NCBI GenBank assembly: GCA_963726455.1
Contig: CAVSCK010000004.1
Span: forward strand, 1,440,001 to 1,504,000
Reading direction: 5' to 3'
Source: an uncultured bacterium
GTDB lineage: Bacteria > Zixibacteria > MSB-5A5 > CAIYYT01
Length of the DNA: 64,000 nucleotides
Each line of letters opens with the position of its first letter. Position 1 is the stretch's first letter. A model generated the notes under the pieces. The model was not told the DNA's origin. It searched no databases and saw only the letters and a list, made by a program, of their open reading frames with translations. This document shows, piece after piece, positions 1 through 64,000 of the stretch. The position numbers were made by a program, and so were the translations under genes.

Positions 1-2496
1 GCCGACCTGCGTCCCTAACTCCGATTCCACCGTGTACAAATAGATCCCGGATACCACCGCCTGCGTGTTCCGGCTGATCAGATCCCACGCCGTCATGCTC
101 TCGCCGGCATACAACACCGAGCCCACCGGCTGCGGATGTTCCAGTTCACGCACCAAATCCCCATCCAGCGTGTAGATCCGGATCGTCGCCTTCGACGGCA
201 GATTCGCAAAATAGATGCGACGCGCACGGTCAGGTGACAACGACGCGCCCACATCCTCGTAACCCGCTTCCGCGTAGCCGCCGTTGATCTTATATGGATT
301 CGGGAACACCGTCACCTTCAGGTTCTGCTGCGTCACCACGTCCGGCGAATTCACCGGATAAATCTGCACCGCATTCGCCAACGGCGAACTCTCCAGCGGC
401 GCCAAATTCGTGGCCGGATTTCCAAAATCGAACGTCGTCACGGCCATGTAGACGGGGCGTGATGCCAATAGACCGTCGATCGAATACTCATATTCGTAAT
501 AAGCCGGTACTTTCGCCTGCTCCATCTCGTCCCAGATAGAGTCAGTGGGCGTCGCGTCAGGGTAAATCCTGCGAATCTCGCCCGAACCGCCCAATGTCGA
601 ACGGTTGTAATCTTGAGCAGTGAAATAATAATAGTTAGTGTCAGTGCCTTCAATCCAAACCAGGGAGTCAGACCCGTTGGGGTACATCAGAGGATCGAAG
701 GTCTGTCCATACATCGCTTTGAGGGAGTCTAAGGTAAATGGCGTTTCGGTGACTTCCCAACGTGCCGGCGAATAACCCAGGTTCAATTGGTGCTGGCTGA
801 AATCGTAGTGATCAAACGAAGTCAGGAGAGCAAAATCCGCGAGCGTCAGCTTCTGGCCCATGTAGACACGATAACCCTCGAAGTCTATCTTCTTGGAGAA
901 ATTGTCCTGGGTATTTTCCGACGCGTGGCCGTTCCAGCGTATGGTGACCTTTCCGGGAGAAGAACTGTATTTCAGAACCGGTGGTGGTGGTGGTGGTGGA
1001 CCCTGAAAATCGGGCTTTCCGTCACCGCTCCAGATCGTGTCCGCTGGGTTGCAGATGTTCATGGTTGGATTGCCGCGGAAACCGTCGCCGTCCGTATCCA
1101 CACCGGGATTATCGTATACCCATGCCGCCCATTGCGCGTTCGTGGCAAAATCCGAAAAATCGAGTCTGTCGTAAAACGCCTGCGGATTGTTGGCGTCGAA
1201 GTATTTCTGGAAATCGTCCGGTTTGACATGGAACTTGTCGCCTCCGATCTGCGCGATCGTGATAGCCAACGTGTCCCCTGGCATGATATCGAACGGGCCG
1301 AAACACAGCAAGTAACGAGTGTCGTAGCCATCCGCCAGGTCAGAAGCGATATTGGCGTTGGGCGGCAGCCAACCGTCCGCGCTGTGATCCACCGCAGAAT
1401 AGATCTGATCATAATCGAACTCGCGAATCGACATTATATAGTACTTGTTTCTGTCGCCTTCGGGAGTGCCCAGTCCGCCGGTTCCGAAATTACGATTATT
1501 CTCGCGGCGGCGTGGTCCCCAATCCAGACTGGCATCGCCGTTTGACACCCACCAATTATAGGAGTAATTAAGGTCGGGGTTGGGAGATCTCACTACACGT
1601 GAACCGGATACACCAACCGGCGAATACCTGTCGAAGACGCCCTCGGCGTTCGGATCGCCGTCGTTGTCGGCAATCCATGCCAGGTTGACCTCATCCTGCA
1701 TCTCTTTGCAGCCGGGATCTGGCACCGTCGCCTTGAAGCCGGTAATGTCGTCAGCAAATCCGTTGGGAGTGATGGCATGCCAAACGTCACCATCTATATA
1801 AAGTCCCATGTAGGCCTTTCTGATCTCCTTCGAAGTTATGTTAACGACCTTATAATCGATGAGGATGAAGTCCTCGGCGTAGCTGTAGGACCAGGAATAG
1901 CTGTTCTGAATGAGCTTAATCCCGATCGGTATGTGGCTGCGATTATCCATCTGGTCGCGACCCGTATAATTGTCGTCAACCAGCGTATCCGTGTACTCAG
2001 CAATGAAGTCCTGCTCGCTGATCGCGTCCTTGGAATAGTAATCGGAAGTGCTTCGATTCGACCTCTGAACAATACCGCCGTTCGGAGGCGCCTCGGGATA
2101 CATTTCGTTTACCCATTGCCAACCGTCGGCGCCCACAGAAACCAGCGTATCCTCACCCACAATGGCGCCAAACCACAAAGCTCCCTGGAACAGATAGTTG
2201 ACTCCGGAACCTGAGGGAAACTCGAATGACGGCGCCAAGGATCTGGGAACCACTCCCGGTCCGAGGCAGTAGAGCTCCGTCAACTGGTTCTGATTGAATT
2301 CGCTGCCGAAGAACCCCCAGTTGGTGATCGTCATCCAGGCATTGCCCATTCGGTGTGAGCAATTCTGAGAATTTGGCGCAGCCGCTATCTTTGCGGCTGA
2401 CCGGTTCTGGTTGACGCCCGAAGTCTCCTTGTTCATAGCTACCGCTGCCGATGCCAGAAGCATCAGAAACAGCAACACCGCGACCGACTTCTTCAT
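1..2496 (-). CDS. Large secreted protein with FN3-like region and C-terminal FlgD-Ig/T9SS-like sorting tail (3' end runs off the window; absent from ORF track)
   Basis: Manual translation from ATG 2496: MKKSVAVLLFLMLLASAAVA (signal peptide)...ITNWGFFG...SFEFPSGSGVNYLFQGALWFGAIV...GPPPPPPPV...DFEGYRVY...VFPNPY...IYFANLP...IYTLDGDLVREL...WDLISRNTQAVVSGIYLYTVES; open to base 1. Confidence 0.85.
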   Translation of the reverse strand, partial: MKKSVAVLLFLMLLASAAVAMNKETSGVNQNRSAAKIAAAPNSQNCSHRMGNAWMTITNWGFFGSEFNQNQLTELYCLGPGVVPRSLAPSFEFPSGSGVNYLFQGALWFGAIVGEDTLVSVGADGWQWVNEMYPEAPPNGGIVQRSNRSTSDYYSKDAISEQDFIAEYTDTLVDDNYTGRDQMDNRSHIPIGIKLIQNSYSWSYSYAEDFILIDYKVVNITSKEIRKAYMGLYIDGDVWHAITPNGFADDITGFKATVPDPGCKEMQDEVNLAWIADNDGDPNAEGVFDRYSPVGVSGSRVVRSPNPDLNYSYNWWVSNGDASLDWGPRRRENNRNFGTGGLGTPEGDRNKYYIMSIREFDYDQIYSAVDHSADGWLPPNANIASDLADGYDTRYLLCFGPFDIMPGDTLAITIAQIGGDKFHVKPDDFQKYFDANNPQAFYDRLDFSDFATNAQWAAWVYDNPGVDTDGDGFRGNPTMNICNPADTIWSGDGKPDFQGPPPPPPPVLKYSSSPGKVTIRWNGHASENTQDNFSKKIDFEGYRVYMGQKLTLADFALLTSFDHYDFSQHQLNLGYSPARWEVTETPFTLDSLKAMYGQTFDPLMYPNGSDSLVWIEGTDTNYYYFTAQDYNRSTLGGSGEIRRIYPDATPTDSIWDEMEQAKVPAYYEYEYSIDGLLASRPVYMAVTTFDFGNPATNLAPLESSPLANAVQIYPVNSPDVVTQQNLKVTVFPNPYKINGGYAEAGYEDVGASLSPDRARRIYFANLPSKATIRIYTLDGDLVRELEHPQPVGSVLYAGESMTAWDLISRNTQAVVSGIYLYTVESELGTQVG

Positions 2497-2534
2497 ATCC
2501 CGAGTAATATTCACTTTATGGCCCTTCTTCCGGC

Positions 2535-5500
2535 TTAGAACTCGACCGTAACCCCGACGCGGATATTGCGACCCGAGCCAAGATTAAGTGGACTATTGGC
2601 AGCATCGCTTCCCGCGAAAACGTAGTTTGAGCCGCCCGCGCCGCTGCTCGTATTGTAGCGGCCCGTAGTGCCGAAGATGTTTTCGATATTCTTCTTATTG
2701 AAGAGATTATTTATCCACAACTCAGCCGTGTAGTCGAGGCCGAGGAATGGGAATCTCTTGTACATCCTGATATCGACATTCGAAGTTGACGGGTATCTCA
2801 TCGAGTTCGTCTGCGGTGTCTCACCCGTCAAGAGTCTCAGCCCGGGGAAGCTCTTGTCCGGAGTGAACGGGAATCCCGAACCGAATTGCCAGATAACGTT
2901 AGTACCCCAATTATCCGGCAGCTTGAGGCCGAACAATTTCGGATGATCGTTCCGCGGCACGCGCAGGTCCAGGTTAAGGGTCAACTGATGGCGAATATCC
3001 CAGGTCAACGGGAATTCCTGAATCGGAATTGACCTGGAATAATATTCGTCGAAGTAGTTCGAGCTCTCGCTCGAACTCTTGCCGTACGCAAACGCGTATT
3101 GATAGCTGGCATATCCGGAAACATAGTTGCCGTATTTCTTATCCAACTGGAATTCCAGACCTCTGGCGCGGGCGTAGTCGGAATTCTGGTAAATGCTGAT
3201 CGCATTGGGTCCACTGCCTTGACGAACAGAGTTGATCTTGCCGAAGATATCCTTGTAGAAGCCAGACATGTCCAGAACGTAGTCCTTCGACAGCGAGTAG
3301 GTCAATCCGAACGCGTAGGAAATCGTGCGGTAGAAATCGAGATTCTCGTTGCCGATAATTCCGAAGGCGTTTGATGCCTGCGTCGCACGCAAATACATGT
3401 AGTTCAGTTCCGGCAACTGATTGAAATGGCCGTAATTGAAGTAGACCTTCGCTTTGTCGGATATCGGATAGCTGAACCCGATACGGGGGCTGAAACGATT
3501 TTGCGAACCCAGGATCGTCTTGGCCGATGACTGATCCGCACTGAGCTTCTTCTTGAGGTCAGCCGACTGAATGAAGAAGTCGAATCGCAAACCGAGGTTA
3601 GCGATCATGCCGCCGTATTCCATCTTGTCCTGCAAGAAGAAAGCTCCCTGGGTTGGACGACGGGTGTAGAAATCACGGAAGACACCGATGTTCGACCAGG
3701 GTCCACCGTCGGGAACGCCGTCATACGGGTAATAAGGATATTCCAAGCTGGCCATGCGCAAGGTGTGCAAGTCAAGCACCAGACCGGACTTGACTTCATG
3801 CTCTTTGCTGAACTGCTTGGTTATCTTGAAGTCGCCCGTGTAACGCATGGACGAACGATCCTCGTACAACGCCCACTGGTCGTAGCCGCGGTCAAGGAAT
3901 CCGTCTCTTGGATCCCATTTGCCATTGCCGTTAAGATCGGTAAACGGCTCGCCTATATCATATACTCCGTTGGGCGGATCATACAGGCCGTTGCCATTCA
4001 GATCCAGGAACGGCATGCCCGGTGACCAAGTATCGCCCGGTCCGTCATACTTGGAATTGTGGTTCAAGTCCATGTTGATCTTCGGATCCGGTGACGCAAT
4101 GAAGATGTCAATGCCCGGATCGTACACGCCGTTCATGTTGACGTCGATGAACGGCTCCCCTAAATTTTTGTCCCCGTCTCTGAAGGGTTCCGGCTGGTCT
4201 ACATTAATAACGGTAGCCCGCTCGGGGTCATACTTTCCATTATTGTTGGTATCGAAAAGCAGATAATCGCCAACATTCCAGTGCCCATCTCCGTTGCGGT
4301 CGACAAATGGCTCCGACTCGTAGAAGTCGACCATGCCGTTGCCGTTCCAATCGGTCAGGATGGTGTCAACCAGCGCTGAGGAATTACGCTGTCCGCGGAA
4401 CTGAGCGTCCACTCCCCGATACTCAGGGTCCAACAATGAATTAACGTTCGGCCAAAGGCTGTTAGCTCCAGAATTGGAGAGAAACACGTCGCCGAAAGTA
4501 TAGAACGGCGTACCCGCGAGATACCACGGATACCAATTCGTATCGCCGGCGACATTAATGAACGACTCCGAAGGATCAAACCTGTTGTTGCCGTTGCGAT
4601 CGTAGTAAACTTCCCACTGATTGTACTGCAAGAATTTGTCGGGAGTCAATCCCTGTCCCGGATTATTGGGATCACCCTGCGCCTGCCTGTAATCGACGTT
4701 AAACCGCGAAAGCGTCAGTTCATAGAACGTTGACTTGTCGATCTGATGGGTCAAGTTAAGTGAGTAGGTAGCTGATTGTTCGTGAACAACCGGCGCCGTT
4801 TGCGGCGTGTAACGGAAATTCCAGGCAAAGTTCGTCTGATCCGTCCAGGAACCACGATAAGTGGCTGTCAGTTTGATCTTTGGTGTTGCCTGCCACCTCA
4901 GCTTCAACTGGCCCTCGTAATTGTTCTGCATCCGGTCTTCAAGATTGAACAATCCCAAAATCGAACGACTGCGGAAGTTACGATTTGTTGTCTGGGTGAA
5001 ATATTGCTTGTAGTTGGCATAACCGTCCGTCTTGTCGGCGGCTCCGGACAACGCGTAATACAGCTTGTCCTGGAACCAATTGATGCCCAGCTTCGGCAGA
5101 AGCTTGTCGGCAAAGAGTGGTTCGCGACCGGACAGGTTGAATTCCAACCGGTCATAGTTGAATGAATTCTTGTTCAAAATCGGAGTGCCCAGATCATCCG
5201 TGTGATATTGCAGCGAGCCAGTTGTGACATCGGAGCCGGCCTTGGTAGCGATCGTCACAATACCGGAGTTGGCGTTACCGTACTCGGCGTCGTAACCGCC
5301 CTTGATGATCTGCATATCTTCGATTACGCTACCGGAGATATTCATGGCCTGATCGGCTGCGCCACGACCACCCAACGGGTCCTTGATCGATACACCGTCG
5401 ACCATGTAGGTGATTTCATTGCTGCGGCCGCCGCGCACGTGAATCTGGCCGGCACGTTCGACCACACCGACCTGAATTTGCAGAAGTTCCTGCACGGTAG

Positions 5501-5948
5501 TGACCGGCATATTCTTGATGGTCTCGGCGGTCAACTGTCTCATGTTCTGAGTTTCACTCAGTTTGAGCAGATCGCGCTCGGCGGTCACCACTACCGCTTT
5601 GTCCAGTTGGATGGTGCTTTCGTCCAGCACGAAGTCGATGATTGTGGTATGGTCGACCGTGACTTCCACCTGCTCGACTTTCATCGGCGTATAACCGACC
5701 GGTCTCGATATCAGCGAGTAACTCTTGGGGGGAACGTTGATGATAATGTACTCACCGTCGGGGCCCGACAGTGCGCCCATCGTGGTGCCCTCGATCTGGA
5801 TTGGCGCGCTGGGAATCGCTTCCTTTGTCTTCTTGTTTGTGATCTTGCCCCTGATCTTGCCGGTGGTACCGGCAAAAACACTAGAGGCGGCAAACAGCGC
5901 CAATACCGCAATGATCAATACCTTTATCATTACCTTGTCCGTCCTCAT
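2535..5948 (-). CDS. TonB-dependent receptor (CarboxypepD_reg-like N-domain, plug, barrel) with inserted DxNxNG repeats
   Basis: GTTGKIRGKI N-domain; plug HVRGGRSNE..YMVDG and KGGYDAEYGNA.SG; C-terminal RVGVTVEF; RBS GGAGG before ATG 5948. Confidence 0.92.
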   Translation of the reverse strand: MRTDKVMIKVLIIAVLALFAASSVFAGTTGKIRGKITNKKTKEAIPSAPIQIEGTTMGALSGPDGEYIIINVPPKSYSLISRPVGYTPMKVEQVEVTVDHTTIIDFVLDESTIQLDKAVVVTAERDLLKLSETQNMRQLTAETIKNMPVTTVQELLQIQVGVVERAGQIHVRGGRSNEITYMVDGVSIKDPLGGRGAADQAMNISGSVIEDMQIIKGGYDAEYGNANSGIVTIATKAGSDVTTGSLQYHTDDLGTPILNKNSFNYDRLEFNLSGREPLFADKLLPKLGINWFQDKLYYALSGAADKTDGYANYKQYFTQTTNRNFRSRSILGLFNLEDRMQNNYEGQLKLRWQATPKIKLTATYRGSWTDQTNFAWNFRYTPQTAPVVHEQSATYSLNLTHQIDKSTFYELTLSRFNVDYRQAQGDPNNPGQGLTPDKFLQYNQWEVYYDRNGNNRFDPSESFINVAGDTNWYPWYLAGTPFYTFGDVFLSNSGANSLWPNVNSLLDPEYRGVDAQFRGQRNSSALVDTILTDWNGNGMVDFYESEPFVDRNGDGHWNVGDYLLFDTNNNGKYDPERATVINVDQPEPFRDGDKNLGEPFIDVNMNGVYDPGIDIFIASPDPKINMDLNHNSKYDGPGDTWSPGMPFLDLNGNGLYDPPNGVYDIGEPFTDLNGNGKWDPRDGFLDRGYDQWALYEDRSSMRYTGDFKITKQFSKEHEVKSGLVLDLHTLRMASLEYPYYPYDGVPDGGPWSNIGVFRDFYTRRPTQGAFFLQDKMEYGGMIANLGLRFDFFIQSADLKKKLSADQSSAKTILGSQNRFSPRIGFSYPISDKAKVYFNYGHFNQLPELNYMYLRATQASNAFGIIGNENLDFYRTISYAFGLTYSLSKDYVLDMSGFYKDIFGKINSVRQGSGPNAISIYQNSDYARARGLEFQLDKKYGNYVSGYASYQYAFAYGKSSSESSNYFDEYYSRSIPIQEFPLTWDIRHQLTLNLDLRVPRNDHPKLFGLKLPDNWGTNVIWQFGSGFPFTPDKSFPGLRLLTGETPQTNSMRYPSTSNVDIRMYKRFPFLGLDYTAELWINNLFNKKNIENIFGTTGRYNTSSGAGGSNYVFAGSDAANSPLNLGSGRNIRVGVTVEF

Positions 5949-6359
5949 GGACAAACCTCCTTCTCGAACCGAGATCGAGCGTGTATGTATTCTCATATTT
6001 TTCTCCAGGCCAGTTGACCCTGCAACTTCCTACAGCAACATTCGTATTAGTTATGTTGATCGTTGTGAGGCATTAGCAGTGATCTCTATCCGTACTCCCT
6101 CACGCCGGCTCCAAGTTTGACAAACAAACTCGCATGCCCAAGCATGACAAAAAGTTAATTAGCACTTGAGCAGCGTCTGTGTCAAGGGAAAATTTGCCGC
6201 CTAATCTTCGCTCCTCAACTCCATAACTATAGACAGCTAAGCCCAACTTTTGTTTAATCTTAAAGGCCTGATTTTGCGATCAACATTGGCTCAAAGGGGA
6301 ATCGGAGTCGGAATCGACCATGTTCGTTGATGGGGCAAAAAGCAGCAGTTCGCCACCGG

Positions 6360-7178
6360 CTAGCGGCAACTTTTCTTCGTCGGTGGCGGAATTACTTTGA
6401 TCTCGAACTGCCTCTCTAGCGAAATCAGAAACTTCTCCTCTATCTCTCTGATATCCATCACTCTTCCCAGCTCCTTGTCAACCGAAGTAATCTGGTCAGC
6501 ATCGACTTGATAACCGCTTGGCCATACCTTAGTTAGGTCGTCCAGATTCCAGATGTCTCGGATGCGCAGCGATCCGTGCTGGAGAAAATACCCGCCCGAT
6601 CGGAATTGTGCGCTTCCACAAATCTTCTTACCCCGGACTGCGACCTCAAAGGGACTGAGCATCGCAAAGCATGGGTTCAGACTGTGTCGCGTCTCCGTTG
6701 CCTCCGACGGCACGTCGGTCTGGCTGATTCCCAGTAGTTGAAGAGTCCCCGCCAACGCCGCTCCAATAGCTCGATAGGTCGAGGTCAGCGAACGAAAGGC
6801 CGGATGATGACTCTTGTGTGCCACGATAGCGTAACAGAGGTCTCCTTTGTGCAACAGTGCCCGCCCACCGGTCGGCCGGGTAACTACGTTGTAGCCAAGT
6901 CGGCTAATCTGCTGGAGATCTACCACTTCCGGTCCAACTTGATTCGTCCCCAGACTGATAGTGGGTTTGTCCCAAAGGTATAGTCTGACGATTGGTCTGT
7001 CTTGATCGCCTGCCCGCATCTCGTCGAGCAGCTTTCGGTCAAGCACCATGTTGGCTTCGCCGGAGTCGATACCGACTCCCAGGTACTGCCACGATGTCGG
7101 AGAGACGGCCAAATGCTCTGTCACAACCCCAATGTACGGTTCTAGCCGCCGGAAAGCAATCGAACCTCCAGGAGACAA
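6360..7178 (-). CDS. Lipoate-protein ligase A / octanoyltransferase (LplA/LipM-like) family protein
   Basis: NMVLD, RLYLWDKPTISLG, RPTGGRALLH, KKICGSAQ, LQHGS motifs; start uncertain. Confidence 0.85.
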   Translation of the reverse strand: MSPGGSIAFRRLEPYIGVVTEHLAVSPTSWQYLGVGIDSGEANMVLDRKLLDEMRAGDQDRPIVRLYLWDKPTISLGTNQVGPEVVDLQQISRLGYNVVTRPTGGRALLHKGDLCYAIVAHKSHHPAFRSLTSTYRAIGAALAGTLQLLGISQTDVPSEATETRHSLNPCFAMLSPFEVAVRGKKICGSAQFRSGGYFLQHGSLRIRDIWNLDDLTKVWPSGYQVDADQITSVDKELGRVMDIREIEEKFLISLERQFEIKVIPPPTKKSCR

Positions 7179-7219
7179 AAGCTCAAATGAGATTGGAGCG
7201 ATCTTATATGCGGAGGATA

Positions 7220-10141
7220 CTAATCGTGGCTTATGTGGTACTGCTTCATCTTCAGCCGCAACGTCGACTCAGGTATCGCTAACGACTCGGCAGCATATTT
7301 CTTGACCCAGTTGGTCTTCCGGAGTGCACCGAGGATGTAGTCGCGTTCGAGTCTGGCCAGATGATCATAGAGCGAGAATTTGCCCCGTTTGGCAACCGCC
7401 GGTCGCCCGCTGCCATTATCAGCACTTTCACTGATGCGCCGCGAGATTTGGAACCCGGTAATGATCTTGCGCTCGCCTGAGAGCAAAACCATCTTTTTGA
7501 TCTCGTTTTCCAACTCCCGAATGTTACCCGGCCAGTCGTAGTCTGCCAAAAGGTTAAACGCCTCGGGCTCGATTTTCACCTGTGGATCCGTCTTGTCGAT
7601 GAAATGCTTGATCAGAAGCGGGATGTCTTCGCGCCGTTCACGCAACGGAGGCAGTCGAAACGCGAAAGTCGACAACCGGTAGTAAAGGTCCTGCCGGAAT
7701 TGTCCCTGCTCCATACAGGTCTTGAGATCGCGATTCGTGGCCGAAATCACTCGAACATCAACCTTGCGAGGCACCGTATCACCCAACCGAACCACTTCCT
7801 TCTCCTCGATCACTCGCAACAGCTTCACCTGTACCGACAACGGCATGTCGCCGATTTCGTCAAGGAAGAACGTGCCGCCGTCGGCTTCTTCAAACAGCCC
7901 GGTTTTCTCCCCGTCCGCGCCCGTAAATGCGCCGCGCCGGTAGCCGAACAATTCTGATTCCAGAAGCGTTTCCGGTAACGCCGCACAGTTGACCGAGATG
8001 AAGCGCTTATCTTTCCGATTCGAATTGTAGTGAATTGCCTTGGCGAGATAATCTTTCCCGGTACCGGTTTCACCTTCGATCAGGATCGATATCGACGAGT
8101 CCTTGACCTGAGACACTCGTTCGAGGATGTCGAGCGTTCCCGGATTAGCGGTGACCAAATTTGGGAAGGCATGCTGCCGCTGCAGTTGATTCTTGAGACG
8201 CTGATTGTCAAGAGTCAGGCGTTTCTTCTGCTCCTCGGATGATTTGAACGCAATAATATCCGAGAATGCGATCGCGAAATCGAGGTCGGCTTTCGAGAAG
8301 GCCCTGGCCTCCGCGCCGATGCGATCCACATATAGAATGCCGATCGTCTCCTCGGACAATCTGATCGGGATCGCGACGAAACTCCGAATCTGTCCGGCGG
8401 TCGCAAACAAGTATTCAAACATGCGGCTGCGTTCACCCGTGAGGGAACTGACCAGCAATGGCCGATCCAAAGGCAATGTTCCAGCTTTGCCGTTGGCCAA
8501 CGTGCGCGAAATCTTGCCGATGACAGTCGGATCGAATGCCAGGTAAGCCAGCGGTTCATAAGTCTTCTGCTGCGGATCGAGAGACAACACAAAAGCGCGG
8601 TCGCCAGCGATCTTCCGTCGCAGTACTTCCAGCGACTCCTTCAGAGTACCGCTCTTGAGATGTCCGTATTCGGATGCCGACAAAAACGAGCTGAACACAA
8701 AGAACTGATTGTCGTGGGAAAGTCCCTTGTCAACCATCTGGTCTTCGATACTGAGGCGCAGAATTCGGCACTCTTCCATTGAACGGTCATCATTGAGCGC
8801 GGTCGCCAGTTCTTCGCATTTTTCGACGTACTGCAGCGCTTCGTCATAATTTGTCATTTCAACATTGAGCGCGCTTAGCTGGTAAAAGGTCTGTATGAGC
8901 AGATGCCTCGATCCGAGCCGCTGCGCCAGTTGTATCGCATTGTTCAGATAGCGCGTGGCCAAATCACGATAGGCCGCAACCTTCACCAGCGACTTGCCGG
9001 CGAGATAACACGCATCGGCCTGCTCTCCGATTTCACCGGCTGTTTCCAGACAGTCAAGAGCTTCGGCGAACATGGTCACAGCTTCAGCGCTATTTCCCTT
9101 GATCGCCGCCAGCGATCCCAGTATCGACTTTGCCGCAGCCGACTCGACCGTCTCGCCCAACGCATCCGCAACCTCCAGCGCACGCTCCGCATGTTCGGAG
9201 GCCAGCGCATAGTTGCCGCAGTCGTATTCCAGTGCCGCCAGCCGTCTGCGAGTCTGGCTGATGATGGCACTCTGGGGAGCGATGCGATAACCGATCTCAA
9301 GAGCGTAGCCGTAATGCTGCCGCGCCATCTTGTGATCGCCCAGCGCCCGGAGCAAATCCCCCATATACTCATGGTAGATGGACCGATCGCGAACGAGATC
9401 CTGAGCTTTGATCAACACCAGTGCCTGTTCATACAGGTCCCTGGCCGCGACATATTCTTCCTTGAGATAGTGGACGTACCCGAGTGACAGAAGATTTTTC
9501 GCTTCCGACGAAGCGTTATCGGCGCGCCGACAATAAGCCACGCACTCTTCCAGCATTCTTTGCGCGGTATCCCACTCGCCAAGCAAGGTCTTGACGCGTG
9601 CTTGATTACCGCGCGCCCGGAACAAATGATATTCCGGCGCCGTATCGTCTTTGGCCAGATATTCTATCGACTGGGTTAGAAACTTGTCGGCCTGACGATA
9701 ATCGCCGCGAACGAAATAGACCTGCGCGAGTTTGTTGTAACAGCCAACCAACTCGGCCTCACAATTGATGCGGCGGAATGAACTGATGGCGTCCCGAATG
9801 TAATCCTCTCCAGCGCCTAACTCACCCAGCGCGACATGAATCTTGCCGACTAATGACTGAATCCGGCCGATCAACAGATTCTCAGCCGTGGTGCCGACGA
9901 TGGCATACGCCTTATTCGCGAGATCGAGGACGTCTTGGTGGGGTTTGGAATTGAACTCAACGACGGCCAGGAGATAATAGTATTCTCCTGCTGCTAGCGA
10001 ACTCGAGTCTTGCTCAACTGTCTGAGCGAGCTTCTCTAGTTCTGCTTTGGCTTCGACAAACTTGTTTTCTGCTACGAGATGTTCAATAAAACTAAGTTTG
10101 TCCGCCGTTTCCGAAAGTGCACTACCGATTGATGTACTCAT
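7220..10141 (-). CDS. Sigma-54-dependent transcriptional activator: TPR repeats + GAF + AAA+ + Fis HTH
   Basis: GETGTGKD Walker A, ESELFG..RGAFTGA, FLDEIG, FRQDLYYRL, WPGNIRELEN, C-terminal HTH; N-terminal ~460 aa helical TPR-like repeats. Confidence 0.93.
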   Translation of the reverse strand: MSTSIGSALSETADKLSFIEHLVAENKFVEAKAELEKLAQTVEQDSSSLAAGEYYYLLAVVEFNSKPHQDVLDLANKAYAIVGTTAENLLIGRIQSLVGKIHVALGELGAGEDYIRDAISSFRRINCEAELVGCYNKLAQVYFVRGDYRQADKFLTQSIEYLAKDDTAPEYHLFRARGNQARVKTLLGEWDTAQRMLEECVAYCRRADNASSEAKNLLSLGYVHYLKEEYVAARDLYEQALVLIKAQDLVRDRSIYHEYMGDLLRALGDHKMARQHYGYALEIGYRIAPQSAIISQTRRRLAALEYDCGNYALASEHAERALEVADALGETVESAAAKSILGSLAAIKGNSAEAVTMFAEALDCLETAGEIGEQADACYLAGKSLVKVAAYRDLATRYLNNAIQLAQRLGSRHLLIQTFYQLSALNVEMTNYDEALQYVEKCEELATALNDDRSMEECRILRLSIEDQMVDKGLSHDNQFFVFSSFLSASEYGHLKSGTLKESLEVLRRKIAGDRAFVLSLDPQQKTYEPLAYLAFDPTVIGKISRTLANGKAGTLPLDRPLLVSSLTGERSRMFEYLFATAGQIRSFVAIPIRLSEETIGILYVDRIGAEARAFSKADLDFAIAFSDIIAFKSSEEQKKRLTLDNQRLKNQLQRQHAFPNLVTANPGTLDILERVSQVKDSSISILIEGETGTGKDYLAKAIHYNSNRKDKRFISVNCAALPETLLESELFGYRRGAFTGADGEKTGLFEEADGGTFFLDEIGDMPLSVQVKLLRVIEEKEVVRLGDTVPRKVDVRVISATNRDLKTCMEQGQFRQDLYYRLSTFAFRLPPLRERREDIPLLIKHFIDKTDPQVKIEPEAFNLLADYDWPGNIRELENEIKKMVLLSGERKIITGFQISRRISESADNGSGRPAVAKRGKFSLYDHLARLERDYILGALRKTNWVKKYAAESLAIPESTLRLKMKQYHISHD

Positions 10142-10153
10142 CAGGAATTACTG

Positions 10154-10492
10154 TTACTTTGGTTTCCTGTTAACAACCGTCTTTGTCGGTTGTTGTGAGT
10201 TGCTATTGTCTACAATTCTTTCCCTGGGTTCTTCTTTTGCCCTGTTCGTGAAAAGTTCACGAACTTCTCTGAGCCACTGGCGCGTCCATGTGAAGAACTT
10301 CTGAATAATCGGTTCATCAACATAGGGCCGGGGCGGTTCCACACTGTTGCCGTTGTTCACTTCTCCCGTGACATGAGACGAATCTAACGATCGGTCATCC
10401 CACGGATGATCCACGGCTTTGACTGTGGTGGGTAAAAGAATGGCTAGGGAGACTGTGCAGACAACCAGCGTTAGCACTTTGAGCAGGCTCAT
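10154..10492 (-). CDS. Small secreted hypothetical protein (signal peptide, mature N-terminus VDHPWDD)
   Basis: RBS GGAGG upstream; hydrophobic leader ending VKA; stop 12 bp before the activator start. Confidence 0.75.
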   Translation of the reverse strand: MSLLKVLTLVVCTVSLAILLPTTVKAVDHPWDDRSLDSSHVTGEVNNGNSVEPPRPYVDEPIIQKFFTWTRQWLREVRELFTNRAKEEPRERIVDNSNSQQPTKTVVNRKPK

Positions 10493-10578
10493 ATCCCACT
10501 GCCTCCAATAAACTAAGAATGAACGTTCTAGTTCAACAGCGATGCAAATTTCCGTGCTGTATCTATTTATCCTGCATT

Positions 10579-10607
10579 ATTATGCAAATTCCTGCAACCC
10601 TTGTCAA
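10579..10607 (-). promoter_or_regulatory. Sigma-70-like promoter for the small protein / activator operon
   Basis: Minus strand TTGACA-17 bp-CATAAT. Confidence 0.55.
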
Positions 10608-10723
10608 GTACTTTTTGCAGATGGCAGATAATAACCATTAACCTACCAGCGCAAGTCACTAGTAATCACGCACTTGCGCAGACGGCGCATTTCTTGCGCC
10701 AGAGTGTTTCGGCGCAGAATTTG

Positions 10724-11509
10724 TTATAGAATTTGTCCGTCGCGCAGCTTCGTGAACAATTTGTCCGCGATTTCATCCGGTGTGGCGCCGGATATCATTT
10801 CGCCCTTCGGCCTAGCCGGAGGAGTTGCCACATGGGTCACCTGACTTCCGGAACTCAATTCGGCCGAACCCGGAACAAGATTCAAAGCGGCAGCATTGTG
10901 GACTGTAATTTCTTTTTTCTTGGCTGTCATTTTGCCTTTGAGCGAAGGCAGCCGCGGCTCGTTGATTTCCTTTACGACCGAAAGCACGGCCGGGGTCGAC
11001 ACGGTCACTTTATCGAATCCATCATCGGTCATTCGCTCGACCGTCACCTTGCCGTCACCGATTGATTCGATCTTGCGCACGAACATCACGGCCGGCAGTC
11101 CGAGAAACCCGCCGATGGCCGGGGGAATCGTTGAAGCATCTGAATCGACCGCTTGCTTGCCCAGCAAAATCAAATCGAAATCGCCGCATTTGCGAATTCC
11201 GGCCGCCAGTAGCCGCGCCGTAGTAATTTCGTCCGCGCCGGCGAACGCGCCATCCATCAGATGCACGGCTTCATCGACGCCCAGGGCCAGCGCCTCGCGC
11301 AGCGCATATTCGGCTTCTTTGCCTCCGAGTGACAGCGCCGTGATACTGCCGCCGTTCTTTTCTTTCCATCGCAACGCTTCTTCGATACCATAACTATCGA
11401 ACGGATTGATCATCCCCGGTCCCTGCGGCAAACTGATTTCGCCTTTCTGCGCGTCCACCGACACCAGCGGAATTTCCGGAACCTGTTTGACACATACGAT
11501 CAGCTTCAT
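10724..11509 (-). CDS. etfB: Electron transfer flavoprotein beta subunit
   Basis: MKLIVCVKQVP, INPFD..GIEEA, DLILLGKQAVD, INEPRLPSLKG. Confidence 0.93.
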   Translation of the reverse strand: MKLIVCVKQVPEIPLVSVDAQKGEISLPQGPGMINPFDSYGIEEALRWKEKNGGSITALSLGGKEAEYALREALALGVDEAVHLMDGAFAGADEITTARLLAAGIRKCGDFDLILLGKQAVDSDASTIPPAIGGFLGLPAVMFVRKIESIGDGKVTVERMTDDGFDKVTVSTPAVLSVVKEINEPRLPSLKGKMTAKKKEITVHNAAALNLVPGSAELSSGSQVTHVATPPARPKGEMISGATPDEIADKLFTKLRDGQIL

Positions 11510-11526
11510 GGTATCTCCTCTGCGAT

Positions 11527-12285
11527 TCAGGATTCTGAGTTGAGAGTTGTCAGCGCTTCAGCGGCTGCTTTCTGTTCGGCGTTCTTCTTGGAGTCACCGA
11601 CTCCCGTTCCCATTCTCTTCCCCCCGACAAACACATCTACGGTAAAGATCTTCTTGTGCTCCGGTCCTTCTTCGCCGGTTACCGTATAATGAGGCATCCC
11701 GGCGCCCCGCGCCTGCAAGCGCTCGAGCAATTCACCTTTGTAATTTCTAAGCGATAGTGCCTTGCTGGTCTGGCCGAAATCAAACGATATGGCCTGTTTG
11801 ATCACTTCACGCGTCGCCGCCATGCCGCCGTCGAGATACACCGCGCCGATCACCGCCTCCAGACAATCGGCGACAATCGACTGGCGGCGCCTGCCGCCTG
11901 CACGCTCTTCGTCGCTGGATAGAAAGACATAATCGCCGAGTCCCATCTTATTCCCGACATGTGCCAGCACTTTCTTGTTTACGAGAAGTGACTTGCTCTT
12001 GGTGAGATCACCTTCCGTCATGTCCGGATGCTTTTGATAGAGTTCTTCGGCGACCACCAGACCCAGCACCGAATCGCCGAGAAATTCGAGGCGTTCGTAA
12101 GACTGAGTGATGCTGGATTCATTGGCGCGCAGATGCGAACGATGCGTCAAAGCTAATTCGAGGTAAACAGTATTGCGGAAATTGTAGCCCAGCTTGCGTT
12201 CTAGTTCGTCCCGTCCCTTAAGAGAAACGCCCCCGTCACTCCTGATGGGTTTCTTGCCAAAGATTTTCGACAAGATGCGAAGCAT
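11527..12285 (-). CDS. rnc: Ribonuclease III
   Basis: ALTHRS, ERLEFLGDSVLG, ADCLEAVIGAVYLDGG, dsRBD. Confidence 0.97.
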   Translation of the reverse strand: MLRILSKIFGKKPIRSDGGVSLKGRDELERKLGYNFRNTVYLELALTHRSHLRANESSITQSYERLEFLGDSVLGLVVAEELYQKHPDMTEGDLTKSKSLLVNKKVLAHVGNKMGLGDYVFLSSDEERAGGRRRQSIVADCLEAVIGAVYLDGGMAATREVIKQAISFDFGQTSKALSLRNYKGELLERLQARGAGMPHYTVTGEEGPEHKKIFTVDVFVGGKRMGTGVGDSKKNAEQKAAAEALTTLNSES

Positions 12286-12287
12286 GG

Positions 12288-13535
12288 TTATCCGGCAGAA
12301 TTGGCATGTTTTCCCAGGGCAAGCGTGACGTTATGTCCGCCAAAACCAAAGGAATTGCTCAATGCGTATTTGATGTCGACGGCTCTGCCGGTTCCCTTCG
12401 TGTAATCCAGATCGCACTGCGGATCCTGGCTGTCGATGTTTATCGTCGGATGCACATAACCGTCCCGCAATGATAATGCGCAGATCACGGCTTCCGCCGC
12501 CCCGGCCGCGCCCAGCATATGGCCGATCATCGACTTGCTCGAATTGATCGCCAGTGATTTGGCTTGTTCGCCGAACACGGTCTTGATCGCCAACGTCTCG
12601 GCGATATCGCCCAGCGGCGTCGAAGTGCCGTGGGTGTTGACATAGCCGATCTTGTCAATCGACAAACCCGCATCCTTCATCGCCGCTCGCATGGCGCGCG
12701 CAGCACCATCGCCATCCGGCGACGGCGCCGTGATGTGATAGGCATCCGCCGACATGCCGAACCCGACAAGATCAGCATATACTTTGGCGCCACGACGTTT
12801 CGCATATTCCTCTTCTTCGAGAACTATAATCGCCGCGCCTTCTCCCATGACAAAGCCGTCGCGATCAATATCAAACGGCCTCGATGCCCTTTGCGGCTCG
12901 TCATTGCGCGTCGAAAGCGCCCGCGAGGAACAGAAACCCGCGAACGACATCTCGGTAATCGATGCTTCCGCGCCTCCGGTGATAACCACCTCGGCTTCGC
13001 CGTGCTGAATTATTCGCATCGCGTCGCCAATGGCATGCGCGGAAGAAGCGCAGGCGCTGACCGTCCCATAATTGGGTCCTTTGAACCCGAAGCGCAGGGA
13101 AATCAGCCCCGATAGCATATCAATGATCATCATCGGGATAAAGAAGGGCGATACCCGCGATGGTCCCTTCTCGACAAACGCGGTATGCTGCTCCTCAAAG
13201 GAGAGAATACCGCCGATTCCCGAACCGGTTACCACCGCAACTCGATCTTTGTCGACCTGATCGAGATTTAATCCCGAATCGTCGATTGCCATCTGCGCCG
13301 CGCCAATTGCAAACTGCTGAACCAGATCGGTGCGCCGCAGTTCTTTCTTGTCAAGATACTTAGCCGCGTCGAAACCTTTGACCTGCGCCGCGATTCGGCA
13401 GTCAAATCGGGATGTGTCGAATCGTTCTACCTGGGAAACGCCTGAAAGTCCGGCCCTGAGATTCTGCCAGAGCTCCTCGACATTGTTCCCGAGTGGCGTC
13501 AGCACACCAATTCCGGTGATCACCGCTTTCTTCAT
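12288..13535 (-). CDS. fabF: 3-oxoacyl-ACP synthase II
   Basis: VITGIG, SACAS, HGTSTPLGD, GHMLGAAG, SNSFGFGGHN. Confidence 0.97.
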   Translation of the reverse strand: MKKAVITGIGVLTPLGNNVEELWQNLRAGLSGVSQVERFDTSRFDCRIAAQVKGFDAAKYLDKKELRRTDLVQQFAIGAAQMAIDDSGLNLDQVDKDRVAVVTGSGIGGILSFEEQHTAFVEKGPSRVSPFFIPMMIIDMLSGLISLRFGFKGPNYGTVSACASSAHAIGDAMRIIQHGEAEVVITGGAEASITEMSFAGFCSSRALSTRNDEPQRASRPFDIDRDGFVMGEGAAIIVLEEEEYAKRRGAKVYADLVGFGMSADAYHITAPSPDGDGAARAMRAAMKDAGLSIDKIGYVNTHGTSTPLGDIAETLAIKTVFGEQAKSLAINSSKSMIGHMLGAAGAAEAVICALSLRDGYVHPTINIDSQDPQCDLDYTKGTGRAVDIKYALSNSFGFGGHNVTLALGKHANSAG

Positions 13536-13580
13536 CAAACCAACTTCCTGTCTGTTATGGCGGAAAGTTTAACGACCCCT

Positions 13581-13817
13581 TTACTGCTTGGCGTGCGCCT
13601 TGATATAATTGATGGCGTCTCCGACAGTTCCAATTTTCTCCGCCTCTTCGTCGGGGATTTCGAGACTGAATGCCTCTTCCAGCGCCATCACCAGCTCCAC
13701 GGTGTCCAGCGAGTCAGCGCCGAGATCGTCCACGAATTTTGCTGCCGGTACTACGGCATCCTTGTCAACGTTGAGTTGCTCAACGATAATATCCTTGACC
13801 TTTGCTTCGACGTCCAT
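13581..13817 (-). CDS. acpP: Acyl carrier protein
   Basis: [18 protein letters not shown]; ATG 13817 is 6 nt from GGAGGAG. Confidence 0.97.
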
Positions 13818-13860
13818 TTCCATCTCCTCCAAATTGTATCAAACTAATATGACTTAATTT

Positions 13861-14598
13861 TCACATTAACAAGCCACCACAGACGGGCAGTACCTGCCCC
13901 GTGATGTATGCCGATTCATCCGCCGCCAGGAACAGCACCGCGTTGGCCACATCCTCCGGCAGTCCGGCACGCTTGAGCGGTATGTTTGTAAGAAACGCCT
14001 GCTTGGCTGCATCGGGAAGATGCTCGGTCATTTCCGTCTGGATGTATCCCGGCGCAACCGCGTTGACGGTCACGTTCCTCCCCGCCAGTTCCTTGGCCGC
14101 GCTCTTGGTCAGGCCAACCAGTCCGGCCTTTGACGCCGAGTAATTCGCTTGTCCAAAATTGCCCATCAGGCCGACTACCGACGAAATGTTGACAATCCTT
14201 CCAGTGCGCGCCTTGATCATGACTTTGGCTGCCGCCTGAGTCATCAGGAACGCTCCCTTGAGGTTGATATTCAATACGCGATCCCAGTCTGCCTCGGCCA
14301 TCTTAATCAACAACGTATCTTTGGTGATTCCGGCGTTGTTCACCAATATGTCCAGCGACCCGAAGCTGGCGACCGTCTTCTCGATGGCGGCCTGGGCTTC
14401 GGTCGAGGAAGTCACATCACAGTGAACGAATGCCACCCCACCACGACCGGTCAACTCACTTACTGTCTGCGCCCCGGCATCGTCAAGAACATCCGCGATC
14501 ATTACCTTGCAGCCATGATCCATCAACTTTTCGACAATCGCTCTGCCTATGCCGCGCGCTCCACCCGTGACCAAAGCCGCTTTACCCGAAAGATTCAA
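13861..14598 (-). CDS. fabG: 3-oxoacyl-ACP reductase
   Basis: TGGARGIG, NNAGITKD, NYSASKAG; operon context. Confidence 0.96.
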   Translation of the reverse strand: MNLSGKAALVTGGARGIGRAIVEKLMDHGCKVMIADVLDDAGAQTVSELTGRGGVAFVHCDVTSSTEAQAAIEKTVASFGSLDILVNNAGITKDTLLIKMAEADWDRVLNINLKGAFLMTQAAAKVMIKARTGRIVNISSVVGLMGNFGQANYSASKAGLVGLTKSAAKELAGRNVTVNAVAPGYIQTEMTEHLPDAAKQAFLTNIPLKRAGLPEDVANAVLFLAADESAYITGQVLPVCGGLLM

Positions 14599-15536
14599 AC
14601 CGCCTCCAGCAATTTCTCGCCAACCAAATCAAAGTCCGAGAGTTTGTCAAGACTCATAATTTCAACATCTTGCAGCGTTCGCTTGACTAAACCGGACAGT
14701 ACTTTGCCCGGCCCGACTTCCACAAATCGGCGTACTCCCTGGCGATAGAGCTCTTCGAGCGTAGCAACCCACAAGACCGGCGCCGTGATCTGCTGTACCA
14801 GCAAATCCTTGACCCGGTCAGGATCAGTCTCCGGTTTGGCAGTCACGTTGGCGACCACCGGAAATGCCGGCGCATGAAACGCGATTTGATCCAAAGTCAC
14901 TCTCAATTTCGCCGCAGCGGATTCCATCAATGGTGAATGAAACGCTCCGCCGACCGGCAGCAGAATGGCTCTCTTGGCACCAAGTTCCTTGGCAATCGGC
15001 AACGCCTTTTCCACTGTTTCGTAATCACCCGAGATAGCGACCTGTTCGGGTGAATTGAAGTTAGCCGGTACGCAGATTCCCAACGGCTTCGTCCTCTCAA
15101 CCAACTTGGCGATCATATCCGGACTCAGTCCGATGATTGCCGCCATGGTTCCACGACTTTGCTCGCAAGCTTCCTGCATCGCCTTACAGCGCGTATTGAC
15201 GGCCGTGATTGCGTCAACCGCCGACAGAAATCCCGCCGACACCAGCGCCGAATACTCACCCAATGAATGTCCAGCGGCAAAGTCCGGCTTAAGACCCGAT
15301 CGCTCCAGAACCAGCAGCCATGCCAACGAGTGAACCAGTATCGCCGGCTGCGTCACAACCGTCTCTTTCAATTTTTCTTCAGGCCCGTTGAAGCTCATGC
15401 CGGCAAGATCATAGCCCAGTATCAGCGACGCTTTGTCATAAAGCGCTCTGACCTCTTCATGCTTGTCGCATAGATCTTGCCCCATGCCGACATACTGAGA
15501 CCCCTGTCCGGGAAACAAAAAAGCAGTTTTGCTCAT
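14595..15536 (-). CDS. fabD: Malonyl-CoA:ACP transacylase
   Basis: FLFPGQGSQ, GHSLGEYSAL, GAFHSPLM; start placed at MSKTAF. Confidence 0.96.
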   Translation of the reverse strand: MSKTAFLFPGQGSQYVGMGQDLCDKHEEVRALYDKASLILGYDLAGMSFNGPEEKLKETVVTQPAILVHSLAWLLVLERSGLKPDFAAGHSLGEYSALVSAGFLSAVDAITAVNTRCKAMQEACEQSRGTMAAIIGLSPDMIAKLVERTKPLGICVPANFNSPEQVAISGDYETVEKALPIAKELGAKRAILLPVGGAFHSPLMESAAAKLRVTLDQIAFHAPAFPVVANVTAKPETDPDRVKDLLVQQITAPVLWVATLEELYRQGVRRFVEVGPGKVLSGLVKRTLQDVEIMSLDKLSDFDLVGEKLLEAV

Positions 15537-15537
15537 A

Positions 15538-16536
15538 CTAACACCTGACCAGTGCGGCGCCCCAGACCAACCCGCCTCCAAAAGAAACCAACAGCGCCAG
15601 ATCACCCGGCTTCAATCTTCCCTGCTGCTTGGCTTCCACCATTGCTATCCCGATCGAGGCGGCGGAGGTATTGCCATATTTCTGAATATTGATAAACAGT
15701 TTTTCTTCCGGAATTTGGAGCCGCTTGGCCAGTGAATGAATAATGCGGATGTTTGCCTGGTGGGGAATGAAAAGTGACACGTCCTCGGGCTTGTAACCGG
15801 CTTCGGCAATCACTTTTTCCGCCGCATCCTGCATCAGACGTACCGCATGCTTGAATATCTCGGAGCCATTCATGTAAAGATACTTGCCTTCATCAAGAAT
15901 GTTCTCCGCCGTCAGCGGGTTACGTGAACCACCGCTCTTGACGAATAGCAGATCAGTGTGGTTGCCGTTGGCGGCGATATGGGTGGCTAGTATACCCACG
16001 CCCGGTTCATCAACGCGCTTGACAATTGCCGCTCCGGCGCCGTCGCCAAACAAAACGCAGGTGCCGCGATCCTTATAATTGGTGATCGACGTCAAAGTCT
16101 CGCAGCCGACCACTAAAACCGTGCGCGCCATTCCTGCCAAGACATAAGCGCGCGCCGTCGTAAGCGCATAGATGTAGCCGACGCAAGCGGCATTGACATC
16201 CATCGCCGCTGCATTTGATGCGCCCAGTGCTTTCTGAACCAGGGTCGCCGTTGAAGGCGTCTTCATATCCGGAGTTACCGTCCCGACGATAATCAAATCG
16301 AGTTCTTCCGCAGTCATGCCGGCGTCTGCCAGCGCGCGTTTGGCGGCCTTGATGGACATGTCCGAAGTCGCCTCGCCGGACTTGCCAACCACGTGGCGCG
16401 TCTTGATACCGGTGCGGGTGGTGATCCACTCGTCGGAGGTGTCGACTATTTTTTCAAAATCGGCGTTGGTCAGAATCGTTTCCGGAACGTAACACCCGAT
16501 CCCCGCCATTTTGGCCGAAATATGTCTATTATTCAT
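15538..16536 (-). CDS. fabH: 3-oxoacyl-ACP synthase III
   Basis: DTSDEWI..RTGI, AACVG, LFGDGAGA, PHQANIRI, GNTSAASI. Confidence 0.97.
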   Translation of the reverse strand: MNNRHISAKMAGIGCYVPETILTNADFEKIVDTSDEWITTRTGIKTRHVVGKSGEATSDMSIKAAKRALADAGMTAEELDLIIVGTVTPDMKTPSTATLVQKALGASNAAAMDVNAACVGYIYALTTARAYVLAGMARTVLVVGCETLTSITNYKDRGTCVLFGDGAGAAIVKRVDEPGVGILATHIAANGNHTDLLFVKSGGSRNPLTAENILDEGKYLYMNGSEIFKHAVRLMQDAAEKVIAEAGYKPEDVSLFIPHQANIRIIHSLAKRLQIPEEKLFINIQKYGNTSAASIGIAMVEAKQQGRLKPGDLALLVSFGGGLVWGAALVRC

Positions 16537-17564
16537 CTTCCTATGATTTCTTGCTGATTACTCGAAATCCGCTTCTCGATATGCCCGTTGGCATCGGTGC
16601 GAACCATATCGACGGCTATCCTGATTGCGTTAGCTATCGCCTTGGACGATGACTTGCCGTGACTGATAACGCAATTTCCGTTGATGCCCAACAATGGTGC
16701 TCCGCCATACTCGGAATAATCGAATACCTTCCGCATCCTCCGCAGGAACGGCCCCATCAAGATTGCTCCCGCTTTCGAGAACGGATTCGAACTAATCTGT
16801 TTCTGCACCCGAGACTCAAGGAACCCTTTGAGCGACTCGGCAAACTTAAGCACGATATTCCCGATAAATCCGTCGCAGACGACCACGTCGCAACTGCCTT
16901 CGAGAATGTCGCGCCCCTCTACATTACCCACGAACTTCAACTCGCTGACCCGCGTCAACAGATCATGACTGGACGCTGTCAATTCGTTCCCCTTCACTGA
17001 CTCTTCTCCGATCGACAGCAGTCCGACTCGCGGCGATTGAATCTTGAGAATGTCTTCGGCATAGGTCACGCCCATCTGGGCAAACTGCAGAATGTTCTCC
17101 GGCTTCACATCGACATTGGCGCCGACGTCCAACAACAACGTCGTCCGTTCCAACCGGTTTGGCAGCCCGGCAGCTATCGCCGGACGTGACACCCCGCGCA
17201 AGCGACCCAGGGTTAACACGGCGTTGGCCATTACCGCGCCGGTATTACCGGCGGACACGACGGCATCAACCAATCCTTCTTTGTGCATTCTGACGGCAAC
17301 GGCCATCGAGGAATCCTTCTTGCGGAGTCCTTCGGTGGCGGCAACGTGCATATCGACGACTTCAGAGGCGTTTTCCACTCGCAACGGTAAATTGCCGTTC
17401 ACGCCCATCTGTGCCAGGTGCTCCCGAATGAGAGTCTCGTCACCAACCAGAACGATAGCCGTCCCCTTTTGCAGCGGATCGCGCAAAAACTCCACTGCCC
17501 CGCTAATCAGCGGCAGGGGGCCGTGATCGGCGCCCATACAGTCGACGGCGATTGTTTGTCCCAA
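16533..17564 (-). CDS. plsX: Phosphate acyltransferase
   Basis: IAVDCMGAD, SAGNTGA, DVGAN, DGFIGN, YGGAPLLG, HGKS; TTG start after the rpmF stop. Confidence 0.95.
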   Translation of the reverse strand: MGQTIAVDCMGADHGPLPLISGAVEFLRDPLQKGTAIVLVGDETLIREHLAQMGVNGNLPLRVENASEVVDMHVAATEGLRKKDSSMAVAVRMHKEGLVDAVVSAGNTGAVMANAVLTLGRLRGVSRPAIAAGLPNRLERTTLLLDVGANVDVKPENILQFAQMGVTYAEDILKIQSPRVGLLSIGEESVKGNELTASSHDLLTRVSELKFVGNVEGRDILEGSCDVVVCDGFIGNIVLKFAESLKGFLESRVQKQISSNPFSKAGAILMGPFLRRMRKVFDYSEYGGAPLLGINGNCVISHGKSSSKAIANAIRIAVDMVRTDANGHIEKRISSNQQEIIGR

Positions 17565-17571
17565 TTGAGTG

Positions 17572-17754
17572 TTACTTTTCCTTTCCGGCAGTGATCTGTT
17601 GACCACGATAATAGCCGCACTCCGGACAAATATGGTGGAACAGCTTCATCTCACTGCAGTGTGAACACTTCACCAAAGCCGGAATTGTGGCTACATAGTG
17701 CGTCCGCCGTTTGCGGCCGCGTTGCTTCGAATGTCTTCGTTTTGGAAGTGGCAT
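17572..17754 (-). CDS. rpmF: 50S ribosomal protein L32
   Basis: MPLPKRRHSK..RRTH, CxxC..HHICPECGYY. Confidence 0.97.
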   Translation of the reverse strand: MPLPKRRHSKQRGRKRRTHYVATIPALVKCSHCSEMKLFHHICPECGYYRGQQITAGKEK

Positions 17755-17783
17755 AACGCTCCAATAAATATATTGTTCTATTC

Positions 17784-18302
17784 TCAGTTCTTATACAGTT
17801 TTCGTATCGCTTCCCAGCGGGGATCTTCGGTGTCTGCCTTGCAGTTGCAGGGAGACTCGTTCAAATTTGCGCCACACTGGGGGCAAAGGCCGCGACATTC
17901 CGGCTTGCACAACGGTTTCATCGGCTGTTCCAGTACAATCGCATCGCGAATATGCTGATCCAGACTGAACACCGTCTTTGACTCCGGGTACAGCACAAAC
18001 CGGTCATCGTCCGCATCTTCTTCGAGGGACGCGTCCTGGTCGGACACCAACTGAATAACAATATTCATTGGCACCCGATACGGCACTTCATATTCCTCCA
18101 CACAACGCGCGCACGTGTACCTGACCGTGAAAGTCATCACGCCGTCAAGAAACACCTCATCTTCTATGCGTCGGGTTGTCAGTTTGTAAACAACGTCCGA
18201 ACCGAGAGCCGCTAACTCAAGCTTAAGATCAAGCTCCGACGGAGTCGCCTTAAGCTCCAATTCCGTCGTGGCAGCCGTTATGGCATCCAATTGGATTTCC
18301 AT
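17784..18302 (-). CDS. yceD: DUF177 / YceD family protein
   Basis: CARC, PMKPLCKPECRGLCPQCGANLN, DPRW; upstream of rpmF. Confidence 0.9.
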   Translation of the reverse strand: MEIQLDAITAATTELELKATPSELDLKLELAALGSDVVYKLTTRRIEDEVFLDGVMTFTVRYTCARCVEEYEVPYRVPMNIVIQLVSDQDASLEEDADDDRFVLYPESKTVFSLDQHIRDAIVLEQPMKPLCKPECRGLCPQCGANLNESPCNCKADTEDPRWEAIRKLYKN

Positions 18303-18452
18303 AGCTGGTTATTGTACTTGGATTCCGTTACTTTGTCAAGCGCAAAAGGGTCATGCGCGGTTAACCTCACCTCTCCAGTTATACGCACGCAACGACTTAG
18401 ATCAGAAAGACATCAGCATGAAGACGGTTGGTGGGATCGTGGTTTTTTGGGG

Positions 18453-18483
18453 AAAAACCCCTCGCCGGACACCGGCGAGGGGT
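18453..18483 (-). terminator. Rho-independent terminator after ackA
   Basis: ACCCCTCGCCGG-aca-CCGGCGAGGGGT with adjacent A-run (U tail on minus strand). Confidence 0.8.
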
Positions 18484-18496
18484 CTATCAGAAAGCT

Positions 18497-19711
18497 TCAA
18501 TCATCAGGATGCATATTCTCCAGAATCTCCAAAGTATCTGCCGCAATAACCAGTTCCTCATTCGCCGGAATGGCCAGCACCTTCACCTTGGAACTGTCGG
18601 TGGAGATTATCGCCTCTTTGCCGATGGCGGCCTTGTTCTTGTCCGGGTCAATTTCGATACCAAAGAAATCCAGCCCCTTGGTGATCGCTTCCCGCACCTG
18701 CCACGAATTTTCACCGATTCCCGCCGAGAAAACAACCGCATCCAATCCGCCCATGGCGGCGGCATATCCGCCGATGTATTTCTTGACGCGATAAGTATAC
18801 ATGTCAAACGCCAACCGCGCCGACTTCACACCGTTGGCCATCTCCTCGAGAATTTCGCGCATATCGGATGAAATGCCGCTGACGCCGGCGAGTCCGGAAT
18901 GCTTGTTCAGCATTGTGTTCGCCTCGTGCAATGACAATTCCTCGCGGCCCATCATGTGCAAAATAATCGCCGGATCAATGTCACCGCAACGGGTGCCCAT
19001 CATCAATCCTTCCAGAGGCGTAAAGCCCATCGACGTATCCACCGACGTGCCGTGGTCAATCGCCGTAATCGACGCGCCGTTACCGAGGTGCGCCGTAATC
19101 ATTTTCAATTTCGCCCGCGTTGTACCCAGCAACTCGGCGGCGCGCTTCGACACGAAATGATGGTTCATGCCGTGGAAGCCGTAACGTCTGATCCGGTACT
19201 TCTTATATAATAGGTAAGGCAGCGGATAAATATAGGCGTAGTCCGGCATCTGATAATGAAACGCGGTGTCAAATACCGCGACGTTCGGCACCCCCGGCAG
19301 GCCGGTCATGGCCGCGTTGATTCCCCGGATGTTATGCGGATTGTGTAACGGCGCCAGCTCGATCAGCTTTCGCAACTCCAGCATCACTTCCGGTGTCACC
19401 AAGCACGATGCAGTAAAGCGCTCGCCGCCATGAACCACTCGATGGCCGACCGCCGCGATTTCACTTCTGTCCTTGATTACGCCGTGATTCGGAGACAGCA
19501 ATATCGCCACCACATGTTCGATCGCGATGGTATGGTCAAGGATTTCCGCCGACATCGTCACTTCCGGACGGTCGAACGGCTTATGCGCAATCACTGCCCC
19601 GGACATGCCGATGCGTGACACCATTCCCTTCGCCAGACAAACATGGGTTTCCATTTCGAACAATTGGTACTTGACCGACGAGGAACCACAGTTCAACACG
19701 AGTATCTTCAT
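18497..19711 (-). CDS. ackA: Acetate kinase
   Basis: LVLNCGSSSVK, GHRVVHGG, APLHNP, HLGNGAS, DTSMGFTPLEG. Confidence 0.97.
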   Translation of the reverse strand: MKILVLNCGSSSVKYQLFEMETHVCLAKGMVSRIGMSGAVIAHKPFDRPEVTMSAEILDHTIAIEHVVAILLSPNHGVIKDRSEIAAVGHRVVHGGERFTASCLVTPEVMLELRKLIELAPLHNPHNIRGINAAMTGLPGVPNVAVFDTAFHYQMPDYAYIYPLPYLLYKKYRIRRYGFHGMNHHFVSKRAAELLGTTRAKLKMITAHLGNGASITAIDHGTSVDTSMGFTPLEGLMMGTRCGDIDPAIILHMMGREELSLHEANTMLNKHSGLAGVSGISSDMREILEEMANGVKSARLAFDMYTYRVKKYIGGYAAAMGGLDAVVFSAGIGENSWQVREAITKGLDFFGIEIDPDKNKAAIGKEAIISTDSSKVKVLAIPANEELVIAADTLEILENMHPDD

Positions 19712-19723
19712 TGTCAGTTCCTC

Positions 19724-20605
19724 CTAAATCCGGTTGCCTTCGGAGTCATACTTGAAAAATCCCTTGCCGGTCTTGACGCCGAGCTGTCCCGCGCGCACCA
19801 TCTTGCGCAACAGCGGACAGGGATTGTATTTGACCTCCCCCAATTCATCGAACAGATTTTCCATCCAGCTCATTACTTCATCCAGTCCCATCATATCCGC
19901 CAACGCCAGCGGCCCCATATTAAAACCAAATCCCAGCTTCATCGCCGTGTCAATGTCGTCCGGAGTGGCCGTGCCTTCCATCAACACATGCATGGCCTCG
20001 TTCAGGAACGGCACCATGATACGCGTCGTCACGAAACCCGGGTACTCATTAACTTGTACCGGCGTCTTGTTCAACTTGGTCGCAAATTCATAGATCAATT
20101 TATAGGTCTCATCCGACGTCTGCAACCCGCGCACGATTTCAACCAGCGGCACCTTGTGCACCGGATTGAGAAAGTGCATGCCGATCACTTTCTCCGGTCT
20201 CTTGGTGGGTGCTGCCAGCTCGGAGATCGACAGGGTCGACGTATTAGTCACGAAGACGGTCCCCGGCGGGCACACCTGGTCAAGCTTCTTGAACAATTCC
20301 CGCTTGGCCTCACGGCTTTCCGGAATCGCTTCGATAACCATTTTGGCGCGCTTGACACATTCGCAACTGTTGGGGTCGGTCTTGATGCGCGCAAGGATCG
20401 CTTTCTTTTCCGACGCCGTGATGCCCCACTTTTCGATTTCGCGATCCAACGCATCCGACAGGAAGTGAAGCGACTTTTCCAGGATTTCAGCATTGAGATC
20501 ACAGAGAATGACTTCGGTACCGGTCTCGGCGATGGTACGGGAAATTCCCTGCCCCATCGTACCGGCGCCGATGACGACTATTTTATCTAGTTTGTCTGGC
20601 GACAT
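19724..20605 (-). CDS. hbd: 3-hydroxybutyryl/3-hydroxyacyl-CoA dehydrogenase
   Basis: GAGTMGQGI, NTSTLSI, GMHFLNPV, PGFV, MGPL..AD..GLD, GVKTGKGFF. Confidence 0.88.
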   Translation of the reverse strand: MSPDKLDKIVVIGAGTMGQGISRTIAETGTEVILCDLNAEILEKSLHFLSDALDREIEKWGITASEKKAILARIKTDPNSCECVKRAKMVIEAIPESREAKRELFKKLDQVCPPGTVFVTNTSTLSISELAAPTKRPEKVIGMHFLNPVHKVPLVEIVRGLQTSDETYKLIYEFATKLNKTPVQVNEYPGFVTTRIMVPFLNEAMHVLMEGTATPDDIDTAMKLGFGFNMGPLALADMMGLDEVMSWMENLFDELGEVKYNPCPLLRKMVRAGQLGVKTGKGFFKYDSEGNRI

Positions 20606-20704
20606 GTTAAACCTCTCTAATGAAAAAGCAGGCGCACCCATCCTCGGGTACTCCTCTATCATCTGTCGTCAATATACCCCTTTGTATCGACCGTGCAAAT
20701 CTAT

Positions 20705-20722
20705 TTGTGAAATTTTTCTCTA
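20705..20722. promoter_or_regulatory. Degenerate Rex/CRP-like box upstream of hbd-ackA
   Basis: TTGTGAA-ATTT-TTCTCTA versus TTGTGAA-N4-TTCACAA. Confidence 0.4.
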
Positions 20723-20837
20723 ACTATGTGGCTTCAAGTATAACAGCCGTAGGTGCCAAGGCGCTGTAATTCAAAGAGATAGGCGACCGGCATCAGACCC
20801 GCGCAGTCGCCATCTATCAGTGATTAATGATTTCCTG

Positions 20838-22517
20838 TCATTTCGTGTAATCGCTGCAAGTGCAATCCGGAGGTGGGATGCCATCTGGATTACCTGGCTC
20901 CGGCCCGCCGGCAAATGCGTAATTGATAATGAAGACAGGATCCGAAATGTCGACGGACCTCGAGCAGTCTGCATCCCCAGCGCCGGGCATGGGAGTTGCA
21001 CCACCGGCAAAGATGTACTGAATCAGATATACCGCATCCGATATATCTATATACCCGTCACCGTTAGCATCGCCGATAATCCAATTACAGGACCCTTCGC
21101 ATAAAGTGAAGCCCGTGCTTTTCATAACAGTGTTGGTGGGCTGGCCCGAGGCATTTGTGTATAGACATTCTGCAATAATCTCCACCCGGTAGGAATCCCA
21201 CGGCATTAACACTCCGGAATCGTTCTTGCCATCCCAGATTTTGAGATGTACACCGGAGCTATAACTGGCACTGTCCAAATGCCTGATGATTGTGCCACCC
21301 GCGTTCTTGATCGCAATGGTGACTTGACTGTACTCGGCCAGCAGAAATGTTATCTTGCTGTAGCAAACGCTGCCGCTGTCCTGCGTGTTAACAAATATAT
21401 TCGTCACGTCAGTACCGATCACGTAATGCTGCAAACCCGATTGGGTCGTCCAGTTTTCACAAATGACCATGTCACCACCGCCGAGATGACCTCCCGTGTT
21501 AGCGATGCTCACGGGATTATCAAATTGATTTGGCCCAGTGCCGGACCTACCAAACACACCGAGCGGCTGGAGATCAGAGGTAAATTTGCAGATAACATTT
21601 TCACTTGATGTGGCCCATATATGGCCGCAAGCGTCCACCTCAAGATCCGTGAAAGCGGCACACTTCGGGTTACTATATTCCATATCCCAGGCGATGCTAG
21701 AAGGCGGCGTGAATTGCAGTCTTACGATCCGCTGATTGCCAGCATCGAGAACATAGACAAAGTTGTTGTTTGCGAACCAAGTACCGTATGCATTTTGGCG
21801 AGTCTTGCCGCAGACAATCGCCCTAATATCACTGAATTGCCCGGTTCCGCTCCCGGTTGAGCCGTAATTGACTACTTGCGCGCCATTCCAGTCCCAAAAC
21901 GCATATATCTTGTCGCTCTTGCATGCCACCCACGTGTAGTAGCCGTATATGTTGGTGAACGAGCCGTTGTTGCTCACGTCCAAGTCCGTGGGCCTCCACA
22001 TGTCCGAGGTATAGTACTCCATATGGATCAGGCCTGAATCGGGAGTGGTCCATCTATACCGAAGTTTCTCGACTCTGTGGTTTCCGCGATCGGCGACGTA
22101 AACATGGTAATATGGCAAATACCAACTCGCGTCGCTCGTTTGAGAAACGACCTTCATGGCCATCGGTTCGTACAGACCTCCGACGGCGTCCCCAAACTCT
22201 CCGTACTCCCGAATTCGTGCCTGTTGGCCGATCGTCTGATCGGTGTAAATCAAGCGGTTCCAACAGGCATCCGTTTCAATATCCATCATGTGCGACAGGT
22301 TCCTGTTTGCATCTGCCACGTAAGCCAACCCAGAGGAAGTCGGCTGACAGTAGAGATCCTTATTCCACTGCGAGTTGGCAAAGCCCTTGTTCAAGACCCA
22401 GGTTTCGGGGTTGCTGAAAATCTTGTCACGAATAAGCAACTGGCCAAGAGCGGTGCAGGACGACCCCGCCAAAAGATGCGCCGCCGAGACGCAAACGACT
22501 AGCCATAGTCTGTTCAT
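20838..22517 (-). CDS. Secreted protein: NHL/beta-propeller repeats, FlgD-Ig-like domain, C-terminal dockerin-like domain
   Basis: YVADRGNHRV, GTGPNQFDNP; IWDGKNDSG; GDANGDGYIDISDAVYLIQYIF and GDADCSRSVDISDPVFIINYAF. Confidence 0.85.
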   Translation of the reverse strand: MNRLWLVVCVSAAHLLAGSSCTALGQLLIRDKIFSNPETWVLNKGFANSQWNKDLYCQPTSSGLAYVADANRNLSHMMDIETDACWNRLIYTDQTIGQQARIREYGEFGDAVGGLYEPMAMKVVSQTSDASWYLPYYHVYVADRGNHRVEKLRYRWTTPDSGLIHMEYYTSDMWRPTDLDVSNNGSFTNIYGYYTWVACKSDKIYAFWDWNGAQVVNYGSTGSGTGQFSDIRAIVCGKTRQNAYGTWFANNNFVYVLDAGNQRIVRLQFTPPSSIAWDMEYSNPKCAAFTDLEVDACGHIWATSSENVICKFTSDLQPLGVFGRSGTGPNQFDNPVSIANTGGHLGGGDMVICENWTTQSGLQHYVIGTDVTNIFVNTQDSGSVCYSKITFLLAEYSQVTIAIKNAGGTIIRHLDSASYSSGVHLKIWDGKNDSGVLMPWDSYRVEIIAECLYTNASGQPTNTVMKSTGFTLCEGSCNWIIGDANGDGYIDISDAVYLIQYIFAGGATPMPGAGDADCSRSVDISDPVFIINYAFAGGPEPGNPDGIPPPDCTCSDYTK

Positions 22518-23065
22518 CGCCCGTTCTCCGCGTTCCTCGATGTGCTTCTTCTCAGCGTCGCGAGTTCGGTATCAAGCAGAGACAGTAACCCGTTGAATTC
22601 AGCGATGCGATAACCCCGCCCATTAGCGATTAGCAGGATATGTCCCGTCGATTGTCTTGCGCCGTTTGCGAACAAGAGAAATGTGCAGGTTACTAGGCAT
22701 GTGTCGGCGTTAAACTCAAATACCGGTTCACTGATTTGAAAGTCCCAAAACGGACCGAGCTGGTCTGGAAGCGGATTATTAGCCACTATGTCACGTGATC
22801 CGATCGTTGAAACGACACCAGCCACGTGCGCATTAAATTCCACGGCGGTAGTTTGCATCCCATCAGCCACAAACGCTGAATCCACCGGAAGACTTATCCT
22901 TCCCACCTTGAGTTGTTGCATACTCTGCTCGAATTCGCTCAGCATTAGACTGGCGGATTGTTCACTGGTAACATTAAAGACACACTGGGCCACTGAGACA
23001 TTTCCCCCGCAGAATGTGACCATTGCGACGGATACATAGACTAAGAGTAACTGCTTCATCGTCAT
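22514..23065 (-). CDS. Hypothetical secreted protein
   Basis: Signal-peptide-like N-terminus; 4-bp overlaps with both neighbours. Confidence 0.7.
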   Translation of the reverse strand: MTMKQLLLVYVSVAMVTFCGGNVSVAQCVFNVTSEQSASLMLSEFEQSMQQLKVGRISLPVDSAFVADGMQTTAVEFNAHVAGVVSTIGSRDIVANNPLPDQLGPFWDFQISEPVFEFNADTCLVTCTFLLFANGARQSTGHILLIANGRGYRIAEFNGLLSLLDTELATLRRSTSRNAENGR

Positions 23066-23958
23066 TTCTCCTTGTTCATCCCCGTGCTCTGCCTGATTCT
23101 AGACAATAGCGAATGCGCCATGTCGCCCGCTTTTGTCCCCTCCTTAGTAGAGTCAATTTGCTCAAGAAACGCCCTGCAGGAATCCGCCCCCAACAAGTCC
23201 CAAATGCTGACAACAGCGCCCTTTGCCTCCTCGGAATTTGGATAGCGTCTTATCAGTTCTTTCTTGTATTCAATCGCCTTATCCATTTGACGTACGAGTC
23301 CGTTGCCGAATGATCTGCTGAGATACATCAGTATGTTAGGGCCATATACTGATCCCGGATACGCTTCAAGCAGTCCCTCGAGCCGGGGAGCCGCCTGACT
23401 CATATGCTGTATGTCGTATTGACTGCAAATGTCCCTTAACTCATCGAAGGCCTGCTTTTCCGAAGCCGTCGGGTCGATGACAGTAAACTTGAGCTCGTCA
23501 GACTTCGTATCCCTCGGATAATAAACAACTAGAGAGTATGTACCTGCCTGAAGGCCCCTAAATGCTGTTCGCATCGCCAGCCTGGACCCGAATGTGGAAT
23601 TGATGAGCCCCGTGGCCATCATGCTATCATGCGGCAGCAAAGGCCGCGTGGGCAATGGATCAGGAACGGTAGTGGTCACACTCACTTTTTCCTCAAGCTT
23701 CTCCCCTGTCGGGCCAAAGCAGGCGCAGTGCAAGAAAGTGTGCCACAGGCCGTCCTGAACGATTGCCAAAGACCTGTCTGTTCTGTTGACTACACAAAAT
23801 CGAAATGGAATTGTCTCGCCAACTAGGAAGGCCGGCTTGTCCATTTCCAAGTGCACTCTCAAAGTATCGGATTCGGACAGTGCGATGCCTGCAACCACTG
23901 TGTTATGCAAAATCGCGACCAGCAACGATACCCCCAATACTATGGTCCGTGCTCTCAT
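23062..23958 (-). CDS. Secreted Ig-like + TPR-like protein (paralog of the repeats in 25085..26875)
   Basis: Signal peptide; DKPAFLVGETI..VVN; LLEAYPGSVY; LIRRYPNS. Confidence 0.75.
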   Translation of the reverse strand: MRARTIVLGVSLLVAILHNTVVAGIALSESDTLRVHLEMDKPAFLVGETIPFRFCVVNRTDRSLAIVQDGLWHTFLHCACFGPTGEKLEEKVSVTTTVPDPLPTRPLLPHDSMMATGLINSTFGSRLAMRTAFRGLQAGTYSLVVYYPRDTKSDELKFTVIDPTASEKQAFDELRDICSQYDIQHMSQAAPRLEGLLEAYPGSVYGPNILMYLSRSFGNGLVRQMDKAIEYKKELIRRYPNSEEAKGAVVSIWDLLGADSCRAFLEQIDSTKEGTKAGDMAHSLLSRIRQSTGMNKEK

Positions 23959-23973
23959 ATTAATTCCCTCACC

Positions 23974-24750
23974 TTAGGGTTGAGCTATCTTCTTTACACG
24001 TTCCTTTAGAGAGTCCGTGCAAGCGACGCAAAAGAGATTGGAGTATTCATAATCCTGATGCCAACAACTAAGTGATAATCTGTTAAAACTCTGCTTTAGG
24101 TCCATCATCACGCACTTTTCTACATGTCCAGGCACAGTACAGCCCCTGAGGGCGTTATCGGTGGCGTTATGCCCGAGTTCGTGAACTGTGGTACCAGATA
24201 CAGCTTGGGCAATGTACGAGAATGAAAGATTGGCAAAAAGCGAGTCGATGAGGTAAACGCAAACAAATGAGGTTACTTCACCCGGAAGATCGGAGTCTAT
24301 ATGAGTAATCCCAAGTTCCCAATCGTAATCTACTGCGGGCGTGTCTGGTGAGCAGAATGACCTTATTGCCATCAAGTGCCGAGGATCGATCGCCTTTCCG
24401 TCAGAGCGAAAAGTATTGTCTTCAATATATGCAAGAAGCTCCTCATAATAGTCATATGTGCGATAGCGAATTCTCTGAACGGGAGGATTATGCACTGTAT
24501 CGACATAGACGGCCAATTGTATTCCTGGTTGACTAAACGAAGAGCGGACATGATCAAGTCCGAGCGGAATTGCATCAAGATTACCTTGACGGACATAATC
24601 GAACTTCAAAGAAGGGCTGTTGTTGGCAGGCGTACTAGGGGGAATCCACGGTGTCCAACAACTCGGCGCAGTCAACAGAAAGTAAGCTGCGGCCAAGAGC
24701 ATCGCCACATGTACAGAATTGACTGCAACCTGCCTGCGCCTAATTGTCAT
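23974..24750 (-). CDS. Putative secreted zinc metallopeptidase (HExxH)
   Basis: TTVHELGHN...GHVEKCVM (HExxH, distal His, Met-turn-like); ATG 24750 with GAGAGG RBS and hydrophobic leader. Confidence 0.6.
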   Translation of the reverse strand: MTIRRRQVAVNSVHVAMLLAAAYFLLTAPSCWTPWIPPSTPANNSPSLKFDYVRQGNLDAIPLGLDHVRSSFSQPGIQLAVYVDTVHNPPVQRIRYRTYDYYEELLAYIEDNTFRSDGKAIDPRHLMAIRSFCSPDTPAVDYDWELGITHIDSDLPGEVTSFVCVYLIDSLFANLSFSYIAQAVSGTTVHELGHNATDNALRGCTVPGHVEKCVMMDLKQSFNRLSLSCWHQDYEYSNLFCVACTDSLKERVKKIAQP

Positions 24751-24981
24751 ACCTCTCTTTTCCCCCGCGAACTGATTCAGAACTAGCCAACGACTGAACA
24801 ACTCCATCCATCCTGACATATATAAACACCCATTTGCGAGCCCGGCAAGGTGCACAAAGACCTCTGGGACATGCCGCTTGTACAATCAGCCGTAAGGAAT
24901 ATACAACCCCTCACTGTCAGATCCTGTCAGTGACTGTTCACCTTTTTTGAATTATTTTGCAGAAAGAATTCAGCGCCTGCC

Positions 24982-25055
24982 TTACGATGCCTTTTCCTCT
25001 TTCGCCTTCCCATCCTTCGTCGCATCATACGGATCAACATGGATCACCACACGCG
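24982..25055 (-). pseudogene. Orphan duplicate of the CDF transporter 3' end (VVIHVDPYDATKDGKAKEEKAS*)
   Basis: 25005..25055 matches 27047..27097 at 49/51 nt and continues in frame to TAA at 24982-24984. Confidence 0.8.
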
Positions 25056-25084
25056 GCGAAAAGCTAGCAGGTTCTCGTATCCAC

Positions 25085-26875
25085 TCAGTGCTTTATTCCC
25101 AGCGAGTCCAAACGGGCCTCGATTCCATCTTTACTTGATCCTGCCAGCTCGGGTCTGGTCAGCAAGTTCCTCGCGACTCTTGCCGCCCATCTTCCCGGTT
25201 TGTGCTGAATTACCGTCCGATAATAGGCACGATTTTCGATCTCAGTCTGATAATTGACGACTCCGCCAAAAGCGGACTGACACCACGAACTGTTTGGATA
25301 ATTGTCGATCAGTCGTTTCCAGTGTGCGATGAGTTTCTGTTCGTCATGTCGGTTTCCGTACAGGAATGTGCTCGACAACCGTGCCTGGGTTTGCGGCGCA
25401 TAGGCAGATTTCGGGAAAAGTTCGAGCAGGGTTTGCATTTTCGACAGCATGTCGTCAATCTTGTACGCGCGCTCACTTTCCAATATGGAGCGATACAATC
25501 GAAACACGTTTGCTTCCGATCCCTCCGGCTCGAGGACAGAAAAACTTACAGTGTTGGAGACGAGTCGGTCAAGGTACACAGCGTCAACTGTATAGACTCC
25601 GGGCAACTGGCCTTCAACCAGAATGTCTCTGCCATAGTCGCGTTGGTCGAAAGCGCCGCTCAGGTTTAGTATTCCCAGAAGCGTGTCGTGCGGTAGCAGC
25701 AGTTCTTGCTGACAAATCCGCCGTGTTGCGGACGTTCTCCGTAAAACCGGAATCTCGGTGCCGGAACTGTCTACAAGATGCACTTCCACGGTGTTATATA
25801 TACCAAGATCAGGTATTACCGTGTGTAACGTGTCGTCCGTGAGATTGAAGATGAACAGGTGCAGCCGGACTACTTCGCCCCTCAAATATTCGCTCTTGTC
25901 GAGACGGATTTGAAAAGCGAGCGAATCGGGCTTGCCGGCTTGTGCTTCCTTCTCCAAGACCGAACGTCTCTCGGCCGCCACGCGACCGAGGAAAGTCCCG
26001 GGATTGGCATCGGCGACTTCGAAGGTATATGCCTTGCCTTCTTCATACGACATGTTGTCAAGCGCCAGCCCAAAACAAAATGAGCTCTCCCGGTCGAACT
26101 TGTACAACTCTGCCAGTCTCCGTGCATAATCAGCGACTTTCGCTTTATCAGCCCGCAAACCCGTCTGGTAACAGGGAAAGAGCAACTGCAAGATCTTCGC
26201 AGCATAGGCGGCTGACGGATAGTTCTGCAGAAGACCTTCCATCTGGGGCGCCAAATCCCGCAAATAGCGGACTTGCTTCTTATGTGCTTCGAGCCAGGCG
26301 AAAATGGCCCTATCGTCGTCGCCCGGCTCTGTCACGCGATATTCCAAAACATTCGAGCGGGTCCTCTTATCAAGCTCAACCTGAACCGTGAATTGACCGA
26401 CCGGGTGCATGGCGAATCCGGCTAATGCCCACGCATGCGAACCGTACTTCTCCGCCAAATTGAATCCGACCATGGTGCTGTCATCTGGCAGCAGACTATC
26501 GCAGCGTGTAGCTAACTCACCTGACGACTCGATCGCGGGAAGCATCACATTTCCGTACGAGTCTCGGCAAATCGTGATCAAACGGTTGTCGCCGATGACC
26601 GGCTGCTGCACAAAGATTCTTCGGTTAGCGCGGTTCACGAGATAGATGACGAGAGAGATATCTTCGCCGGAAGTGTAAGTGCTCTTTGGCAAGAATGCAT
26701 GCATTGTCAAAGAGTCACCCGCAGCCAGGTCGCTTTCCGCGTTCGGAGTCCATGGCCGGCGAGGTTCCGCCAATGTACCATAGACCCACATTACGGCCAG
26801 AAGCATTACGACTGACGCGATGATCGCGAGAGGCTCGACACCTCTCATGCGAGTATGCTTGATCTCTTCGGACAT
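25085..26875 (-). CDS. Membrane-anchored protein with two tandem Ig-like + TPR-like repeats
   Basis: N-terminal TM; repeats KSTYTSGEDISL / KSEYLRGEVVRL, LLPDDS / LLPHDT, LLQNYPSAAYA / LLELFPKSAYA. Confidence 0.8.
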   Translation of the reverse strand: MSEEIKHTRMRGVEPLAIIASVVMLLAVMWVYGTLAEPRRPWTPNAESDLAAGDSLTMHAFLPKSTYTSGEDISLVIYLVNRANRRIFVQQPVIGDNRLITICRDSYGNVMLPAIESSGELATRCDSLLPDDSTMVGFNLAEKYGSHAWALAGFAMHPVGQFTVQVELDKRTRSNVLEYRVTEPGDDDRAIFAWLEAHKKQVRYLRDLAPQMEGLLQNYPSAAYAAKILQLLFPCYQTGLRADKAKVADYARRLAELYKFDRESSFCFGLALDNMSYEEGKAYTFEVADANPGTFLGRVAAERRSVLEKEAQAGKPDSLAFQIRLDKSEYLRGEVVRLHLFIFNLTDDTLHTVIPDLGIYNTVEVHLVDSSGTEIPVLRRTSATRRICQQELLLPHDTLLGILNLSGAFDQRDYGRDILVEGQLPGVYTVDAVYLDRLVSNTVSFSVLEPEGSEANVFRLYRSILESERAYKIDDMLSKMQTLLELFPKSAYAPQTQARLSSTFLYGNRHDEQKLIAHWKRLIDNYPNSSWCQSAFGGVVNYQTEIENRAYYRTVIQHKPGRWAARVARNLLTRPELAGSSKDGIEARLDSLGIKH

Positions 26876-27005
26876 AAGATGCCACCCATCAATTTTCAGA
26901 CGTTACACTGTTGCTACAACCTAAGTTTTCGCAGCAATCGCTGAATTCCTCTTCCCATCCTTGACAGAAAGAAGAGGGATCAAGGCCACAAACGTCGTAG
27001 CAATG

Positions 27006-27923
27006 CTAACTACCGTTCGACTTGCTGACCGAATTGCTTCTGGACTCCTTCCCATCCTTCGTCGGATCATACGGATCAACATGGATCACCACATGCGCCG
27101 GCGGGAATCGATCCATGATCTGTTTCTCCAGTTGATCCGCCACCTGGTGCGCTTCCACCAACAATGCCTCGGCGCGGAAGACGATATGAAAATCGATGTG
27201 CCGGTGGCTGCCCGATTTGCGCGTCCGCAGTTTGTGCCAGGAATATATCCGCGTTTCGCTGTCGATCATCGTCTTTATTTCCGCGATTTCCTCAGGCGGC
27301 AGACTGGTGTCCATCATTTGCCTGCCGGCCGTAACCGTCAGTTTCCAGCCGATACTGAATATCAGCATCGCCACCAAGATCGCCACGATCGGATCGATAA
27401 TATGCCAGCCGGTGATCCAGACCAGCGCCAGGCCGATCGACACGCCGAGCGACGTGTAAACATCGGTCGACAGATGATGCGCGTCCGCCTCCAGCGCCAC
27501 CGAGTCCTCTTTCTTGGCAACCCTGAATAGAAACCGCGCTACGAATGTATTCAGTACGACCGACGTCAGCATCACTGCCGTGCCCCAACCCAGATGCTGC
27601 ACCTCTCCGCCGTGAATGATTTTGCGTATCGCTTCTTCGATAATCCAGATCGCCGCGATGATGATCAATCCCGCTTCGACAACACCGGAAATACTCTCGG
27701 CCTTGCCGTGGCCGAATGGATGTTCCTCATCCGCCGGACGGTCCGAAATCCGTACTGAGAAGTAGGCAATGATCGCCGCCAGCAAGTCATTGCCAGAATG
27801 AATTGCCTCCGATATAATACTGACTGACCCGGAGAATAATCCCACCACGAGTTTCAGTATCACCAGAGTTGCGTTCGACGCCACCGAAACCAGCGCCGCC
27901 CTCATTTTGGGGGTGCTACGCAT
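27006..27923 (-). CDS. Cation diffusion facilitator family transporter (FieF-like)
   Basis: SEAIHSGND, PADEEHPFGHGKAE, LEADAHHLSTD, IHVDP. Confidence 0.93.
   Translation of the reverse strand: MRSTPKMRAALVSVASNATLVILKLVVGLFSGSVSIISEAIHSGNDLLAAIIAYFSVRISDRPADEEHPFGHGKAESISGVVEAGLIIIAAIWIIEEAIRKIIHGGEVQHLGWGTAVMLTSVVLNTFVARFLFRVAKKEDSVALEADAHHLSTDVYTSLGVSIGLALVWITGWHIIDPIVAILVAMLIFSIGWKLTVTAGRQMMDTSLPPEEIAEIKTMIDSETRIYSWHKLRTRKSGSHRHIDFHIVFRAEALLVEAHQVADQLEKQIMDRFPPAHVVIHVDPYDPTKDGKESRSNSVSKSNGS
27047..27097. repeat. 51-bp direct repeat (other copy at 25005..25055)
   Basis: ccttcccatccttcgtcg[g/c]atcatacggatcaacatggatcaccaca[t/c]gcg. Confidence 0.9.
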
Positions 27924-28275
27924 CAAACCTCGCTGCCTGTCCTCTGATACGATGGTGCATAAACGTCGAGGATGATAATTGATTCCGACGATGCGGCCAA
28001 CGGTTTTTTGCATTCACGACCGCGGCGTCGAACAGCGACACTATGATCGTCGACATATCCGAGGATGCGAAGGTCTATATCCGTCCCACAGACCGATTTC
28101 TTACTTGACTTTTAATATTCAAATAGGTACATTTTGTCAGTCAAATAGCAATCATGTCTCCTGTTCGCCACCCTGTGTGTGGTATTGTTTTTGGATGGTA
28201 TCAGGAACGACGCTGTCGTCAGCATCGTAGTTTGCGTACCCGGTTGGCCGACGATGCATGCGATTATGGGCGATC

Positions 28276-28290
28276 AGGCACGGTTACTGC
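28276..28290 (+). promoter_or_regulatory. Candidate sigma-54 (-24/-12) promoter
   Basis: AGGCACGGTTACTGC (GG-N10-GC), ~70 bp upstream of ATG 28359. Confidence 0.35.
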
Positions 28291-28358
28291 GGAAGCAGCT
28301 CTTCTGCAGCAATCACTTGTAAAGGAACTTGGCTAACAACTGAATTTTGGAGGTCATC

Positions 28359-30509
28359 ATGGCAAGATTTCTAATGCTCACTTTCCTGGCTCTCCTGACG
28401 TCGATCGCCACCTACACACAGATCATTGCCGCCGATTACAGTCCGGCAAATCTGGAACGTCTGGCAGAGCAGGGAATCTTCCCATCGCAGAACGATCCGG
28501 AAATTGATGCTGCCGAGAAGACCACCTTCTGGCCGTCGCAGATTTCTCTCACCCAGGTGGCCAGCACGGCCTGGGATTTTGTGAATCGGGCTATCATCGT
28601 CGGCAACTACTGCTACTGCTACTATCAGGAAGGCCTTCAGATTCTCGACATCACAGATCCTGCAGCGCCGGTAATTATGTCACAAGCCCGTTGTCCATCC
28701 ATGGATACCCACGGCATGGTATATTCTCAGGGTTACATATACGCGGTTGTGGGTGAGGCAAAGTCGCTAGTTGTGTTCAATGTCTCGGATCCTCTGAACT
28801 GCACACTTGCCGGAACCTACTCGACTCCCTCAATTGCCACCGACATTGTAATTTCGGGAAACTACTTGTACCTGGTCTATGGAACCAAGATAGGCGTTTA
28901 CGATATCACCGTGCCCGGATCACCGCAGTACGTAAACCAGGTCACCACGGCGTCCATTCTTTCAGGCATCTCTCTTTCCGGTGGCAATCTCCTGGCGGTC
29001 GGAACGACTACGCAGATGTTCAATCTCAATAACCCTACCAATCCGACACTGCTCGGCAGCTATCCGTACAAGGGCGGAAACAGCCGAACGACGATTGCCG
29101 GCAATTACGGATACTCGGTGGGAAATGTCTTTGGCCTGAACATTTACAGTCTCGTGAATCCGGCAATCCCGGCGCCGATCTCATTTTATCCGGCGGACAC
29201 GCCACACACCTATAGACAAGTAGCAGTTTACTCGAATCACGCGTATGCTCTGGCCTATTCAAAGTTAGATGTCGTCAGCGTCGCCAATCCCGCTTCGCCC
29301 TACTTGACCGTCTCAGTCCCCCTGAGCACCTACTCAAGGAGCGCAAACGTCGGCAACGGAAAGCTTGTGGTCGGCGATTTCTATGACGACTTGCGTTTCT
29401 TCGACGTCAGTTCGCCCGGTACGCCCAATTTGATTGGAGATTACCGTCCCTACGGTCAGGGTTGGGATGTAGCAGTAGTTGGCCATTATGCATTTGAATC
29501 AACTTTCGATGGCAAGCTGCAGGTGATCGACGTTGCCGATCCTCGATCACCGGTAGTTGTCACAGTCATGGATCTCACAGGGAGAGCCTATGAGCTCGCC
29601 GCCAAAGATGGGTACATTTACATTGCCAGCGGCCCGGACGGTGTCAGGATTGTTGATATCAGCAACCCTCTGTCGCCGCAAATCGTCGGTAATATCGCTA
29701 CACCGGCATCCGCCCAGACTATCATCATTCGGGAAAATCGCGCCTACGTAATGGGCGGCGGCTCGACGCTGCAAATCCTTGACATATCCAATCCATTGTC
29801 AGCTTCGCTGCTCGGTTCGATTGCGGCGGGTGGCAACGCGCTGAATTTCGGCATCAGTGGTAACCTTGCCTTTCTCACTCAGACAACCTTCGGCGGAGTA
29901 ATGATTGTCGATATAAGTGATCCCGCGGCCCCGACTCACGTCGGCACGTTTATGTCTTCCGGCTATTTCGAGGCAGTCGCAGCCGAAGGTAATCTCGTCT
30001 ATGCTTTCGACGATGTGGGACATTTTATCCGCGTAATTGATGTCAGCGACCCCGCTAACCCGGTTCAGGTAGGACAGGGTTCTAACTACGGTTGGCGCCA
30101 TCCTCGCAAGGCAACGAAAATTGGAAACCTCTTGTACGCTATGGATCCCACCGCGCACATTTCCGTGTTCGATGCCACCAATCCGATCAATCCGTCTTAC
30201 GCGGCAGAATGCGGATTTCAGGAGGTCTGGGTGTACGGTTTCGCGGTTACTGACAGTTTCTTATATGTCGCCGGCGACAATTCCTTCATCGTTCTCAAAC
30301 AGGAAATAGCGGCCGGTCCCGACGGCGTAGCGCCTATCGACATATCTGACGTTGTCTTCCTGATCAATTACATCTTTGGTGGCGGTCCCGCTCCCGTCCC
30401 CTTAAGCGTCGGCGATGTGGACTGCGTCAGTGGAGTGGATATCTCGGACGCTGTCTATCTGATAAACTTTATTTTTTCCGGCGGTCCCGCTCCCTGCGTC
30501 CTGAATTAA
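28359..30509 (+). CDS. Secreted LVIVD-repeat beta-propeller protein with C-terminal dockerin-like domain
   Basis: Many LQILDI(T/S)(D/N)P.SP repeats; GDVDCVSGVDISDAVYLINFIFSGGPAP; RBS GGAGG. Confidence 0.9.
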   Translation: MARFLMLTFLALLTSIATYTQIIAADYSPANLERLAEQGIFPSQNDPEIDAAEKTTFWPSQISLTQVASTAWDFVNRAIIVGNYCYCYYQEGLQILDITDPAAPVIMSQARCPSMDTHGMVYSQGYIYAVVGEAKSLVVFNVSDPLNCTLAGTYSTPSIATDIVISGNYLYLVYGTKIGVYDITVPGSPQYVNQVTTASILSGISLSGGNLLAVGTTTQMFNLNNPTNPTLLGSYPYKGGNSRTTIAGNYGYSVGNVFGLNIYSLVNPAIPAPISFYPADTPHTYRQVAVYSNHAYALAYSKLDVVSVANPASPYLTVSVPLSTYSRSANVGNGKLVVGDFYDDLRFFDVSSPGTPNLIGDYRPYGQGWDVAVVGHYAFESTFDGKLQVIDVADPRSPVVVTVMDLTGRAYELAAKDGYIYIASGPDGVRIVDISNPLSPQIVGNIATPASAQTIIIRENRAYVMGGGSTLQILDISNPLSASLLGSIAAGGNALNFGISGNLAFLTQTTFGGVMIVDISDPAAPTHVGTFMSSGYFEAVAAEGNLVYAFDDVGHFIRVIDVSDPANPVQVGQGSNYGWRHPRKATKIGNLLYAMDPTAHISVFDATNPINPSYAAECGFQEVWVYGFAVTDSFLYVAGDNSFIVLKQEIAAGPDGVAPIDISDVVFLINYIFGGGPAPVPLSVGDVDCVSGVDISDAVYLINFIFSGGPAPCVLN

Positions 30510-30547
30510 CAAGTGGACTCTGTTTGTCGTATTGAATTGCCGTTCGC

Positions 30548-30576
30548 GAGGCGCCCATAGGGCGCCTCTTTGTTTT
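30548..30576 (+). terminator. Rho-independent terminator
   Basis: GAGGCGCCC-ata-GGGCGCCTC followed by TTTGTTTT. Confidence 0.85.
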
Positions 30577-30619
30577 CTGGACTTGCGCCTCGATGTAATT
30601 CACGTATCATATTATCGCT

Positions 30620-30841
30620 ATGTCCGAATTCGGCTCGCTCGGGAGGGTGCTGGTCATCGTCGGCGCCGTCGTAGTAGTCGTCGGCCTGCTGCTGCTCTTC
30701 TTCGATCACATTCCACTGCTGGGCAAACTGCCCGGTGATTTCATCATCAAAAGGAAGAACTTCACTCTCTATTTCCCGCTGGCAACCTCTATCGTGCTGA
30801 GCTTGATCTTGAGCTTAATTCTCTACTTGCTGAAGAGGTGA
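30620..30841 (+). CDS. DUF2905 family membrane protein
   Basis: LGKLPGDFII.RKNFTLYFPLATSI signature between two TMs. Confidence 0.85.
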   Translation: MSEFGSLGRVLVIVGAVVVVVGLLLLFFDHIPLLGKLPGDFIIKRKNFTLYFPLATSIVLSLILSLILYLLKR

Positions 30842-30847
30842 GATATA

Positions 30848-31327
30848 ATGAAGAACATCGATCGCCTGTGGGTCCTGGGTCAGTGGATAATCGTAGCTGC
30901 CTTCGCATTGACCTTGATCCTGGTCGAGCCAAAGTCGGCGCGTATACTGCCGTTTTGGGTGGGCATAATTCTGTGCATCGCAGGTCCCATAATTGTTGGC
31001 ATCGCCGTCAACGCTCATAACAAAGTCAACAAGACGCCCAAAATCAAAGTCGGTCCGGTTCCCAATCCCGCAAGGCGTCTGGTCGATTGCGGCATCTATG
31101 CTTACATCCGCCATCCCATGTATCTTGCCGCAATCCTGATCATACTCGGCGCCGCCATCTGGCGAGGCGGGTACGTGGCTTTGGCGTTTGTACTGGTCGC
31201 AATCATCTTCCTCAGTTTCAAGTCGCGGTTCGAGGAACGCCTGCTATGCGAGACCTATCCGGACTATGCGGCTTATATGACCCGCACGGGAAGAATACTG
31301 CCGCGCGTATTCAAGAGCGGCGCGTAG
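30848..31327 (+). CDS. Isoprenylcysteine carboxylmethyltransferase / PEMT family membrane protein
   Basis: LVDCGIYAYIRHPMY, EERLL...YAAY..RTGR.LP. Confidence 0.88.
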   Translation: MKNIDRLWVLGQWIIVAAFALTLILVEPKSARILPFWVGIILCIAGPIIVGIAVNAHNKVNKTPKIKVGPVPNPARRLVDCGIYAYIRHPMYLAAILIILGAAIWRGGYVALAFVLVAIIFLSFKSRFEERLLCETYPDYAAYMTRTGRILPRVFKSGA

Positions 31328-31565
31328 GTAGTTCCGCCGTAGTACGATCCAGGGCCGCCCGCGATTTTTCAAAAAATATCAATCCGCAAATCTGCCATCG
31401 TGTATAACTTCGCAGACATTGAAAGGGCGGCACGTTAGAATTCTCCAACGTATTCGATCTTTCATGGCGAAATCAAAAGGGCTTGGTCTTTAGTTGAAGA
31501 CCATTTTATCATTAGCAGCAACAAAGCAGTTGACCTGTTGACAAGGTCAGTCCCGGGGAGGAACT

Positions 31566-34500
31566 ATGCGCCAATCGGAACACGGTGACGGCGGCGAGGA
31601 ATATCGCCCAGAACCAAACGAACATCCGCCGGCAAAATTGATGACACAAGGCGGCAGCGCTTTGCCCTACGTCATCATTGCCATTCTCGCAATAATCATC
31701 ATCGCCGGCGGTATCTATCTGCTGACTTCCGAACGAGGGCGCGAGACTGTCAAGGTCGAACTGTTCACTCCGACAGATGAAGTTCCGCAGACGACCAACT
31801 TCACGATAACTTTCACCAAAGATCTGGTGAGCGATTCCGCCGTCAACAAACGGCTCGACAGTGCGCCGGTTGAATTTGATCCAAGTCTGCCCGGTAAATT
31901 CGAATGGATCGCGCGCAACAAACTGAGATTCTATCCTGACGTCACACTGGCGCCGTCGACTCACTACACTGCCGAGATTCTCCCGCGCGTCGCGGCGGAT
32001 TATGGCTACGCGTTAAAGGGTGACCGCAAATTCACCTTCTACACTCCCGCGTTTCGTGTGGTCAGTGCCTGGTTGACCTATGAACTTACTCCCGAATCTG
32101 ATCAGCAGGCCAACCTGTTCTCGACCGTCGAATTCAACTATGTCGTCGATCCCAAAGAAGCTCTCAAGTACTTTTCCGTCCAGGACGAGGGCGGCGGAGC
32201 GGTAGAATACACGATACAAACCGAAGCTCCGGCCGCCATTATTGCCCTGAAAGCTGAAGGTGCTCGCCGGGGTGAGAAGGAAAACCAGGTACAACTCAAG
32301 ATCGCCAAAGGGCTGAAACCTTTGGGCGGTAATTCCGGCCTGGCCGCCGACTTTGTCAAACCGCTGACATTGCCCGGCCGCGAGGACCTCAAGGTCGAGA
32401 GTGTTCTGCCCGTTAGGGAATCACCTAACCGGAACACGATTCGCATCGCTTTCAATCTGCCGATCAACGGTGCGACCGCGGCGCCGTTTGTGTCAATCGA
32501 CCCTCCGATCAGCTACAAACTGACCTATTCGCATAACTATCTTGACCTGCACGCCGAATTTGTGCCGAGGACAACCTATCAGGTCAAGCTGCACAAAGGT
32601 CTAAGGGCAATAGATGGTTCGCTCTTGCCGCGGGATTTTGCCAATGCCGTGAACATTATCCGCGAGAATATTCAGCCACAGGTTGGTTTTGTCGGTGACG
32701 GCTTCTATCTCACGCGCACCGGCAACCTCAATGTCGGCATCTCGACGATCAACGTCGACAAGCTGACTATCGAAGTCGAAAAAGTCTTCGCCAACAATCT
32801 CGCCTACCTTCTCAATATGTATGACCTCGGCCGCGAAGGCCGCAACTATGGCTATTATTGGGGAGACGAGGAGGAGGGCGGTGACCGGCCCCGCTATCGT
32901 TCCGACCTGATGGCTGTCGGATCACTGGTGCATCAGGAAGATCTGGCGATTGCTTCACAGCCGAACGAGGAGACAGTCACCCCGCTGAACGTCAAAGACT
33001 ATCTCGACAACAACCGCATCGGCATCTATCGCGTCACTGCCCGGCAGGCGACCGAGCGCTGGAACAATTCCACGCGCTGGGTGGTCGCAACCGATCTGGG
33101 CATACTCGCCAAGAAGGCCAAGGACGATCTCTGGCTCTGGGTCAATTCGCTCTCGACCTTGAAACCGATTGCGGATGTCGAACTCAGATTAGTCAGTCAG
33201 AATAATCAAACCATTGCGACAACCAAAACCGACGGCGACGGCATCGCGATCTTCAAGAACTATGAAACCACTGCCGCCGATTTCCGTCCCTACGTCGTAA
33301 TCGCCACACAGGGCAACGACGTCTCGTTCGTCGAATTGACACGCCGCATGATTCCAACCTCGGATTTTGCCGTCGACGGCAAACCGTATCTTTCCGGCGG
33401 CCTCGAAGCATTCCTCTACACCGAGCGCGGAATTTATCGTCCCGGCGAGACGGTTCATCTCGCGGCAGTCGTGCGCGGCGCCGACCAGACCGTACCGCCT
33501 TCGTTCCCATCGCGATTCAAAGTCACCGGTCCGGATGGCAAAACCGTCGCCGAGGAAAAAGCAGTTCTCAACGAACAAGGTGCGGCTACTTTCGATGTTG
33601 TCGTACCCGAATATCTTCTCACCGGCAAATATCTCGCCACCATGCTGATCGGCGAGAATGAGGAAATTGGCCGCGTCGCGTTCAACGTTGAAGAGTTCGT
33701 GCCCGACCGCATGAAAGTCAAAGCCGCTGCCGACCGAGAGTCGTATGCTTCCGGCGACAAGGTTAACCTCAACGTTGACGCCGTCACTCTCTTCGGGCCG
33801 CCGGCGTCCAACCGCCGCGTGCAGGGTGACGTAATTCTCGAGCCGCAGTCGTTCACTGCACTTAAGTGGAAATCGTTTACTTTCGACGATACCAGAAAGT
33901 CCTTCACCAAACAGACTGACAAACTCGCCGACACTTTGCTCGACGACAACGGCAGGTTCACTTATCGTTACGAAATTCCCAAAGGTCTGACACCACCATC
34001 CGCGATCAAGGGCACGATCTTCGTAACTGTTCTCGAACCGGGAGGCCGCGGTGTCTCTGCCGCCGCGAACATCATGGTTCATCCGTATGGCAATTACGTT
34101 GGCCTCAGGCAACAACAGGATGGTTACGCCCAACCCAACACCGCAACGAATATCGAATTCATATCGGTCAGCCCCGACGGCGAGCCAATTTCCGGCCGCA
34201 ACATCGAAGTCGTCTTTACGCGCATTTACTGGCACAGCATCTTGAAGTACGACGAACGTTTCAACGCCTACCGCTACGTCTCCGAAGTGGTCGAAGATCC
34301 GGTTGAACGCTTCAACGTCACATCCGGCGTCGGAGTCGGCACCTTCAAAGTCACTCCCGATGATTACGGCAGCTATCGTGTGGCTGTGCGCGATGTCGAA
34401 TCAGGCGCTTCGTCCTCGATTCGATTCTATGCCTCCGGCTGGGGTTATGCTCCCTGGGCAATGGATCACCCAGACCGAATCGAGATCGACCTTGACAAAC

Positions 34501-37085
34501 AATCCTACCAACCCGGCGAAGTGGCTCAGGTACAGATTCGCGCGCCCTTTGCAGGGAAACTTCTCCTGACAATCGAGCGGGAGAAAGTGTTCGAACACCG
34601 CATCGTCACCATGACCGAAAACACTGCGACGATCAAATTGCCGGTGAGCGAAATCCTCAAACCGAACGCCTATATTTCCGCACATCTGATTCGCTCCACC
34701 GAGAAGCTCGACCGCGATTCACGCGCGCGCGCTTTCGGCACGGTACCGATCTTCGTCAATACCGATCGCAACAAACTCTCGGTTGACCTGCAGCTACCGA
34801 CGGAGATTCGCCCGAAAAACAAGCTCACAGTCAACTTCAAAGTCTCCGGCCAGACTCGCGGCACACCTTACTTGACGATAGCCGCCGTCGATGAAGGCAT
34901 TTGCCAGCTCACGGATTTTCAGACGCCCGATGCTCACGGCTATTTCTTCAGCAAAAAGCGGCTCTCGGTGGAATCCTACGATGTCTATGGCGTAGTCCTG
35001 CCCGAAATATCCTCCCCCTCGGGTGACTTGGGCGCGGCGGCCCGCCGGCGTCTGATGCCGATTTCCGTCACTCGCGTAAAGCCGGTCGCGTTCTGGTCCG
35101 GTCTGCTTACTACTGATGCGCAGGGCAACGGTTCGGTCAGTTTCGATGTACCTCAATTCAACGGCTCGATTCGCGTGATGGCTGTTGCATTCGGCGGTGA
35201 CAAATTCGGCAAAGCGGAACAAAACGTGTTTGTCCGCGAACCGATCGTGCTAACACCTACATACCCGCGCTTTATCGGCTCCACCGACGAACTGACTGTG
35301 CCCGTCAGCATCTACAACAACACCGGCGCTGATGCAACCTTTACTGTCGATCTGTCAGCCACCGGGCCGGTCAAACTCACCGAGGGCGGCTCTCGCTCTA
35401 TCAAGATTCCTTCCGGTCGCGAGATGCCTGTCTACTATCGAGTCAAAGCCGATCAGTCGATTGGCAAAGTGACGTTCAAACTCTCGGCGAGTGGCGGCGG
35501 CGCTACGGCATCTCAGGAGGAAGAACTCGCCCTCCGGCCACCGGTGCCATTTATTACCATTTCCGGCAACGGATCAGCAACCGCGACGGCTTCAGCAACG
35601 TTCAAATTCCCTGCCGATTGGATGCCGGGCACCTCCGACTTCACGCTGTCGACTTCATCTTTCCCGGCTGTTCGCTTCGCCGGCAGTTTGCAGTACTTGC
35701 TCGGCTATCCACACGGATGCGTCGAACAAACGACCTCGAAACTCTTCCCGATGCTTTACTTCGACGAGTTGGCGCGCCTTGCCGAACCGGAGTTGTTCAA
35801 GAAGAACTCGGTCGATTACTACATCGAGGAAGGCATCACCAAACTCGTCAACATGCAGTTAACTTCCGGCGGGTTCACCTACTGGCCTCAGGGCGACTAC
35901 CAGAATAACTGGAGTTCGATTTATGCGTCGCACTTCCTCGTTGAAGCTCGCAAAGCCGGTTACACTATTCCCGACCGCACTTATGATCGCATGATGGATG
36001 CGCTCCGAGGTTTCGCGCGTGATTATCGCACCGGCAAATTTGACGAATACCAAACTTCCGCCTATGCCAACTATGTTCTCGCGCTGGCGGGCAAACCCGA
36101 TCGCAGTACCATCTTCTATATCAAGGACAATGCCATCGACGCGCTCACGGAATATTCGCGCTACCAACTTATCGGCGCTCTCGCTCTGGCGGGAGATGTC
36201 GCCTCTGCGCGTCAATTGTTGCCGAAGACCGTGCTCTCGTCCGACAGTCTGCGGGAATGGGAAAGCGGCGGCAATTTCAATTCGCCGATTCGTTCCCGCG
36301 CTATCATGCTCGATATCCTCGCGGAAATCGAACCGACCAGCCCGCAAATTCCCAAACTAGTCGAGAGTCTGAGCAAGGCGGTTAACCCGCAGGGACGCTG
36401 GTACACTACGCAGGAAAATGCCTACGCTCTCATGGCGCTCGGCAAAGTGATGAAGAAACAGCCGCAGGCCAACTTCACTGGCACCGTGAAGCTCAACGGT
36501 GTATCTATCGGCCAGATCGACAACCAGAATTTCAATTTCCGCGCCAAAGATTGGGGCGGCAGGGAAGTCACCATCTCCATTTCCGGTTCTGGCGTCTGTT
36601 ACTACTATTGGCGGGTCGACGGCCTGCCTTCCACGCTCAAGATCGATGAATACGATAACGATCTGCAGGTGCGCCGCCGCTACCTCGACGAAAGCGGCAA
36701 TCCCGTCGACTACGCGACATTGCGGCAGGGCGACATGGTCATCGCCGAAATCACGATCAAGGCGCTCAGCGAATCTCTCGACAACGTCGCCATCGTCGAT
36801 ATGCTGCCGACTGCATTCGAAATCGAAAATCCGCGCCTGCAATCCCGCCGCGGCATCACCTGGATCGGCGACAAGGCCTATCAGCCGCTTTACATGGATA
36901 TGCGCGACGACCGCATGATTCTCTACGGCAACTTCCTGTTCGGCAAGGAACAGAAATGTTACTACGGCATTCGCGTCGTCTCCGAGGGTTCGTTTATCGT
37001 GCCGCCGGTTCGCGCTGAAGCGATGTACGCGCCGATGAAAGCATCCGTCGCGTCCAGCGGTAAGATCGAAGTCAAACGTCCGTGA
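31566..37085 (+). CDS. Bacterial alpha-2-macroglobulin (YfhM-like)
   Basis: YTERGIYRPGE, VEEFVPDR, AAVDEGI, thioester YPHGCVEQ, YTTQENA, AEAMYAP; followed by pbpC. Confidence 0.95.
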   Translation: MRQSEHGDGGEEYRPEPNEHPPAKLMTQGGSALPYVIIAILAIIIIAGGIYLLTSERGRETVKVELFTPTDEVPQTTNFTITFTKDLVSDSAVNKRLDSAPVEFDPSLPGKFEWIARNKLRFYPDVTLAPSTHYTAEILPRVAADYGYALKGDRKFTFYTPAFRVVSAWLTYELTPESDQQANLFSTVEFNYVVDPKEALKYFSVQDEGGGAVEYTIQTEAPAAIIALKAEGARRGEKENQVQLKIAKGLKPLGGNSGLAADFVKPLTLPGREDLKVESVLPVRESPNRNTIRIAFNLPINGATAAPFVSIDPPISYKLTYSHNYLDLHAEFVPRTTYQVKLHKGLRAIDGSLLPRDFANAVNIIRENIQPQVGFVGDGFYLTRTGNLNVGISTINVDKLTIEVEKVFANNLAYLLNMYDLGREGRNYGYYWGDEEEGGDRPRYRSDLMAVGSLVHQEDLAIASQPNEETVTPLNVKDYLDNNRIGIYRVTARQATERWNNSTRWVVATDLGILAKKAKDDLWLWVNSLSTLKPIADVELRLVSQNNQTIATTKTDGDGIAIFKNYETTAADFRPYVVIATQGNDVSFVELTRRMIPTSDFAVDGKPYLSGGLEAFLYTERGIYRPGETVHLAAVVRGADQTVPPSFPSRFKVTGPDGKTVAEEKAVLNEQGAATFDVVVPEYLLTGKYLATMLIGENEEIGRVAFNVEEFVPDRMKVKAAADRESYASGDKVNLNVDAVTLFGPPASNRRVQGDVILEPQSFTALKWKSFTFDDTRKSFTKQTDKLADTLLDDNGRFTYRYEIPKGLTPPSAIKGTIFVTVLEPGGRGVSAAANIMVHPYGNYVGLRQQQDGYAQPNTATNIEFISVSPDGEPISGRNIEVVFTRIYWHSILKYDERFNAYRYVSEVVEDPVERFNVTSGVGVGTFKVTPDDYGSYRVAVRDVESGASSSIRFYASGWGYAPWAMDHPDRIEIDLDKQSYQPGEVAQVQIRAPFAGKLLLTIEREKVFEHRIVTMTENTATIKLPVSEILKPNAYISAHLIRSTEKLDRDSRARAFGTVPIFVNTDRNKLSVDLQLPTEIRPKNKLTVNFKVSGQTRGTPYLTIAAVDEGICQLTDFQTPDAHGYFFSKKRLSVESYDVYGVVLPEISSPSGDLGAAARRRLMPISVTRVKPVAFWSGLLTTDAQGNGSVSFDVPQFNGSIRVMAVAFGGDKFGKAEQNVFVREPIVLTPTYPRFIGSTDELTVPVSIYNNTGADATFTVDLSATGPVKLTEGGSRSIKIPSGREMPVYYRVKADQSIGKVTFKLSASGGGATASQEEELALRPPVPFITISGNGSATATASATFKFPADWMPGTSDFTLSTSSFPAVRFAGSLQYLLGYPHGCVEQTTSKLFPMLYFDELARLAEPELFKKNSVDYYIEEGITKLVNMQLTSGGFTYWPQGDYQNNWSSIYASHFLVEARKAGYTIPDRTYDRMMDALRGFARDYRTGKFDEYQTSAYANYVLALAGKPDRSTIFYIKDNAIDALTEYSRYQLIGALALAGDVASARQLLPKTVLSSDSLREWESGGNFNSPIRSRAIMLDILAEIEPTSPQIPKLVESLSKAVNPQGRWYTTQENAYALMALGKVMKKQPQANFTGTVKLNGVSIGQIDNQNFNFRAKDWGGREVTISISGSGVCYYYWRVDGLPSTLKIDEYDNDLQVRRRYLDESGNPVDYATLRQGDMVIAEITIKALSESLDNVAIVDMLPTAFEIENPRLQSRRGITWIGDKAYQPLYMDMRDDRMILYGNFLFGKEQKCYYGIRVVSEGSFIVPPVRAEAMYAPMKASVASSGKIEVKRP

Positions 37086-37125
37086 CTATAAGAGTGGTGT
37101 GACTAACGTGAATCCGTCTCTCAAC

Positions 37126-39437
37126 ATGCGCGTCGCTCGCTGGTTTCTGACGTTGCTGGCAGTGTTCAGTCGGCTTATTCACTGCCGCGTTTCTGATTTT
37201 CCCGTTGCCGACAGACAAACTGAATCTGCCGGCATCGACCGTTGTCTCTGGATCGCAACGGCCAACTGCTGCGCGCCTATCTTGCTCCCGACCAGATGTG
37301 GCGGATTCACGTTGACGGCAATCAGATCTCACCGGCTCTCAAAACCACCGTGCTCGCATACGAAGATCGCGCCTTCTATCGCCACCCCGGCATCAATCCA
37401 AAATCAATTCTGCGCGCCGCCATTTCTAACTGGCGCGCCGGACGAGTCACCCAGGGTGGTTCCACGATTACCATGCAAGTCGCGCGCCTGATGGAGCCCA
37501 AAGACCGAACCATGACCGGCAAGCTGATCGAAATCTTCCGCGCCCTGCAACTTGAAGTGCGGTACTCAAAGGATGAGATTCTGACATTCTACTTCAACCT
37601 AGCCCCCTACGGTGGGAATATCATCGGCGTCGGCGCTGCCTCGCGATTCTATTTCGGCAAGAGCCCCGACAAACTCAGCTTCGGGGAGGCCGCTCTGCTG
37701 GCGGCCATCCCCAATTCGCCTAATCGCTATCGGCCTGACATCAAGGCATCAGAAGCCAAACCCGGCCGCGACAAAATTCTTGGCCTCCTTCGCAGACAAT
37801 CGAAGATCACATCGGCACAATACGCCGAAGCTCTTGCCGAGTACGTTCCGGACAGGCGTTTCGACATGCCGTTCAACGCTCCTCAATTTGCCGACTTCTT
37901 GATCAAGTGTTATCCGCAGCAGGACGAACTGCATTCGACCATCGATCCGACAGTTCAACATCTGGCCGAGACCACTCTCCGCGCGCATCTGAAGCCCTTG
38001 ATACCACAGGGCATCACCAACGGCGCTGTCGTCGTCATTGACAATGTTTCGAAGGATGTCCTCGCACTAGTTGGTTCGGTGGACTTCACCGACTCGCTCA
38101 ACAAGGGCCAGGTCAACGGCGCCGTCGCTCCGCGATCTCCCGGCTCTGCGCTCAAACCTTTTGTCTACGCCATCGGCATCGACGAAGGCCTGATCTCGCC
38201 GCGTAGTTTGCTCTATGATGTTCCGGTCAACTACTCCGGTTATCGTCCGGTCAACTATGATGAAACCTACCACGGCGCCGTGACAGCCGAGGACGCGCTG
38301 ATCCGCTCGCTCAACGTTCCCGCCGTCAATCTCTCCGCCAAACTCGGCGGCGATGGCGTTTACACTTTGCTCAAGGATGCCGGCATAACCACGCTGCCGA
38401 ATCCGCAGGAATACTATGGACTATCGCTTATTCTCGGTGGCTGCGAAGTCAACCTGCTCGAATTGACCAACATCTATTCCGGCCTTGCTGACAGCGGCGC
38501 CTTTCGCGACTACCGATTGCTGAAGTCCGCTCCCGATCCAATTGCGCGCAAGCTTCTGTCATCCGGAACCTGCTACATCATAACCGACATCCTTAGTCAA
38601 TTGCGCCGCCCTGAACTGCCGGCAGTCTGGGAGGCGACTTTGCATCTTCCCAAAGTTGCCTGGAAGACCGGCACCTCGTACGGCAAACGCGACGCGTGGA
38701 GCGTCGGCTTTACGCCAAGGTTTACAATCGGTGTCTGGGCCGGCAACTTCGATGGGAAAGGCAATCCCCGGCTCGTCGGCGCTGAGGTTGCCACTCCGAT
38801 TCTCTTCGACATTTTCGACGCGCTGGAAAGTGCCGGCGACAATCGCTGGTTCGTTCCGCCGAACACCGTGGCACGACGGCAGGTCTGCGCCGTCAGCGGC
38901 CAACTTCTCTCCGCCTACTGCGCTGCGACTGCCAACGAAATCTATCTGCCCGGCATTTCTCCCAACCAACCCTGCGCCATGCATGAGATAATCATGGTTG
39001 ATAAACAAACCGGCAAACGCCTGTGCAGCCATTGTCGCGCCAAACGCACCTATGATGAGAAGATCGTCGTCAACTGGCCGGCGGAAATCGCCACCTGGAT
39101 GGAGCGCAACGGCTATCCGATCGATCCTATGCCGGAACACTTCGCGCAGTGCCCGCAACTTGCCTCTGGACAAAATCCGGTGATAGTATCTCCCTCACCT
39201 GACGCCGAGTACTTCATCCTGCCCGATGTTGATATCCAATACCAGAAGATTCTGCTGGATGCTTCGGTCTCAAACCGGACGCGCACTGTCTACTGGTTCC
39301 TCAACAAGCGGCTCATATCTTCTGGCAGTCCTGCAAAGAAAGTCTTCATCACTCCCACCGCCGGAACGCACACGTTAGTATGTCTCGATGATGAAGGCCG
39401 CTCCGCCGAGGTCAAACTCACCATTCGCAATCAATAA
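37126..39437 (+). CDS. pbpC: Penicillin-binding protein 1C (two +1 frameshifts near the 5' end)
   Basis: EDRAFY.HPG, GGSTITMQVARL, SPGSALKPF, SLNVPAV, KTGTS; N-terminal anchor is spread over three frames (extra bases ~37168 and ~37247). Confidence 0.9.
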
Positions 39438-39505
39438 GCATTCGTGTCATTACGAGGAGCGTGGGGTATGGAAGTGCAGTGAAGAGCGTGACAACGCAAA
39501 CACAC

Positions 39506-39543
39506 AAAAAAATCGCCCGGACCCCCGGCAGAGGGTCCAGGCG
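39506..39543 (-). terminator. Rho-independent terminator of the hybA/hybB-like-cytochrome operon
   Basis: Minus strand CGCCTGGACCC...GGGTCCGGGCG followed by T7. Confidence 0.7.
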
Positions 39544-39573
39544 CAGGAGGCGATGTATAATCGCAAATCTGTC

Positions 39574-40719
39574 TTACATATCCGTCCGCTTGACTCTCAT
39601 CCCCGGCGGTGCTTTGTCGGCAGTACGCCCGTCGTCATGACAACTATCGCACTTGGGATTTTCGTCGTACTTGTGCTCGGCGTGACAATCAGTGCACTCA
39701 AGTTGTGAGTGAACTTCGTCGAGCTGCAGGCCGACTACGGCGTGCCTGAAATTCTCCTGGTTCCAACCAGCATGGCAATTGGAGCACATGCGGTTGAGTT
39801 TGGAGATTCGCTTTCCAGTCGGATGACAGGCCCAGCAATCAAGTTTGTTGTGATACGGATTTAGCGGCCAACCGGTCTTGTTGTGCGTGAATCCGGGACG
39901 TTCCTGGGTGTCGTGGCATTTGCTGCACTGATCCGACCGATGGCAGTCGTTGCAGATGGCATGCACCTGTTCTTGCGTCTTTTGTGTATAGGCAACCTTC
40001 TGAATGTCATGACAGTTGCCGCAATTCTCTTTTGCATGGCAGTTCGTGCACTTGAACCCGAACAGATCGACATGTTCTTTGTGCTGGAACGTCACCACCG
40101 GACCCAACTTGTACGGAGTGGTATATACTCTCTTAAGGGGCACCGTAATAACCGGGTGCGACGCGCCCATGATGTCTGTCGGATCCTTCGACGCCTTGGC
40201 AATGTCACTTCCCTGCTTCGGCAAATGGCATACGATGCACTTGGTGTCGTGGCTCCATTCGCGATGGCACGACAGGCACTGCCGATGATAAGCGCCTTTG
40301 AGATTCGGTTTACCCAGGTCGGTTGATTGCGCGTCCGTATTGTGACAATCCTTACAGGGAGGAATTACCCCTTTGGGGCTGTAATGGTGACACGTGGCAC
40401 ATTCCAGATTCATCTGTGCCATCGAGGCATGAACTTTGTGATTGAAATGGACACCCTGATATTGCTCCGACAGCTCATCCAGCAACATCGAGTCGGGCGC
40501 ATCCACCAGATTGTGCCTGCTTGTCTGATGTACCATCTGTGTGCGCGGACAGGTTTTCAAACACGGGTCATGAAAGGTCGGCACCTCGCAGGTATGACAT
40601 TGCTTGCAGTCCGACTTGGGCATGGCCGCCGATGAATTGTTTTGGCCGTAGACCGCCAGCGTCATCACTGCCGACAGCAGCAATCCCGCAAATAACGCTA
40701 ATCTATGTCGATTGTTCAT
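39574..40719 (-). CDS. Periplasmic multiheme cytochrome c (13 CxxCH; cytochrome c3/HmcA-like)
   Basis: Signal peptide; CKQCH, CATCH, CKDCH, CLSCH, CIVCH, CTNCH, CGNCH, CNDCH, CSKCH, CWACH, CSNCH, CTDCH, CDSCH; c3-type FNHKVH. Confidence 0.93.
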   Translation of the reverse strand: MNNRHRLALFAGLLLSAVMTLAVYGQNNSSAAMPKSDCKQCHTCEVPTFHDPCLKTCPRTQMVHQTSRHNLVDAPDSMLLDELSEQYQGVHFNHKVHASMAQMNLECATCHHYSPKGVIPPCKDCHNTDAQSTDLGKPNLKGAYHRQCLSCHREWSHDTKCIVCHLPKQGSDIAKASKDPTDIMGASHPVITVPLKRVYTTPYKLGPVVTFQHKEHVDLFGFKCTNCHAKENCGNCHDIQKVAYTQKTQEQVHAICNDCHRSDQCSKCHDTQERPGFTHNKTGWPLNPYHNKLDCWACHPTGKRISKLNRMCSNCHAGWNQENFRHAVVGLQLDEVHSQLECTDCHAEHKYDENPKCDSCHDDGRTADKAPPGMRVKRTDM

Positions 40720-40729
40720 TGCACCTCAC

Positions 40730-41986
40730 CTACTTCAATCCGAGATCAACGTTGGCAACTCTGACTGATTCCGTCGACCTCTTGTCCAATGGTACCGATA
40801 TCACCGGGAACGTCATCACCGCAAACCGGTACACCAGCACCAACATTGCCACCAGTCCTATCGTCACCATGAATTCGTAAGGCGACGGGAAATATGTCTT
40901 CTCCGCATAAAGCGGCTTATAAGCGATCAGGAATACGTCAATGCGGTTGAGCAAAACACCGCCGATCACCAGCGACGCCGACGTGAACAATCCCGCAATC
41001 GACCGCCGCACGCTCGGAATCGCAAGCATGATCATTGGCAGAATGACGCCTGCCGTCAGTTCCAGAATGAACATCCCCGACTGTAAACTCCCCTCGAACA
41101 CGTACGGCCAGGCGTTTCTGATCGTCAAGTCACCGATCTTGAATCCCAGGTAAATTCCGAGTAAGATCGGCGTATAGCGTGCGATAGACGATAACAGTTT
41201 TCGTTCCGGCTGGAGTTTGAACGAGCGCGATGCCAGTATCGATTCGAAAATCACCATCGGAAATCCCACCGAGATGGCCGACAGCAAGAACAGCAGCGGC
41301 GAAATCGGCGTATACCACAGCGGATGCATCTTGGTAGGGGCAATCATCATCAACGTCCCCAGCGATGACTGGTGCAGACACGACAGCACCACGCCGGCGA
41401 TGAGAAACAGCCAAATAAATTGCCTCAGGAATCGCTGGCAGAGGCGCAGCACGCCGTCGACCAGCCCGTTCAAGGGCGCAAGCAGATGCGGTAGTTTTAC
41501 GCGCCCGATGAATCTCTCCGCAACGATCGGCACGAATTCGATATACAGGACGGTCAGATAAACCATCACACACATACCGACTTCAAAAAGTACCGAATTG
41601 CCCTGCCACATATTCGGAAGCATTGGATGCCATACATTATAGTACCGTCCGAGGTCAGCCAGCAAACCGATCACTACGAACGTGTACCCCAAAAGCGCGG
41701 TTAACAATGCCGGTCGAACGACGGCGTGGTATTCTTTCTTGTGAAATATCTCAACCAGTGCCGCCGTCGTAAAACCGCCCGCCGCCAGTGCCACTCCCGA
41801 AGCCACGTCAATGGAAATCCAGATGCCCCATGGATATTGATTGGTCAGGTTGGTCGCGGCCTGCAGGCCGAAAATGAGTCGATAGATGTAAGCAAACGCG
41901 CCGACCGCCGCAATCATCGCGACAAACAACGTCCCCTGCGTGAAAAATCTCCCCTTTACCGGAGCCGGAGTCTCAAGAGTGCTCAT
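40730..41986 (-). CDS. NrfD/PsrC-family membrane subunit (HybB/HmcC-like)
   Basis: YPWGIWI..DVASGVALAAGGF, DLGRYY, SVLFEV..C, LHQSSLG. Confidence 0.9.
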   Translation of the reverse strand: MSTLETPAPVKGRFFTQGTLFVAMIAAVGAFAYIYRLIFGLQAATNLTNQYPWGIWISIDVASGVALAAGGFTTAALVEIFHKKEYHAVVRPALLTALLGYTFVVIGLLADLGRYYNVWHPMLPNMWQGNSVLFEVGMCVMVYLTVLYIEFVPIVAERFIGRVKLPHLLAPLNGLVDGVLRLCQRFLRQFIWLFLIAGVVLSCLHQSSLGTLMMIAPTKMHPLWYTPISPLLFLLSAISVGFPMVIFESILASRSFKLQPERKLLSSIARYTPILLGIYLGFKIGDLTIRNAWPYVFEGSLQSGMFILELTAGVILPMIMLAIPSVRRSIAGLFTSASLVIGGVLLNRIDVFLIAYKPLYAEKTYFPSPYEFMVTIGLVAMLVLVYRFAVMTFPVISVPLDKRSTESVRVANVDLGLK

Positions 41987-42881
41987 GGTGATCCTCCTTC
42001 TCGTCGTTCTTGTCGCGCATCGAATACATAATCAATCCCAGCAAGCCATAGAGCGCTATTGGGGGAACAAAATTCTTGAAAACGCCATGTTGAATCGATT
42101 CCGACACCGCCGGAATCGGCTTGGTGTCCAGCTTCGGCAACTCCGTGTTTACGAAATCCACCGGCGCGAGATACATCCAACTTGTGCCGCCGATCTCCGT
42201 CTCGCCATAAACATGGTCATAATATTTGGCCGGATTCAGCTTGATCCGCTCTTTGGCGACATCCAGCAGCTCCCGCCGAGTACCGAAGGTCAACGCTTCA
42301 TTCGGACAAATCGCTACGCAGGCCGGCTTCTTTCCTTCCACCAGTTTTGGCTCGCAGAAAGTGCACTTGCGCACTCTCGGAGTTAATGCATCACTGTACT
42401 CATAGGCCGGAACCTGAAATGGACAGGCCACCATGCAATACCGGCAACCGATACACTTCCAGGCCTCATAATCAACCGACCCCAACGGATTCTTGCGCAG
42501 TGCACCGACGATGCAAGCCGACACACACGCTGCCTTGTTGCAGTGCATACACTGAACTTTGATTAAATATTGTTTGCCGGTCTGATTCGGATCGACAAAA
42601 CGATTCACCACCGTGAACTGCTTGTCATCCGGCCGGCGATGCCTTTCGAATGCCGACTTATCCTCGAACTCGGCGAGTGTCTTGGTCGAAAGTTTGTGCT
42701 CGTTGTTACAGGCCCACTCGCACTTTCGACATCCGACACAGACTGCCGTGTCCACCAGCACTCCATACATCTTGTCGTAATCGGCCGCTCCCGCGCTGCT
42801 ACTGGCCATGGTTTTTCCGGCAAACACTGTTGCCGAACCGGCGGCCGCCAGTTTGAAAAAGTCCCTGCGTTTGAGACCCAT
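41973..42881 (-). CDS. Tat-exported 4x[4Fe-4S] protein (HybA/HmcB-like)
   Basis: KRRDFFK Tat motif; CVGCRKCEWAC, CMHCNKAACVSAC, CIGCRYCMVACP, KCTFC..PACVAICP; C-terminal TM. Confidence 0.92.
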   Translation of the reverse strand: MGLKRRDFFKLAAAGSATVFAGKTMASSSAGAADYDKMYGVLVDTAVCVGCRKCEWACNNEHKLSTKTLAEFEDKSAFERHRRPDDKQFTVVNRFVDPNQTGKQYLIKVQCMHCNKAACVSACIVGALRKNPLGSVDYEAWKCIGCRYCMVACPFQVPAYEYSDALTPRVRKCTFCEPKLVEGKKPACVAICPNEALTFGTRRELLDVAKERIKLNPAKYYDHVYGETEIGGTSWMYLAPVDFVNTELPKLDTKPIPAVSESIQHGVFKNFVPPIALYGLLGLIMYSMRDKNDEKEDHHEHS

Positions 42882-42927
42882 TTACGTCACCTCGCTTTGC
42901 CCCAACGGGGCTGGGCTGCGCTGTCAC

Positions 42928-42945
42928 ATGTGAATCTTTTCACAA
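42928..42945. promoter_or_regulatory. Rex/CRP-like palindrome
   Basis: ATGTGAA-TCTT-TTCACAA, 46 bp upstream of the hybA-like start. Confidence 0.7.
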
Positions 42946-43422
42946 AGTCATGTGCCAGCAAGTCACTTTCAGGACTATTTATAGTATATTTCTTTCTGCT
43001 TGTCAAGCACAAATCAATACCCAAACCCTCAAATTTATCCATACAAAACCCAGCTATACTCCATCCAGAAAGTTCTGATCCCGTACCAGTTGATTTCTCA
43101 AGTATTGGCATTGCTAAGTACAAATTTCACAAAAAATTACCTATTACTGTCATTACCGTGAAAATTGCCTCAGGCTCCCGGCACCCATCCTGTCACTCCC
43201 GGCCGGCGCTCCAAATCACACCCACTCGAATCGGCTGCTCCCCCTTGGAAATCCCGATTACTGCTGCTTCCATTATATGTTATCGTCCGTTACCTCGGCT
43301 TCAAGACGCCCAAGTGCATGACTTTCCTGGCCTTCCGGGAGACTCCAACAATTCCTCTCCTATTCCGGAACCGACGCTACCCGTTGCGTACAAATAGAAA
43401 CTGGTTATATTGGCGGCCATCT

Positions 43423-44625
43423 ATGACTCGATACTTTTTCAGAACTGTCTTAATCTCACTCGCTGCTATTCTGATTGCAAGCGGCGTTATGGCAAGTCCC
43501 AAAAAACAATCCAAGCCGGAGCCGGTCCCGTCCCTGGTCGACTCGACTTTGCTGCGATTATTGAACTCCCTGTTCCCCGACAGTGCCGGATATACGGTCG
43601 CCGGCGCGCTCGATCCTCAGCGTCCCGGCAAGACCGACACGGATTTGCTCTTCCAGACCGCCCGAGTTGTCTGTCCCGATTTCGCCTCGCTGCAACGCGC
43701 GATTAGAACCCTCAAGGACAACGAAGAACTCAAGATCAAGAAACTGCGCTACGACCTTGACAAACCCCGTTCCGGCGACCCCGCTGGTTATCGCGGCGTT
43801 ATCGTGACTTTCGGCTGGCAGGATCAGGAGAAAGTCGCCCAGATCCTGACCTTCCAGGAACTTCGCTGGCTGCTCTGGGCGGAAACACTGCTGCCTTATG
43901 ACGCCAAATCCGAATCCAAGTCCAGCCGCGAGTATGCCATCGCCGTCGCAAATTATCTCGATACCGTCGATCACGGCTATACCTCCGTTGACGTTCCCCG
44001 GCCAAAGACCTTCGGCTTGACCGACAAATACGACTTGTTCGCCCCGTTGCCCGATGACTCGATAATTTTTCCTGCCGGCATGACCGAGATTTCGACTCCC
44101 TTTGCCCACGGAATCACTGCCTTTGTGCCGACCGATTCGAGTCTGAACCAATTCAAGTTGCTGGCACCCAATGACACGTTTGTTGACAACGACCCCGCCT
44201 TATTCCAATGGCAGTGCCGCACTTTCTTTTCCGATGGCCACAAACTCTCAGACATCAAAGAACTGACAGCTAAAGATTTTGCCCAACTCGACGCCGGCGA
44301 CTATGCCTTTGCCGTCGGTATGAGCGGCGACATTCACTACGTCAAATACACTCAGCCACACGGCGCTCGCTGGTCACAACAACTTCACGGTCTGCTCTTC
44401 CCGGAAGAACCTATTCTGACCGCCGGCGACTTCGCTATCTCTCGTGATCCCATGCCCTGCATCACGAAGATCAACATCCGCGCGCACCATTTTTCAGGCA
44501 GTGGCCAGCCGCCGACTTCTCTTCGCGCTCTGAGTGACGGTTATCTTACCACGCTCGGACACTTCTTCCAGGCGCTCGACCGGATATTCGTTCATTACCA
44601 CGCCGTTCAGATCAGCAAGTATTGA
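43423..44625 (+). CDS. Secreted hypothetical protein with degenerate RelA/SpoT-like nucleotidyltransferase segment
   Basis: Signal peptide MTRYFFRTVLISLAAILIASGVMA; ARVVC.D, PAGYRG, AQILT....W...AE pattern. Confidence 0.7.
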   Translation: MTRYFFRTVLISLAAILIASGVMASPKKQSKPEPVPSLVDSTLLRLLNSLFPDSAGYTVAGALDPQRPGKTDTDLLFQTARVVCPDFASLQRAIRTLKDNEELKIKKLRYDLDKPRSGDPAGYRGVIVTFGWQDQEKVAQILTFQELRWLLWAETLLPYDAKSESKSSREYAIAVANYLDTVDHGYTSVDVPRPKTFGLTDKYDLFAPLPDDSIIFPAGMTEISTPFAHGITAFVPTDSSLNQFKLLAPNDTFVDNDPALFQWQCRTFFSDGHKLSDIKELTAKDFAQLDAGDYAFAVGMSGDIHYVKYTQPHGARWSQQLHGLLFPEEPILTAGDFAISRDPMPCITKINIRAHHFSGSGQPPTSLRALSDGYLTTLGHFFQALDRIFVHYHAVQISKY

Positions 44626-44892
44626 ATCGACTTCTTGAATTCTGTTGGGTTGTCCTGCATTAAGACCTCGCGGTAATTCAGGGGTTTAAACATCCTGATT
44701 CCGCCACCCTCTAAATGCTCGATTATCCATGTTGTTGGGCGAAACTGTCCACATGGTTATGCACATTTGTGGATATCTCTATTGCGCCAAACCACAGCGC
44801 CACAACGTCTTACAAACTGCAATTGCAAAGATTAGTTATTTGTACCTTGCCAACTTGTTAGCCGACAATTCCCTGCGATAAAACTGAGTCCG

Positions 44893-44910
44893 TTGTGAAG
44901 ATTTTCACAT
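44893..44910. promoter_or_regulatory. Rex/CRP-like palindrome upstream of hemA
   Basis: TTGTGAA-GATT-TTCACAT. Confidence 0.7.
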
Positions 44911-44984
44911 CTTATGACAATCACGTGACAATCGTAATCAACCCACTCCTATTTTCTGGGCAAGTTTATGGAGATCAAACAATC

Positions 44985-46283
44985 GTGAAAGACTTCGGAA
45001 TCATCGGCGTCAACATATCCTCGCAAAACCTTGAACTTCTCGAAAGACTCACTATACCCGCGGAAGAACGTCCCTCTCGGCTGTTCGCACTTAAGACCTT
45101 CGCCGGTTTATCCGGCCTCGTTTATCTCGCCACCTGCAATCGTGTCGAGTTCCTGTTCACCTACAGCGAACCCAACGATCTCACTTCCATCCGCAACAAG
45201 ATGCTCGATCTGTTCTTCCGCGGCGAACAGCATGCGAAGTTTGAGCCGAATGATTTCTATCTCCATAGTGGTCTTGAGGCCGTCACTCACCTGTTCACCG
45301 TCGCATCCGCGCTCGATTCGGTAATGGTTGGTGAAGCGCAGATACTCGGCCAGGTCAAGAACGCTCTCAGTTTCGCACAGGAAAACAACCTGATCGATTC
45401 CGATCTCGATAAGATCTTCCAGGCCGCCTTCCGCGTAGCCAAAAAAGTTCGCTCCGAAACCGACCTCGGTAAAGGCAACGTCTCTGTCGTCGGACTGGTC
45501 ACGGCATTGATTCGCGACTTCATCAAATCCGAAGGGAATGTCCCGGTGGCGCTGTTCGGTGTCGGCGAAATGACCCGCAAAGTTGCCACCTATTTGAAAG
45601 ATCAGGGCATCACGGAAATCTTCTTCGTCAATCGCACCGAGGCCAACACCGAGCCACTTGTACAGCAGTTCGGCGGTCAGGGTATCTCATTAAAGAACTT
45701 CCTCGAAAATCCCTTGCCGGTCAGGATCATTTGCACTGCCACGTCGTCGCCGGCTCCTATTCTCACGGATAGCGAATTCTCCGATATCCTGAACCAAGTG
45801 GAGAATCGCCGTCTGCTTGCAATCGACCTGGCCATACCCCGTGACATCGAAATTTCCGTATCGCTGACCGATGACAATCGTGTTCAGCTTTTCAACATGT
45901 CCGATATCAAGCAGCTTTCCGACACCAATCGCCGCCAGCGTTTCCGGGACGTCGACATCGCCCGCGAAATCATCACGGCTGAGGTTGATCGTTTCCATCA
46001 CGAGGACGTCGAAAGCTCGCTCAAGTCACTTTTTGCCGAATCGCACCGCGAATCGCTCGACCTGGCGCAGAAATGCCTGGATGATCTTTTCGGTAAACAT
46101 CTTCCCAATCTGGACGACAATGATCGTAAGAAGATTGAGTACATGTTAAACAAGGTGGTTAACTTTACCGCCTATCGGCCGGTGCATATGATGGCTAAGA
46201 AAATCACTTCCGAAAAATCAACCAACGCTCATCCTCTTCCTGACAAGTTGCGCCGTTTGCTGAATTCCCCGCAAGGAAACTAA
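44985..46283 (+). CDS. hemA: Glutamyl-tRNA reductase
   Basis: LATCNRVE, HLF.VASALDS.MVGE.QILGQVK, DLAIPRDI; GTG start with GGAG RBS. Confidence 0.93.
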   Translation: MKDFGIIGVNISSQNLELLERLTIPAEERPSRLFALKTFAGLSGLVYLATCNRVEFLFTYSEPNDLTSIRNKMLDLFFRGEQHAKFEPNDFYLHSGLEAVTHLFTVASALDSVMVGEAQILGQVKNALSFAQENNLIDSDLDKIFQAAFRVAKKVRSETDLGKGNVSVVGLVTALIRDFIKSEGNVPVALFGVGEMTRKVATYLKDQGITEIFFVNRTEANTEPLVQQFGGQGISLKNFLENPLPVRIICTATSSPAPILTDSEFSDILNQVENRRLLAIDLAIPRDIEISVSLTDDNRVQLFNMSDIKQLSDTNRRQRFRDVDIAREIITAEVDRFHHEDVESSLKSLFAESHRESLDLAQKCLDDLFGKHLPNLDDNDRKKIEYMLNKVVNFTAYRPVHMMAKKITSEKSTNAHPLPDKLRRLLNSPQGN

Positions 46284-47221
46284 TGGACAAGCTCGTCATC
46301 GGTTCGCGCGGTTCCGATCTGGCGCTTTGGCAGGCGAACTTCATCAAAGAAAACCTCGCCAAGCATACCGACGTTCCAATTGAAATCAAGATCATCAGGA
46401 CCCAGGGCGACAAGATCGATCACCTTTCCTTTTCCGAGATGGAAGGCAAGGGCTTCTTCACCAAGGAACTGGAGGACGAACTTCTCGCCGGCAGCATCGA
46501 TCTGGCCGTGCACTCACTTAAAGACCTTCAGACAACCATGCCATTCGGACTCACGCTGGGCGCCGTTTGTTTTCGTGAAGACCCCCGCGAACTGGTGCTG
46601 ATCAGGCCCGGAGCCGGCAATTCGACTGCGTTGCTCGGCGTCAAAGAAGACTCCATCGTCGGTACCAGTTCCGTACGCAGGCAATGCCAGGTGGCCAGTC
46701 TTGGCCCTTCGCTCAAGATCAAAGACCTGCGCGGCAATGTGCCGACCCGCATCCGCAAGTTGAGAGAAGGACAATATGATGCCATCATCCTGGCTTATGC
46801 CGGTGTTAAGCGGCTTAATCTTGAACTCTCCGACTTGATGACTTACGCCCTGAACACCTCCCTCTTTCTGCCCGCTCCGGGTCAGGGCATCCTCGGCATC
46901 CAGATTCGCGAGAACGATTCACCTGTGAAATCAATAGTGTCCGCGTTGGATTCCAATGACCTTCGTCAGCAGGTTGCGCTCGAGCGTGGTTTGCTGGCAA
47001 GATTCGCCGGTGGTTGTCAACTGCCGCTCGCCGCCATTTCCGAGATTACACCCGACGGCTACTCTCTTAAGGCAGTCCTGGGCGTTCATAACGGCGCCGT
47101 TTGGGGGGAATTGCGACGAGTCGAATTGACCGGCACTGATATCGAGACCATAGTAGACAGGGCGTACCAATGCCTCAGCGAGCCAAAGCCACGGCAGACC
47201 GACTCAGCCACGCTACGTTAA
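46283..47221 (+). CDS. hemC: Hydroxymethylbilane synthase
   Basis: IGSRGS.LALWQA, GKG.FTKELE, DLAVHSLKD, GTSS.RR, LRGNV.TR, GGCQLP. Confidence 0.96.
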   Translation: MDKLVIGSRGSDLALWQANFIKENLAKHTDVPIEIKIIRTQGDKIDHLSFSEMEGKGFFTKELEDELLAGSIDLAVHSLKDLQTTMPFGLTLGAVCFREDPRELVLIRPGAGNSTALLGVKEDSIVGTSSVRRQCQVASLGPSLKIKDLRGNVPTRIRKLREGQYDAIILAYAGVKRLNLELSDLMTYALNTSLFLPAPGQGILGIQIRENDSPVKSIVSALDSNDLRQQVALERGLLARFAGGCQLPLAAISEITPDGYSLKAVLGVHNGAVWGELRRVELTGTDIETIVDRAYQCLSEPKPRQTDSATLR

Positions 47222-47931
47222 CCGTTCTGATTTCCCGTCCCGCATCGCAGCTTACGGAATTTCTGCGGGTTGCTTCGGATCGCAAAGTGCGAATCATCCC
47301 TTTTCCGTTAATGAGCATCGAACCGACCATTGATCGTTTCGACACCGCCGAAATTGCCCAGGACTTGGCCGATACATCCTGGCTCCTTTTCACCAGTGCC
47401 AACGCCGTCAGAGTCTACCTTGACTTCCTGCGAAAACACAATATCCCGATTCCTTCAGATATCTCCGTCGGCGTTATCGGCAAGAAGACCGCAGAAATGG
47501 TCGAGCGCTACAGTTTGCAGGTCAACCTCTGTCCCAAAGAGGAAATCGCAGAAGGTCTCCTGCAGGAATTCCTTGATTTACACCTACCTCACGACAAGAT
47601 AATTACCATTCCCGCCGCCGCGGATGTTCGACCAGTGTTGGTGGATGGCCTGCTCCGTGCCGGGTACCATACCAACAGACTTGATATTTATCGCAACGCC
47701 GCAACGCCGGCGCACCTGCTGCCCGTCATCTCCGACGAACAGATTGATTATTTTTGTTTCTTGAGTAGTTCTGCTGTAGAACGTTATAATGAGTTGTTTG
47801 GTCGACCGACCGGCACAGCGGTTTCGATCGGCAAAATCACCACCGCGACCATGAACTCGCTTGGGTGGCTTAACATAATCGAATTGCCGGAACCGGATCT
47901 CAACCGGCTCTGGGAGGTCATTGATGCATAG
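47170..47931 (+). CDS. hemD: Uroporphyrinogen-III synthase
   Basis: LISRP, FTSANAV, IGKKTA, FLSSSAV, SIGKIT; operon position; start uncertain. Confidence 0.85.
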   Translation: MPQRAKATADRLSHATLTVLISRPASQLTEFLRVASDRKVRIIPFPLMSIEPTIDRFDTAEIAQDLADTSWLLFTSANAVRVYLDFLRKHNIPIPSDISVGVIGKKTAEMVERYSLQVNLCPKEEIAEGLLQEFLDLHLPHDKIITIPAAADVRPVLVDGLLRAGYHTNRLDIYRNAATPAHLLPVISDEQIDYFCFLSSSAVERYNELFGRPTGTAVSIGKITTATMNSLGWLNIIELPEPDLNRLWEVIDA

Positions 47932-48907
47932 TGTTTATTATAGGCCGCGACGGTTGCGTGTGAATCAACTGATCCGCGATTTGGCTGCGGAAACGCAGCT
48001 CAAACTTAGCGGCATGATTCAGCCCTATTTCGTCTGCGATGGCAAGAATGTCAAAACCGAAATCTCCAGCATGCCGGGTATCTTCCGTGAGTCGGCCGAT
48101 TCGCTGGTCAAATCCATAGCTGCCGACTTGAAGCTGGGCATCAAACGTGTCATGTTGTTCGGTGTGCCCGATATTAAAGACGCCAACGCTTCTTCGGCAC
48201 TCGGCAAAGATGCCGTTGTCAATCGCGCCGTCAAGATGCTCAAGGATAAATTCGGCGAGCAGATTTTTGTCTCTGCTGACGTTTGCCTGTGCGCCTATAC
48301 CGACTCCGGACATTGCGGCATACTGTCGGGGGAACAGATTGACAACGACAAATCCCTGCCGGTGTTGACCCAGATGGCACTCGATTTGGCGCGCGCCGGC
48401 TGTGACTGTGTGGCTCCTTCCGATATGATGGATGGCCGCGTCGCCGCAATTCGCGACGCGCTCGAAGACGAGGGCTTCGTCAACACATTGATACTCGCTT
48501 ACAGTGCCAAGTATGCTTCGGCCTACTATGGTCCGTTCCGCGAAGCGGCTGAGTCTGCGCCGCAACATGGTGACCGCCAGTCTTACCAGATGGACGTTCG
48601 CAATCGTCTGGAGGCTGTCAAGGAAGTTGCGCTCGACATCGAGGAGGGTGCCGACCTGGTCATGGTCAAGCCCGCGCTTGCTTACTTGGACATCATCTCT
48701 GACGTTCGCGCCGCCACCGAATTGCCGGTTGCCGCCTACAACGTCTCCGGTGAATACAGCATGGTCAAACTGATGGTTCAGGCGGGCTATGCCGAGGAAA
48801 AACGTCTGGTGCTGGAAAACCTGACCGCTATCACGCGCGCCGGCGCCGACATCATTCTCACTTACCATCTGCGCGATATCCTCAAGAACGGATGGTTGAA
48901 TGGCTGA
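47924..48907 (+). CDS. hemB: Porphobilinogen synthase
   Basis: RPRRLR, DVCLCAYT.SGHCG, APSDMMDGRV, YGPFREA, MVKPAL.YLD, YNVSGEYSM. Confidence 0.97.
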   Translation: MHSVYYRPRRLRVNQLIRDLAAETQLKLSGMIQPYFVCDGKNVKTEISSMPGIFRESADSLVKSIAADLKLGIKRVMLFGVPDIKDANASSALGKDAVVNRAVKMLKDKFGEQIFVSADVCLCAYTDSGHCGILSGEQIDNDKSLPVLTQMALDLARAGCDCVAPSDMMDGRVAAIRDALEDEGFVNTLILAYSAKYASAYYGPFREAAESAPQHGDRQSYQMDVRNRLEAVKEVALDIEEGADLVMVKPALAYLDIISDVRAATELPVAAYNVSGEYSMVKLMVQAGYAEEKRLVLENLTAITRAGADIILTYHLRDILKNGWLNG

Positions 48908-50183
48908 TCAATCCAAATCGCACCACACTTTCTCGCGCGCCCGCAAAGTCATTCCCGGTGGCGTAAGCTCACCCGTCCGCGCCTTCCGTGCAGTTGGCGG
49001 CGAGCCGGTCTTCATGGATCATGGCCGGGGGCCGTACTTGTTCGATCTCGATGGCAATCGCTATCTCGATTTCTGCTGTTCCTGGGGACCATTGATACTC
49101 GGCCACGCGCAGTCCGAAGTCGTCGATACCGTCACGACCGCTGTTGCCGCCGGCATGACGTTTGGCACGGCCACCGCAATCGAAGTTGACCTTGCCGAGA
49201 AAATTATTGAGAAAGTCAAACCCATTGAAATGGTGCGCTTCGTCTCCTCCGGCACCGAAGCCGTGATGTCTGCGGTTCGGTTGGCGCGCGGCTTCACGCA
49301 TCGCGACAAGATCATCAAATTCAACGGCTGCTATCATGGCCACTCCGACTACCTGCTTGTTAAGGCCGGCTCTGGGTTGGTCACCTTCGGGACTCCGTCG
49401 TCAGCAGGCGTGCCCGAGGACTTCGTCAAACATACCCTGGTCGCCGAACTCGACGACGAAAAACATGTGATCGCCTATTTCGATCAATACGGAAAAGACA
49501 TCGCCGCAGTAATCATCGAACCGATACCGGCCAATAACGGCCTGCTCCCGCAGCGCCCTGAATTCCTGCAATTCCTGCGCGACATCACCACCAAACATGG
49601 CGCACTCTTGATCTTCGACGAAGTCATCTCCGGTTTCCGCGTTGGCTGGGGAGGCGCCGCCGAGCTTTACGGCATCACTCCCGATCTCATGACCTTCGGT
49701 AAAGTCATTGGCGGTGGCATGCCGGTCGGCGCGTTCGGTGGTCGGCGCGAAATCATGGAGCAACTGGCACCGCTAGGCGCCGTCTATCAGGCGGGCACGC
49801 TTTCCGGAAATCCTGTCGCGATGGCTGCGGGACTCAAGACCCTGTCAATTCTCGAACGCGACGATTCGTATTCACGCCTTGAATCCCTTGGCTCATCGTT
49901 TGAACGCTCGCTAAAAAACTCCCTCGCCAACCTCCCGGTCTCTGTCTTGCGTGTTGGCTCGATAGTCTGGATCGCGCTGCAACCACAACCGCCGCGCCGT
50001 GCCATCGACATTGAAGACAAGGGCATTGCCATCTACAACGCCATGCATCGCGAAATTCTGGAAGCCGGAATCTATCTGCCGCCTTCCGGCTATGAAGTCC
50101 TGTTTGTCAGCACGGCGCACACCGAAGCGATGCTGACCGACGCCGCCGGAATAATCGCGCGCGGCATCAAGGCACGCCTGTAA
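48900..50183 (+). CDS. hemL: Glutamate-1-semialdehyde 2,1-aminomutase
   Basis: PGGVSSPVRAF, SWGPLILGH, SGTEA.MSA.RLARG, GCYHGH, GKVIGGGMP, QAGTLSGNP. Confidence 0.97.
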   Translation: MADQSKSHHTFSRARKVIPGGVSSPVRAFRAVGGEPVFMDHGRGPYLFDLDGNRYLDFCCSWGPLILGHAQSEVVDTVTTAVAAGMTFGTATAIEVDLAEKIIEKVKPIEMVRFVSSGTEAVMSAVRLARGFTHRDKIIKFNGCYHGHSDYLLVKAGSGLVTFGTPSSAGVPEDFVKHTLVAELDDEKHVIAYFDQYGKDIAAVIIEPIPANNGLLPQRPEFLQFLRDITTKHGALLIFDEVISGFRVGWGGAAELYGITPDLMTFGKVIGGGMPVGAFGGRREIMEQLAPLGAVYQAGTLSGNPVAMAAGLKTLSILERDDSYSRLESLGSSFERSLKNSLANLPVSVLRVGSIVWIALQPQPPRRAIDIEDKGIAIYNAMHREILEAGIYLPPSGYEVLFVSTAHTEAMLTDAAGIIARGIKARL

Positions 50184-50205
50184 AGCAACGAGCAGTGAGA
50201 CGAAC

Positions 50206-51564
50206 ATGAAATCACTAGCCAGAAGACTCAGGGCGCCCAAAGGAATGGCGCTGGCATTGTTTGTTGCGATCGCGGTCGTGGCCGTCGCTCAGATAAGCTG
50301 GTGGATACTTTTTCAGGTCACAATCTCCCGCGAACAGGAACATCTCTATCGCCAGGTCGCGCAGACTTCCGCCAATCTCACGACTACCATGCTCAATCAA
50401 TGTTATGACCGCCTGGTCTCGCACGCTACGGTCATTGCATCCGACGACAACCCGCAGCACGTCAAGCGCTCATTCGATCAGCTATTGAATGATCCCGCCG
50501 TCAACGGCTACCTCATCAGCGATTCCTCCGGACAGACGATTGCCCGGGGCGGCGTGCTTGATTCATCACTCTATCTGCCGATTGCAGGCCAAGATCCGGT
50601 CGTTCTCTATCTCAATAGCCGCTATCCGATCGCGCAGATCGCCGGTGTCGCGCCGAATCTGACATTTCAGGATAACGGCAAACGCGGTGTCTACACTTCG
50701 CCCTGGTTTGATTCCAGTATGTTCGTCCTCAAGCCCGAAGTGTTGGCGACCGTCCAGAACAAGGCGTTTCATCGCATTGTCATGTTTGCCGCCGAGGGTT
50801 CCTTCTTCGTCCTCCTGACTTTGCTCGGCGCGTTTATGATCTACCGCACGCTTCGGCAAACCGAGGAACTCAAACAGCAGCAGGAAAATTTCATCCATGC
50901 CGTAACGCATGAATTCAAGATCCCCGTGGCGTCGATCAAGCTCTATTTGGAGACAATGTCCTCGCAGAAAATCGACAAGGACAAGTATCAGACCTTCATC
51001 CCGCGCATGCTCGAAGACTGCCAGCGCCTCGAACGCCTGGTCGACAACGTCCTTGAAGCCGGTCGTCTGAGTCGTCATAGTCACCATCTCAAACTGGCGC
51101 CGGCAAATCTGTCCGCCGACATCGAGGAATATCTCGAAGAGTTGCGGCCGCTTATCGAACGCAGCCACCTGAAACTGTCTGTTAATATCGAATCCGACCT
51201 GAACGTCCGCTCCGACTACCAGGCCATGCGTCGCGTCGTCTCGGCTTTGGTCGACAACGCCATCAAGTACTCGCCGGAAAATCGCCGCGAACTTACCATC
51301 ACTGCGAAACGCGTCGGTCATAAATGCCGCCTGACCTTCGCCGACCGTGGCGTCGGAATCGCTCGCGAAGAACAGGACAACATCTTCAATCGCTTCTATC
51401 GCACGGGCACCGAAAACACCCGCACCGTGAAAGGAACCGGATTGGGATTGTTCCTTGTTAAAGAGATTGTGACCGAGCATGATGGCGCCGTGGAGGTAAA
51501 ATCCGACGGCCTTGATCAGGGCAGCACGTTCGTGATCACTCTTCCATTGGAGAAAAGGTCATGA
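50206..51564 (+). CDS. Membrane sensor histidine kinase
   Basis: Two TMs around a periplasmic domain; THEFKIP H-box, DNAIKYS, DRGVGI, GTGLGL. Confidence 0.93.
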   Translation: MKSLARRLRAPKGMALALFVAIAVVAVAQISWWILFQVTISREQEHLYRQVAQTSANLTTTMLNQCYDRLVSHATVIASDDNPQHVKRSFDQLLNDPAVNGYLISDSSGQTIARGGVLDSSLYLPIAGQDPVVLYLNSRYPIAQIAGVAPNLTFQDNGKRGVYTSPWFDSSMFVLKPEVLATVQNKAFHRIVMFAAEGSFFVLLTLLGAFMIYRTLRQTEELKQQQENFIHAVTHEFKIPVASIKLYLETMSSQKIDKDKYQTFIPRMLEDCQRLERLVDNVLEAGRLSRHSHHLKLAPANLSADIEEYLEELRPLIERSHLKLSVNIESDLNVRSDYQAMRRVVSALVDNAIKYSPENRRELTITAKRVGHKCRLTFADRGVGIAREEQDNIFNRFYRTGTENTRTVKGTGLGLFLVKEIVTEHDGAVEVKSDGLDQGSTFVITLPLEKRS

Positions 51565-52277
51565 GCAAACGCATTCTTGTCGTCGAGGACGAAGAACATA
51601 TCGCCGACGGGCTGGCTATGAATCTCGAAGCCGAGGGCTACGAAGTCGTGGTCTGCGGCGACGGCAACGCTGCGCTCGATTACTACCGGAAAGGTTTTCT
51701 CGACTTGATCATTCTCGACATCATGATTCCCGGCAAGGACGGCCTCGCCGTCTGCCGCGAAATCCGGCAGAGTGGCGGACGCGTTCCGATTCTCTTTCTC
51801 ACGGCGCGTGACCGGCAGTCCGATCGCGTCGAGGGTTTCCTGACCGGCGGCGACGACTACATGACCAAACCGTTCGATTTGCAGGAACTGCTTCTGCGCG
51901 TAGCTGCCATCTTCCGTCGGCAGGTCTGGTACGGCACCGTCGAACGCGAGGAATCGCGCTACGACTGGCACGAGAATTGGATAAATTTCAAAAGCTATCT
52001 CGCGCACGGTCCCGGAGGTGAGGTCGAATTATCTCAGAAGGAATGCATGACCATGAAATTCCTGGTCGAGCATCACGACGAGGTCGTCTCTCGCGACATG
52101 ATTCTCGACGCCGTCTGGGGCTACCATGTCTACCCATCGAGCCGCACGATTGACAACTTCATCGTACGACTGCGCAAAATATTCGAGCCCGATCCTACCG
52201 TGCCGCGATACATCCATACCCTGCGCGGTGTCGGCTACAAATTCACACCCGGCGGAGAGACCGATGCCTCATTATAA
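51561..52277 (+). CDS. OmpR-family response regulator
   Basis: VVEDE, LDIMIP, FLTA, DDYMTKPF, SRTIDNFI.RLRK, TLRGVGYKF. Confidence 0.95.
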   Translation: MSKRILVVEDEEHIADGLAMNLEAEGYEVVVCGDGNAALDYYRKGFLDLIILDIMIPGKDGLAVCREIRQSGGRVPILFLTARDRQSDRVEGFLTGGDDYMTKPFDLQELLLRVAAIFRRQVWYGTVEREESRYDWHENWINFKSYLAHGPGGEVELSQKECMTMKFLVEHHDEVVSRDMILDAVWGYHVYPSSRTIDNFIVRLRKIFEPDPTVPRYIHTLRGVGYKFTPGGETDASL

Positions 52278-53286
52278 TTTCATCGCCGCTGCGCTGCGGC
52301 AACCGCACGAGACCGTGCCCATTTGGGTCATGCGCCAGGCCGGCCGATACTTGCCCGAGTACCGCGCCGTTCGCAGTCGGGCGTCGTTTCTCGATCTGTG
52401 CCATCAGCCCGACTTGATGACCGAAGTCTCCCTGCAACCGATCGACATTTTCGGCTTTGACGCCGCAATCTTCTTTTCCGACATCCTGATTCCTTTGGCG
52501 CCGCTCGGCATTTCGGTCACTTTCCCGAACGGCCCGCCGCGACTCGAACCGCCGTTACGCAGTCCTGCCGACATCGACAAATTGAAACCGTACGATATCA
52601 AGTCCGAGCTTTCGTTTGCACTCGCCGGGATCCGGCAAATTCGCACCAAACTTGATGGACGCGTGCCGTTGATCGGTTTCTGCGGATCACCTTTCACGCT
52701 CCTCTGTTACCTTGTCGAGGGTGGCGGCTCGAAAGATTTCACCGAGACCAAGAAGTTCATCTTCACGTATCCTGATGCTGCCACGCGATTGTTGACCCTT
52801 CTCGCTGATCTGGTCGGCGAATATCTCTCGCATCAGATTGCGGCCGGTGCGCAGGCAGTTCAGGTATTCGACACCTGGGGCGGAATATTGTCGCCGGCTG
52901 ATTACCGCCGCTTCAGTCTGCCCTTTGTGCAACGCGTTTTCGATCGCTGCCACACCAAAGGCGTGCCGCGCATCCTGTATCTGGGCAATACGGCCTGCTA
53001 TCTCAATCTGCTCGCCGATCTCCACTGCGAAGTGATTTCGATTGACTGGCGCACTGACTTGACGGCGGCAAAAGCTGCACTGCCCAACCAGGCAATCCAG
53101 GGCAATCTTGATCCCAACATTCTCTTCGCTCCAACGTCAGTAGTTATTGACGAGGCCCGTCGTATTCTTGAGATTATGCGCGACCGCGACGGCTTTATTT
53201 TCAACCTTGGCCACGGCATCTTACCGCAAACACCGGTTGACAACGTACATGCGCTGGTGGATACGGTTCACTCATTTCGGAGATAA
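52264..53286 (+). CDS. hemE: Uroporphyrinogen decarboxylase
   Basis: PIWVMRQAGRYLPEY, FSDIL, IGFCGSPFTL, QGNLDP, FNLGHGI. Confidence 0.96.
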   Translation: MPHYNFIAAALRQPHETVPIWVMRQAGRYLPEYRAVRSRASFLDLCHQPDLMTEVSLQPIDIFGFDAAIFFSDILIPLAPLGISVTFPNGPPRLEPPLRSPADIDKLKPYDIKSELSFALAGIRQIRTKLDGRVPLIGFCGSPFTLLCYLVEGGGSKDFTETKKFIFTYPDAATRLLTLLADLVGEYLSHQIAAGAQAVQVFDTWGGILSPADYRRFSLPFVQRVFDRCHTKGVPRILYLGNTACYLNLLADLHCEVISIDWRTDLTAAKAALPNQAIQGNLDPNILFAPTSVVIDEARRILEIMRDRDGFIFNLGHGILPQTPVDNVHALVDTVHSFRR

Positions 53287-53288
53287 TC

Positions 53289-54674
53289 ATGAAGGAATTG
53301 AATTCTACTTTCGAACTTCTGAAAAAATACGATAAGCCCGGTCCGCGCTATACTTCCTATCCCACGGCTCCCGAATTTCGGCATGACTTCACCACTGTTG
53401 ATTATACCGATGCTCTCACCCGTGCCGGCAAGAACGTCGATTCACCTCTTTCACTGTATGTTCACATTCCTTTTTGCGCCCAGCGCTGCCACTTCTGCGG
53501 TTGCACGACTGTCATTACGCACAGCGAAGAATCCGTCAACAAATATCTCGCCGCTCTCGATATCGAACTGACAAACATCAGCAAGCATCTCGGATCGCGC
53601 CGGCAATTACTGCAACTCCATTGGGGCGGCGGCACGCCGACTCATTTGAATGTAGCGCAAATCGAGCAACTCTTCCGTCAAATCACCGATCGCTTTTCGA
53701 TTCTTCCCGATGCCGAGGTTGCCATCGAGGTTGACCCGCGCGTTACGTCCGATCAGCAAATCGAAAAACTCCGCGCTCTCGGCTTCAATCGCCTCAGCAT
53801 GGGAATTCAGGACTTCACCAAAGTCGTGCAGGCCGCTATCGGTCGCTGGCAGACTTTGAACCAGAGTGAGGCGCTCTATCGTTCCTGCCGCGCCCTCGGC
53901 TATCGCGGCCTCAATATGGATTTGATCTACGGCCTGCCGAAACAGACAGTCCCTGATTTTGCGCGATCTATTGACCATGTCATCCGCATGCGTCCCGACC
54001 GAGTGGCCGTTTACAGCTATGCCTATTTACCGGCACAGCGCTCCAATCAGAAATTGATCAGCCCGTCCTGGCTGCCGACTCTCGAGGACAAATTCCGGCT
54101 CTTCGCCACGGCCGTCGACAAATTCCTGGACGCCGGCTACATCCAAATCGGCATGGACCATTTTGCCTTGCCTGACGACGAATTGGCGATCGCCCTGTCA
54201 CAGCAGACGTTGCACCGCAATTTCATGGGTTATACCACTAAACCCGCTGCTGACATGATCGGCCTTGGCATGTCCGCCATCGGTGACCTCGCCGCCTGCT
54301 ATGCACAGAATATTTCGCGCATCGGCTCTTATCATGCCGCCATCGAGGAGAAAGGCCTCGCGACCTACCGTGGCTATCACCTTTCGCAGGATGATCTCAT
54401 CCGCCGCCGCCTGATTACATTCCTCATGTGCAATTTCATTCTGCCGTTCGATTTGATTAAGCGCGAATTTGGCGTCGACTACTTCGAGTATTTCCGCGCC
54501 GAGGATGCCCAACTCGACCAGTTCATCACCGACGGTTTGCTGCTGCGGCGTCCCGATGCTCTCGAAATTACTCCCGCAGGGCGCATCTTCATTCGCAATA
54601 TCGCGATGGTCTTCGATGCCTATCTGCATCGCGCGGACAAACCGGGACAGCACACTTTCTCGCGCACGATCTGA
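53289..54674 (+). CDS. hemN: Oxygen-independent coproporphyrinogen III oxidase
   Basis: GPRYTSYPTA, HIPFC..RCHFCGC, HWGGGTP, DLIYGLP.Q, HRNFMGYTT. Confidence 0.96.
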   Translation: MKELNSTFELLKKYDKPGPRYTSYPTAPEFRHDFTTVDYTDALTRAGKNVDSPLSLYVHIPFCAQRCHFCGCTTVITHSEESVNKYLAALDIELTNISKHLGSRRQLLQLHWGGGTPTHLNVAQIEQLFRQITDRFSILPDAEVAIEVDPRVTSDQQIEKLRALGFNRLSMGIQDFTKVVQAAIGRWQTLNQSEALYRSCRALGYRGLNMDLIYGLPKQTVPDFARSIDHVIRMRPDRVAVYSYAYLPAQRSNQKLISPSWLPTLEDKFRLFATAVDKFLDAGYIQIGMDHFALPDDELAIALSQQTLHRNFMGYTTKPAADMIGLGMSAIGDLAACYAQNISRIGSYHAAIEEKGLATYRGYHLSQDDLIRRRLITFLMCNFILPFDLIKREFGVDYFEYFRAEDAQLDQFITDGLLLRRPDALEITPAGRIFIRNIAMVFDAYLHRADKPGQHTFSRTI

Positions 54675-54678
54675 GATA

Positions 54679-55703
54679 ATGGCTACCGCGCTCGAACGAA
54701 TTCAGGCAGTCACCGGGAACAGACCGCAGTTCGATCCGGCGCGGGAAATCTGGGGTGTGCTGTTCGTCAATATGGGTGGCCCCGAAAAAACGGAAGAGAT
54801 CAGACCCTATCTTTACAACATCTTCTCCGACCGCGCGGTTATTAACTTCCCGTTGGCGCCTCTCTTGCAGAAGCCAATGGCTCGTCTGATCTCGACACTT
54901 TCGCGCAAAAAGAGTCGCTGCACGTTACAATCTGATTGGCGGCGGTTCACCCCTGTTGAGTTATGATCGCAAGCTGGCTGACGGCGTTAAGCAAATCCTG
55001 ATACGCGAATTCTGCAACATCCGAGTCTATGTCGGCATGCGCTATATCGCAGCCCTTCATCGAAAGCCAGCTACAAGCAGCAATTTCCGATGGTTGCATG
55101 CACCTGCTGGTATTTCCCATGTATCCGCAATACTGTCTGGCAACCACCGGCACCGCTTTCGACGCCATCACTCGCTACCTTGCCGATCATTCGAGAGCAT
55201 TGTCGCTCGATGCAATACCTGACTATTATGAATCTGCCGGATACATTGCATTACTGCGCAAACGTATTGAGCAGGCATTCGCTAGGACACAAGCTGGCTC
55301 GAAAACACGTCTATTGTTCTCTGCTCATTCAGTCCCTGAAAGTATCCGCGCGGGCGGTGATCCTTACGTCAACCAGGTAACTCACACTTGCGATCTCGCC
55401 GGACGCGGTTATGATTATATGCTTTCCTTTCAATCAGCGACCGGCCCGGTGAAATGGGTCGGACCCGACACCTTGCAAACAATCGACAAGCTCGCCATCG
55501 AGGGTATCGAGCAACTCATAGTCGTACCGGTCAGCTTTGTGTCGGACAACATTGAGACGCTTTACGACATCGATATTGTCATGCAGGAACGTTGCCGTCA
55601 ACTTGGAATGAAACCGCTGATCCGCACCACCATGTTCAATGGCGAACCCGACTTCGCCGAATTCATCGCCGGCCTTGTCCGCGAGAGGATACGCACCACA
55701 TGA
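54679..55703 (+). CDS. hemH: Ferrochelatase (two +1 frameshifts)
   Basis: NMGGP (frame 1), YNLIGGGSPL..GMRY (frame 2), PMYPQY, FSAHSVP, FQS..GP..W.GP, SFVSDNIETLYDID (frame 3); extra bases ~54901 and ~55046. Confidence 0.9.
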
Positions 55704-57097
55704 CTGTCGATCACGAGACTCCGCGTATTGCGATCATCGGTGGCGGCATTTCCGGTTTGGCGTCGCTGCACTTTCTCAAACGCAAGCTTGGTGGACGCGC
55801 ACGGATTCGCCTGTTCGAGGCAGACTCACGGCTGGGCGGTACCATCGGCTCCGACCGCGTTGATGGTTATGTCTGTGACTGGGGGCCTAACGGCTTTCTC
55901 GATCGTGTCCCCTTGACTTTGCAGCTTGTCGATGAAATCGGCCTGCGGGACAAACTTCGTCCCGCTGATCCCCAGGCCGATAATCGTTTCATTTACCGGC
56001 ATGGCCGTCTGCATGCCATCAGCGCTTCCCCGATCAAGTTCATGACATCGCGGTTGCTGTCATTGCCAGGACGGTTGCGTGTGACGATGGAACCTTTGAT
56101 CAAAGCCAGACGCGACGGCGCCGACGAATCCGTGTTTGATTTTGCCGCGCGGCGTATCGGTCGCGAAGCCGCCGAGGCCATGATCGATCCCATGGTCTCC
56201 GGCATCTTCGGTGGTGATGCCAAAGCCGTTTCGCTCAAATCCTGTTTCCCTGTAATGGAGGAAATGGAACGCAATTACGGCTCCCTCTTCAAAGCGATGA
56301 TCGCCAAAAAGAAGTCAGGCAAGAACGCCGGACCTGCCGGACCTTCGGGACGGCTGACCTCGTTCAACAACGGTCTCTTTACGCTTGTCGAGCGCTTCTA
56401 CGAACTATACTCTGAACACATTCAGACCGGCACTCCGACCACAAATATCACTCGAACGCCCACCGGATATCATCTCGAATTTGGCAACGGCAGTTCCGAC
56501 ACCTTTGACGGCGTGATTATCGCAACCCCGGCCTATGTTGCCGCACATTTGTTGAAACGCTCTGATGAATCGGTCTCCGATCTGCTCAGCCAAATTCCCT
56601 ATGCGTCACTTGCCGTCTGTTGCTTCGGTTATCGCGACGACAAACGCGCGCAGGAACTCGATGGCTTCGGATTTCTTGTTCCCCGTAACGAGGGCAAACG
56701 AATTCTCGGCTCGATCTGGACATCGTCGATCTTCCGCGATCAGGCGCCAACCGGAGAAGTTCTGCTGCGCACAATGGTCGGCGGCTACACCGACCCCGAT
56801 GCCGTGCATCTTGACGACAAGGATCTGATCGCATTAGTTCACGGCGAGCTTAGCCAGATACTCGGCCTGCAAACGCAACCTGCCTTTGTGCGAATCTTTC
56901 GCTATGACAAGGGTATCCCCCAATTCATTCTGGGCCACAATGACCGGCTCCGGCAAATCGCGACACGCCTCGAATCTCTCCCCGGAATCTATCTTGCCAG
57001 CAATGCCTATTCCGGCATCGGCCTGAACGATTGCGTCACCCGCGCCGATGAAGTCACCACCGCTCTCGTTCAGCATCTCGCCTGCCCGAAGACCTAA
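55700..57097 (+). CDS. hemY: Protoporphyrinogen/coproporphyrinogen oxidase, FAD-dependent (HemY type)
   Basis: IIGGGISGL, GPNGF, GFGFLVP, IPQF..GH, GIGLNDCV; ATGA overlap with hemH. Confidence 0.93.
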   Translation: MTVDHETPRIAIIGGGISGLASLHFLKRKLGGRARIRLFEADSRLGGTIGSDRVDGYVCDWGPNGFLDRVPLTLQLVDEIGLRDKLRPADPQADNRFIYRHGRLHAISASPIKFMTSRLLSLPGRLRVTMEPLIKARRDGADESVFDFAARRIGREAAEAMIDPMVSGIFGGDAKAVSLKSCFPVMEEMERNYGSLFKAMIAKKKSGKNAGPAGPSGRLTSFNNGLFTLVERFYELYSEHIQTGTPTTNITRTPTGYHLEFGNGSSDTFDGVIIATPAYVAAHLLKRSDESVSDLLSQIPYASLAVCCFGYRDDKRAQELDGFGFLVPRNEGKRILGSIWTSSIFRDQAPTGEVLLRTMVGGYTDPDAVHLDDKDLIALVHGELSQILGLQTQPAFVRIFRYDKGIPQFILGHNDRLRQIATRLESLPGIYLASNAYSGIGLNDCVTRADEVTTALVQHLACPKT

Positions 57098-57178
57098 TCC
57101 GCAGCGCTTCTCCTCGTCCAAATTTCATACACCTGTGCCCTCTTATCACTTCAGCCACCCCTGACGATATATCTTAAC

Positions 57179-58003
57179 GTGCATAACAGGGTACTCCTCT
57201 ATTCTGCAGCGGCAGTGGCATTCGTGGCACTGCTCTTTCTTGGCGCCGGCCTGGGCAACAGCATTGCCTTCACCAACTTAAATCATCCCCACCGCTCTGT
57301 CGGCTGCAAGAATTGCCACGGGTTTCAAACGCGAGAGGCCGCCTCGGATTCGCTTCAAGGTCAGAAACCGGCCGCGACCGCCCAATGCCTTGAATGCCAT
57401 GCCACCGACCTGCAAAAACCCGGTTTCGCGCAGCTTTTCCACCAGCGTGGCGAGGATTGTGAACGCTGCCACAGCTTCCACAATCCGCAAGTGCTTGTGA
57501 TAAATGGAGACTCCACCGACATCGAGGTAGCCACAGCCGAGCTCTACCAATGTAGTGACTGCCACCAGACTACCACTCTCCCCGAAGTTAGTGCGGGACA
57601 TCAGGAAGCGGCGAAACTTCTGCACGGTGACACCAGGGGATTATTCCGCACCGATCCCAGCGCCTTCTGCCTGGCCTGCCACGATTACGGTGCCGTTCCG
57701 CAGGTTACGTCGAATTTAAGGCCTCCCCAGTTGCACATGGAGGCCAGTCATCCTTACGACATCAGGATCATCCCCGGCTATCGGCGCGCTGGGTCCTCCC
57801 TGAAACTGCAGGATCAGCTTGACCCAATGTACCGGCTGGTCGACGAGAAAATGACCTGTATCACCTGCCATTCCCTGGCCTCAACTAATGCCCAACTTGT
57901 GGTGGCCACAATCGACAAAGGCCTCTGCACCGGTTGCCATGATATGCAGCGTCCCGATGGCTCCTTCGCCGCCCTGTCTCTTCACAAGCAGGTCAATAAC
58001 TAG
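57179..58003 (+). CDS. Multiheme cytochrome c (7 CxxCH)
   Basis: N-terminal signal/anchor; CKNCH, CLECH, CERCH, CSDCH, CLACH, CITCH, CTGCH. Confidence 0.88.
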   Translation: MHNRVLLYSAAAVAFVALLFLGAGLGNSIAFTNLNHPHRSVGCKNCHGFQTREAASDSLQGQKPAATAQCLECHATDLQKPGFAQLFHQRGEDCERCHSFHNPQVLVINGDSTDIEVATAELYQCSDCHQTTTLPEVSAGHQEAAKLLHGDTRGLFRTDPSAFCLACHDYGAVPQVTSNLRPPQLHMEASHPYDIRIIPGYRRAGSSLKLQDQLDPMYRLVDEKMTCITCHSLASTNAQLVVATIDKGLCTGCHDMQRPDGSFAALSLHKQVNN

Positions 58004-58363
58004 TTTCCTAAGCGACCACCACCAACCCAAACTTTCCTGCCATCTGCTAACCTTAGTGAATTGAGGCACAAATCTCTCGGGACCCATGTCCGCCGGCGAC
58101 ATCATCAGGTCGGACTTCGGTTTCCCGTAAAGCACTGTGGAAAGGCCACTAAACCTGTTCGTTTTCCAGCCAATTGGACTCAAAAAAGATTCGGAAAGAT
58201 TTAATTTTCCCTTGCCTTTTTGGTATTTCACCTATATCTTGCGGCGTGCTAGGAGATACCGGTTTTTACTTTGAACGGCACATCGAGTCGCATAAACACT
58301 GGGAATTACTTCACGTTAGTGAATATTAGCTAACTTCGGACTCGAAGAAATTGAAATGTTAAT

Positions 58364-58381
58364 TTGTGAAAAAAATCACAT
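58364..58381. promoter_or_regulatory. Rex/CRP-like palindrome
   Basis: TTGTGAA-AAAA-ATCACAT. Confidence 0.6.
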
Positions 58382-58459
58382 GAATACCGGCGAAATCCAA
58401 GCTTTCTCCCTTGGTTATTTCCATTTTGCCTTGGCCGACGGATTTTTTTCCACCTCAAT

Positions 58460-58477
58460 ATGTGAAAAGCTTCACAT
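58460..58477. promoter_or_regulatory. Rex/CRP-like palindrome
   Basis: ATGTGAA-AAGC-TTCACAT (perfect 7-bp arms), just upstream of the NHL gene. Confidence 0.7.
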
Positions 58478-58501
58478 GGAAACCCGCCGGTAATCACCCA
58501 A

Positions 58502-59629
58502 ATGATGAATCAACTGCGCAGTCCGCACGAAAGACAACTCCTACGCTTCGGCTCTTCCTGTTTCACGAAGCTGCTCGTCCTATCTCTCCTAGTTCTCGCC
58601 GCTCTCTCTGCGACTACTCCGCTCTTCGCTCAGGGCAACGGCCGTTTAGTGCTGCCGGCACAGTTCGTTCGCGAACTTACTCCTCCCGGTGACGGTGGCA
58701 GCTTCCTTCGTCCCGACAAGATTTTCCTCGATAACCGTTTCAACGAAGTCTTTGTGTCCGACCCGGGATACAATCGGATCGTTGTCTTTGATACCTCCGG
58801 CCTGTACAAATTCGAATTTTCCGGCAACCAGATTTTCGGCACCGCTGATGACATTGTGGTAGACTCCGACGGCTACATTTATGTTCTGGGTTCGACCGCC
58901 GCGGGCAAGAACATCTTTGTTTTCGATTACGACGGCCTCTACCTCAAGAAGCTGGAGTTGACCGGCCTGCCCGCCGGGCAAACATTGGAAATCGATCATC
59001 TCATAATCGATGAAACCAGCACCTTCTACACGATCGACGAAGCCAAAGCGCTGGTGACTTCATTGGGCACCGACGGCGTCCTGAAAAATCAATTCCCGAT
59101 CCTGGCTGATCTCACTGACAAACTGCGGCAGGAAGCCCTCTACGGCACGCCGCAGGTTTACGGCGGCGCCATCTACATCCCGGTTTCTACCGAGGGCTCG
59201 GTGTACGTCTACGATCTCTCCGGCAACTATATTTCCAACATCGGCGTTCAGGGCACTGACGCCGGTTCGCTTAACTTCCCCGTTGCCGTCGCTGTTGCCG
59301 ACGGTGGACAAATACTCACCGTACTGGATAAACATCGCTATGTCGTCGTTTGCTACACGCTGGACGGCAAGTTCATCGGCGAGTACGGCGGCATGGGATT
59401 TAGTCTGGGCTGGTTCTACCATCCGGGCGCTTTCGCCCTCGACAAGTTCAATCGTGCCTACATCAGCCAGGTGTATCTGAATCGTGTGCAAGTCTGTGCG
59501 CTGCCCGATGCCATCATTCAGAAAGCAAAGTCACTGAACATAAAGAGTTCTCAAACACAAACTTCACCACAAAAGCTTGAAACAATGCTTAGAGAGGAGG
59601 TGATCGGGCAAATCACCGAAATCCATTGA
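58502..59629 (+). CDS. Secreted NHL-repeat beta-propeller (candidate OmcS-companion protein)
   Basis: VFVSDPGYNRIVVFD, DIVVDSDGYIYV, GSLNFPVAVAV, GWFYHP...NRVQV. Confidence 0.88.
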   Translation: MMNQLRSPHERQLLRFGSSCFTKLLVLSLLVLAALSATTPLFAQGNGRLVLPAQFVRELTPPGDGGSFLRPDKIFLDNRFNEVFVSDPGYNRIVVFDTSGLYKFEFSGNQIFGTADDIVVDSDGYIYVLGSTAAGKNIFVFDYDGLYLKKLELTGLPAGQTLEIDHLIIDETSTFYTIDEAKALVTSLGTDGVLKNQFPILADLTDKLRQEALYGTPQVYGGAIYIPVSTEGSVYVYDLSGNYISNIGVQGTDAGSLNFPVAVAVADGGQILTVLDKHRYVVVCYTLDGKFIGEYGGMGFSLGWFYHPGAFALDKFNRAYISQVYLNRVQVCALPDAIIQKAKSLNIKSSQTQTSPQKLETMLREEVIGQITEIH

Positions 59630-59673
59630 TGATGTTAACTCTAATACCTTGTGAGTGTTTTTGGAGGTTTTCT

Positions 59674-60741
59674 ATGCGTAAGGTTCTTCTCATTGCCATC
59701 TGCTTCGCCGTAGCGCTGTTTTTCAGCGGCGTAGCCTATGGTTTCCATGACGAAGGCGTGGCGCGCTGCAGTGGTTGTCATACCATGCACAACAGCCAGA
59801 ATGGCACTGCGGTAGACACCACAACCGGCCATGAAAACGGTAACGAATACCTGTTGATCAAGGCCAAGCCGTCTGACGTCTGCTTGTCATGCCACGGTGC
59901 CGAACGCGGCGCCGTATTTGGCACCGATCCGTTGGCTCCCCCGGCCGAAAAGGGCCCGGGTAACTTTGTTTTCCTTCTGGAGAACAACATTTATGATGGC
60001 CGCACTGGCACCGTCACCGGCGACGCCGCCGGTCACAACGTCGATGCCCCGTCCAGAGGCGTCGGTCCGGACGCTACCCTGAGCTCCGCCCCGGGTGGAA
60101 CTTTCCCGGCCAGTGCTATGGGTTGCTCCTCCTGCCATGATCCGCATGGCAACCAGAACTATCGTCTTCTGTATGGCGCCGGTGGCGTTGTGCAGGATGG
60201 TATCGCCACGTTCACCAGTGCTGCTCCGACCGCCGAAGGTCTTGGTTTCAGCGCCGCTGCTGAAAGCAACACCAACCACGTCGCCTACAAGGGTGGCTTC
60301 AGCGCTTGGTGCGGAAACTGCCACGGCAATTTCCATCAGGAAGCAGGCGGCAGACTTGAGCATCCGTCCGGCGAAGGCTTGGGCGGCACGATTTCCGGTA
60401 ACTATGGTCGTTACAATGGTACTGCCCATTACAACAGTGGTACTCCGGCGACCTCGTATCTGGCAGCGGTCCCGTTTGAGGATGCAGCCAATACCACCAC
60501 CTCGACTGCCGGCCCGACGGCCTCCAGCCAGGTGTCTTGCATCACCTGCCACAGAGCACATGCCACCTCAGCTCCGGATGCCGGCCGCTGGGACTTCAAT
60601 GTGACCTGGCTCTCTGACGACGGTGTTCGCTCCGGTTCCTATGCTATTCCAAATCCGTACGGTCCCGACGTGGAAATTCAGCGCTCGCTGTGCAACAAGT
60701 GCCACGTGAAGGATGCCGGCGACGTTGGAAGCAATCCGTAA
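59674..60741 (+). CDS. omcS: Hexaheme cytochrome c, OmcS-family (nanowire-type)
   Basis: RBS GGAGG; signal peptide then FHDEGVARCSGCHTMHNS, CLSCH, APGGTFPA..CSSCHDPHG, VAY.GG.S.WCGNCH, CITCHRAHA, QRSLCNKCH.KD; collinear with Geobacter OmcS motifs as recalled. Confidence 0.85.
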   Translation: MRKVLLIAICFAVALFFSGVAYGFHDEGVARCSGCHTMHNSQNGTAVDTTTGHENGNEYLLIKAKPSDVCLSCHGAERGAVFGTDPLAPPAEKGPGNFVFLLENNIYDGRTGTVTGDAAGHNVDAPSRGVGPDATLSSAPGGTFPASAMGCSSCHDPHGNQNYRLLYGAGGVVQDGIATFTSAAPTAEGLGFSAAAESNTNHVAYKGGFSAWCGNCHGNFHQEAGGRLEHPSGEGLGGTISGNYGRYNGTAHYNSGTPATSYLAAVPFEDAANTTTSTAGPTASSQVSCITCHRAHATSAPDAGRWDFNVTWLSDDGVRSGSYAIPNPYGPDVEIQRSLCNKCHVKDAGDVGSNP

Positions 60742-60801
60742 TCGGATCTTGTGATACAAGCTGTTGAGTTGATACCCCTTATCAGCAACTACAGTGAAAA
60801 G

Positions 60802-60834
60802 CAAAACGCCCGACTGACAAAGCCGGGCGTTTTG
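60802..60834 (+). terminator. Strong hairpin/terminator after the omcS-like gene
   Basis: CAAAACGCCCG-11 nt-CGGGCGTTTTG. Confidence 0.75.
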
Positions 60835-60854
60835 ATTAAATTAATCAGTAAGAA

Positions 60855-62963
60855 ATGAGACAATATTTGTCGCCATACAGACCGATAGCCATATTTGTCC
60901 GCCTTGTCGTCTGCCTGATTGCCCTGTTCCTCGCAGGAATCAGTTCTGCCGTGGCAGGAATTTCGCCCAACCTTTCCGGCACGATCAATGTGTCAGGCGT
61001 AAATTCGCTGTCCGACACACTGCACGAACAGAGTCTCAGCCAGCAGTACGCTATCTACTGGCAAAAGAATCTCTTCCCCTATGTGATGTTGCGCACCTCG
61101 GTTACTTACTTCAATTATGGCCTGAACCAAAACATCGGCGCGAATAGTTGGCGCAAAGAGTTTTCTCCGGTAGCGGAGCTGACGTGGAAGCATCCGTACT
61201 TTAGTCTATCCGGTTCGGCGCAACGCCGCCAGACCAGCAGTAACGACATGCTCACCAACCTGAACAACGATTTTCTGACTGCGAGTCTGCGCACGCGATT
61301 GGCAAATTATCCTTACATCAATGCCCAGTTTCAGCAAAGCGATATCTACAACCGCCCCGATCGCCGTGAGCGCGACACGCGGAACCGTTCGCTGATAGCC
61401 GCGACCGGCTACAGTACGCGAAGCTCGAATGCTTCTTATTCGTTTTCGCTTCGCAACACAATCAACCGCCTGGATCAACGACAACAGAAAGATTATCAGC
61501 ATTCGGTACGGCTGAATCATACCCGCAATCTGGTCGGGAAAGCAGTAAGAACAAGCGTTGGATATTCGCTGGATTATCGCACCCAGCATGATATCACTCC
61601 GGCTGCCAGCATTCTTCCTCGCGAGATCCCCGGGTTGAACGGCCTGTATGCCAACGATGCAACGCCCGACTTGGGCGCGCTTGATAGCATTACATCTTTG
61701 GCAGATGGAAATACTGCCTTACCAACGACGCCTCCGATCGATATCGGCAACGGCAACGTCAACTGGAACCTGGGCGCTGACCTCGGCGCCACGCAGACAG
61801 TCAATAAGATCTATGTCTACACCGACCGTCCCTCCGGCAATGGAGTGCGCTGGGAAGTCTTCAGGTCGGCCGACAATATCGTCTGGAATCAGGTGACGGG
61901 ATCAACGTCATTCTTCAATATCAGTTTCAGCCGCTACGAAATCAGTTTTCCCAGCGACACTACTCGCCTTATCAAGGCCGTAAATTCCGGCCTCAATGAA
62001 GTTCCGACGGTTTTTGTGACTGAACTCGAAGCGCTGGTCGAAATCGGGAACCAGCCCGATATCAAACGGGAGCAAACCATTCATCAGGCAAATTTGAATA
62101 ATACTTTTCTCTTGTCATCCAAACTTACGGCCGGTGCCGATGTCTACTTGCGCCGTGAATCGGGCAGAAGTTTGTCCGTGTTACGAAATGAGACCGATTA
62201 CGCCGCCAGCACGAGATTCAAGTTTTCCGAGGCATTACAGAACGGTGTTCGCTACGAAATCGACCTGATCAACTTTGAAAAAGGCACCCCCGATGTCGAT
62301 AAGACGTCTTCGGTGGCCTATGATCTGCAGTACAGACCAATGGAGACTCTCGCTTTTCTCTTGTCCGCAGCCAGCCGTCACAGCTATATTGGTCCGATGA
62401 AGTCCCAGGAACTCAATAATGCCATTCTGCGGGCGCTTGGCGACCCCTTCGTTCGCTTGCACATCGCGACTGAGGTTGGATACTCAGGCAACAATCTCTA
62501 CGCGGGGAATCTCAGATATAACACCTTCGTCTATAACATGTCAGTCACCGGCGGAATCTTCAGGTTCCTGGACGCCGGCGTGACTTATGGCTATCAGCAT
62601 ACTGACGACGTCAGAAACGCCTTGATACGGACCAAGAACCAATATTCCCTGCTCGTGACCTATCGGATGACGCGCCATATTCTGATGCAGGGAAACGTTG
62701 ATCTGACCCATGACTTCAACAATCGCTACATTTCCCAGGAATACCTGGTAAGCTGGACGGCCTCTCCCAAGCTCAGTCTTTCCGGTTCCGCCTATTTGAC
62801 CGAGCAGTACGGCGCTTCGCGAACCGATAGATACAATGCCCAGCTTCAATATTATGTCACCGCGCGCACGTCGCTGTTGGTGATGTATACCGAGTATGAT
62901 CTGACTCCCACTCTCGGCAATCGCACTGCCGCCATACAGGCCGGTATCAGGACTTCTTTTTGA
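60855..62963 (+). CDS. Outer-membrane beta-barrel protein with an inserted discoidin-like domain
   Basis: Signal peptide, alternating amphipathic Tyr/Ser/Asn-rich strands, terminal Phe (GIRTSF); central LGADLG..VNKIYVY..WEVFRSADN..W segment. Confidence 0.8.
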   Translation: MRQYLSPYRPIAIFVRLVVCLIALFLAGISSAVAGISPNLSGTINVSGVNSLSDTLHEQSLSQQYAIYWQKNLFPYVMLRTSVTYFNYGLNQNIGANSWRKEFSPVAELTWKHPYFSLSGSAQRRQTSSNDMLTNLNNDFLTASLRTRLANYPYINAQFQQSDIYNRPDRRERDTRNRSLIAATGYSTRSSNASYSFSLRNTINRLDQRQQKDYQHSVRLNHTRNLVGKAVRTSVGYSLDYRTQHDITPAASILPREIPGLNGLYANDATPDLGALDSITSLADGNTALPTTPPIDIGNGNVNWNLGADLGATQTVNKIYVYTDRPSGNGVRWEVFRSADNIVWNQVTGSTSFFNISFSRYEISFPSDTTRLIKAVNSGLNEVPTVFVTELEALVEIGNQPDIKREQTIHQANLNNTFLLSSKLTAGADVYLRRESGRSLSVLRNETDYAASTRFKFSEALQNGVRYEIDLINFEKGTPDVDKTSSVAYDLQYRPMETLAFLLSAASRHSYIGPMKSQELNNAILRALGDPFVRLHIATEVGYSGNNLYAGNLRYNTFVYNMSVTGGIFRFLDAGVTYGYQHTDDVRNALIRTKNQYSLLVTYRMTRHILMQGNVDLTHDFNNRYISQEYLVSWTASPKLSLSGSAYLTEQYGASRTDRYNAQLQYYVTARTSLLVMYTEYDLTPTLGNRTAAIQAGIRTSF

Positions 62964-62986
62964 TTCCGAGTGAAAGGTTTTACATA

Positions 62987-63562
62987 ATGCGTTTTACAGC
63001 CCTGCGGTCAATTTCAATACTAACTCTGCTGTTACTCCTGGTCGCCTGTTCTGGAATGGGGCCGACGGTCTTCGTCAACAAGCAGTACAATTTTAACTTC
63101 CTCGAAAAAGTTGCCGTGGTACCGTTCGAGAACCTCTCCTCCGATCAGGGCGCCGGGGCACGCATCACCCACATTTTCCTCACGGAGCTTTTGTCCACCG
63201 AGTCATTCGATGTGGTCGAGCCGGGGGAAGTGTCCAAAGCCGTCCAGAAATTTGGCGGCGGCGGAACGGCCAGTCTGACCAAAGATCAGATCGTGGAGGT
63301 CGGCAAGACTCTGGGAGTGCAGGGGATTATCCTTGGCTCCGTGAACGAATCGGCCGGCACGCGCGCCGGATCCTCACCTACTACCGAAATTACCATCAAC
63401 GCCAGAATGGTGGAGACCGAAACCGGCCAGACTATTTGGTCGGCTACGAATACTGAGGGCGGACGCGGCTTCTGGGCATCGCTCTTTGGCACCGGCGACA
63501 AGTCGGAAAGCCAATCCACCCGCAAGTGCGTCAAGCGGATCATTAAGACACTGGTCAAGTAG
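62987..63562 (+). CDS. CsgG/DUF799-like lipoprotein
   Basis: Lipobox LVAC; VAVVPFENLS, LGVQGIILGSV, ARMVETETGQTIWS. Confidence 0.82.
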   Translation: MRFTALRSISILTLLLLLVACSGMGPTVFVNKQYNFNFLEKVAVVPFENLSSDQGAGARITHIFLTELLSTESFDVVEPGEVSKAVQKFGGGGTASLTKDQIVEVGKTLGVQGIILGSVNESAGTRAGSSPTTEITINARMVETETGQTIWSATNTEGGRGFWASLFGTGDKSESQSTRKCVKRIIKTLVK

Positions 63563-63569
63563 CCACGCG

Positions 63570-64000
63570 ATGACTGCCTCCATAGTTCGCCGGATATTTC
63601 TCGTTGCCGCGTTGCCGGTTATTTCGATGATCCTCGGGGTATTCTCTTTGCCATCTGATCTCAGCGCCGCTGCGCGCATAGGAATCCTGCCGTTCGGCAA
63701 TTACACCAATACCAACTCAGCACCCGATTCGCTGACACCCCTGATCCAGGAGCAATTGACTTCGCGCGGGTTTGTGGCGGTATCGCACGACAGCATCCGC
63801 AATTTCATGCGCCACCAGCGCCTCAGAACGATGGGTATGGTTTCCTCCAAAGAGACCGAATTGCTGCGCGACAACCTCAGTTTGGATTACTTGATCACGG
63901 GCTCGCTGGACTTCTACGCGGCACAGGCCAATCCCGAAGTAGGACTTTCCGTTCGGGTAATTGATTGTCACTCGCTGGCAATCGTGTGGGCGGCGAGTCA
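63570..64000 (+). CDS. Second CsgG-like secreted protein (3' truncated; absent from ORF track)
   Basis: Manual translation MTASIVRRIFLVAALP...RIGILPFGNYT...LDYLITGSLDFY...VGLSVRVIDCHSLAIVWAAS. Confidence 0.8.
   Translation, partial: MTASIVRRIFLVAALPVISMILGVFSLPSDLSAAARIGILPFGNYTNTNSAPDSLTPLIQEQLTSRGFVAVSHDSIRNFMRHQRLRTMGMVSSKETELLRDNLSLDYLITGSLDFYAAQANPEVGLSVRVIDCHSLAIVWAAS

Follow-up and report, generated by a model that had tools for sequence, protein, structure and literature searches.

Clusters of the OmcS type are known to be widespread, and outside Geobacter little is known about how they are fed with electrons or switched on. The osc (OmcS-companion) cluster was reportedly defined by Shen et al. 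in 2025, and to our knowledge only OmcS itself polymerises. OmcS has all-His heme ligation with one inter-subunit ligand (PMC6584659), the Geobacter block includes a 26-heme protein, GSU2495 (PMC12977616), and oetABI together with OmcS-like genes in the sulfate-reducing partners of ANME has been proposed to mediate electron uptake (PMC10553843). The heme operon hemACDBLENYH of Leptospira interrogans has a kinase/regulator pair between hemL and hemE (PMC2266917); the hem-box consensus has been published, and the ALA-triggered phosphatase of HemK requires a Thr (PMC11426443). The redox regulator Rex, whose consensus is also published, controls hemA operons in Streptomyces (PMC5355995).

The locus described here spans positions 39574 to 64000 of a 64-kb stretch of DNA from an uncultured bacterium (the window), to which all coordinates refer (Table 1). 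Its parts are individually known already; their joint arrangement and regulation suggest how heme supply is matched to wire building. The locus is probably a lineage-specific respiratory island, regulated by redox state and heme flux, that exports electrons. An earlier note on this DNA had counted 26 CxxCH sites in three cytochromes, and indeed we found 13 (39574-40719), 7 (57179-58003) and 6 (59674-60741). The note had also stated that the window lacks ccm/ccs maturation genes; none was detected among its main ORFs or by tblastn with the CcsBA and CcsA-like proteins of relatives.

Table 1. Features of the locus and one related site outside it (window coordinates)
Feature	Position	Strand	Remark
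Fifth Rex-type palindrome, 44 bp before 3-hydroxyacyl-CoA dehydrogenase-acetate kinase genes	20706..20721		outside the locus
13-heme c-type cytochrome, signal peptide	39574..40719	-	third gene of membrane module
NrfD/PsrC-family membrane subunit, HybB/HmcC-like, putative quinone site	40730..41986	-	Pfam NrfD
Twin-arginine 4x[4Fe-4S] subunit, HybA/HmcB-like	41973..42881	-	
Rex-type palindrome TGTGAA-N4-TTCACA, 48 bp before Fe-S gene	42929..42944		
ORF, 400-aa secreted protein, function without assignment	43423..44625	+	no Pfam or NCBIfam match
Rex-type palindrome before hemA	44894..44909		
Perfect hem-box TGACA-N6-TGACA, HemR-type direct repeat	44915..44930	+	
hemA	44986-46283	+	
hemC	46283-47221	+	
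hemD	47170-47931	+	
hemB	47924-48907	+	
hemL	48900-50183	+	
HisKA sensor kinase, two transmembrane helices	50206..51564	+	HemK-like by position
OmpR-family response regulator	51561..52277	+	HemR-like by position and hem-box
hemE	52264-53286	+	above NCBIfam cutoff
hemN	53289-54674	+	above NCBIfam cutoff
hemH (ferrochelatase), split by frameshifts	54679..55703	+	
hemY, protoporphyrinogen oxidase family	55700..57097	+	TIGR00562 above cutoff
7-heme cytochrome, N-terminal hydrophobic anchor	57179..58003	+	
Two Rex-type palindromes, 96 bp apart, before osc-type operon	58365-58380, 58461-58476		
6-bladed NHL-type beta-propeller, first gene of osc-type operon	58502..59629	+	homologue in 25/31 osc loci
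OmcS-family hexaheme cytochrome, 355 aa	59674..60741	+	directly upstream of secretion block
Large outer-membrane beta-barrel	60855..62963	+	AlphaFold2 pLDDT 90.9
CsgG/LpoB-like lipoprotein	62987..63562	+	homologue in 51/77 loci
Second CsgG-like protein	63570..64000	+	incomplete at window end

In the membrane module, the NrfD subunit adjoins the Tat-exported 4x[4Fe-4S] subunit, as is typical of NrfD-Fe-S quinone oxidoreductases. The pair had been called HybA/HybB-like and grouped with a 13-heme cytochrome; the likeness and the 13 CxxCH motifs hold, but all scores were below the NCBIfam cutoffs. The Fe-S protein scored 323 bits with HmcB, its best match (cutoff 420), and 248 with HybA (cutoff 263), and the NrfD protein, which has at least eight hydrophobic segments, scored 347 with HybB (cutoff 450) and 299 with HmcC (cutoff 550); the NrfD subunit had no PDB relative at E values up to 0.1. 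All 13 CxxCH motifs of the cytochrome were invariant across 46 aligned sequences, and 112 of 119 homologues contained 13 motifs. Its residues ~100-166 resemble the c3-type domain of HmcA and the nine-heme cytochrome c, and eight further hemes lie in the C-terminal half. Membership in the Hmc complex (HmcABCDEF) was rejected on the basis of 13 instead of 16 hemes, scores below cutoff and the lack of further subunits, and membership in hydrogenase-2 HybAB or Qrc was rejected because neither hydrogenase subunits nor QrcB were found among the scanned ORFs of the window. A predicted complex of the Fe-S subunit with the 13-heme cytochrome scored 0.50 (best control, 0.00), with a contact agreement between runs of at least 0% and a partner pLDDT of at least 67. 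The mark is attained by 116 of 157 solved pairs and 2 of 215 mismatched pairs, and 18 of the solved pairs and both mismatches score at the mark but not above 0.60; the prediction is weak support and may reflect likeness to solved complexes.

The next block had been described as a full hemA-C-D-B-L-E-N-H-Y operon. All genes are present in this order, with junctions of -52 to +19 bp, but two +1 frameshifts, at about 54,900 and 55,048, distribute the coding sequence of hemH over three frames, and the kinase/regulator pair between hemL and hemE had been overlooked, as had the hem-box before hemA. hemH was full length in 22 of 24 close homologues, and the other genes probed with 17 homologue queries each had a single reading frame. 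The frameshifts are either an assembly error or a recent inactivation, and hemH may be broken. Since the 7-heme gene is located upstream of the palindromes of the third block and only 81 bp past hemY, it probably belongs to the hem transcript; 13 of 31 osc loci likewise contain a 7-heme homologue.

The layout of the pair, a HisKA kinase and an OmpR regulator between hemL and hemE, is that of HemKR, and TGACA-N6-TGACA precedes hemA. This is the single perfect copy in the window (0.0007 expected in that intergenic region); 5 bp separate it from the palindrome upstream and 55 bp from the likely start of hemA. The same box precedes hemC in L040, L043 and L047. No hem-box was found in the osc promoter of the window; perfect copies were present in the osc promoter region of six loci without a nearby hem gene (three on the sense strand), and 25 near-perfect boxes were found in 19 of 69 loci, compared to 2.6 in shuffled sequences. 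The sensor of the kinase has the conserved motif QxxWWxxFQ...MFxxEGxFF; it gave nothing in a plasmid search and only leads under 0.9 in the Atlas. Four residues past the phospho-His, where signal-triggered phosphatase activity goes with Thr or Asn, the window kinase has Ile, as do six close relatives; the homologues in L055 and L075 have Thr. The plasmid search matched the regulator to generic OmpR proteins only, and its receiver domain was no closer to PDB 4q7e, which we take to be HemR of L. biflexa, than to unrelated regulators, near the bottom among the best 60 of 83 matches. Judged by layout and hem-box, the pair appears to be HemKR-like, and the regulator may bind the hem-box.

The only PDB match of the hexaheme cytochrome was OmcS of G. 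sulfurreducens (6ef8, E 1e-36). Its six CxxCH motifs and seven other His residues were invariant in 42 of 42 sequences, and 119 of 120 homologues had the six motifs; the pattern is consistent with all-His axial ligation with a spare His, and mature His16, presumably the inter-subunit ligand of OmcS, is conserved. A plasmid search with the hexaheme gave nothing, and its AlphaFold2 model without heme had a pLDDT of 39 and was therefore not used. An OmcS cluster had been proposed earlier. The OmcS-homologous hexaheme, the barrel and the lipoproteins agree with this, but the cluster is incomplete at the window end and the hexaheme occupies the position of Geobacter GSU2501 (OscC), so that "nanowire" is a putative label here. 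As in osc clusters, an outer-membrane beta-barrel and two lipoproteins follow the hexaheme, the barrel being directly downstream of it in 47 of 77 loci. The best structural match of the barrel was MtrB (6r2q_B; Z 16.5, rmsd 7.9, 415 aligned), narrowly ahead of other barrels, and its model predicts an inserted CBM32/F5-8-like beta-sandwich (~residues 255-396). A YVTN-type beta-propeller between hexaheme and barrel is absent here, where the gap is 113 bp; it was present in just 8 of 31 relatives and is thus dispensable in the family. In relatives, the second CsgG-like gene is followed by SurA/PPIase and 26-heme and 16-heme cytochromes. Of the loci with the barrel directly after the hexaheme, 41 had at least 9 kb downstream; SurA was found in all 41, a cytochrome of at least 24 hemes in 39 and a 16-heme cytochrome in 28.

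A common palindrome before each block, as noted earlier, was indeed found at 42929, 44894, 58365 and 58461, four copies in three intergenic regions compared to 0.008 expected from shuffles. It matches the Rex operator TTGTGAA-N4-TTCACAA. Among relatives, 42 sites were found in 27 of 69 promoter regions (0.11 expected after shuffling), and 25 of 41 osc-type loci under several phylum labels had the palindrome versus 2 of 28 other loci. Pairs 93-96 bp apart occurred in L001, L003, L009, L011, L021 and L066, and two palindromes precede the Fe-S orthologue of L001. The claim of co-regulation is therefore borne out insofar as the palindrome is real and conserved in relatives, but it marks a regulon wider than the locus, since the fifth copy (PWM score 18.5; next best 9.9) precedes a fermentation operon (hbd-ackA). 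A rex gene was found neither in the scanned ORFs of the window nor by motif search in related loci, and we found no published report of an osc-type operon as a Rex target. Promoter and terminator scans of the window gave chance level only, and it contained no tRNA or Rfam match.

Linkage was counted in those 31 related osc loci whose upstream sequence covers at least 9 kb; the 10-kb flanks are too short to reach a membrane module 17-20 kb away. hem genes were present in 4 loci, the kinase in 7 and the orthologous Fe-S/NrfD pair in 1. The conservation of the linkage in relatives is thus partial: hem-osc linkage recurs in other genomes and Fe-S/NrfD-osc linkage in L001, but the three blocks were not seen together at any other locus, and hem genes were missing from the ~10 kb upstream of 27 of the 31 osc clusters. 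L001 combines the orthologous pair (68% and 72%) with HK-RR and osc, contig CAZPKG010000007.1 combines osc, hem, HK-RR and ccsA/resB, and L055 and L075 retain the hemL-HK-RR junction; in six close relatives HK-RR adjoins osc without hem genes. As indirect evidence of linkage, five exact contig-size matches occurred between hexaheme and HemH homologues (0.02 expected); no contig size was common to all three protein lists. The Fe-S/NrfD pair of L015 (41% and 38%), whose surroundings include a sigma-54 regulator and, by eye, GcvH-like genes, was rejected as non-orthologous and tallied separately. In a quick hexaheme tree, from which a motif/length filter dropped L017, L037, L038, L045, L048 and L069, linkage of hem and kinase to osc was limited to one hexaheme subclade; phylum labels of loci were not relied on because a Zixibacteria-labelled and an Ignavibacteria-labelled sequence were 0.006 apart. 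The hem/HK-RR-osc linkage is probably old within this subclade and often broken, and is not general for OmcS-type clusters. The span also contains an unrelated 400-aa ORF, absent from the earlier description, between the membrane module and hemA. Its homologue was found in 0 of 77 loci and an Atlas search gave leads up to 0.85 only, under 0.9; it is probably a passenger.

The reading we put first, with moderate confidence, is that of a composite respiratory island with three transcription units and two control layers, in a probable relative of the Zixibacteria. The three blocks could instead belong independently to a global anaerobic regulon and be adjacent by chance, with a membrane module that serves other periplasmic partners, a hem operon that supplies all cytochromes and a hexaheme that is an OscC/GSU2501-type secretion substrate and may not form a wire. 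The single osc locus with the orthologous pair within 10 kb, the few contig-size matches of the 13-heme family (727 members) to hexaheme homologues, the palindrome at an unrelated operon, the unrelated ORF between blocks and the GSU2501 position would all fit, but each pairwise linkage recurs independently (L001; L040/L043/L047/L055; contig-size matches) and osc clusters of other lineages (L041, L046, L049, L051, L058 and L075) have heme-attachment genes at their flanks, and we consider this combination unlikely. Alternatively, hemH might be a true recent pseudogene in an operon heading for the hem-less state of L001, L003, L009, L011, L021 and L066. Two indels ~150 bp apart, with none in tested neighbours, and six relatives without hem genes at the locus speak for such a decay; the three hemH pieces, however, have 62-74% identity to intact homologues without excess change, the remaining eight hem genes, the hem-box and the regulators are intact, and the source contig has 1.9 Mb; clustered indel errors are frequent in long-read assemblies, of which this may be one. 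We regard decay as doubtful, though worth considering.

It also seems improbable that a CRP/FNR-family factor reads the palindrome and that the direct repeat is a Pho-type box in inverse orientation, recognised by a PhoB-like regulator. TGTGA-N6-TCACA is the CRP core as well, 17 sites match TGTGAT-N4-ATCACA if one mismatch is allowed, 17 of 84 half-sites have the CRP-type T, the hem-box in reverse complement looks like a Pho box, and the best NCBIfam matches of kinase and regulator were PhoR/PnpS and YycF/PhoB, all below cutoff. Yet 63 of the 84 half-sites have A at position 6 and the spacer is A/T-rich, as in Rex, an FNR-type motif was ruled out (1 versus 2.2), the pair is placed exactly as Leptospira HemKR and the box tracks the first gene of the hem operon in two gene orders. 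The direction of electron flow could be inward: Fe(II), minerals or a syntrophic partner would supply electrons to the OmcS-like protein and conduit, and menaquinone would be reduced by the Fe-S/NrfD module. HmcB/HmcC and HybA/HybB, the closest named families of the module, usually carry electrons inward from the periplasm. A cluster of this type, oetABI with OmcS-like genes, was proposed as the acceptor of electrons from ANME, and Zixibacteria RBG-1 was interpreted as an Fe(II) oxidiser (PMC3903129). The argument for RBG-1, however, rested on absent extracellular cytochromes, which are present at the locus here, and a Rex-type box, of the kind that also precedes hbd-ackA, predicts induction at high NADH (PMC5355995), a state in which the cell needs an electron sink rather than a donor; inward flow is thus quite unlikely in our view.

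In the composite island, the Fe-S, NrfD and 13-heme proteins would form a membrane-bound quinone:cytochrome c oxidoreductase without a catalytic subunit of its own. The second unit, hemACDBL-HK-RR-hemENHY, would be a heme operon of the Leptospira type, in which the embedded two-component system sets heme flux by binding the hem-box before hemA. The third, NHL-hexaheme-barrel-lipoproteins, would be the first half of an osc cluster responsible for folding and export of the OmcS-family cytochrome; judging from relatives, this cluster most likely goes on past the window with SurA, 26-heme and 16-heme genes. A Rex-type repressor, released at high NADH/NAD+, may turn on all three units at electron-acceptor shortage, so that heme supply would rise together with the electron-export units. 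Electrons from menaquinol would then enter the Fe-S/13-heme module, cross the periplasm over multihemes and reach an outside acceptor through the exported hexaheme, possibly in filament form. The island would encode ~68 heme sites once the downstream 26-heme and 16-heme genes of relatives are counted, which makes coupling to heme supply a concrete and checkable design.

A broader proposal, which we put forward tentatively as a whole, is an ancestral "supply-chain" island behind one OmcS-family subclade, comprising a dedicated quinol oxidase, heme synthesis, heme attachment and wire export under joint Rex and HemKR-type gating. The Fe-S/NrfD/13-heme quinol oxidase would replace ImcH/CbcL/Ppc, Rex would signal acceptor shortage and the HemKR-type heme-flux sensor would, in some lineages, control the wire operon directly. 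If so, nanowire production outside Geobacter gains a defined cis-regulatory code and an inner-membrane donor. The locus itself offers a candidate for this donor, together with two operators that can be tested. It also links a putative nanowire system with a heme-operon layout of the HemKR type, as studied in Leptospira, and extends the candidates for long-range electron transfer to uncultured sediment lineages.

Compared to hemACDBLENYH/HemKR (Hklep/Rrlep) of Leptospira, an arrangement also reported for Bdellovibrio, the heme operon has the same gene set in near-identical order (hemH-hemY here, hemY-hemH there), with the pair and the box in the same places, and the likeness is one of layout and box. 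The kinase here differs in a longer periplasmic sensor (His235 versus His98) and Ile at the phosphatase Thr position, and the operon in an extra Rex-type box and adjoining cytochrome operons. As in the Rex regulons of Streptomyces (rex-hemACD) and Staphylococcus, the operator precedes heme synthesis and respiratory genes, but the locus has no rex gene and the putative targets include an osc-type operon. The membrane module shares a Tat-exported four-cluster Fe-S protein, NrfD and a multiheme cytochrome with a c3-like domain with HmcABC, HybAB and Nhc-type modules and with Geobacter Cbc4, which we take to be GSU0068-70; it differs in having 13 hemes instead of 16 or 9, no adjoining HmcDEF, hydrogenase or molybdopterin subunit, and NCBIfam scores below cutoff throughout. 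With omcS/osc of G. sulfurreducens (GSU2504-GSU2493) and oetABI of the ANME-partner sulfate reducers, the locus has in common an OmcS-family hexaheme, a large beta-barrel and two lipoproteins, a likeness that in relatives extends to SurA/PPIase and the 26- and 16-heme cytochromes. Instead of omcS-omcT-GSU2501 there is one hexaheme (355 aa versus 407 mature), not followed by a YVTN-type propeller; and whereas the Geobacter cluster is flanked by GSU2506/2507 (sigma-54 type), the cluster here is flanked by a hem operon with an OmpR-type pair and has Rex-type boxes upstream.

The locus is a real feature: its genes, their order, its motifs and partial synteny with relatives were observed directly. 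ORF and profile reading of the window resolved the span of the locus into three transcription units (see the table), which carry an Fe-S/NrfD/13-heme module, a hem operon and an OmcS-type (osc) cluster. The junctions of the hem unit range from -52 to +19 bp as far as hemY, 81 bp separate hemY from the 7-heme cytochrome gene, and a gap of 498 bp lies between the latter and the NHL propeller gene. The earlier note had counted 26 CxxCH sites in three cytochromes and reported that the window lacks ccm/ccs maturation genes; the count was correct, and indeed, no such gene was found among the main ORFs of the window or by tblastn with CcsBA and CcsA-like proteins of relatives. The nearest named homologues of the hexaheme protein, HemH and the 13-heme protein mostly carry Zixibacteria labels, which makes a placement in that group probable. 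No family was found for the 400-aa secreted protein, which none of the best 77 loci of at least 416 stretches carries.

Features of the window and their positions
Feature	Position	Strand	Remark
Housekeeping stretch	1-24885		TonB-dependent receptor, TPR/GAF sigma-54 activator, etfB, rnc, fatty-acid synthesis cluster, NHL/FlgD/dockerin secreted protein; ordinary context
Fifth Rex-type site	20706-20721		before hbd-ackA (3-hydroxyacyl-CoA dehydrogenase-acetate kinase genes)
Left border of island	31566-39437		bacterial alpha-2-macroglobulin + PBP1C pair, unrelated to island
13-heme cytochrome	39574-40719	-
NrfD subunit	40730-41986	-
Fe-S subunit	41973-42881	-
400-aa secreted ORF	43423-44625	+	precedes hemA unit, unrelated to blocks
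Second unit		+	hemA-C-D-B-L, sensor kinase, response regulator, hemE-N-H-Y, 7-heme cytochrome
Sensor kinase	50206-51564	+
hemH	54679-55703	+
Third unit		+	NHL propeller, hexaheme, 702-aa protein, two CsgG/LpoB-like proteins running past window end
702-aa protein	60855-62963	+

The hexaheme protein matched OmcS with an E value of 1e-36 and has kept six CxxCH motifs and seven other invariant histidines; His16 is, we assume, the inter-subunit ligand of OmcS. Its relatives numbered 2085 among 7994 candidates scored. A GTDB scan gave at least 416 confirmed stretches, and all locus counts rest on the best 77 distinct loci among them (L-numbers; flanks of ~10 kb around the hexaheme homologues). The 702-aa protein is confidently predicted to be a large β-barrel, with MtrB as the top structural match, and its gene directly follows that of the hexaheme in 47 of these best 77 loci. 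Residues ~255 to 396 of the barrel form an inserted CBM32/F5-8-like β-sandwich, in which most of the residues invariant across the family are located and which may serve to bind a substrate or a surface. Where at least 9 kb of downstream sequence was available (41 of the best 77 loci), a SurA/PPIase gene was present in 41/41, a cytochrome with at least 24 hemes in 39/41 and a 16-heme cytochrome in 28/41, loci without those cytochromes being often ended by the flank edge. This gene set is the one that two papers link to OmcS maturation and secretion in Geobacter (PMC12977616; PMC13194489). In L054, L063, L065, L068 and L070, the distal end of the osc operon has a second hexaheme paralogue on the opposite strand. 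OmcS-like genes stand alone, their available flanks containing no osc block, in L038, L045, L050, L052, L053, L057, L059, L060, L062, L071 and L077.

The same palindrome (Rex-type, TGTGAA-N4-TTCACA) had been claimed to precede each block. Indeed, four sites were found in the three upstream regions, with 0.008 expected. The pattern was derived from the window and tested afterwards on relatives, in which 27 of 69 promoter regions among the best 77 loci held 42 palindromes (shuffled mean, 0.11) and the remaining 1.16 Mb held 4; it occurred in 25 of 41 osc-type loci versus 2 of 28 others in this set. The published Rex operator equals the palindrome consensus of the window and relatives, and Rex is described as controlling hemA operons elsewhere (PMC5355995). 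Since a fifth palindrome precedes hbd-ackA, the putative regulon reaches beyond the island. No rex gene was seen in the scanned ORFs of the window or, by motif search, in the related loci. A CRP-family factor may read the palindrome instead; that the regulators are other than those proposed we consider unlikely, and it would be compatible with electron export or its rivals.

In the membrane module, the HybA/HybB-like pair reported earlier was upheld by the top scores (HmcB/HybA for the Fe-S subunit, HybB/HmcC for NrfD), but every score was below the cutoff. The usual electron direction of Hmc and Hyb is inward. No hydrogenase, molybdopterin or HmcDEF gene lies beside the module, and therefore, identity with Hyb, Qrc or Hmc was rejected. 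The 13-heme cytochrome has 727 relatives, with 13 motifs in 112 of the 119 listed, and its residues ~100 to 166 resemble a c3-type domain that HmcA and nine-heme cytochrome c also have. Complex prediction of the Fe-S subunit with this cytochrome scored 0.50 (best control, 0.00; partner pLDDT at least 67), with a contact agreement between runs of at least 0%. In calibration, the mark was passed by 116 of the 157 solved pairs and by 2 of the 215 mismatched ones, and scores up to 0.60 comprised 18 of the 157 solved pairs plus both mismatches. The prediction weakly suggests that the two may form a complex.

All nine genes of the claimed full hemA-C-D-B-L-E-N-H-Y operon were identifiable, but the hemH reading frame is broken by a pair of +1 frameshifts ~150 bp apart, near 54,900 and 55,048. 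The resulting pieces of hemH are each 62 to 74% identical to intact homologues, a divergence that is not excessive. Of 24 close HemH homologues, 22 are full length, and when neighboring genes were queried with 17 homologues, each aligned in a single frame. The frameshifts reflect either an assembly error or recent inactivation. Decay of hemH in this genome is rather unlikely and would fit electron export or its rivals.

With a sensor kinase and an OmpR-family regulator between hemL and hemE, the window repeats the layout of the Leptospira interrogans hemACDBLENYH operon with Hklep/Rrlep, which is noted for Bdellovibrio too (PMC2266917). The HemR target is given as TGACA-N6-TGACA (PMC11426443), and the sole perfect hem-box of the window lies 55 bp 5' of the likely hemA start (0.0007 expected there). 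In three closely related loci, L040, L043 and L047, the hem genes begin with hemC, and a near-identical box lies in front of it. Relatives among the best 77 loci had nine perfect boxes in 9 of 69 promoter regions, versus 0.03 expected, three of them belonging to hemC; none was found in the osc promoter of the window or in those of five of the six closest relatives. A hem-box or TGACA-N6-TGATA, with no hem genes nearby, occurs in osc promoter regions of L020 (3460), L025 (8661), L039 (8663), L007, L014, L018 and L035, and in L018 repeat and palindrome overlap. The HemK of Leptospira has a shorter sensor than the window kinase, in which, as in six close relatives, Ile replaces the phosphatase Thr (usually Thr/Asn in HisKA). 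Within the sensor region a QxxWWxxFQ motif is conserved but no His is invariant, and the regulator's receiver domain is not especially near PDB 4q7e, presumably L. biflexa HemR. Sensor length, the Ile and the receiver domain count against full HemKR membership; by layout and hem-box, the pair is a candidate member that probably works likewise.

Whether the blocks form one island or a loose neighborhood, one of the two main rival readings, turns on their linkage. Pairwise combinations recurred in relatives, but no three-block locus was seen, and among the 31 osc loci of the best 77 with at least 9 kb upstream, hem genes were found in only 4 (L040, L043, L047, L055). The same kinase was upstream in 7/31, NrfD in 2/31 (orthologous in L001 only) and fused ccsBA in 3/31. 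L001 has the window layout minus the hem genes, and contig CAZPKG010000007.1 (L040 and L075) holds osc, a full hem operon, the kinase/regulator pair, a second OmcS-like hexaheme and ccsA/resB in ~36 kb. The hem operon of that contig includes a 272-aa CcsA-like gene, its maturation side being fuller than in the window; L041, with separate ccsA/resB, shares this frame but lacks hem genes. In L046, L049, L051 and L058 (Acidobacteriota labels), the osc operon and a gene for fused CcsBA (system II maturation) upstream of the hexaheme point away from each other, and the palindrome lies between them. Indirect support came from homologues on contigs of exactly equal size, which gave 5 hexaheme/HemH, 2 hexaheme/13-heme and 1 HemH/13-heme pairs (~0.02 expected each). 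The five hexaheme/HemH pairs account for half of the 10 close homologues of HemH whose contigs reach at least 10 kb; such co-occurrence is not adjacency, except on two contigs only 17 and 24 kb long. No contig size was common to all three lists, and in L003 the membrane module lies >10 kb from the hexaheme. Since 10-kb flanks end short of a module 17 to 20 kb upstream, which is thus outside the compared range, the absence of three-block loci is not a refutation. In a quick tree, every hem- or kinase-linked main hexaheme fell into a single 14-row group (SH-aLRT 92, unstarred). Over 31 rows, the hem-or-kinase label needed 3 changes versus 9.3 when shuffled (0/500), and the hem label alone needed 3 versus 4.8 (11/500); because kin share labels, this shows clustering, not co-evolution. 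With linkage partial and flanks short, the relatives neither show the blocks to be unlinked nor fully clear them of it. We judge a loose neighborhood improbable.

The other main rival is inward electron flow through the same hardware; this cluster type has been proposed as an importer in ANME partners (PMC10553843). We regard that direction here as quite unlikely. We lean slightly toward Rex-type release of electron export, for which we infer the regulators, the complex, the electron direction and a filament. On acceptor shortage and rising NADH, a Rex-type repressor would leave three promoters, and heme would be supplied by the hem operon, tuned further by its own two-component system. Menaquinol would be oxidized by the membrane module, whose 13 hemes would hand the electrons on to periplasmic multihemes and to a member of the OmcS family that the cell exports by way of the barrel.

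Shen et al. 2025 reportedly define the osc cluster and its distribution and may already list such loci; our literature searches showed no paper that connects a hem operon, HemKR or Rex with an OmcS/osc cluster. OmcE clusters adjoining resB/ccsB are on record (PMC13712944). Each block of the locus has a known counterpart, and what is new is their combination and the regulatory signals.

Follow-up and report, generated by a model that had tools for sequence, protein, structure and literature searches.

The locus was identified, with a probability of roughly 80 %, as an osc-type (omcS-companion) operon of a Zixibacteria-type genome, which would function by the export and filament mechanism outlined below. 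The osc system is already known and was encountered here in a Zixibacteria-type version; as it has been published as widespread, the locus does not constitute a new machine, and the gain is incremental since the system is already in print. It nevertheless extends a recently described nanowire assembly system to a candidate phylum without cultured members, in which about one in six sampled genomes carried the cluster. Its compact ten-gene version, devoid of OscD, could help to define a minimal parts list, while the PelC-like fold of a lipoprotein and a discoidin-like insert of the barrel offer structural clues as to how heme proteins might pass the outer membrane in folded form.

Gene content of the cluster

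Six open reading frames (A to F, see Table 1) occupied positions 57179..64000 of the window, i.e. of the whole analysed stretch of 64,000 nucleotides. The original prediction had announced six co-oriented genes there, and all of them were real, on the plus strand and in that place. The cluster ran ~5.6 kb beyond the end of the window and totalled ten genes over ~12.4 kb, the first 6.8 kb of which were held by the window. The gene order was 7-heme cytochrome (A), propeller (B), OmcS-family hexaheme (C), barrel (D), lipoprotein (E), two-domain protein (F), SurA-like prolyl isomerase, 26-heme and 16-heme cytochromes.

Table 1. Features of the cluster and of its surroundings (positions in the window)
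Feature	Position	Strand	Size or motif	Description
Histidine kinase	50206-51564	+		Pfam HisKA/HATPase_c
OmpR-type response regulator	51561-52277	+		Pfam Response_reg/Trans_reg_C
A	57179..58003	+	274 aa, 7 CXXCH	7-heme c-type cytochrome, N-terminal signal or anchor segment
B	58502..59629	+	375 aa	Secreted six-bladed (NHL-type) beta-propeller
C	59626..60741	+	371 aa, 6 CXXCH	OmcS-family hexaheme cytochrome, presumed filament subunit
Hairpin	60802..60834	+		Inverted repeat between the C and D genes
D	60855..62963	+	702 aa, C-terminus ...RTSF	Large outer-membrane beta-barrel, OscE position
E	62960..63562	+	200 aa, lipobox LVAC	PelC-like outer-membrane lipoprotein, OscF position
F	63486..64000, to window+694	+	402 aa	Two-domain CsgG/LpoB-fold secreted protein, OscG position

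Protein A had been recognised beforehand as a 7-heme cytochrome, and its motif count agreed with this. It matched the Pfam families Cytochrome_C7 (1.7e-13) and Paired_CXXCH_1 (8e-10). The gene immediately preceding that of the propeller was a homologue of A in 10 of the 14 Zixibacteria-type loci; none was detected at E<=1e-3 in the 23 loci from Desulfuromonadales, Nitrospirota or Myxococcota. Judged from these matches, the 7-heme cytochrome at the front of the cluster is lineage-specific. The predicted NHL beta-propeller was recovered in B, which matched Pfam DUF5128 ('6-bladed beta-propeller', 4.7e-14) and the NCBIfam ScyF NHL model (1.4e-14). As the latter score was far under the ScyF cut-off, B was classified as a six-bladed NHL-type propeller at the superfamily level only. 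A homologue of B immediately preceded the OmcS-like gene in all 14 phylum loci and in 13 of the 23 OmcS loci of other phyla.

The likely true start of C was ATG 59674 (MRKVLL...), and its closest homologues were 353-aa proteins covering 96 % of the open reading frame. Comparison with OmcS from the PDB (6ef8_A, phmmer) yielded an E-value of 1e-36 (130 bits) over almost the full length, the alignment beginning at mature residue 1 (FH...) and ending in the heme motif CNKCH at the C-terminus, in line with the OmcS-like hexaheme foreseen for this position. The six CXXCH motifs together with H41, H55, H137, H174, H246 and H312 (12/12 heme-binding features) were invariant in 42 out of 42 aligned family members. 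H55 aligned with the histidine of the OmcS stretch ...CHTMH... and is presumably the counterpart of OmcS His16, the residue bridging the subunits. Like OmcS (6ef8, 6nef), C displayed six CXXCH motifs, six distal histidines and a C-terminal CNKCH, and shared the mature N-terminus FH..G.A.C.GCHTMHN including the subunit-bridging histidine. It differed in being ~75 residues shorter (332 versus 407 mature residues), with several loop deletions, so that its interface loops may differ from those of OmcS, and in an identity of around 40 % or less.

In a rapidly built, preliminary tree of 38 rows, the hexahemes of Zixibacteria grouped separately (support 100), apart from the OmcS clade as well as from that of the genes in the GSU2501 position. 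By sequence, C is a member of the OmcS family and, going by this tree, neither an orthologue of OmcS (GSU2504) nor of the GSU2501 type. According to PMC12307469, a His-heme bond that spans the interface holds neighbouring OmcS subunits together, and PMC12977616 presents only OmcS itself as known to form a wire; for C, we infer from its sequence that it would polymerise into an extracellular filament. An unlinked hexaheme paralogue was considered as the site of a second copy of the machine and was rejected, its neighbouring genes being unrelated.

Barrel D was not assigned to any Pfam or NCBIfam family. Its AlphaFold2 model (pLDDT 91.5) was a large beta-barrel of ~28 long strands, 11 before and 17 after an insert, and agreed with the barrel with terminal phenylalanine of the original prediction. 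The insert, at about residues 254-397, was discoidin-like: F5_F8_type_C_2 was matched by 25 of the 62 members of the D family (best 1.3e-9), D of the window itself reaching only E 0.038. The best PDB TM-score was to MtrB (6r2q_B, 0.40/0.43, identity 9 %), and ushers and TonB-dependent receptors scored similarly. The family comprised 389 representative clusters at E<=1e-3. Iterated searches with D in the OmcS loci matched only large open reading frames upstream of the lipoprotein gene (18, a number in which one contig features twice and the split barrel gene of locus L024 contributes both of its pieces). As a single-sequence query, D found the barrel in two of the five OmcS-bearing genomes and the Geobacteraceae barrel in 0/1. 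Complex prediction of D (residues 36-702) with E (30-200) from alignments returned 0.00 twice, which is not evidence either way.

Lipoprotein E (likely start 62987, MRFTALR...) carried a lipobox cysteine, Cys30, that was invariant in 58 out of 58 aligned sequences. It exceeded the Pfam cut-off for LpoB (26.3 bits) and lay just under that for CsgG (20.1 versus 20.8 bits). With its model (pLDDT 88.7), the best Foldseek matches were PelC (5t0z, 5t10, 5t11) and PelBC (9h80), with E-values of 9e-10 to 4e-8 and target TM-scores of 0.67-0.76, those for PelC being 0.71-0.76. The nearest folds were PelC, GNA1162, FlgT and LpoB, with CsgG (4uv2) ranking 28th (TM 0.43, rmsd 9.4). The 'CsgG-like' label given to E beforehand therefore held at the level of fold or clan only, the model being nearest to PelC and far from CsgG. 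By its lipobox and this model, E is a small lipidated protein with a PelC fold. A CsgG-type pore made of E was rejected on the fold search, and with 200 aa E would be too small to hold the hairpins of a self-made pore of this type.

The full open reading frame of F corresponded to 7486-8694 of the extended locus L003, with a likely start at 63567 (MTASIV...). Its C-terminal domain (residues 226-359) passed the Pfam CsgG cut-off (5.5e-08, 32.8 bits), and FlgO and LpoB also matched; the second CsgG-like protein, predicted to continue past the end of the window, was thereby recovered. Inspection of the sequence revealed no lipobox cysteine in the signal peptide of F.

Further osc-type genes had been expected downstream and were present beyond the window. 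A SurA-like prolyl isomerase gene followed F at the OscH position. The 26-heme cytochrome at the OscI position was distributed over two frames (17 + 9 CXXCH) due to one frameshift in this assembly; its orthologues displayed 26 CXXCH motifs in a single open reading frame in 13 of the 14 related loci, and GSU2495 is described as '~70 kDa/26 heme' (PMC12977616). The ferrochelatase gene was broken in this assembly as well, and either break may be an assembly indel or mark a real pseudogene. The 16-heme cytochrome gene followed that of the 26-heme cytochrome, at the OscJ position. Homologues of the 26-heme or of the second large cytochrome were found with E-values of 1e-75 to 1e-117 in five of the six OmcS loci reaching that far, and with 1.4e-10 in the sixth, which was cut by the locus end. 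Cytochrome c maturation genes, also sought downstream, were absent from the cluster and located on another contig.

Homology, synteny and distribution

The 23 comparison loci were picked solely by the N-terminal motif of OmcS in a scan of genome contigs and did not include G. sulfurreducens PCA, for which loci from Geobacteraceae and Desulfuromonadaceae MAGs served as stand-ins. Designations OscE to OscJ are accordingly positional, following the gene order in the Geobacteraceae MAG and the order of locus tags and letters in the papers. The OmcS of the Geobacteraceae locus (L006) scored 3e-160 against 6ef8, which made this locus usable as a reference. Among 14 control genomes, only Escherichia coli matched the heme-motif family.

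Homologues in the same order adjoined bona fide OmcS genes in loci from Geobacteraceae, Desulfuromonadaceae, Nitrospirota and Anaeromyxobacter. The common order in the motif-picked loci was propeller, OmcS, (barrel), lipoprotein, two-domain protein, isomerase and 26-heme cytochrome. The lipoprotein gene was present in 15 of the 23 loci, the remaining eight ending at a contig or locus edge. Forward best matches of the cluster proteins landed in the OmcS locus, and in four of the five OmcS-bearing genomes F matched best the gene that comes right after that of the lipoprotein. In the reverse direction, 11 of 15 proteins from L006 and L007 found their best match in this cluster. Reciprocity, proposed beforehand as a check and evaluated with the MAG stand-ins, was observed in all five genomes for lipoprotein and isomerase alike, and in four out of five for the two-domain protein. 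The second OmcS-like protein of L006 first matched the unlinked paralogue and then this cluster. Reverse searches of this genome with a 314-aa cytochrome and with the barrel of L006 gave no homologue. For the proteins that L006 and L007 encode at the OscD position, no homologue existed anywhere in the genome (best E 0.0015, on another contig); an OscD homologue was present in five of the 14 related loci.

Within the phylum, the barrel gene and a close OmcS-like gene were found in the same 26 out of 151 genomes, all Zixibacteria-type, and were adjacent on the same strand in 25 of the 25 other carriers. The gene order was common to all 14 phylum loci fetched. The dedicated secretion and assembly machine of the original prediction stood up in these comparisons, with homology to OmcS-locus genes and co-occurrence in 26/151 genomes; secretion and filament assembly are its putative functions. 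The literature found on OmcS or nanowires in Zixibacteria consisted of FeGenie-type gene surveys only, in which the cluster was not described, the phylum list of Shen et al. 2025 lying outside the scope of this search. The Zixibacteria are an uncultured FCB-group phylum with type IX secretion.

Known systems, alternative readings and proposed mechanism

The closest known system was the osc cluster of G. sulfurreducens (GSU2505-GSU2493) of Shen et al. 2025 (Cell Chem Biol 32:239), as summarised in PMC13194489 and PMC12977616. OscH is connected there with folding, OscE, OscF and OscG with secretion, and OscD with the morphology of the filament (PMC13194489); the eight-gene block GSU2500-GSU2493 is connected with the maturation and secretion of nanowires (PMC12977616). 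Even for Geobacter, one review describes the way of secretion as 'still speculative' (PMC12307469). Both clusters displayed co-directional genes for a propeller, a hexaheme, a large barrel, a small lipoprotein, a two-domain protein, a SurA-like isomerase, a 26-heme and a second large cytochrome, the count of 26 hemes equalling that of GSU2495. Genes at the OscE to OscH positions directly followed the OmcS-family gene on the same strand, and the positions of the 26-heme (OscI, GSU2495) and of the second large cytochrome (OscJ, GSU2494) were both occupied downstream. The present cluster differed by lacking a propeller lipoprotein resembling OscD (GSU2500), by a single hexaheme gene in place of the three of Geobacter (omcS, omcT and GSU2501), by the extra 7-heme cytochrome at its front, absent from all 23 non-Zixibacteria loci, by the separate clade of its hexaheme and by its frameshifted 26-heme gene. 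OmcE nanowire clusters of Desulfuromonadia, likened here by description only, follow the same logic as presented in PMC13712944, with a tetraheme subunit family in contrast to the hexaheme found here.

As in PelC/PelB, E displayed the PelC fold and was encoded beside an outer-membrane barrel gene, which suggested a ring-under-barrel arrangement. The identity of E was only 14-18 %, however, the barrel was much larger and devoid of a TPR region, and a heme protein would be transported in place of a polysaccharide. Resemblance to CsgG (PF03783; 4uv2) consisted of the clan-level fold and of the C-terminal domain of F, which passes the Pfam cut-off, whereas E fell below it and fitted the CsgG structure poorly. 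The cluster showed no csgE- or csgF-like genes, and a self-made pore of the CsgG type would be unnecessary as a separate large barrel was present. Judged by the models, the large barrel underlain by PelC-like lipoproteins is a likelier pore than a CsgG-type channel.

Among the alternatives, the barrel and the lipoprotein might form a Pel-like exopolysaccharide export module merely lying beside cytochrome genes. The closest solved folds of E, PelC and the PelBC transporter, agree with this, as do source annotations of some E relatives as 'polysaccharide biosynthesis protein PelC'. The ten-gene cluster, however, contained no glycosyltransferase or other pel-type gene (Pfam), the barrel had no family match to PelB, whose barrel has 16 strands as compared with ~28 long strands here, and the linkage with the hexaheme was strict (25/25 genomes) and extended across four phyla. 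Such an exporter was rejected on the missing synthesis genes and the strict linkage to cytochrome genes, and is extremely improbable. It is unlikely, though far less so, that the same hardware would run in the reverse direction, with Fe(II), minerals or partner cells as electron donors, instead of reducing Fe(III)/Mn(IV). Heme chains are reversible in principle, but the cluster held nothing that indicates direction and the characterised homologue OmcS has been studied as an outward electron path.

Rather unlikely, too, is a porin-cytochrome conduit, in which the barrel would not secrete but permanently sheathe a big multiheme cytochrome (as MtrB does with MtrA), the hexaheme would receive the electrons as a surface-bound and non-filamentous protein, and lipoproteins and isomerase would be only assembly helpers. 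The operon encodes three multiheme cytochromes, MtrB of the Mtr complex gave the best TM-score of D, and PMC12977616 and PMC12307469 present polymerisation as proven only for OmcS and secretion as speculative. The MtrB match was generic, however (TM <=0.43), being equalled by ushers and TonB-dependent receptors; the bridging N-terminal histidine and all other heme ligands were invariant in 42/42 family members; the linkage of barrel and hexaheme genes was strict (25/25 genomes); and Geobacter genetics, as given in PMC13194489, tie OscEFG to OmcS secretion.

Under the osc-type reading, the following steps were drawn from homology and from proposals made for Geobacter. The hexaheme would be exported by Sec, receive its hemes from the Ccm system, whose genes lie at another site of the genome, and be handled by the periplasmic isomerase/chaperone. 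It would then cross the outer membrane via the large barrel, under which PelC-like lipoprotein domains may form a periplasmic collar, as PelC does under PelB; this arrangement of barrel and lipoprotein is supported by the models. Outside the cell, the hexaheme would polymerise head to tail, H55 near the N-terminus completing heme coordination in the next subunit, and the 26-, 16- and 7-heme cytochromes would relay electrons through the periplasm as far as the filament base. A more specific version, put forward tentatively and with slightly less than even odds, is a hexaheme-filament lineage proper to Zixibacteria, with a trimmed osc system that lacks OscD and has gained a 7-heme feeder, and with a PelBC-like gate composed of a ~28-strand barrel bearing a surface discoidin (lectin-like) domain and of a PelC-fold collar. 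If true, the block of barrel, lipoprotein and isomerase would represent an exporter of folded heme proteins that is ancient, cargo-general and older than OmcS, an idea raised for GSU2501 in PMC12977616.

Candidate regulatory features

The hairpin between the C and D genes was found by a terminator scan, which placed it on the minus strand. Its RNA fold reached -20.5 kcal/mol (z -5.2), and none of 200 shuffles was as good. No clean T-run followed it on the plus strand, and it is possibly an attenuator. Homologues of the histidine kinase and of the response regulator were encoded directly upstream of the 7-heme gene in five of the 14 loci from the same phylum, and in the window hemE, hemN, hemH and hemY were located between this pair and the cluster. 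From synteny only, the pair may possibly belong to the cluster as its regulators.

Gene content and limits of the cluster

The six co-oriented reading frames announced by the original prediction from position 57179 to the window end were all encountered there, and the search for further osc-type genes past that end was also successful (see table; osc, omcS-companion cluster of Geobacter sulfurreducens). From B to the last cytochrome, most neighbouring genes overlapped or almost abutted. The sole intergenic gap of this run, 114 bp between C and D, contained a strong hairpin (-20.5 kcal/mol, z -5.2), a possible attenuator downstream of the subunit gene. Propeller B also matched the NCBIfam NHL protein ScyF, well under the cut-off of that model. 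Genes past the 16-heme cytochrome were unrelated to the cluster and encoded a HamA-domain protein (6.5e-61) and then a DEAD/ResIII helicase, which resemble a Hachiman-type defence pair.

Features of the cluster and of associated loci (window positions unless stated; L003, DNA fetched across the window end, position = window position - 56000; C3 and C4, contigs of the same genome, G000, the window being G000:C4:1440001-1504000)
Feature	Position	Strand	Description
Kinase/regulator pair	50206-52277		histidine kinase and response regulator
Heme-synthesis set	48900-57097		hemL-type aminotransferase, uroporphyrinogen decarboxylase, HemN-type radical SAM oxidase, ferrochelatase, protoporphyrinogen-oxidase-like flavoprotein
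Ferrochelatase (hemH)	54469-55703		broken frame; ORFs 54469-54966, 55029-55703 and probably 54956-55222
A	57179-58003	+	274 aa, seven CXXCH motifs
B	58502-59629	+	375 aa; Pfam DUF5128 '6-bladed beta-propeller', 4.7e-14
C	59626-60741	+	371 aa, six CXXCH; OmcS homologue
Hairpin	60802-60834		in the C-D gap
D	60855-62963	+	702 aa, Phe at C-terminus
E	62960-63562	+	200-aa lipoprotein, lipobox LVAC
F	from 63486, off window end	+	402 aa in full (L003)
Isomerase	after F, beyond window	+	556 aa, SurA-like, two PPIC rotamase domains
Large multiheme cytochrome	after isomerase	+	two overlapping frames, 17 + 9 = 26 CXXCH; frame switch between L003 11696 and 11710 (window-equivalent 67696-67710)
Last cytochrome	after 26-heme gene	+	409 aa, 16 CXXCH
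HamA and helicase	L003 13988-17591		directly after cluster
Second hexaheme	G000:C4:548709-549728 (L004 9700-10779)	minus	unlinked OmcS-family gene
Cytochrome c assembly genes	G000:C3:320646-322658		two PF01578 genes, 575 and 232 aa

Correspondence with osc loci and distribution

The osc system was reportedly already published by Shen and colleagues in 2025, under a title terming it widespread and ancient. The system as such is thus known and the window cluster is a further member. Literature searches combining Zixibacteria with OmcS or nanowire terms returned gene-survey papers only. In PMC13194489, oscC is GSU2501 (OmcS-like), oscI GSU2495 and oscJ GSU2494; folding is ascribed to OscH, secretion to OscE/F/G and morphology to OscD. 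PMC12977616 places an eight-gene block, GSU2500-GSU2493, downstream of GSU2501.

Scanning a named genome collection with a degenerate OmcS N-terminus pattern yielded 23 reference loci (two being overlapping stretches of a single contig) from Geobacteraceae, Desulfuromonadaceae, other Desulfuromonadales, Nitrospirota, and Anaeromyxobacter and relatives. Ten window-cluster proteins were compared with every ORF of these loci by phmmer. A recurring order emerged, in which the propeller precedes one to three OmcS-like genes; after a gap of 3.5-4 kb come the lipoprotein, the two-domain protein, the isomerase and the large cytochrome. Homologues of propeller B were found in 13 of the 23 loci, of lipoprotein E in 15 (1e-22 to 1e-33; 2e-11 in one, where the locus end truncates the gene), of two-domain protein F in 13 (1e-12 to 1e-22), of the isomerase in 12 and of the large cytochrome in six (1e-75 to 1e-117 in five; 1.4e-10 in one, again truncated by the locus end). 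All eight loci devoid of an E homologue stop short of that position. The 7-heme cytochrome A had no phmmer homologue in any of these 23 loci outside Zixibacteria. The barrel is divergent among OmcS loci: a single-sequence search with D found it in only two of five OmcS-bearing genomes, each time at the syntenic spot. An iterated search over the ORFs of the loci gathered 18, a figure in which one contig counts twice and the split barrel gene of locus L024 counts as its two pieces; all correspond to the big ORF that immediately precedes the lipoprotein gene.

Locus L006 (Geobacteraceae), whose OmcS gene scored 3e-160 to OmcS structure 6ef8, continued with a 314-aa cytochrome and a second OmcS-like gene; a 467-aa propeller lipoprotein and a 767-aa barrel came next, ahead of a 198-aa lipoprotein, a 451-aa protein and the isomerase. 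The proposed check by reciprocal best hits and synteny, run on OmcS loci, showed that the forward best hits of the lipoprotein and isomerase belong to the OmcS locus in 5/5 genomes, as does that of the two-domain protein in 4/5; in the fifth, its top match was the paralogous lipoprotein. Conversely, 11 of the 15 proteins of L006 and L007, another OmcS-bearing locus, had their best genome-wide match in the window cluster; the second L006 OmcS-like protein retrieved the unlinked paralogue first and the cluster second. No homologue was retrieved in G000 for the two OscD-like proteins, one of which gave a marginal hit (E 0.0015), for the 314-aa cytochrome or for the barrel of L006. From the gene order of L006 and the published GSU order, we infer that D, E, F, the isomerase and the two cytochromes correspond, in that sequence, to OscE through OscJ, these letters being assigned by position only. 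In contrast to Geobacter osc, the window cluster displayed no OscD, an added 7-heme cytochrome (A), a hexaheme in its own clade and a frameshifted 26-heme gene, which are lineage-specific traits.

Within the phylum, sampled with 151 genomes, OmcS-like matches (E<=1e-10) occurred in 49, 26 of which, G000 included, displayed a close match (E<1e-100). Barrel D was present in exactly the same 26 genomes and, in 25/25 other carriers, shared the strand of the hexaheme gene and lay no more than 3 kb downstream of it; the co-occurrence with omcS homologs on which the original prediction depended was thus borne out. In the remaining 23 genomes, the only hexaheme was ~30% identical, and the D query matched no barrel; these hexahemes may be a family apart, served by a different export module or by none. 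The sole same-genus genome of the sample had neither the hexaheme gene nor the barrel. Named relatives of C and E were mostly 'candidate division Zixibacteria' MAGs. Gene order was common to 14/14 fetched phylum loci. An A homologue was found immediately upstream of the propeller gene in ten of these, an OscD-like gene between subunit and barrel in five, and a histidine kinase paired with a response regulator immediately upstream of the cluster in five. The homologous pair of the window is separated from A by four heme-synthesis genes.

Hexaheme subunit and proposed outer-membrane gate

The OmcS-like character attributed to C was supported by its phmmer match to OmcS among all PDB chains (6ef8, E 1e-36), the alignment opening at OmcS mature residue 1 (FH..G.A.C.GCHTMHN) and closing at the last heme motif. 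Its six CXXCH and exactly six other histidines (H41, H55, H137, H174, H246 and H312) were invariant among 42 aligned family members, which is the number required for six bis-His hemes. H55 aligned with the OmcS histidine located three residues past the first heme motif, presumably His16, ligand of a heme in the neighbouring subunit. A His-heme bond across the OmcS subunit interface is described in PMC12307469, the residue number not being given. In a quick tree of 38 sequences, all Zixibacteria hexahemes formed one clade (support 100), separate from the OmcS clade and from the GSU2501-position clade; C is therefore, on sequence grounds, a member of the OmcS family and not an OmcS orthologue. 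According to PMC12977616, wire formation is known solely for OmcS itself, and filament formation and export are putative for the window cluster.

The Zixibacteria clade included a second, unlinked G000 hexaheme, 59% identical to C and retaining every heme ligand. Its neighbours were unrelated (response regulator, DUF2807 protein, methyltransferase and DinB-like protein), and a second copy was also found in several related genomes.

D displayed no Pfam or NCBIfam family match. Its own family comprised 389 representative clusters (E<=1e-3). The predicted large barrel with terminal Phe was recovered in a confident AlphaFold2 model (62 sequences, pLDDT 91.5), composed of 11 long strands, a beta-rich insert (residues ~254-397) and 17 long strands, or ~28 strands by DSSP. 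The insert matched F5_F8_type_C_2 in 25 of the 62 family members (best 1.3e-9) and F5_F8_type_C in 15, window D itself reaching only E 0.038 with the former. Large outer-membrane barrels of this kind usually have a periplasmic N-terminus; provided that D does, an insert after strand 11 would face outward. Foldseek retrieved generic large barrels only, MtrB being best (TM 0.40/0.43), ahead of ushers and TonB-dependent receptors.

The claim of two CsgG-like proteins held only for the broad fold: the C-terminal domain of F exceeded the Pfam CsgG cut-off (5.5e-08), and E was above the LpoB cut-off and marginally below that of CsgG. The nearest folds of the E model (pLDDT 88.7) were PelC and the PelBC transporter (E 9e-10; TM on target 0.67-0.76), then GNA1162, FlgT and LpoB, with CsgG far lower (TM 0.43). 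On this ranking a CsgG pore was rejected for E; the gate would more likely be the large barrel D over PelC-like domains, of which E would supply one and F two.

Heme supply and interrupted genes

The heme-synthesis genes lay immediately upstream of the cluster. Cytochrome c maturation genes, looked for beside it, were encountered elsewhere: both PF01578 genes, which may be of CcmF- and CcmC-type judging from frame sizes alone, were on contig C3, so heme attachment genes are present in the genome and unlinked to the cluster.

The hemH frame was broken, Pfam profile positions 3-55 falling in ORF 54469-54966 and positions 95-316 in ORF 55029-55703, in different frames; the missing middle is probably in a third frame (54956-55222). 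With so many heme proteins in the genome, a pseudogene seems less likely than indels in the assembly. The same explanation may apply to the 26-heme gene at the OscI position, split by a single frameshift into 17-heme and 9-heme ORFs. This gene was a single ORF with 26 CXXCH in 13/14 related loci, equalling the heme count given for GSU2495 in PMC12977616 ('~70 kDa/26 heme').

Follow-up and report, generated by a model that had tools for sequence, protein, structure and literature searches.

The closest described relative of the protein considered here is OmcS of Geobacter sulfurreducens (PDB 6EF8/6NEF), and the likeness extends to OscC (GSU2501), OmcT and OmcJ, which are OmcS-like hexahaem paralogues. 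To our knowledge, OmcS-type filament structures have been obtained from Geobacter only, with the evidence for other organisms coming from cultured relatives. Homologues of OmcS are widespread in bacteria (Portela et al. 2024), and papers citing Shen et al. 2025 (PMC13194489, PMC12977616), in the passages available, describe both the homologues and their companion cluster, the osc cluster of Geobacter (GSU2501-GSU2493), as widespread. The same passages associate OscH with folding, OscE, OscF and OscG with secretion, and OscD with morphology, while PMC12977616 adds that an eight-gene block is always found together with an OmcS-like hexahaem gene. A wide distribution of both family and machinery is thus on record, and the system reported here extends a known one and does not introduce a new principle. 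The OmcE nanowire gene cluster of Desulfuromonas and Geobacter has a similar general layout, but its subunit is unrelated: OmcE (7tfs) carries four haems, compared with six in our protein, and matches the model of the latter at E 1.3 and Z 4.2.

The locus is located in a 64,000-nt stretch of DNA from an uncultured bacterium (the window: the whole of the DNA that was analysed). The host had been read from the sequence as a probable member of Zixibacteria/FCB, with a placement in Desulfobacterota named as counter-evidence, and RpoB places it in Zixibacteria: among the best 120 matches every taxon-named one was from Zixibacteria, save one labelled 'bacterium', and the best named match was 80% identical. 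In the text passages available from the literature, figures and supplements aside, there is no explicit mention of an OmcS-type subunit or an osc cluster in Zixibacteria, and metagenomic surveys, in their available passages, credit this phylum with iron-reduction genes in general.

The subunit gene (59674..60741, + strand) encodes a 355-aa precursor followed by a stop codon, and the product can be described as a short form of the OmcS-family hexahaem cytochrome. The sequence-only reading had reported a secreted 355-aa protein with exactly six CxxCH motifs, and the translation agrees, these being CSGCH, CLSCH, CSSCH, CGNCH, CITCH and CNKCH. Residues 1-23 (59674-59742) resemble a Sec signal peptide, and the mature protein starts at F24 (59743), which phmmer aligned to the first residue of OmcS as solved in its mature form. 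A longer frame starting from TTG at 59626 was considered and rejected: it has no ribosome-binding site, the signal peptides of the family begin at the equivalent of the ATG, and such a start is unlikely because a GGAGG Shine-Dalgarno sequence is present 7 nt 5' of the ATG at 59674. The ordered OmcS motifs listed in the sequence-only reading, namely FH..GVA.C.GCHTMHNS, GHN, APGGT(F/Y)PA..CSSCHDPHG, WC.NCH, HP.G, PFE and CHRAHA, are all present and aligned to OmcS (phmmer), and QRSLCNKCH.KD, which that reading also listed, is present and aligned to a long-form relative.

When the subunit was compared by phmmer with 177,635 distinct PDB sequences, OmcS (6ef8_A) was matched with an E-value of 9.9e-37 and 130 bits, the single other match having an E-value of 3.3, and chance is by far insufficient to account for such a match to OmcS. 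The OmcS match consists of two stretches, covering residues 24-316 of the query and 1-357 of the chain, and the C-terminal haem-6 region is covered by the structural alignment, which reaches residue 347, and by a BLASTP alignment to a long form. The AlphaFold2 model (pLDDT 88.3, pTM 0.85) is mostly coil with little secondary structure, as is OmcS, which was its sole Foldseek match at E<=0.001 (E 2.3e-17, TMq 0.76, TMt 0.67). In VIA-align, residues 24-347 of the model were superposed on OmcS chain 1-407 with Z 29.2 and rmsd 2.7 Å for 315 aligned residues at 36% identity, the runners-up being at Z 5.0 and 4.2. It should be mentioned that AlphaFold2 training may include 6ef8 (released 2019), making the fold match partly dependent on the sequence match. 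There is no OmcS-specific family in Pfam or NCBIfam, where the subunit matched generic multihaem models only. Low full-length similarity to OmcS had been named as a finding that would speak against an OmcS-type identity, and the phmmer and structural alignments show that the similarity holds over the full length; judged from these alignments and the model, the gene product is a true OmcS homologue. Close OmcS orthologues used for comparison were picked by searches against the PDB OmcS, as a search for two short OmcS motifs revealed no exact OmcS orthologue among the fetched proteins and loci.

All 18 Cys and His positions of the six CxxCH motifs are invariant in the 110-sequence family alignment, in which exactly six conserved non-motif histidines are found for the six haem motifs of the subunit, and in the phmmer alignment each of these six is paired with a histidine of the solved OmcS chain. 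Five of them (H25, H121, H158, H230 and H296) are invariant in the 201 full-length family members and the sixth, H39, is conserved in 96-99% of them, meaning that a loss of axial histidines, previously named as possible counter-evidence, is not seen. The subunit's CSGCHTMHNS is paired with CEGCHTMHNS of OmcS (C12-H13...H16), H39 is therefore the counterpart of OmcS His16, and the second histidine of CHTMH is retained, as had been claimed. OmcS and the window protein are thus alike in the order of the six CxxCH motifs, in six distal histidines including His16, in the Phe-His N-terminus and in fold. In OmcS, His16 reportedly ligates haem 5 of the next subunit. A distal-His bond between subunits is also stated to exist, in general terms, in the available part of a review.

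Taken together, sequence, fold, conserved histidines and neighbouring genes make it probable that the product is secreted and serves as the structural subunit of a haem-stacked filament of the OmcS type; the host of OmcS itself belongs to Thermodesulfobacteriota, that of the window protein to Zixibacteria. Six conserved distal histidines alone do not separate a polymer from a monomer, and a possible, if rather unlikely, alternative is a non-polymerising hexahaem cytochrome related to OmcS in the manner of OmcT, OmcJ and OscC/GSU2501, which would act singly or in small oligomers on the cell surface or within the barrel encoded next to it. OmcS itself is the sole known wire-former, and PMC12977616, in the part available, proposes the GSU2501-type gene as encoding either an uncharacterised wire or a secreted non-wire protein, and warns that outside a genus sequence models cannot identify authentic nanowire subunits. 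On the other hand, the Phe-His mature N-terminus and the His16-equivalent are 96-100% conserved family-wide, which is hard to explain unless the N-terminal segment plays the role that it has in OmcS. A two-copy complex prediction for the mature protein (residues 24-355), including four haems only, yielded a score of 0.01 and a mark of 0.42, an outcome that is neutral as to binding.

The suggestion that the protein is a streamlined variant of OmcS proved correct in that the mature subunit has 332 residues compared with 407 in OmcS (75 fewer) and differs from a long-form relative by three main deletions, one of about 27 residues following haem 3 and two shorter ones preceding haem 5 (about 11) and haem 6 (about 20). 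The shortening speaks against the filament reading in so far as the deletions may touch parts of the filament interface. Its identity to long forms is 33-46%. In a quick tree, the Zixibacterial short forms constitute a separate clade (SH-aLRT 100), positioned outside every Geobacteraceae subclade; a long branch (0.91) divides it from the 81 long forms, all of which lie on its other side, and this favours the non-polymerising alternative to the extent that the properties of OmcS need not carry over such a distance. A recent transfer or a Desulfobacterota origin of the subunit gene was rejected, given that the Zixibacterial sequences form one clade, broadly grouped by host family. When 200 other Zixibacterial species genomes were sampled, 36 had a close orthologue, and within the host's own family 14 of 16 genomes did; more than 2,000 public protein clusters at 90% identity match the subunit, and close homologues are also found under the labels Acidobacteriota, Gemmatimonadota and Eisenbacteria. 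Tentatively, and with a confidence somewhat short of even, we propose that the short form of about 330 residues is a minimal OmcS-type nanowire subunit, building the appendage on which Zixibacteria and these allied uncultured phyla mainly rely for extracellular electron transfer, and that it is assembled by reduced machinery in which OscD is unneeded in many lineages, including the host. If this is true, the short form defines the fold core sufficient for polymerisation, and sediments and the subsurface hold a large unrecognised reservoir of nanowire-forming bacteria. Having been shortened by nature, such a subunit would help to show which parts polymerisation requires, and it would offer a smaller scaffold for engineering.

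The gene is embedded in a cluster whose order is 7-haem cytochrome, NHL propeller, subunit, hairpin, barrel, two lipoproteins, PPIase, and cytochromes with about 26 and 16 haems. Heading the cluster is a 274-aa cytochrome with seven CxxCH motifs (57179..58003, + strand; Pfam Cytochrome_C7 E 1.7e-13, Paired_CXXCH), a homologue of which precedes the NHL gene in 13 of the 17 fetched Zixibacterial loci and has a different position in one further locus. The NHL-type six-bladed beta-propeller that follows (58502..59629, + strand; 375 aa with a signal-like N-terminus) matches Pfam DUF5128 at E 4.7e-14 and the NCBIfam ScyF NHL model at E 1.4e-14, the latter below cut-off. Its gene is directly upstream of the subunit gene in all 17 Zixibacterial loci, and an NHL gene is likewise upstream of the OmcS-like gene in loci of Geomonas, Nitrospira, Anaeromyxobacter and Acidobacteria.

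Downstream of the subunit gene, a predicted outer-membrane beta-barrel of 702 aa and about 28 strands is encoded (60855..62963, + strand; AlphaFold2 pLDDT 89.1, all-beta), which carries in its model an inserted beta-sandwich domain at about residues 254-397, had no match to a family in Pfam or NCBIfam, and in a profile search proved to be represented in 40 of 80 long-form OmcS loci, among them L053, a locus from a Geobacteraceae MAG. Its top Foldseek match is MtrB (6r2q_B; E 1e-10, TMq 0.40, 9% identity), followed by TonB-dependent receptors, ushers and LptD. This match, together with the multihaem cytochromes encoded alongside, constitutes the likeness to MtrCAB, and a non-polymerising subunit could accordingly be imagined as joining the barrel and the large cytochromes of the periplasm in a conduit of the porin-cytochrome type and not a long filament: MtrB is the porin of a porin-cytochrome complex, and the window gene occupies a cluster-embedded position adjoining the barrel gene. 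However, the match to MtrB is weak, TonB receptors, ushers and LptD score nearly equally, the window barrel is distinguished by its beta-sandwich insert, and the companions match the set that the available passages report as needed for the folding and secretion of OmcS filaments, not an MtrA/MtrC-type set.

The barrel gene is followed by that of a 200-aa LpoB/CsgG-like lipoprotein with the lipobox LVAC (62960..63562, + strand; Pfam LpoB E 7.8e-06, CsgG E 4.2e-04), whose homologues in Geobacteraceae, Nitrospirota and Anaeromyxobacter loci have 28-35% identity (E 1e-22 to 1e-32), and by the 5' part of a gene for a 402-aa CsgG/FlgO-like protein (63486..64000, + strand, continuing past the window end; full ORF L003:7487-8695; Pfam CsgG E 5.5e-08). 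Among all loci searched, homologues of the lipoprotein and of the CsgG-like protein were found in 40 loci each. Further 3', outside the window, the cluster encodes a 556-aa SurA-like PPIase, composed of SurA_N and two PPIC rotamase domains and having homologues at the same position in loci of Geomonas, Geobacter sp. L1geo, Anaeromyxobacter and Nitrospirota, and then the two large cytochromes, whose identity to their Geobacteraceae counterparts is 36-39%.

The five non-cytochrome companions (NHL propeller, barrel, lipoprotein, CsgG-like protein and PPIase) and the two large cytochromes are present in the same order in all 17 fetched Zixibacterial loci, and at least four of the five companions were found within the fetched flanks of 25 of the 80 long-form OmcS loci. 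The cluster is syntenic with those beside OmcS orthologues in Geobacteraceae and Nitrospirota: in L053, an OmcS orthologue scoring 537 bits against solved OmcS is followed by an OscD-like gene, the barrel, the lipoprotein and the CsgG-like gene. With the osc cluster of Geobacter it shares an OmcS-like gene, barrel, small lipoprotein, CsgG-like protein, prolyl isomerase, cytochromes of about 26 and 16 haems, and an NHL propeller, each companion having pairwise homologues in loci of Geobacteraceae, Geomonas, Nitrospirota, Anaeromyxobacter and Acidobacteria; according to the available part of PMC12977616, GSU2501-type genes always adjoin the eight-gene block, as the window gene does. It differs in being headed by the 7-haem cytochrome, in holding a single OmcS-like gene (an orphan paralogue is located elsewhere in the genome) and in the absence of the OscD-like propeller lipoprotein of about 470-500 aa. 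Judged by gene content and order, the gene lies in an otherwise complete osc-like (omcS-companion) cluster from which the OscD-like propeller is missing, and the barrel, lipoprotein and CsgG-like protein can be considered positional equivalents of OscE, OscF and OscG, with the PPIase being OscH-like. These letters were assigned by gene order and with the help of the citing papers, using L053, Geomonas spp. and Geobacter sp. L1geo as stand-ins and not G. sulfurreducens PCA.

A tblastn search of the host genome with the 496-aa OscD-like protein of Geomonas gave no match at E<=1e-3, and Zixibacterial OscD-like queries gave only weak partial matches elsewhere in the genome. Among the fetched relatives 6 of 17 carry the OscD-like gene, which suggests a dispensable module, and among long-form loci 35 of 80 do. 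Its absence counts against the filament reading and could also be taken as a sign that the cluster is decaying, with an intact subunit gene in a broken system, and the gene of the ~26-haem cytochrome is indeed split by one frame change (near L003:11697-11711) into frames of 470 aa and 314 aa with 17+9 CxxCH motifs, the orthologue in locus L098 having 688 aa and 26 CxxCH motifs. We consider such decay highly improbable: a frame change likewise interrupts the host rpoB, which is essential, suggesting assembly indels and not gene decay, the remaining cluster genes are intact, and 11 of the 17 fetched relatives are without the OscD-like gene while their other cluster genes are intact. Indels from sequencing or assembly offer the simpler reading.

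In the mechanism we propose for this cluster, the precursor would be exported by Sec and its signal peptide cut before F24, and six c-type haems would be attached at the six CxxCH sites, presumably with bis-His ligation. The OscH-like PPIase, the barrel with its two lipoproteins (OscE/F/G-like) and the NHL propeller would fold and export the subunit, after which subunits may join head to tail outside the cell, where His39 would complete the ligation of the neighbour's haem 5, so that the haems would run as an unbroken chain serving extracellular electron transfer. The 7-, ~26- and 16-haem cytochromes probably supply electrons to the filament or draw them from it. No sequence feature sets the direction of flow, and the same anatomy could work mainly inward, with Fe(II), minerals or partner cells as electron sources, a reversal that seems improbable; in Geobacter, OmcS has been linked, in the passages available, to Fe(III) oxide reduction. 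With outward flow, the uncultured Zixibacterium may pass electrons to extracellular minerals, and a cluster of subunit and machinery in an uncultured phylum provides a testable basis for the iron-cycling role assigned to Zixibacteria.

The 113-nt gap between the subunit and barrel genes holds a GC-rich, terminator- or attenuator-like hairpin of 14 pairs, 8 of them G-C (60802..60834, + strand), with an energy of -20.5 kcal/mol, compared with a mean of -15.9 (sd 4.0) for 60 pieces of 130 nt taken at random from the window. The orthologous gene is followed by an equivalent hairpin, whose stem is AACGCCCGG/CCGGGCGTT, in all 17 relatives (-19.4 to -32.9 kcal/mol), often with a T-run, while the + strand tail in the window is merely A/T-rich and has no clean T-run; a terminator-like hairpin is thus found 3' of the subunit gene in 18/18 loci, window included. 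Its conservation would fit a major structural subunit made in excess over the assembly proteins.

Directly upstream of the cytochrome cluster are haem biosynthesis genes (44895..57097, + strand; hemA, C, D, L, E, N, H and Y-like), identified by Pfam matches to GlutR_N, Porphobil_deam, HEM4, Aminotran_3, URO-D, HemN_C, Ferrochelatase and Amino_oxidase, and among them a histidine kinase/response regulator pair (50206-52277; HisKA/HATPase_c, Response_reg). From their adjacency, the haem genes may be functionally tied to the cytochrome cluster. In total, the host genome has 22 ORFs with at least three CxxCH motifs, one of them with 55.

The gene at 59674–60741 (+) encodes a protein of 355 residues followed by a stop codon, with six CxxCH motifs in the order CSGCH, CLSCH, CSSCH, CGNCH, CITCH and CNKCH, and on translation the coordinates and description of the sequence-only reading are correct. 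An alternative longer frame opens at TTG 59626; GGAGG lies at the correct spacing upstream of ATG 59674, and the starts of homologues coincide with the equivalent methionine, where a typical signal peptide is found. Compared by phmmer with all PDB chain sequences, the protein has a sole significant match, OmcS of Geobacter sulfurreducens (6ef8_A/6nef, E 9.9e-37, 130 bits), the second-ranked match having E 3.3. F24 pairs with residue 1 of the mature OmcS chain, the OmcS motifs named in the sequence-only reading, CHTMH among them, are reproduced in this alignment to 6ef8_A, and the second histidine of CHTMH, counted along it, falls at the position of OmcS His16. Pfam and NCBIfam hold no model specific to the OmcS family, their generic multihaem models alone matching the protein.

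Haem ligands were surveyed in 201 full-length hexahaem members out of 271 proteins, selected for six CxxCH, an N-terminal Phe-His motif and the presence of a start residue. Conserved histidines outside the motifs are limited to six: H25, H121, H158, H230 and H296, each at 100%, and H39, at 99% overall and 96% among 50%-identity representatives. On this alignment pattern they are the predicted distal ligands of the six haems. The same conservation is seen in alignment A1 (110 sequences), and thus the loss of axial histidines, which had been named as an observation that would count against an OmcS-type protein, was not observed among the 201 members or in A1. The mature N-terminus, FH(D/S/E)GGVAxCxGCHTMHNS following an A, is near-constant throughout the family.

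An AlphaFold2 model built on A1 (mean pLDDT 88.3, pTM 0.85) is coil for the most part, and a Foldseek search of the PDB returned OmcS alone at E≤0.001 (E 2.3e-17, TMq 0.76, TMt 0.67). VIA-align superposed model residues 24–347 on OmcS chain residues 1–407 (Z 29.2, rmsd 2.7 Å, 315 aligned residues, 36% identity), the runners-up being the MtrA-complex chain 6r2q_A (Z 5.0) and OmcE (Z 4.2). Since 6ef8 was possibly included in AlphaFold2 training, the fold match confirms the sequence match and is not independent of it.

A word-indexed search with the protein gave 2,062 clusters (90% identity) at E≤1e-5 among 7,994 candidates scored, the best being 86% identical; where a taxon is named among the 120 matches listed, it is Zixibacteria (best 73%), Acidobacteriota, Gemmatimonadota or Eisenbacteria. 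When the 50%-identity representatives were searched exhaustively, 954 clusters matched at E≤1e-3, of which 370 reached E≤1e-10 and 94 reached E≤1e-30. Members come in two sizes, short precursors of ~350–385 aa and long ones of ~390–490 aa, OmcS being among the latter. Relative to the long form P0159 (33% identity, E 3e-55), the protein lacks ~27 residues past the haem-3 motif, ~11 before haem 5 and ~20 before haem 6. A quick maximum-likelihood tree was built from 99 sequences, leaving out the rows of loci L005–L015 (duplicates of refetched genomes), and its root is arbitrary. In it, 18 Zixibacterial short forms make up one clade (SH-aLRT 100, stem 0.91) separate from 81 long forms and group broadly by host family.

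The host genome comprises 3.64 Mb in 5 contigs (completeness 100, contamination 2.13). Relatives are up to 91% identical over the N-terminal 500 residues of RpoB, and the named matches among the 120 listed all belong to Zixibacteria (best named 80%) save one labelled "bacterium"; the guessed phylum was right, and a Desulfobacterota host is excluded by the same matches. The genome holds 22 ORFs with at least three CxxCH, one of them carrying 55; a crude scan for a small trihaem PpcA-like ORF found none. A run of very large cytochromes lies at G000:C4:1835115–1841986 (contig numbering), its ORFs having 20, 8 and 55 CxxCH and the last being 1357 aa long.

The OmcS-like gene stands third in a cluster of genes that all point the same way (+), beginning with a 7-haem cytochrome (57179–58003) and a six-bladed NHL propeller (58502–59629). 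After the subunit gene come a strong hairpin (60802–60834), a 702-aa protein matching no family (60855–62963), a 200-aa lipoprotein with LpoB/CsgG-like similarity (62960–63562) and a 402-aa CsgG/FlgO-like protein extending past the window end, beyond which lie a SurA-like double-rotamase prolyl isomerase (556 aa), a ~26-haem cytochrome and a 409-aa cytochrome with 16 CxxCH. The 702-aa protein was modelled (pLDDT 89.1) as all-beta with ~28 long strands and a beta-sandwich domain inserted at about residues 254–397; in structure it comes closest to the porin MtrB (E 1e-10, TMq 0.40), with TonB-dependent receptors, pilus ushers and LptD ranking next, which places it as a predicted large outer-membrane barrel and no more finely.

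The ~26-haem cytochrome (L003:10330–12379, equal to G000:C4:1506329–1508378) is present as overlapping ORFs of 470 aa (17 CxxCH) and 314 aa (9 CxxCH) with one frame change between them. The orthologue at locus L098 is unbroken (688 aa, 26 CxxCH); as far as its residue 465 (L003:11697) it matches frame 1, and from residue 470 (L003:11711) onwards it matches frame 2. Similar splits occur in 3 of 17 relatives (L104, L105 and L109). The rpoB gene (G000:C4:919343–923111 (-), L116) is likewise matched by its family model in two frames (model 4–1050 and 1046–1238), its longest ORF being 1117 aa against ~1250–1268 aa in relatives, which suggests indel errors in the assembly. Because rpoB is also frame-split here, both breaks are read as probable assembly indels.

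Within the phylum, OmcS-like matches at E≤1e-10 were found in 64 of 201 sampled genomes, including 14 of 16 from the host's own family. By row count, orthologues at least 47% identical are present in 36 sampled genomes besides the window's, and in 27 of the 201 the sole match is a remote (~30%) relative. About 20 kb were fetched around 17 of the 36 orthologues, picked by score and contig room and not at random, and all 17 share one order: NHL, subunit, barrel, lipoprotein, CsgG-like, PPIase, ~680-aa cytochrome and ~409-aa cytochrome, with the 7-haem cytochrome also present in 14. Three other genomes of the phylum (L113–L115) carry the remote type in a differently arranged cluster; there the protein is ~320 aa long and 26–27% identical, and the cluster also encodes a multihaem cytochrome of ~970 aa, a pair of small lipoproteins, an NHL propeller and another OmcS-like protein (~400 aa).

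Outside the phylum, a long-form alignment scan (one genome per species) gave at least 568 loci, 80 of which were kept for comparison, from Geobacteraceae, Geomonas, Desulfuromonadaceae, Desulfobulbaceae, Nitrospirota, Anaeromyxobacter, Acidobacteriota, Deferrisomatales and others. With the window's companion proteins as BLASTP queries, at least four of the five non-cytochrome ones were recovered in the fetched flanks of 25 loci and none in those of 33, many flanks being shortened by contig ends; the barrel profile matches 40 of the 80. Geomonas azotofigens (L093) has NHL, OmcS-like, a 496-aa propeller lipoprotein, barrel, lipoprotein, CsgG-like, PPIase and a 657-aa cytochrome. In the Geobacteraceae locus L053, an OmcS orthologue (537 bits, E 3.2e-160 to solved OmcS) is followed downstream by a second OmcS-like gene and then by propeller lipoprotein, barrel, lipoprotein and CsgG-like gene.

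In the Geobacter osc system, OscH reportedly contains a prolyl isomerase, while OscEFG are said to be channel-like and OscD beta-propeller-like. Judged by domain content and gene order, the barrel, lipoprotein, CsgG-like protein and PPIase encoded after the window's OmcS-like gene would map to OscE, F, G and H, the letters being putative and the loci compared being other than that of G. sulfurreducens PCA; the ~470–500-aa propeller lipoprotein is probably OscD. An OscD-like gene occurs in 35 of the 80 long-form loci. Six of the 17 relatives (L097, L099, L104, L106, L107 and L109) also have one, a 461–512-aa propeller lipoprotein that is encoded between the subunit and barrel genes and matches the Geomonas protein at E 2e-23 to 2e-35. 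Such a gene is missing from the other 11 Zixibacterial clusters and from the window's, where that gap is only 113 nt, and tblastn of the window's genome found none at E≤1e-3; these clusters appear to be a natural presence/absence series for the component. Unlike the Geobacter system, the window's genome lacks an OscD-like gene, its cluster holds a single OmcS-like gene and its ~26-haem cytochrome is interrupted by one frame change. According to a passage of PMC12977616, the eight-gene block GSU2500–GSU2493 always lies beside a GSU2501-type hexahaem gene, even without omcS proper.

A second short-form OmcS-like gene (G000:C4:548709–549692 (-), L004:9701–10780), 60% identical to the window's and 950 kb away, is solitary, with no companion genes. 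It matches 6ef8 at E 3.4e-31 and keeps the CHTIH histidine, its N-terminus being 4 residues shorter from the first histidine to the first CxxCH (VHDQC against FHDEGVARC).

The hairpin at 60802–60834, 60 nt past the stop codon, has 14 pairs (8 G-C) and a predicted −20.5 kcal/mol, its downstream tail being merely A/T-rich; 60 random 130-nt pieces of the window served as control (mean −15.9, sd 4.0, minimum −28.1). An equivalent follows the orthologue in 17 of 17 relatives, with a conserved stem (AACGCCCGG/CCGGGCGTT), variable loops, frequent T-runs and −19.4 to −32.9 kcal/mol (50-nt frame). By analogy with major pilus subunits, it may act as a partial terminator through which more of the subunit than of the assembly proteins would be produced, a layout that fits a structural polymer without proving one.

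Membership of the protein in the OmcS family and of its gene in an osc-type cluster is well supported and very likely. We hold it to be fairly probable that the protein polymerises, since its His16 equivalent and N-terminus are conserved, genes dedicated to folding and secretion accompany it, and the expression layout fits a polymer. The main alternative, a non-polymerising OmcS-like cytochrome forming a surface conduit together with the barrel, seems rather unlikely to us; in its favour, OmcS itself is the only proven wire, and specialists caution, in a passage of PMC12977616, against carrying the wire property across genera.

Within an already published system, the points of interest are the distinct short form of the subunit and the absence of an OscD-like gene from the cluster. 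Portela et al. (2024), using RefSeq-derived data, describe OmcS homologues as widespread among bacteria, the companion cluster is called widespread and ancient in the title of Shen et al. 2025, and published passages describe it as absent from archaea. Text passages of metagenomic papers credit Zixibacteria with iron-reduction genes in general, and none of these passages credits them with an OmcS-type subunit or osc cluster.

Upstream, a near-complete haem biosynthesis run (hemA, C, D, L, E, N, H and Y-like; 44895–57097 (+)), broken midway by genes for a histidine kinase and a response regulator of OmpR type (50206–52277 (+)), ends 80 nt ahead of the cytochrome cluster. At 39574–42881 (-), a 380-aa cytochrome (13 CxxCH, cytochrome c3/c7 domains), an NrfD-type membrane protein and a 4Fe-4S dicluster protein look like a quinol-cytochrome oxidoreductase module, which could be a quinol-oxidising entry point supplying electrons to the periplasm. 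A bacterial alpha-2-macroglobulin (1839 aa) and then a PBP1C-type penicillin-binding protein (731 aa), a pairing known in Gram-negative bacteria, occupy 31566–39437 (+). Directly past the cytochrome cluster, a HamA-family gene (L003:13989–14993, Pfam E 6.5e-61) is followed by an 845-aa ORF (G000:C4:1511054–1513591), and the two may be a Hachiman-type defence pair.
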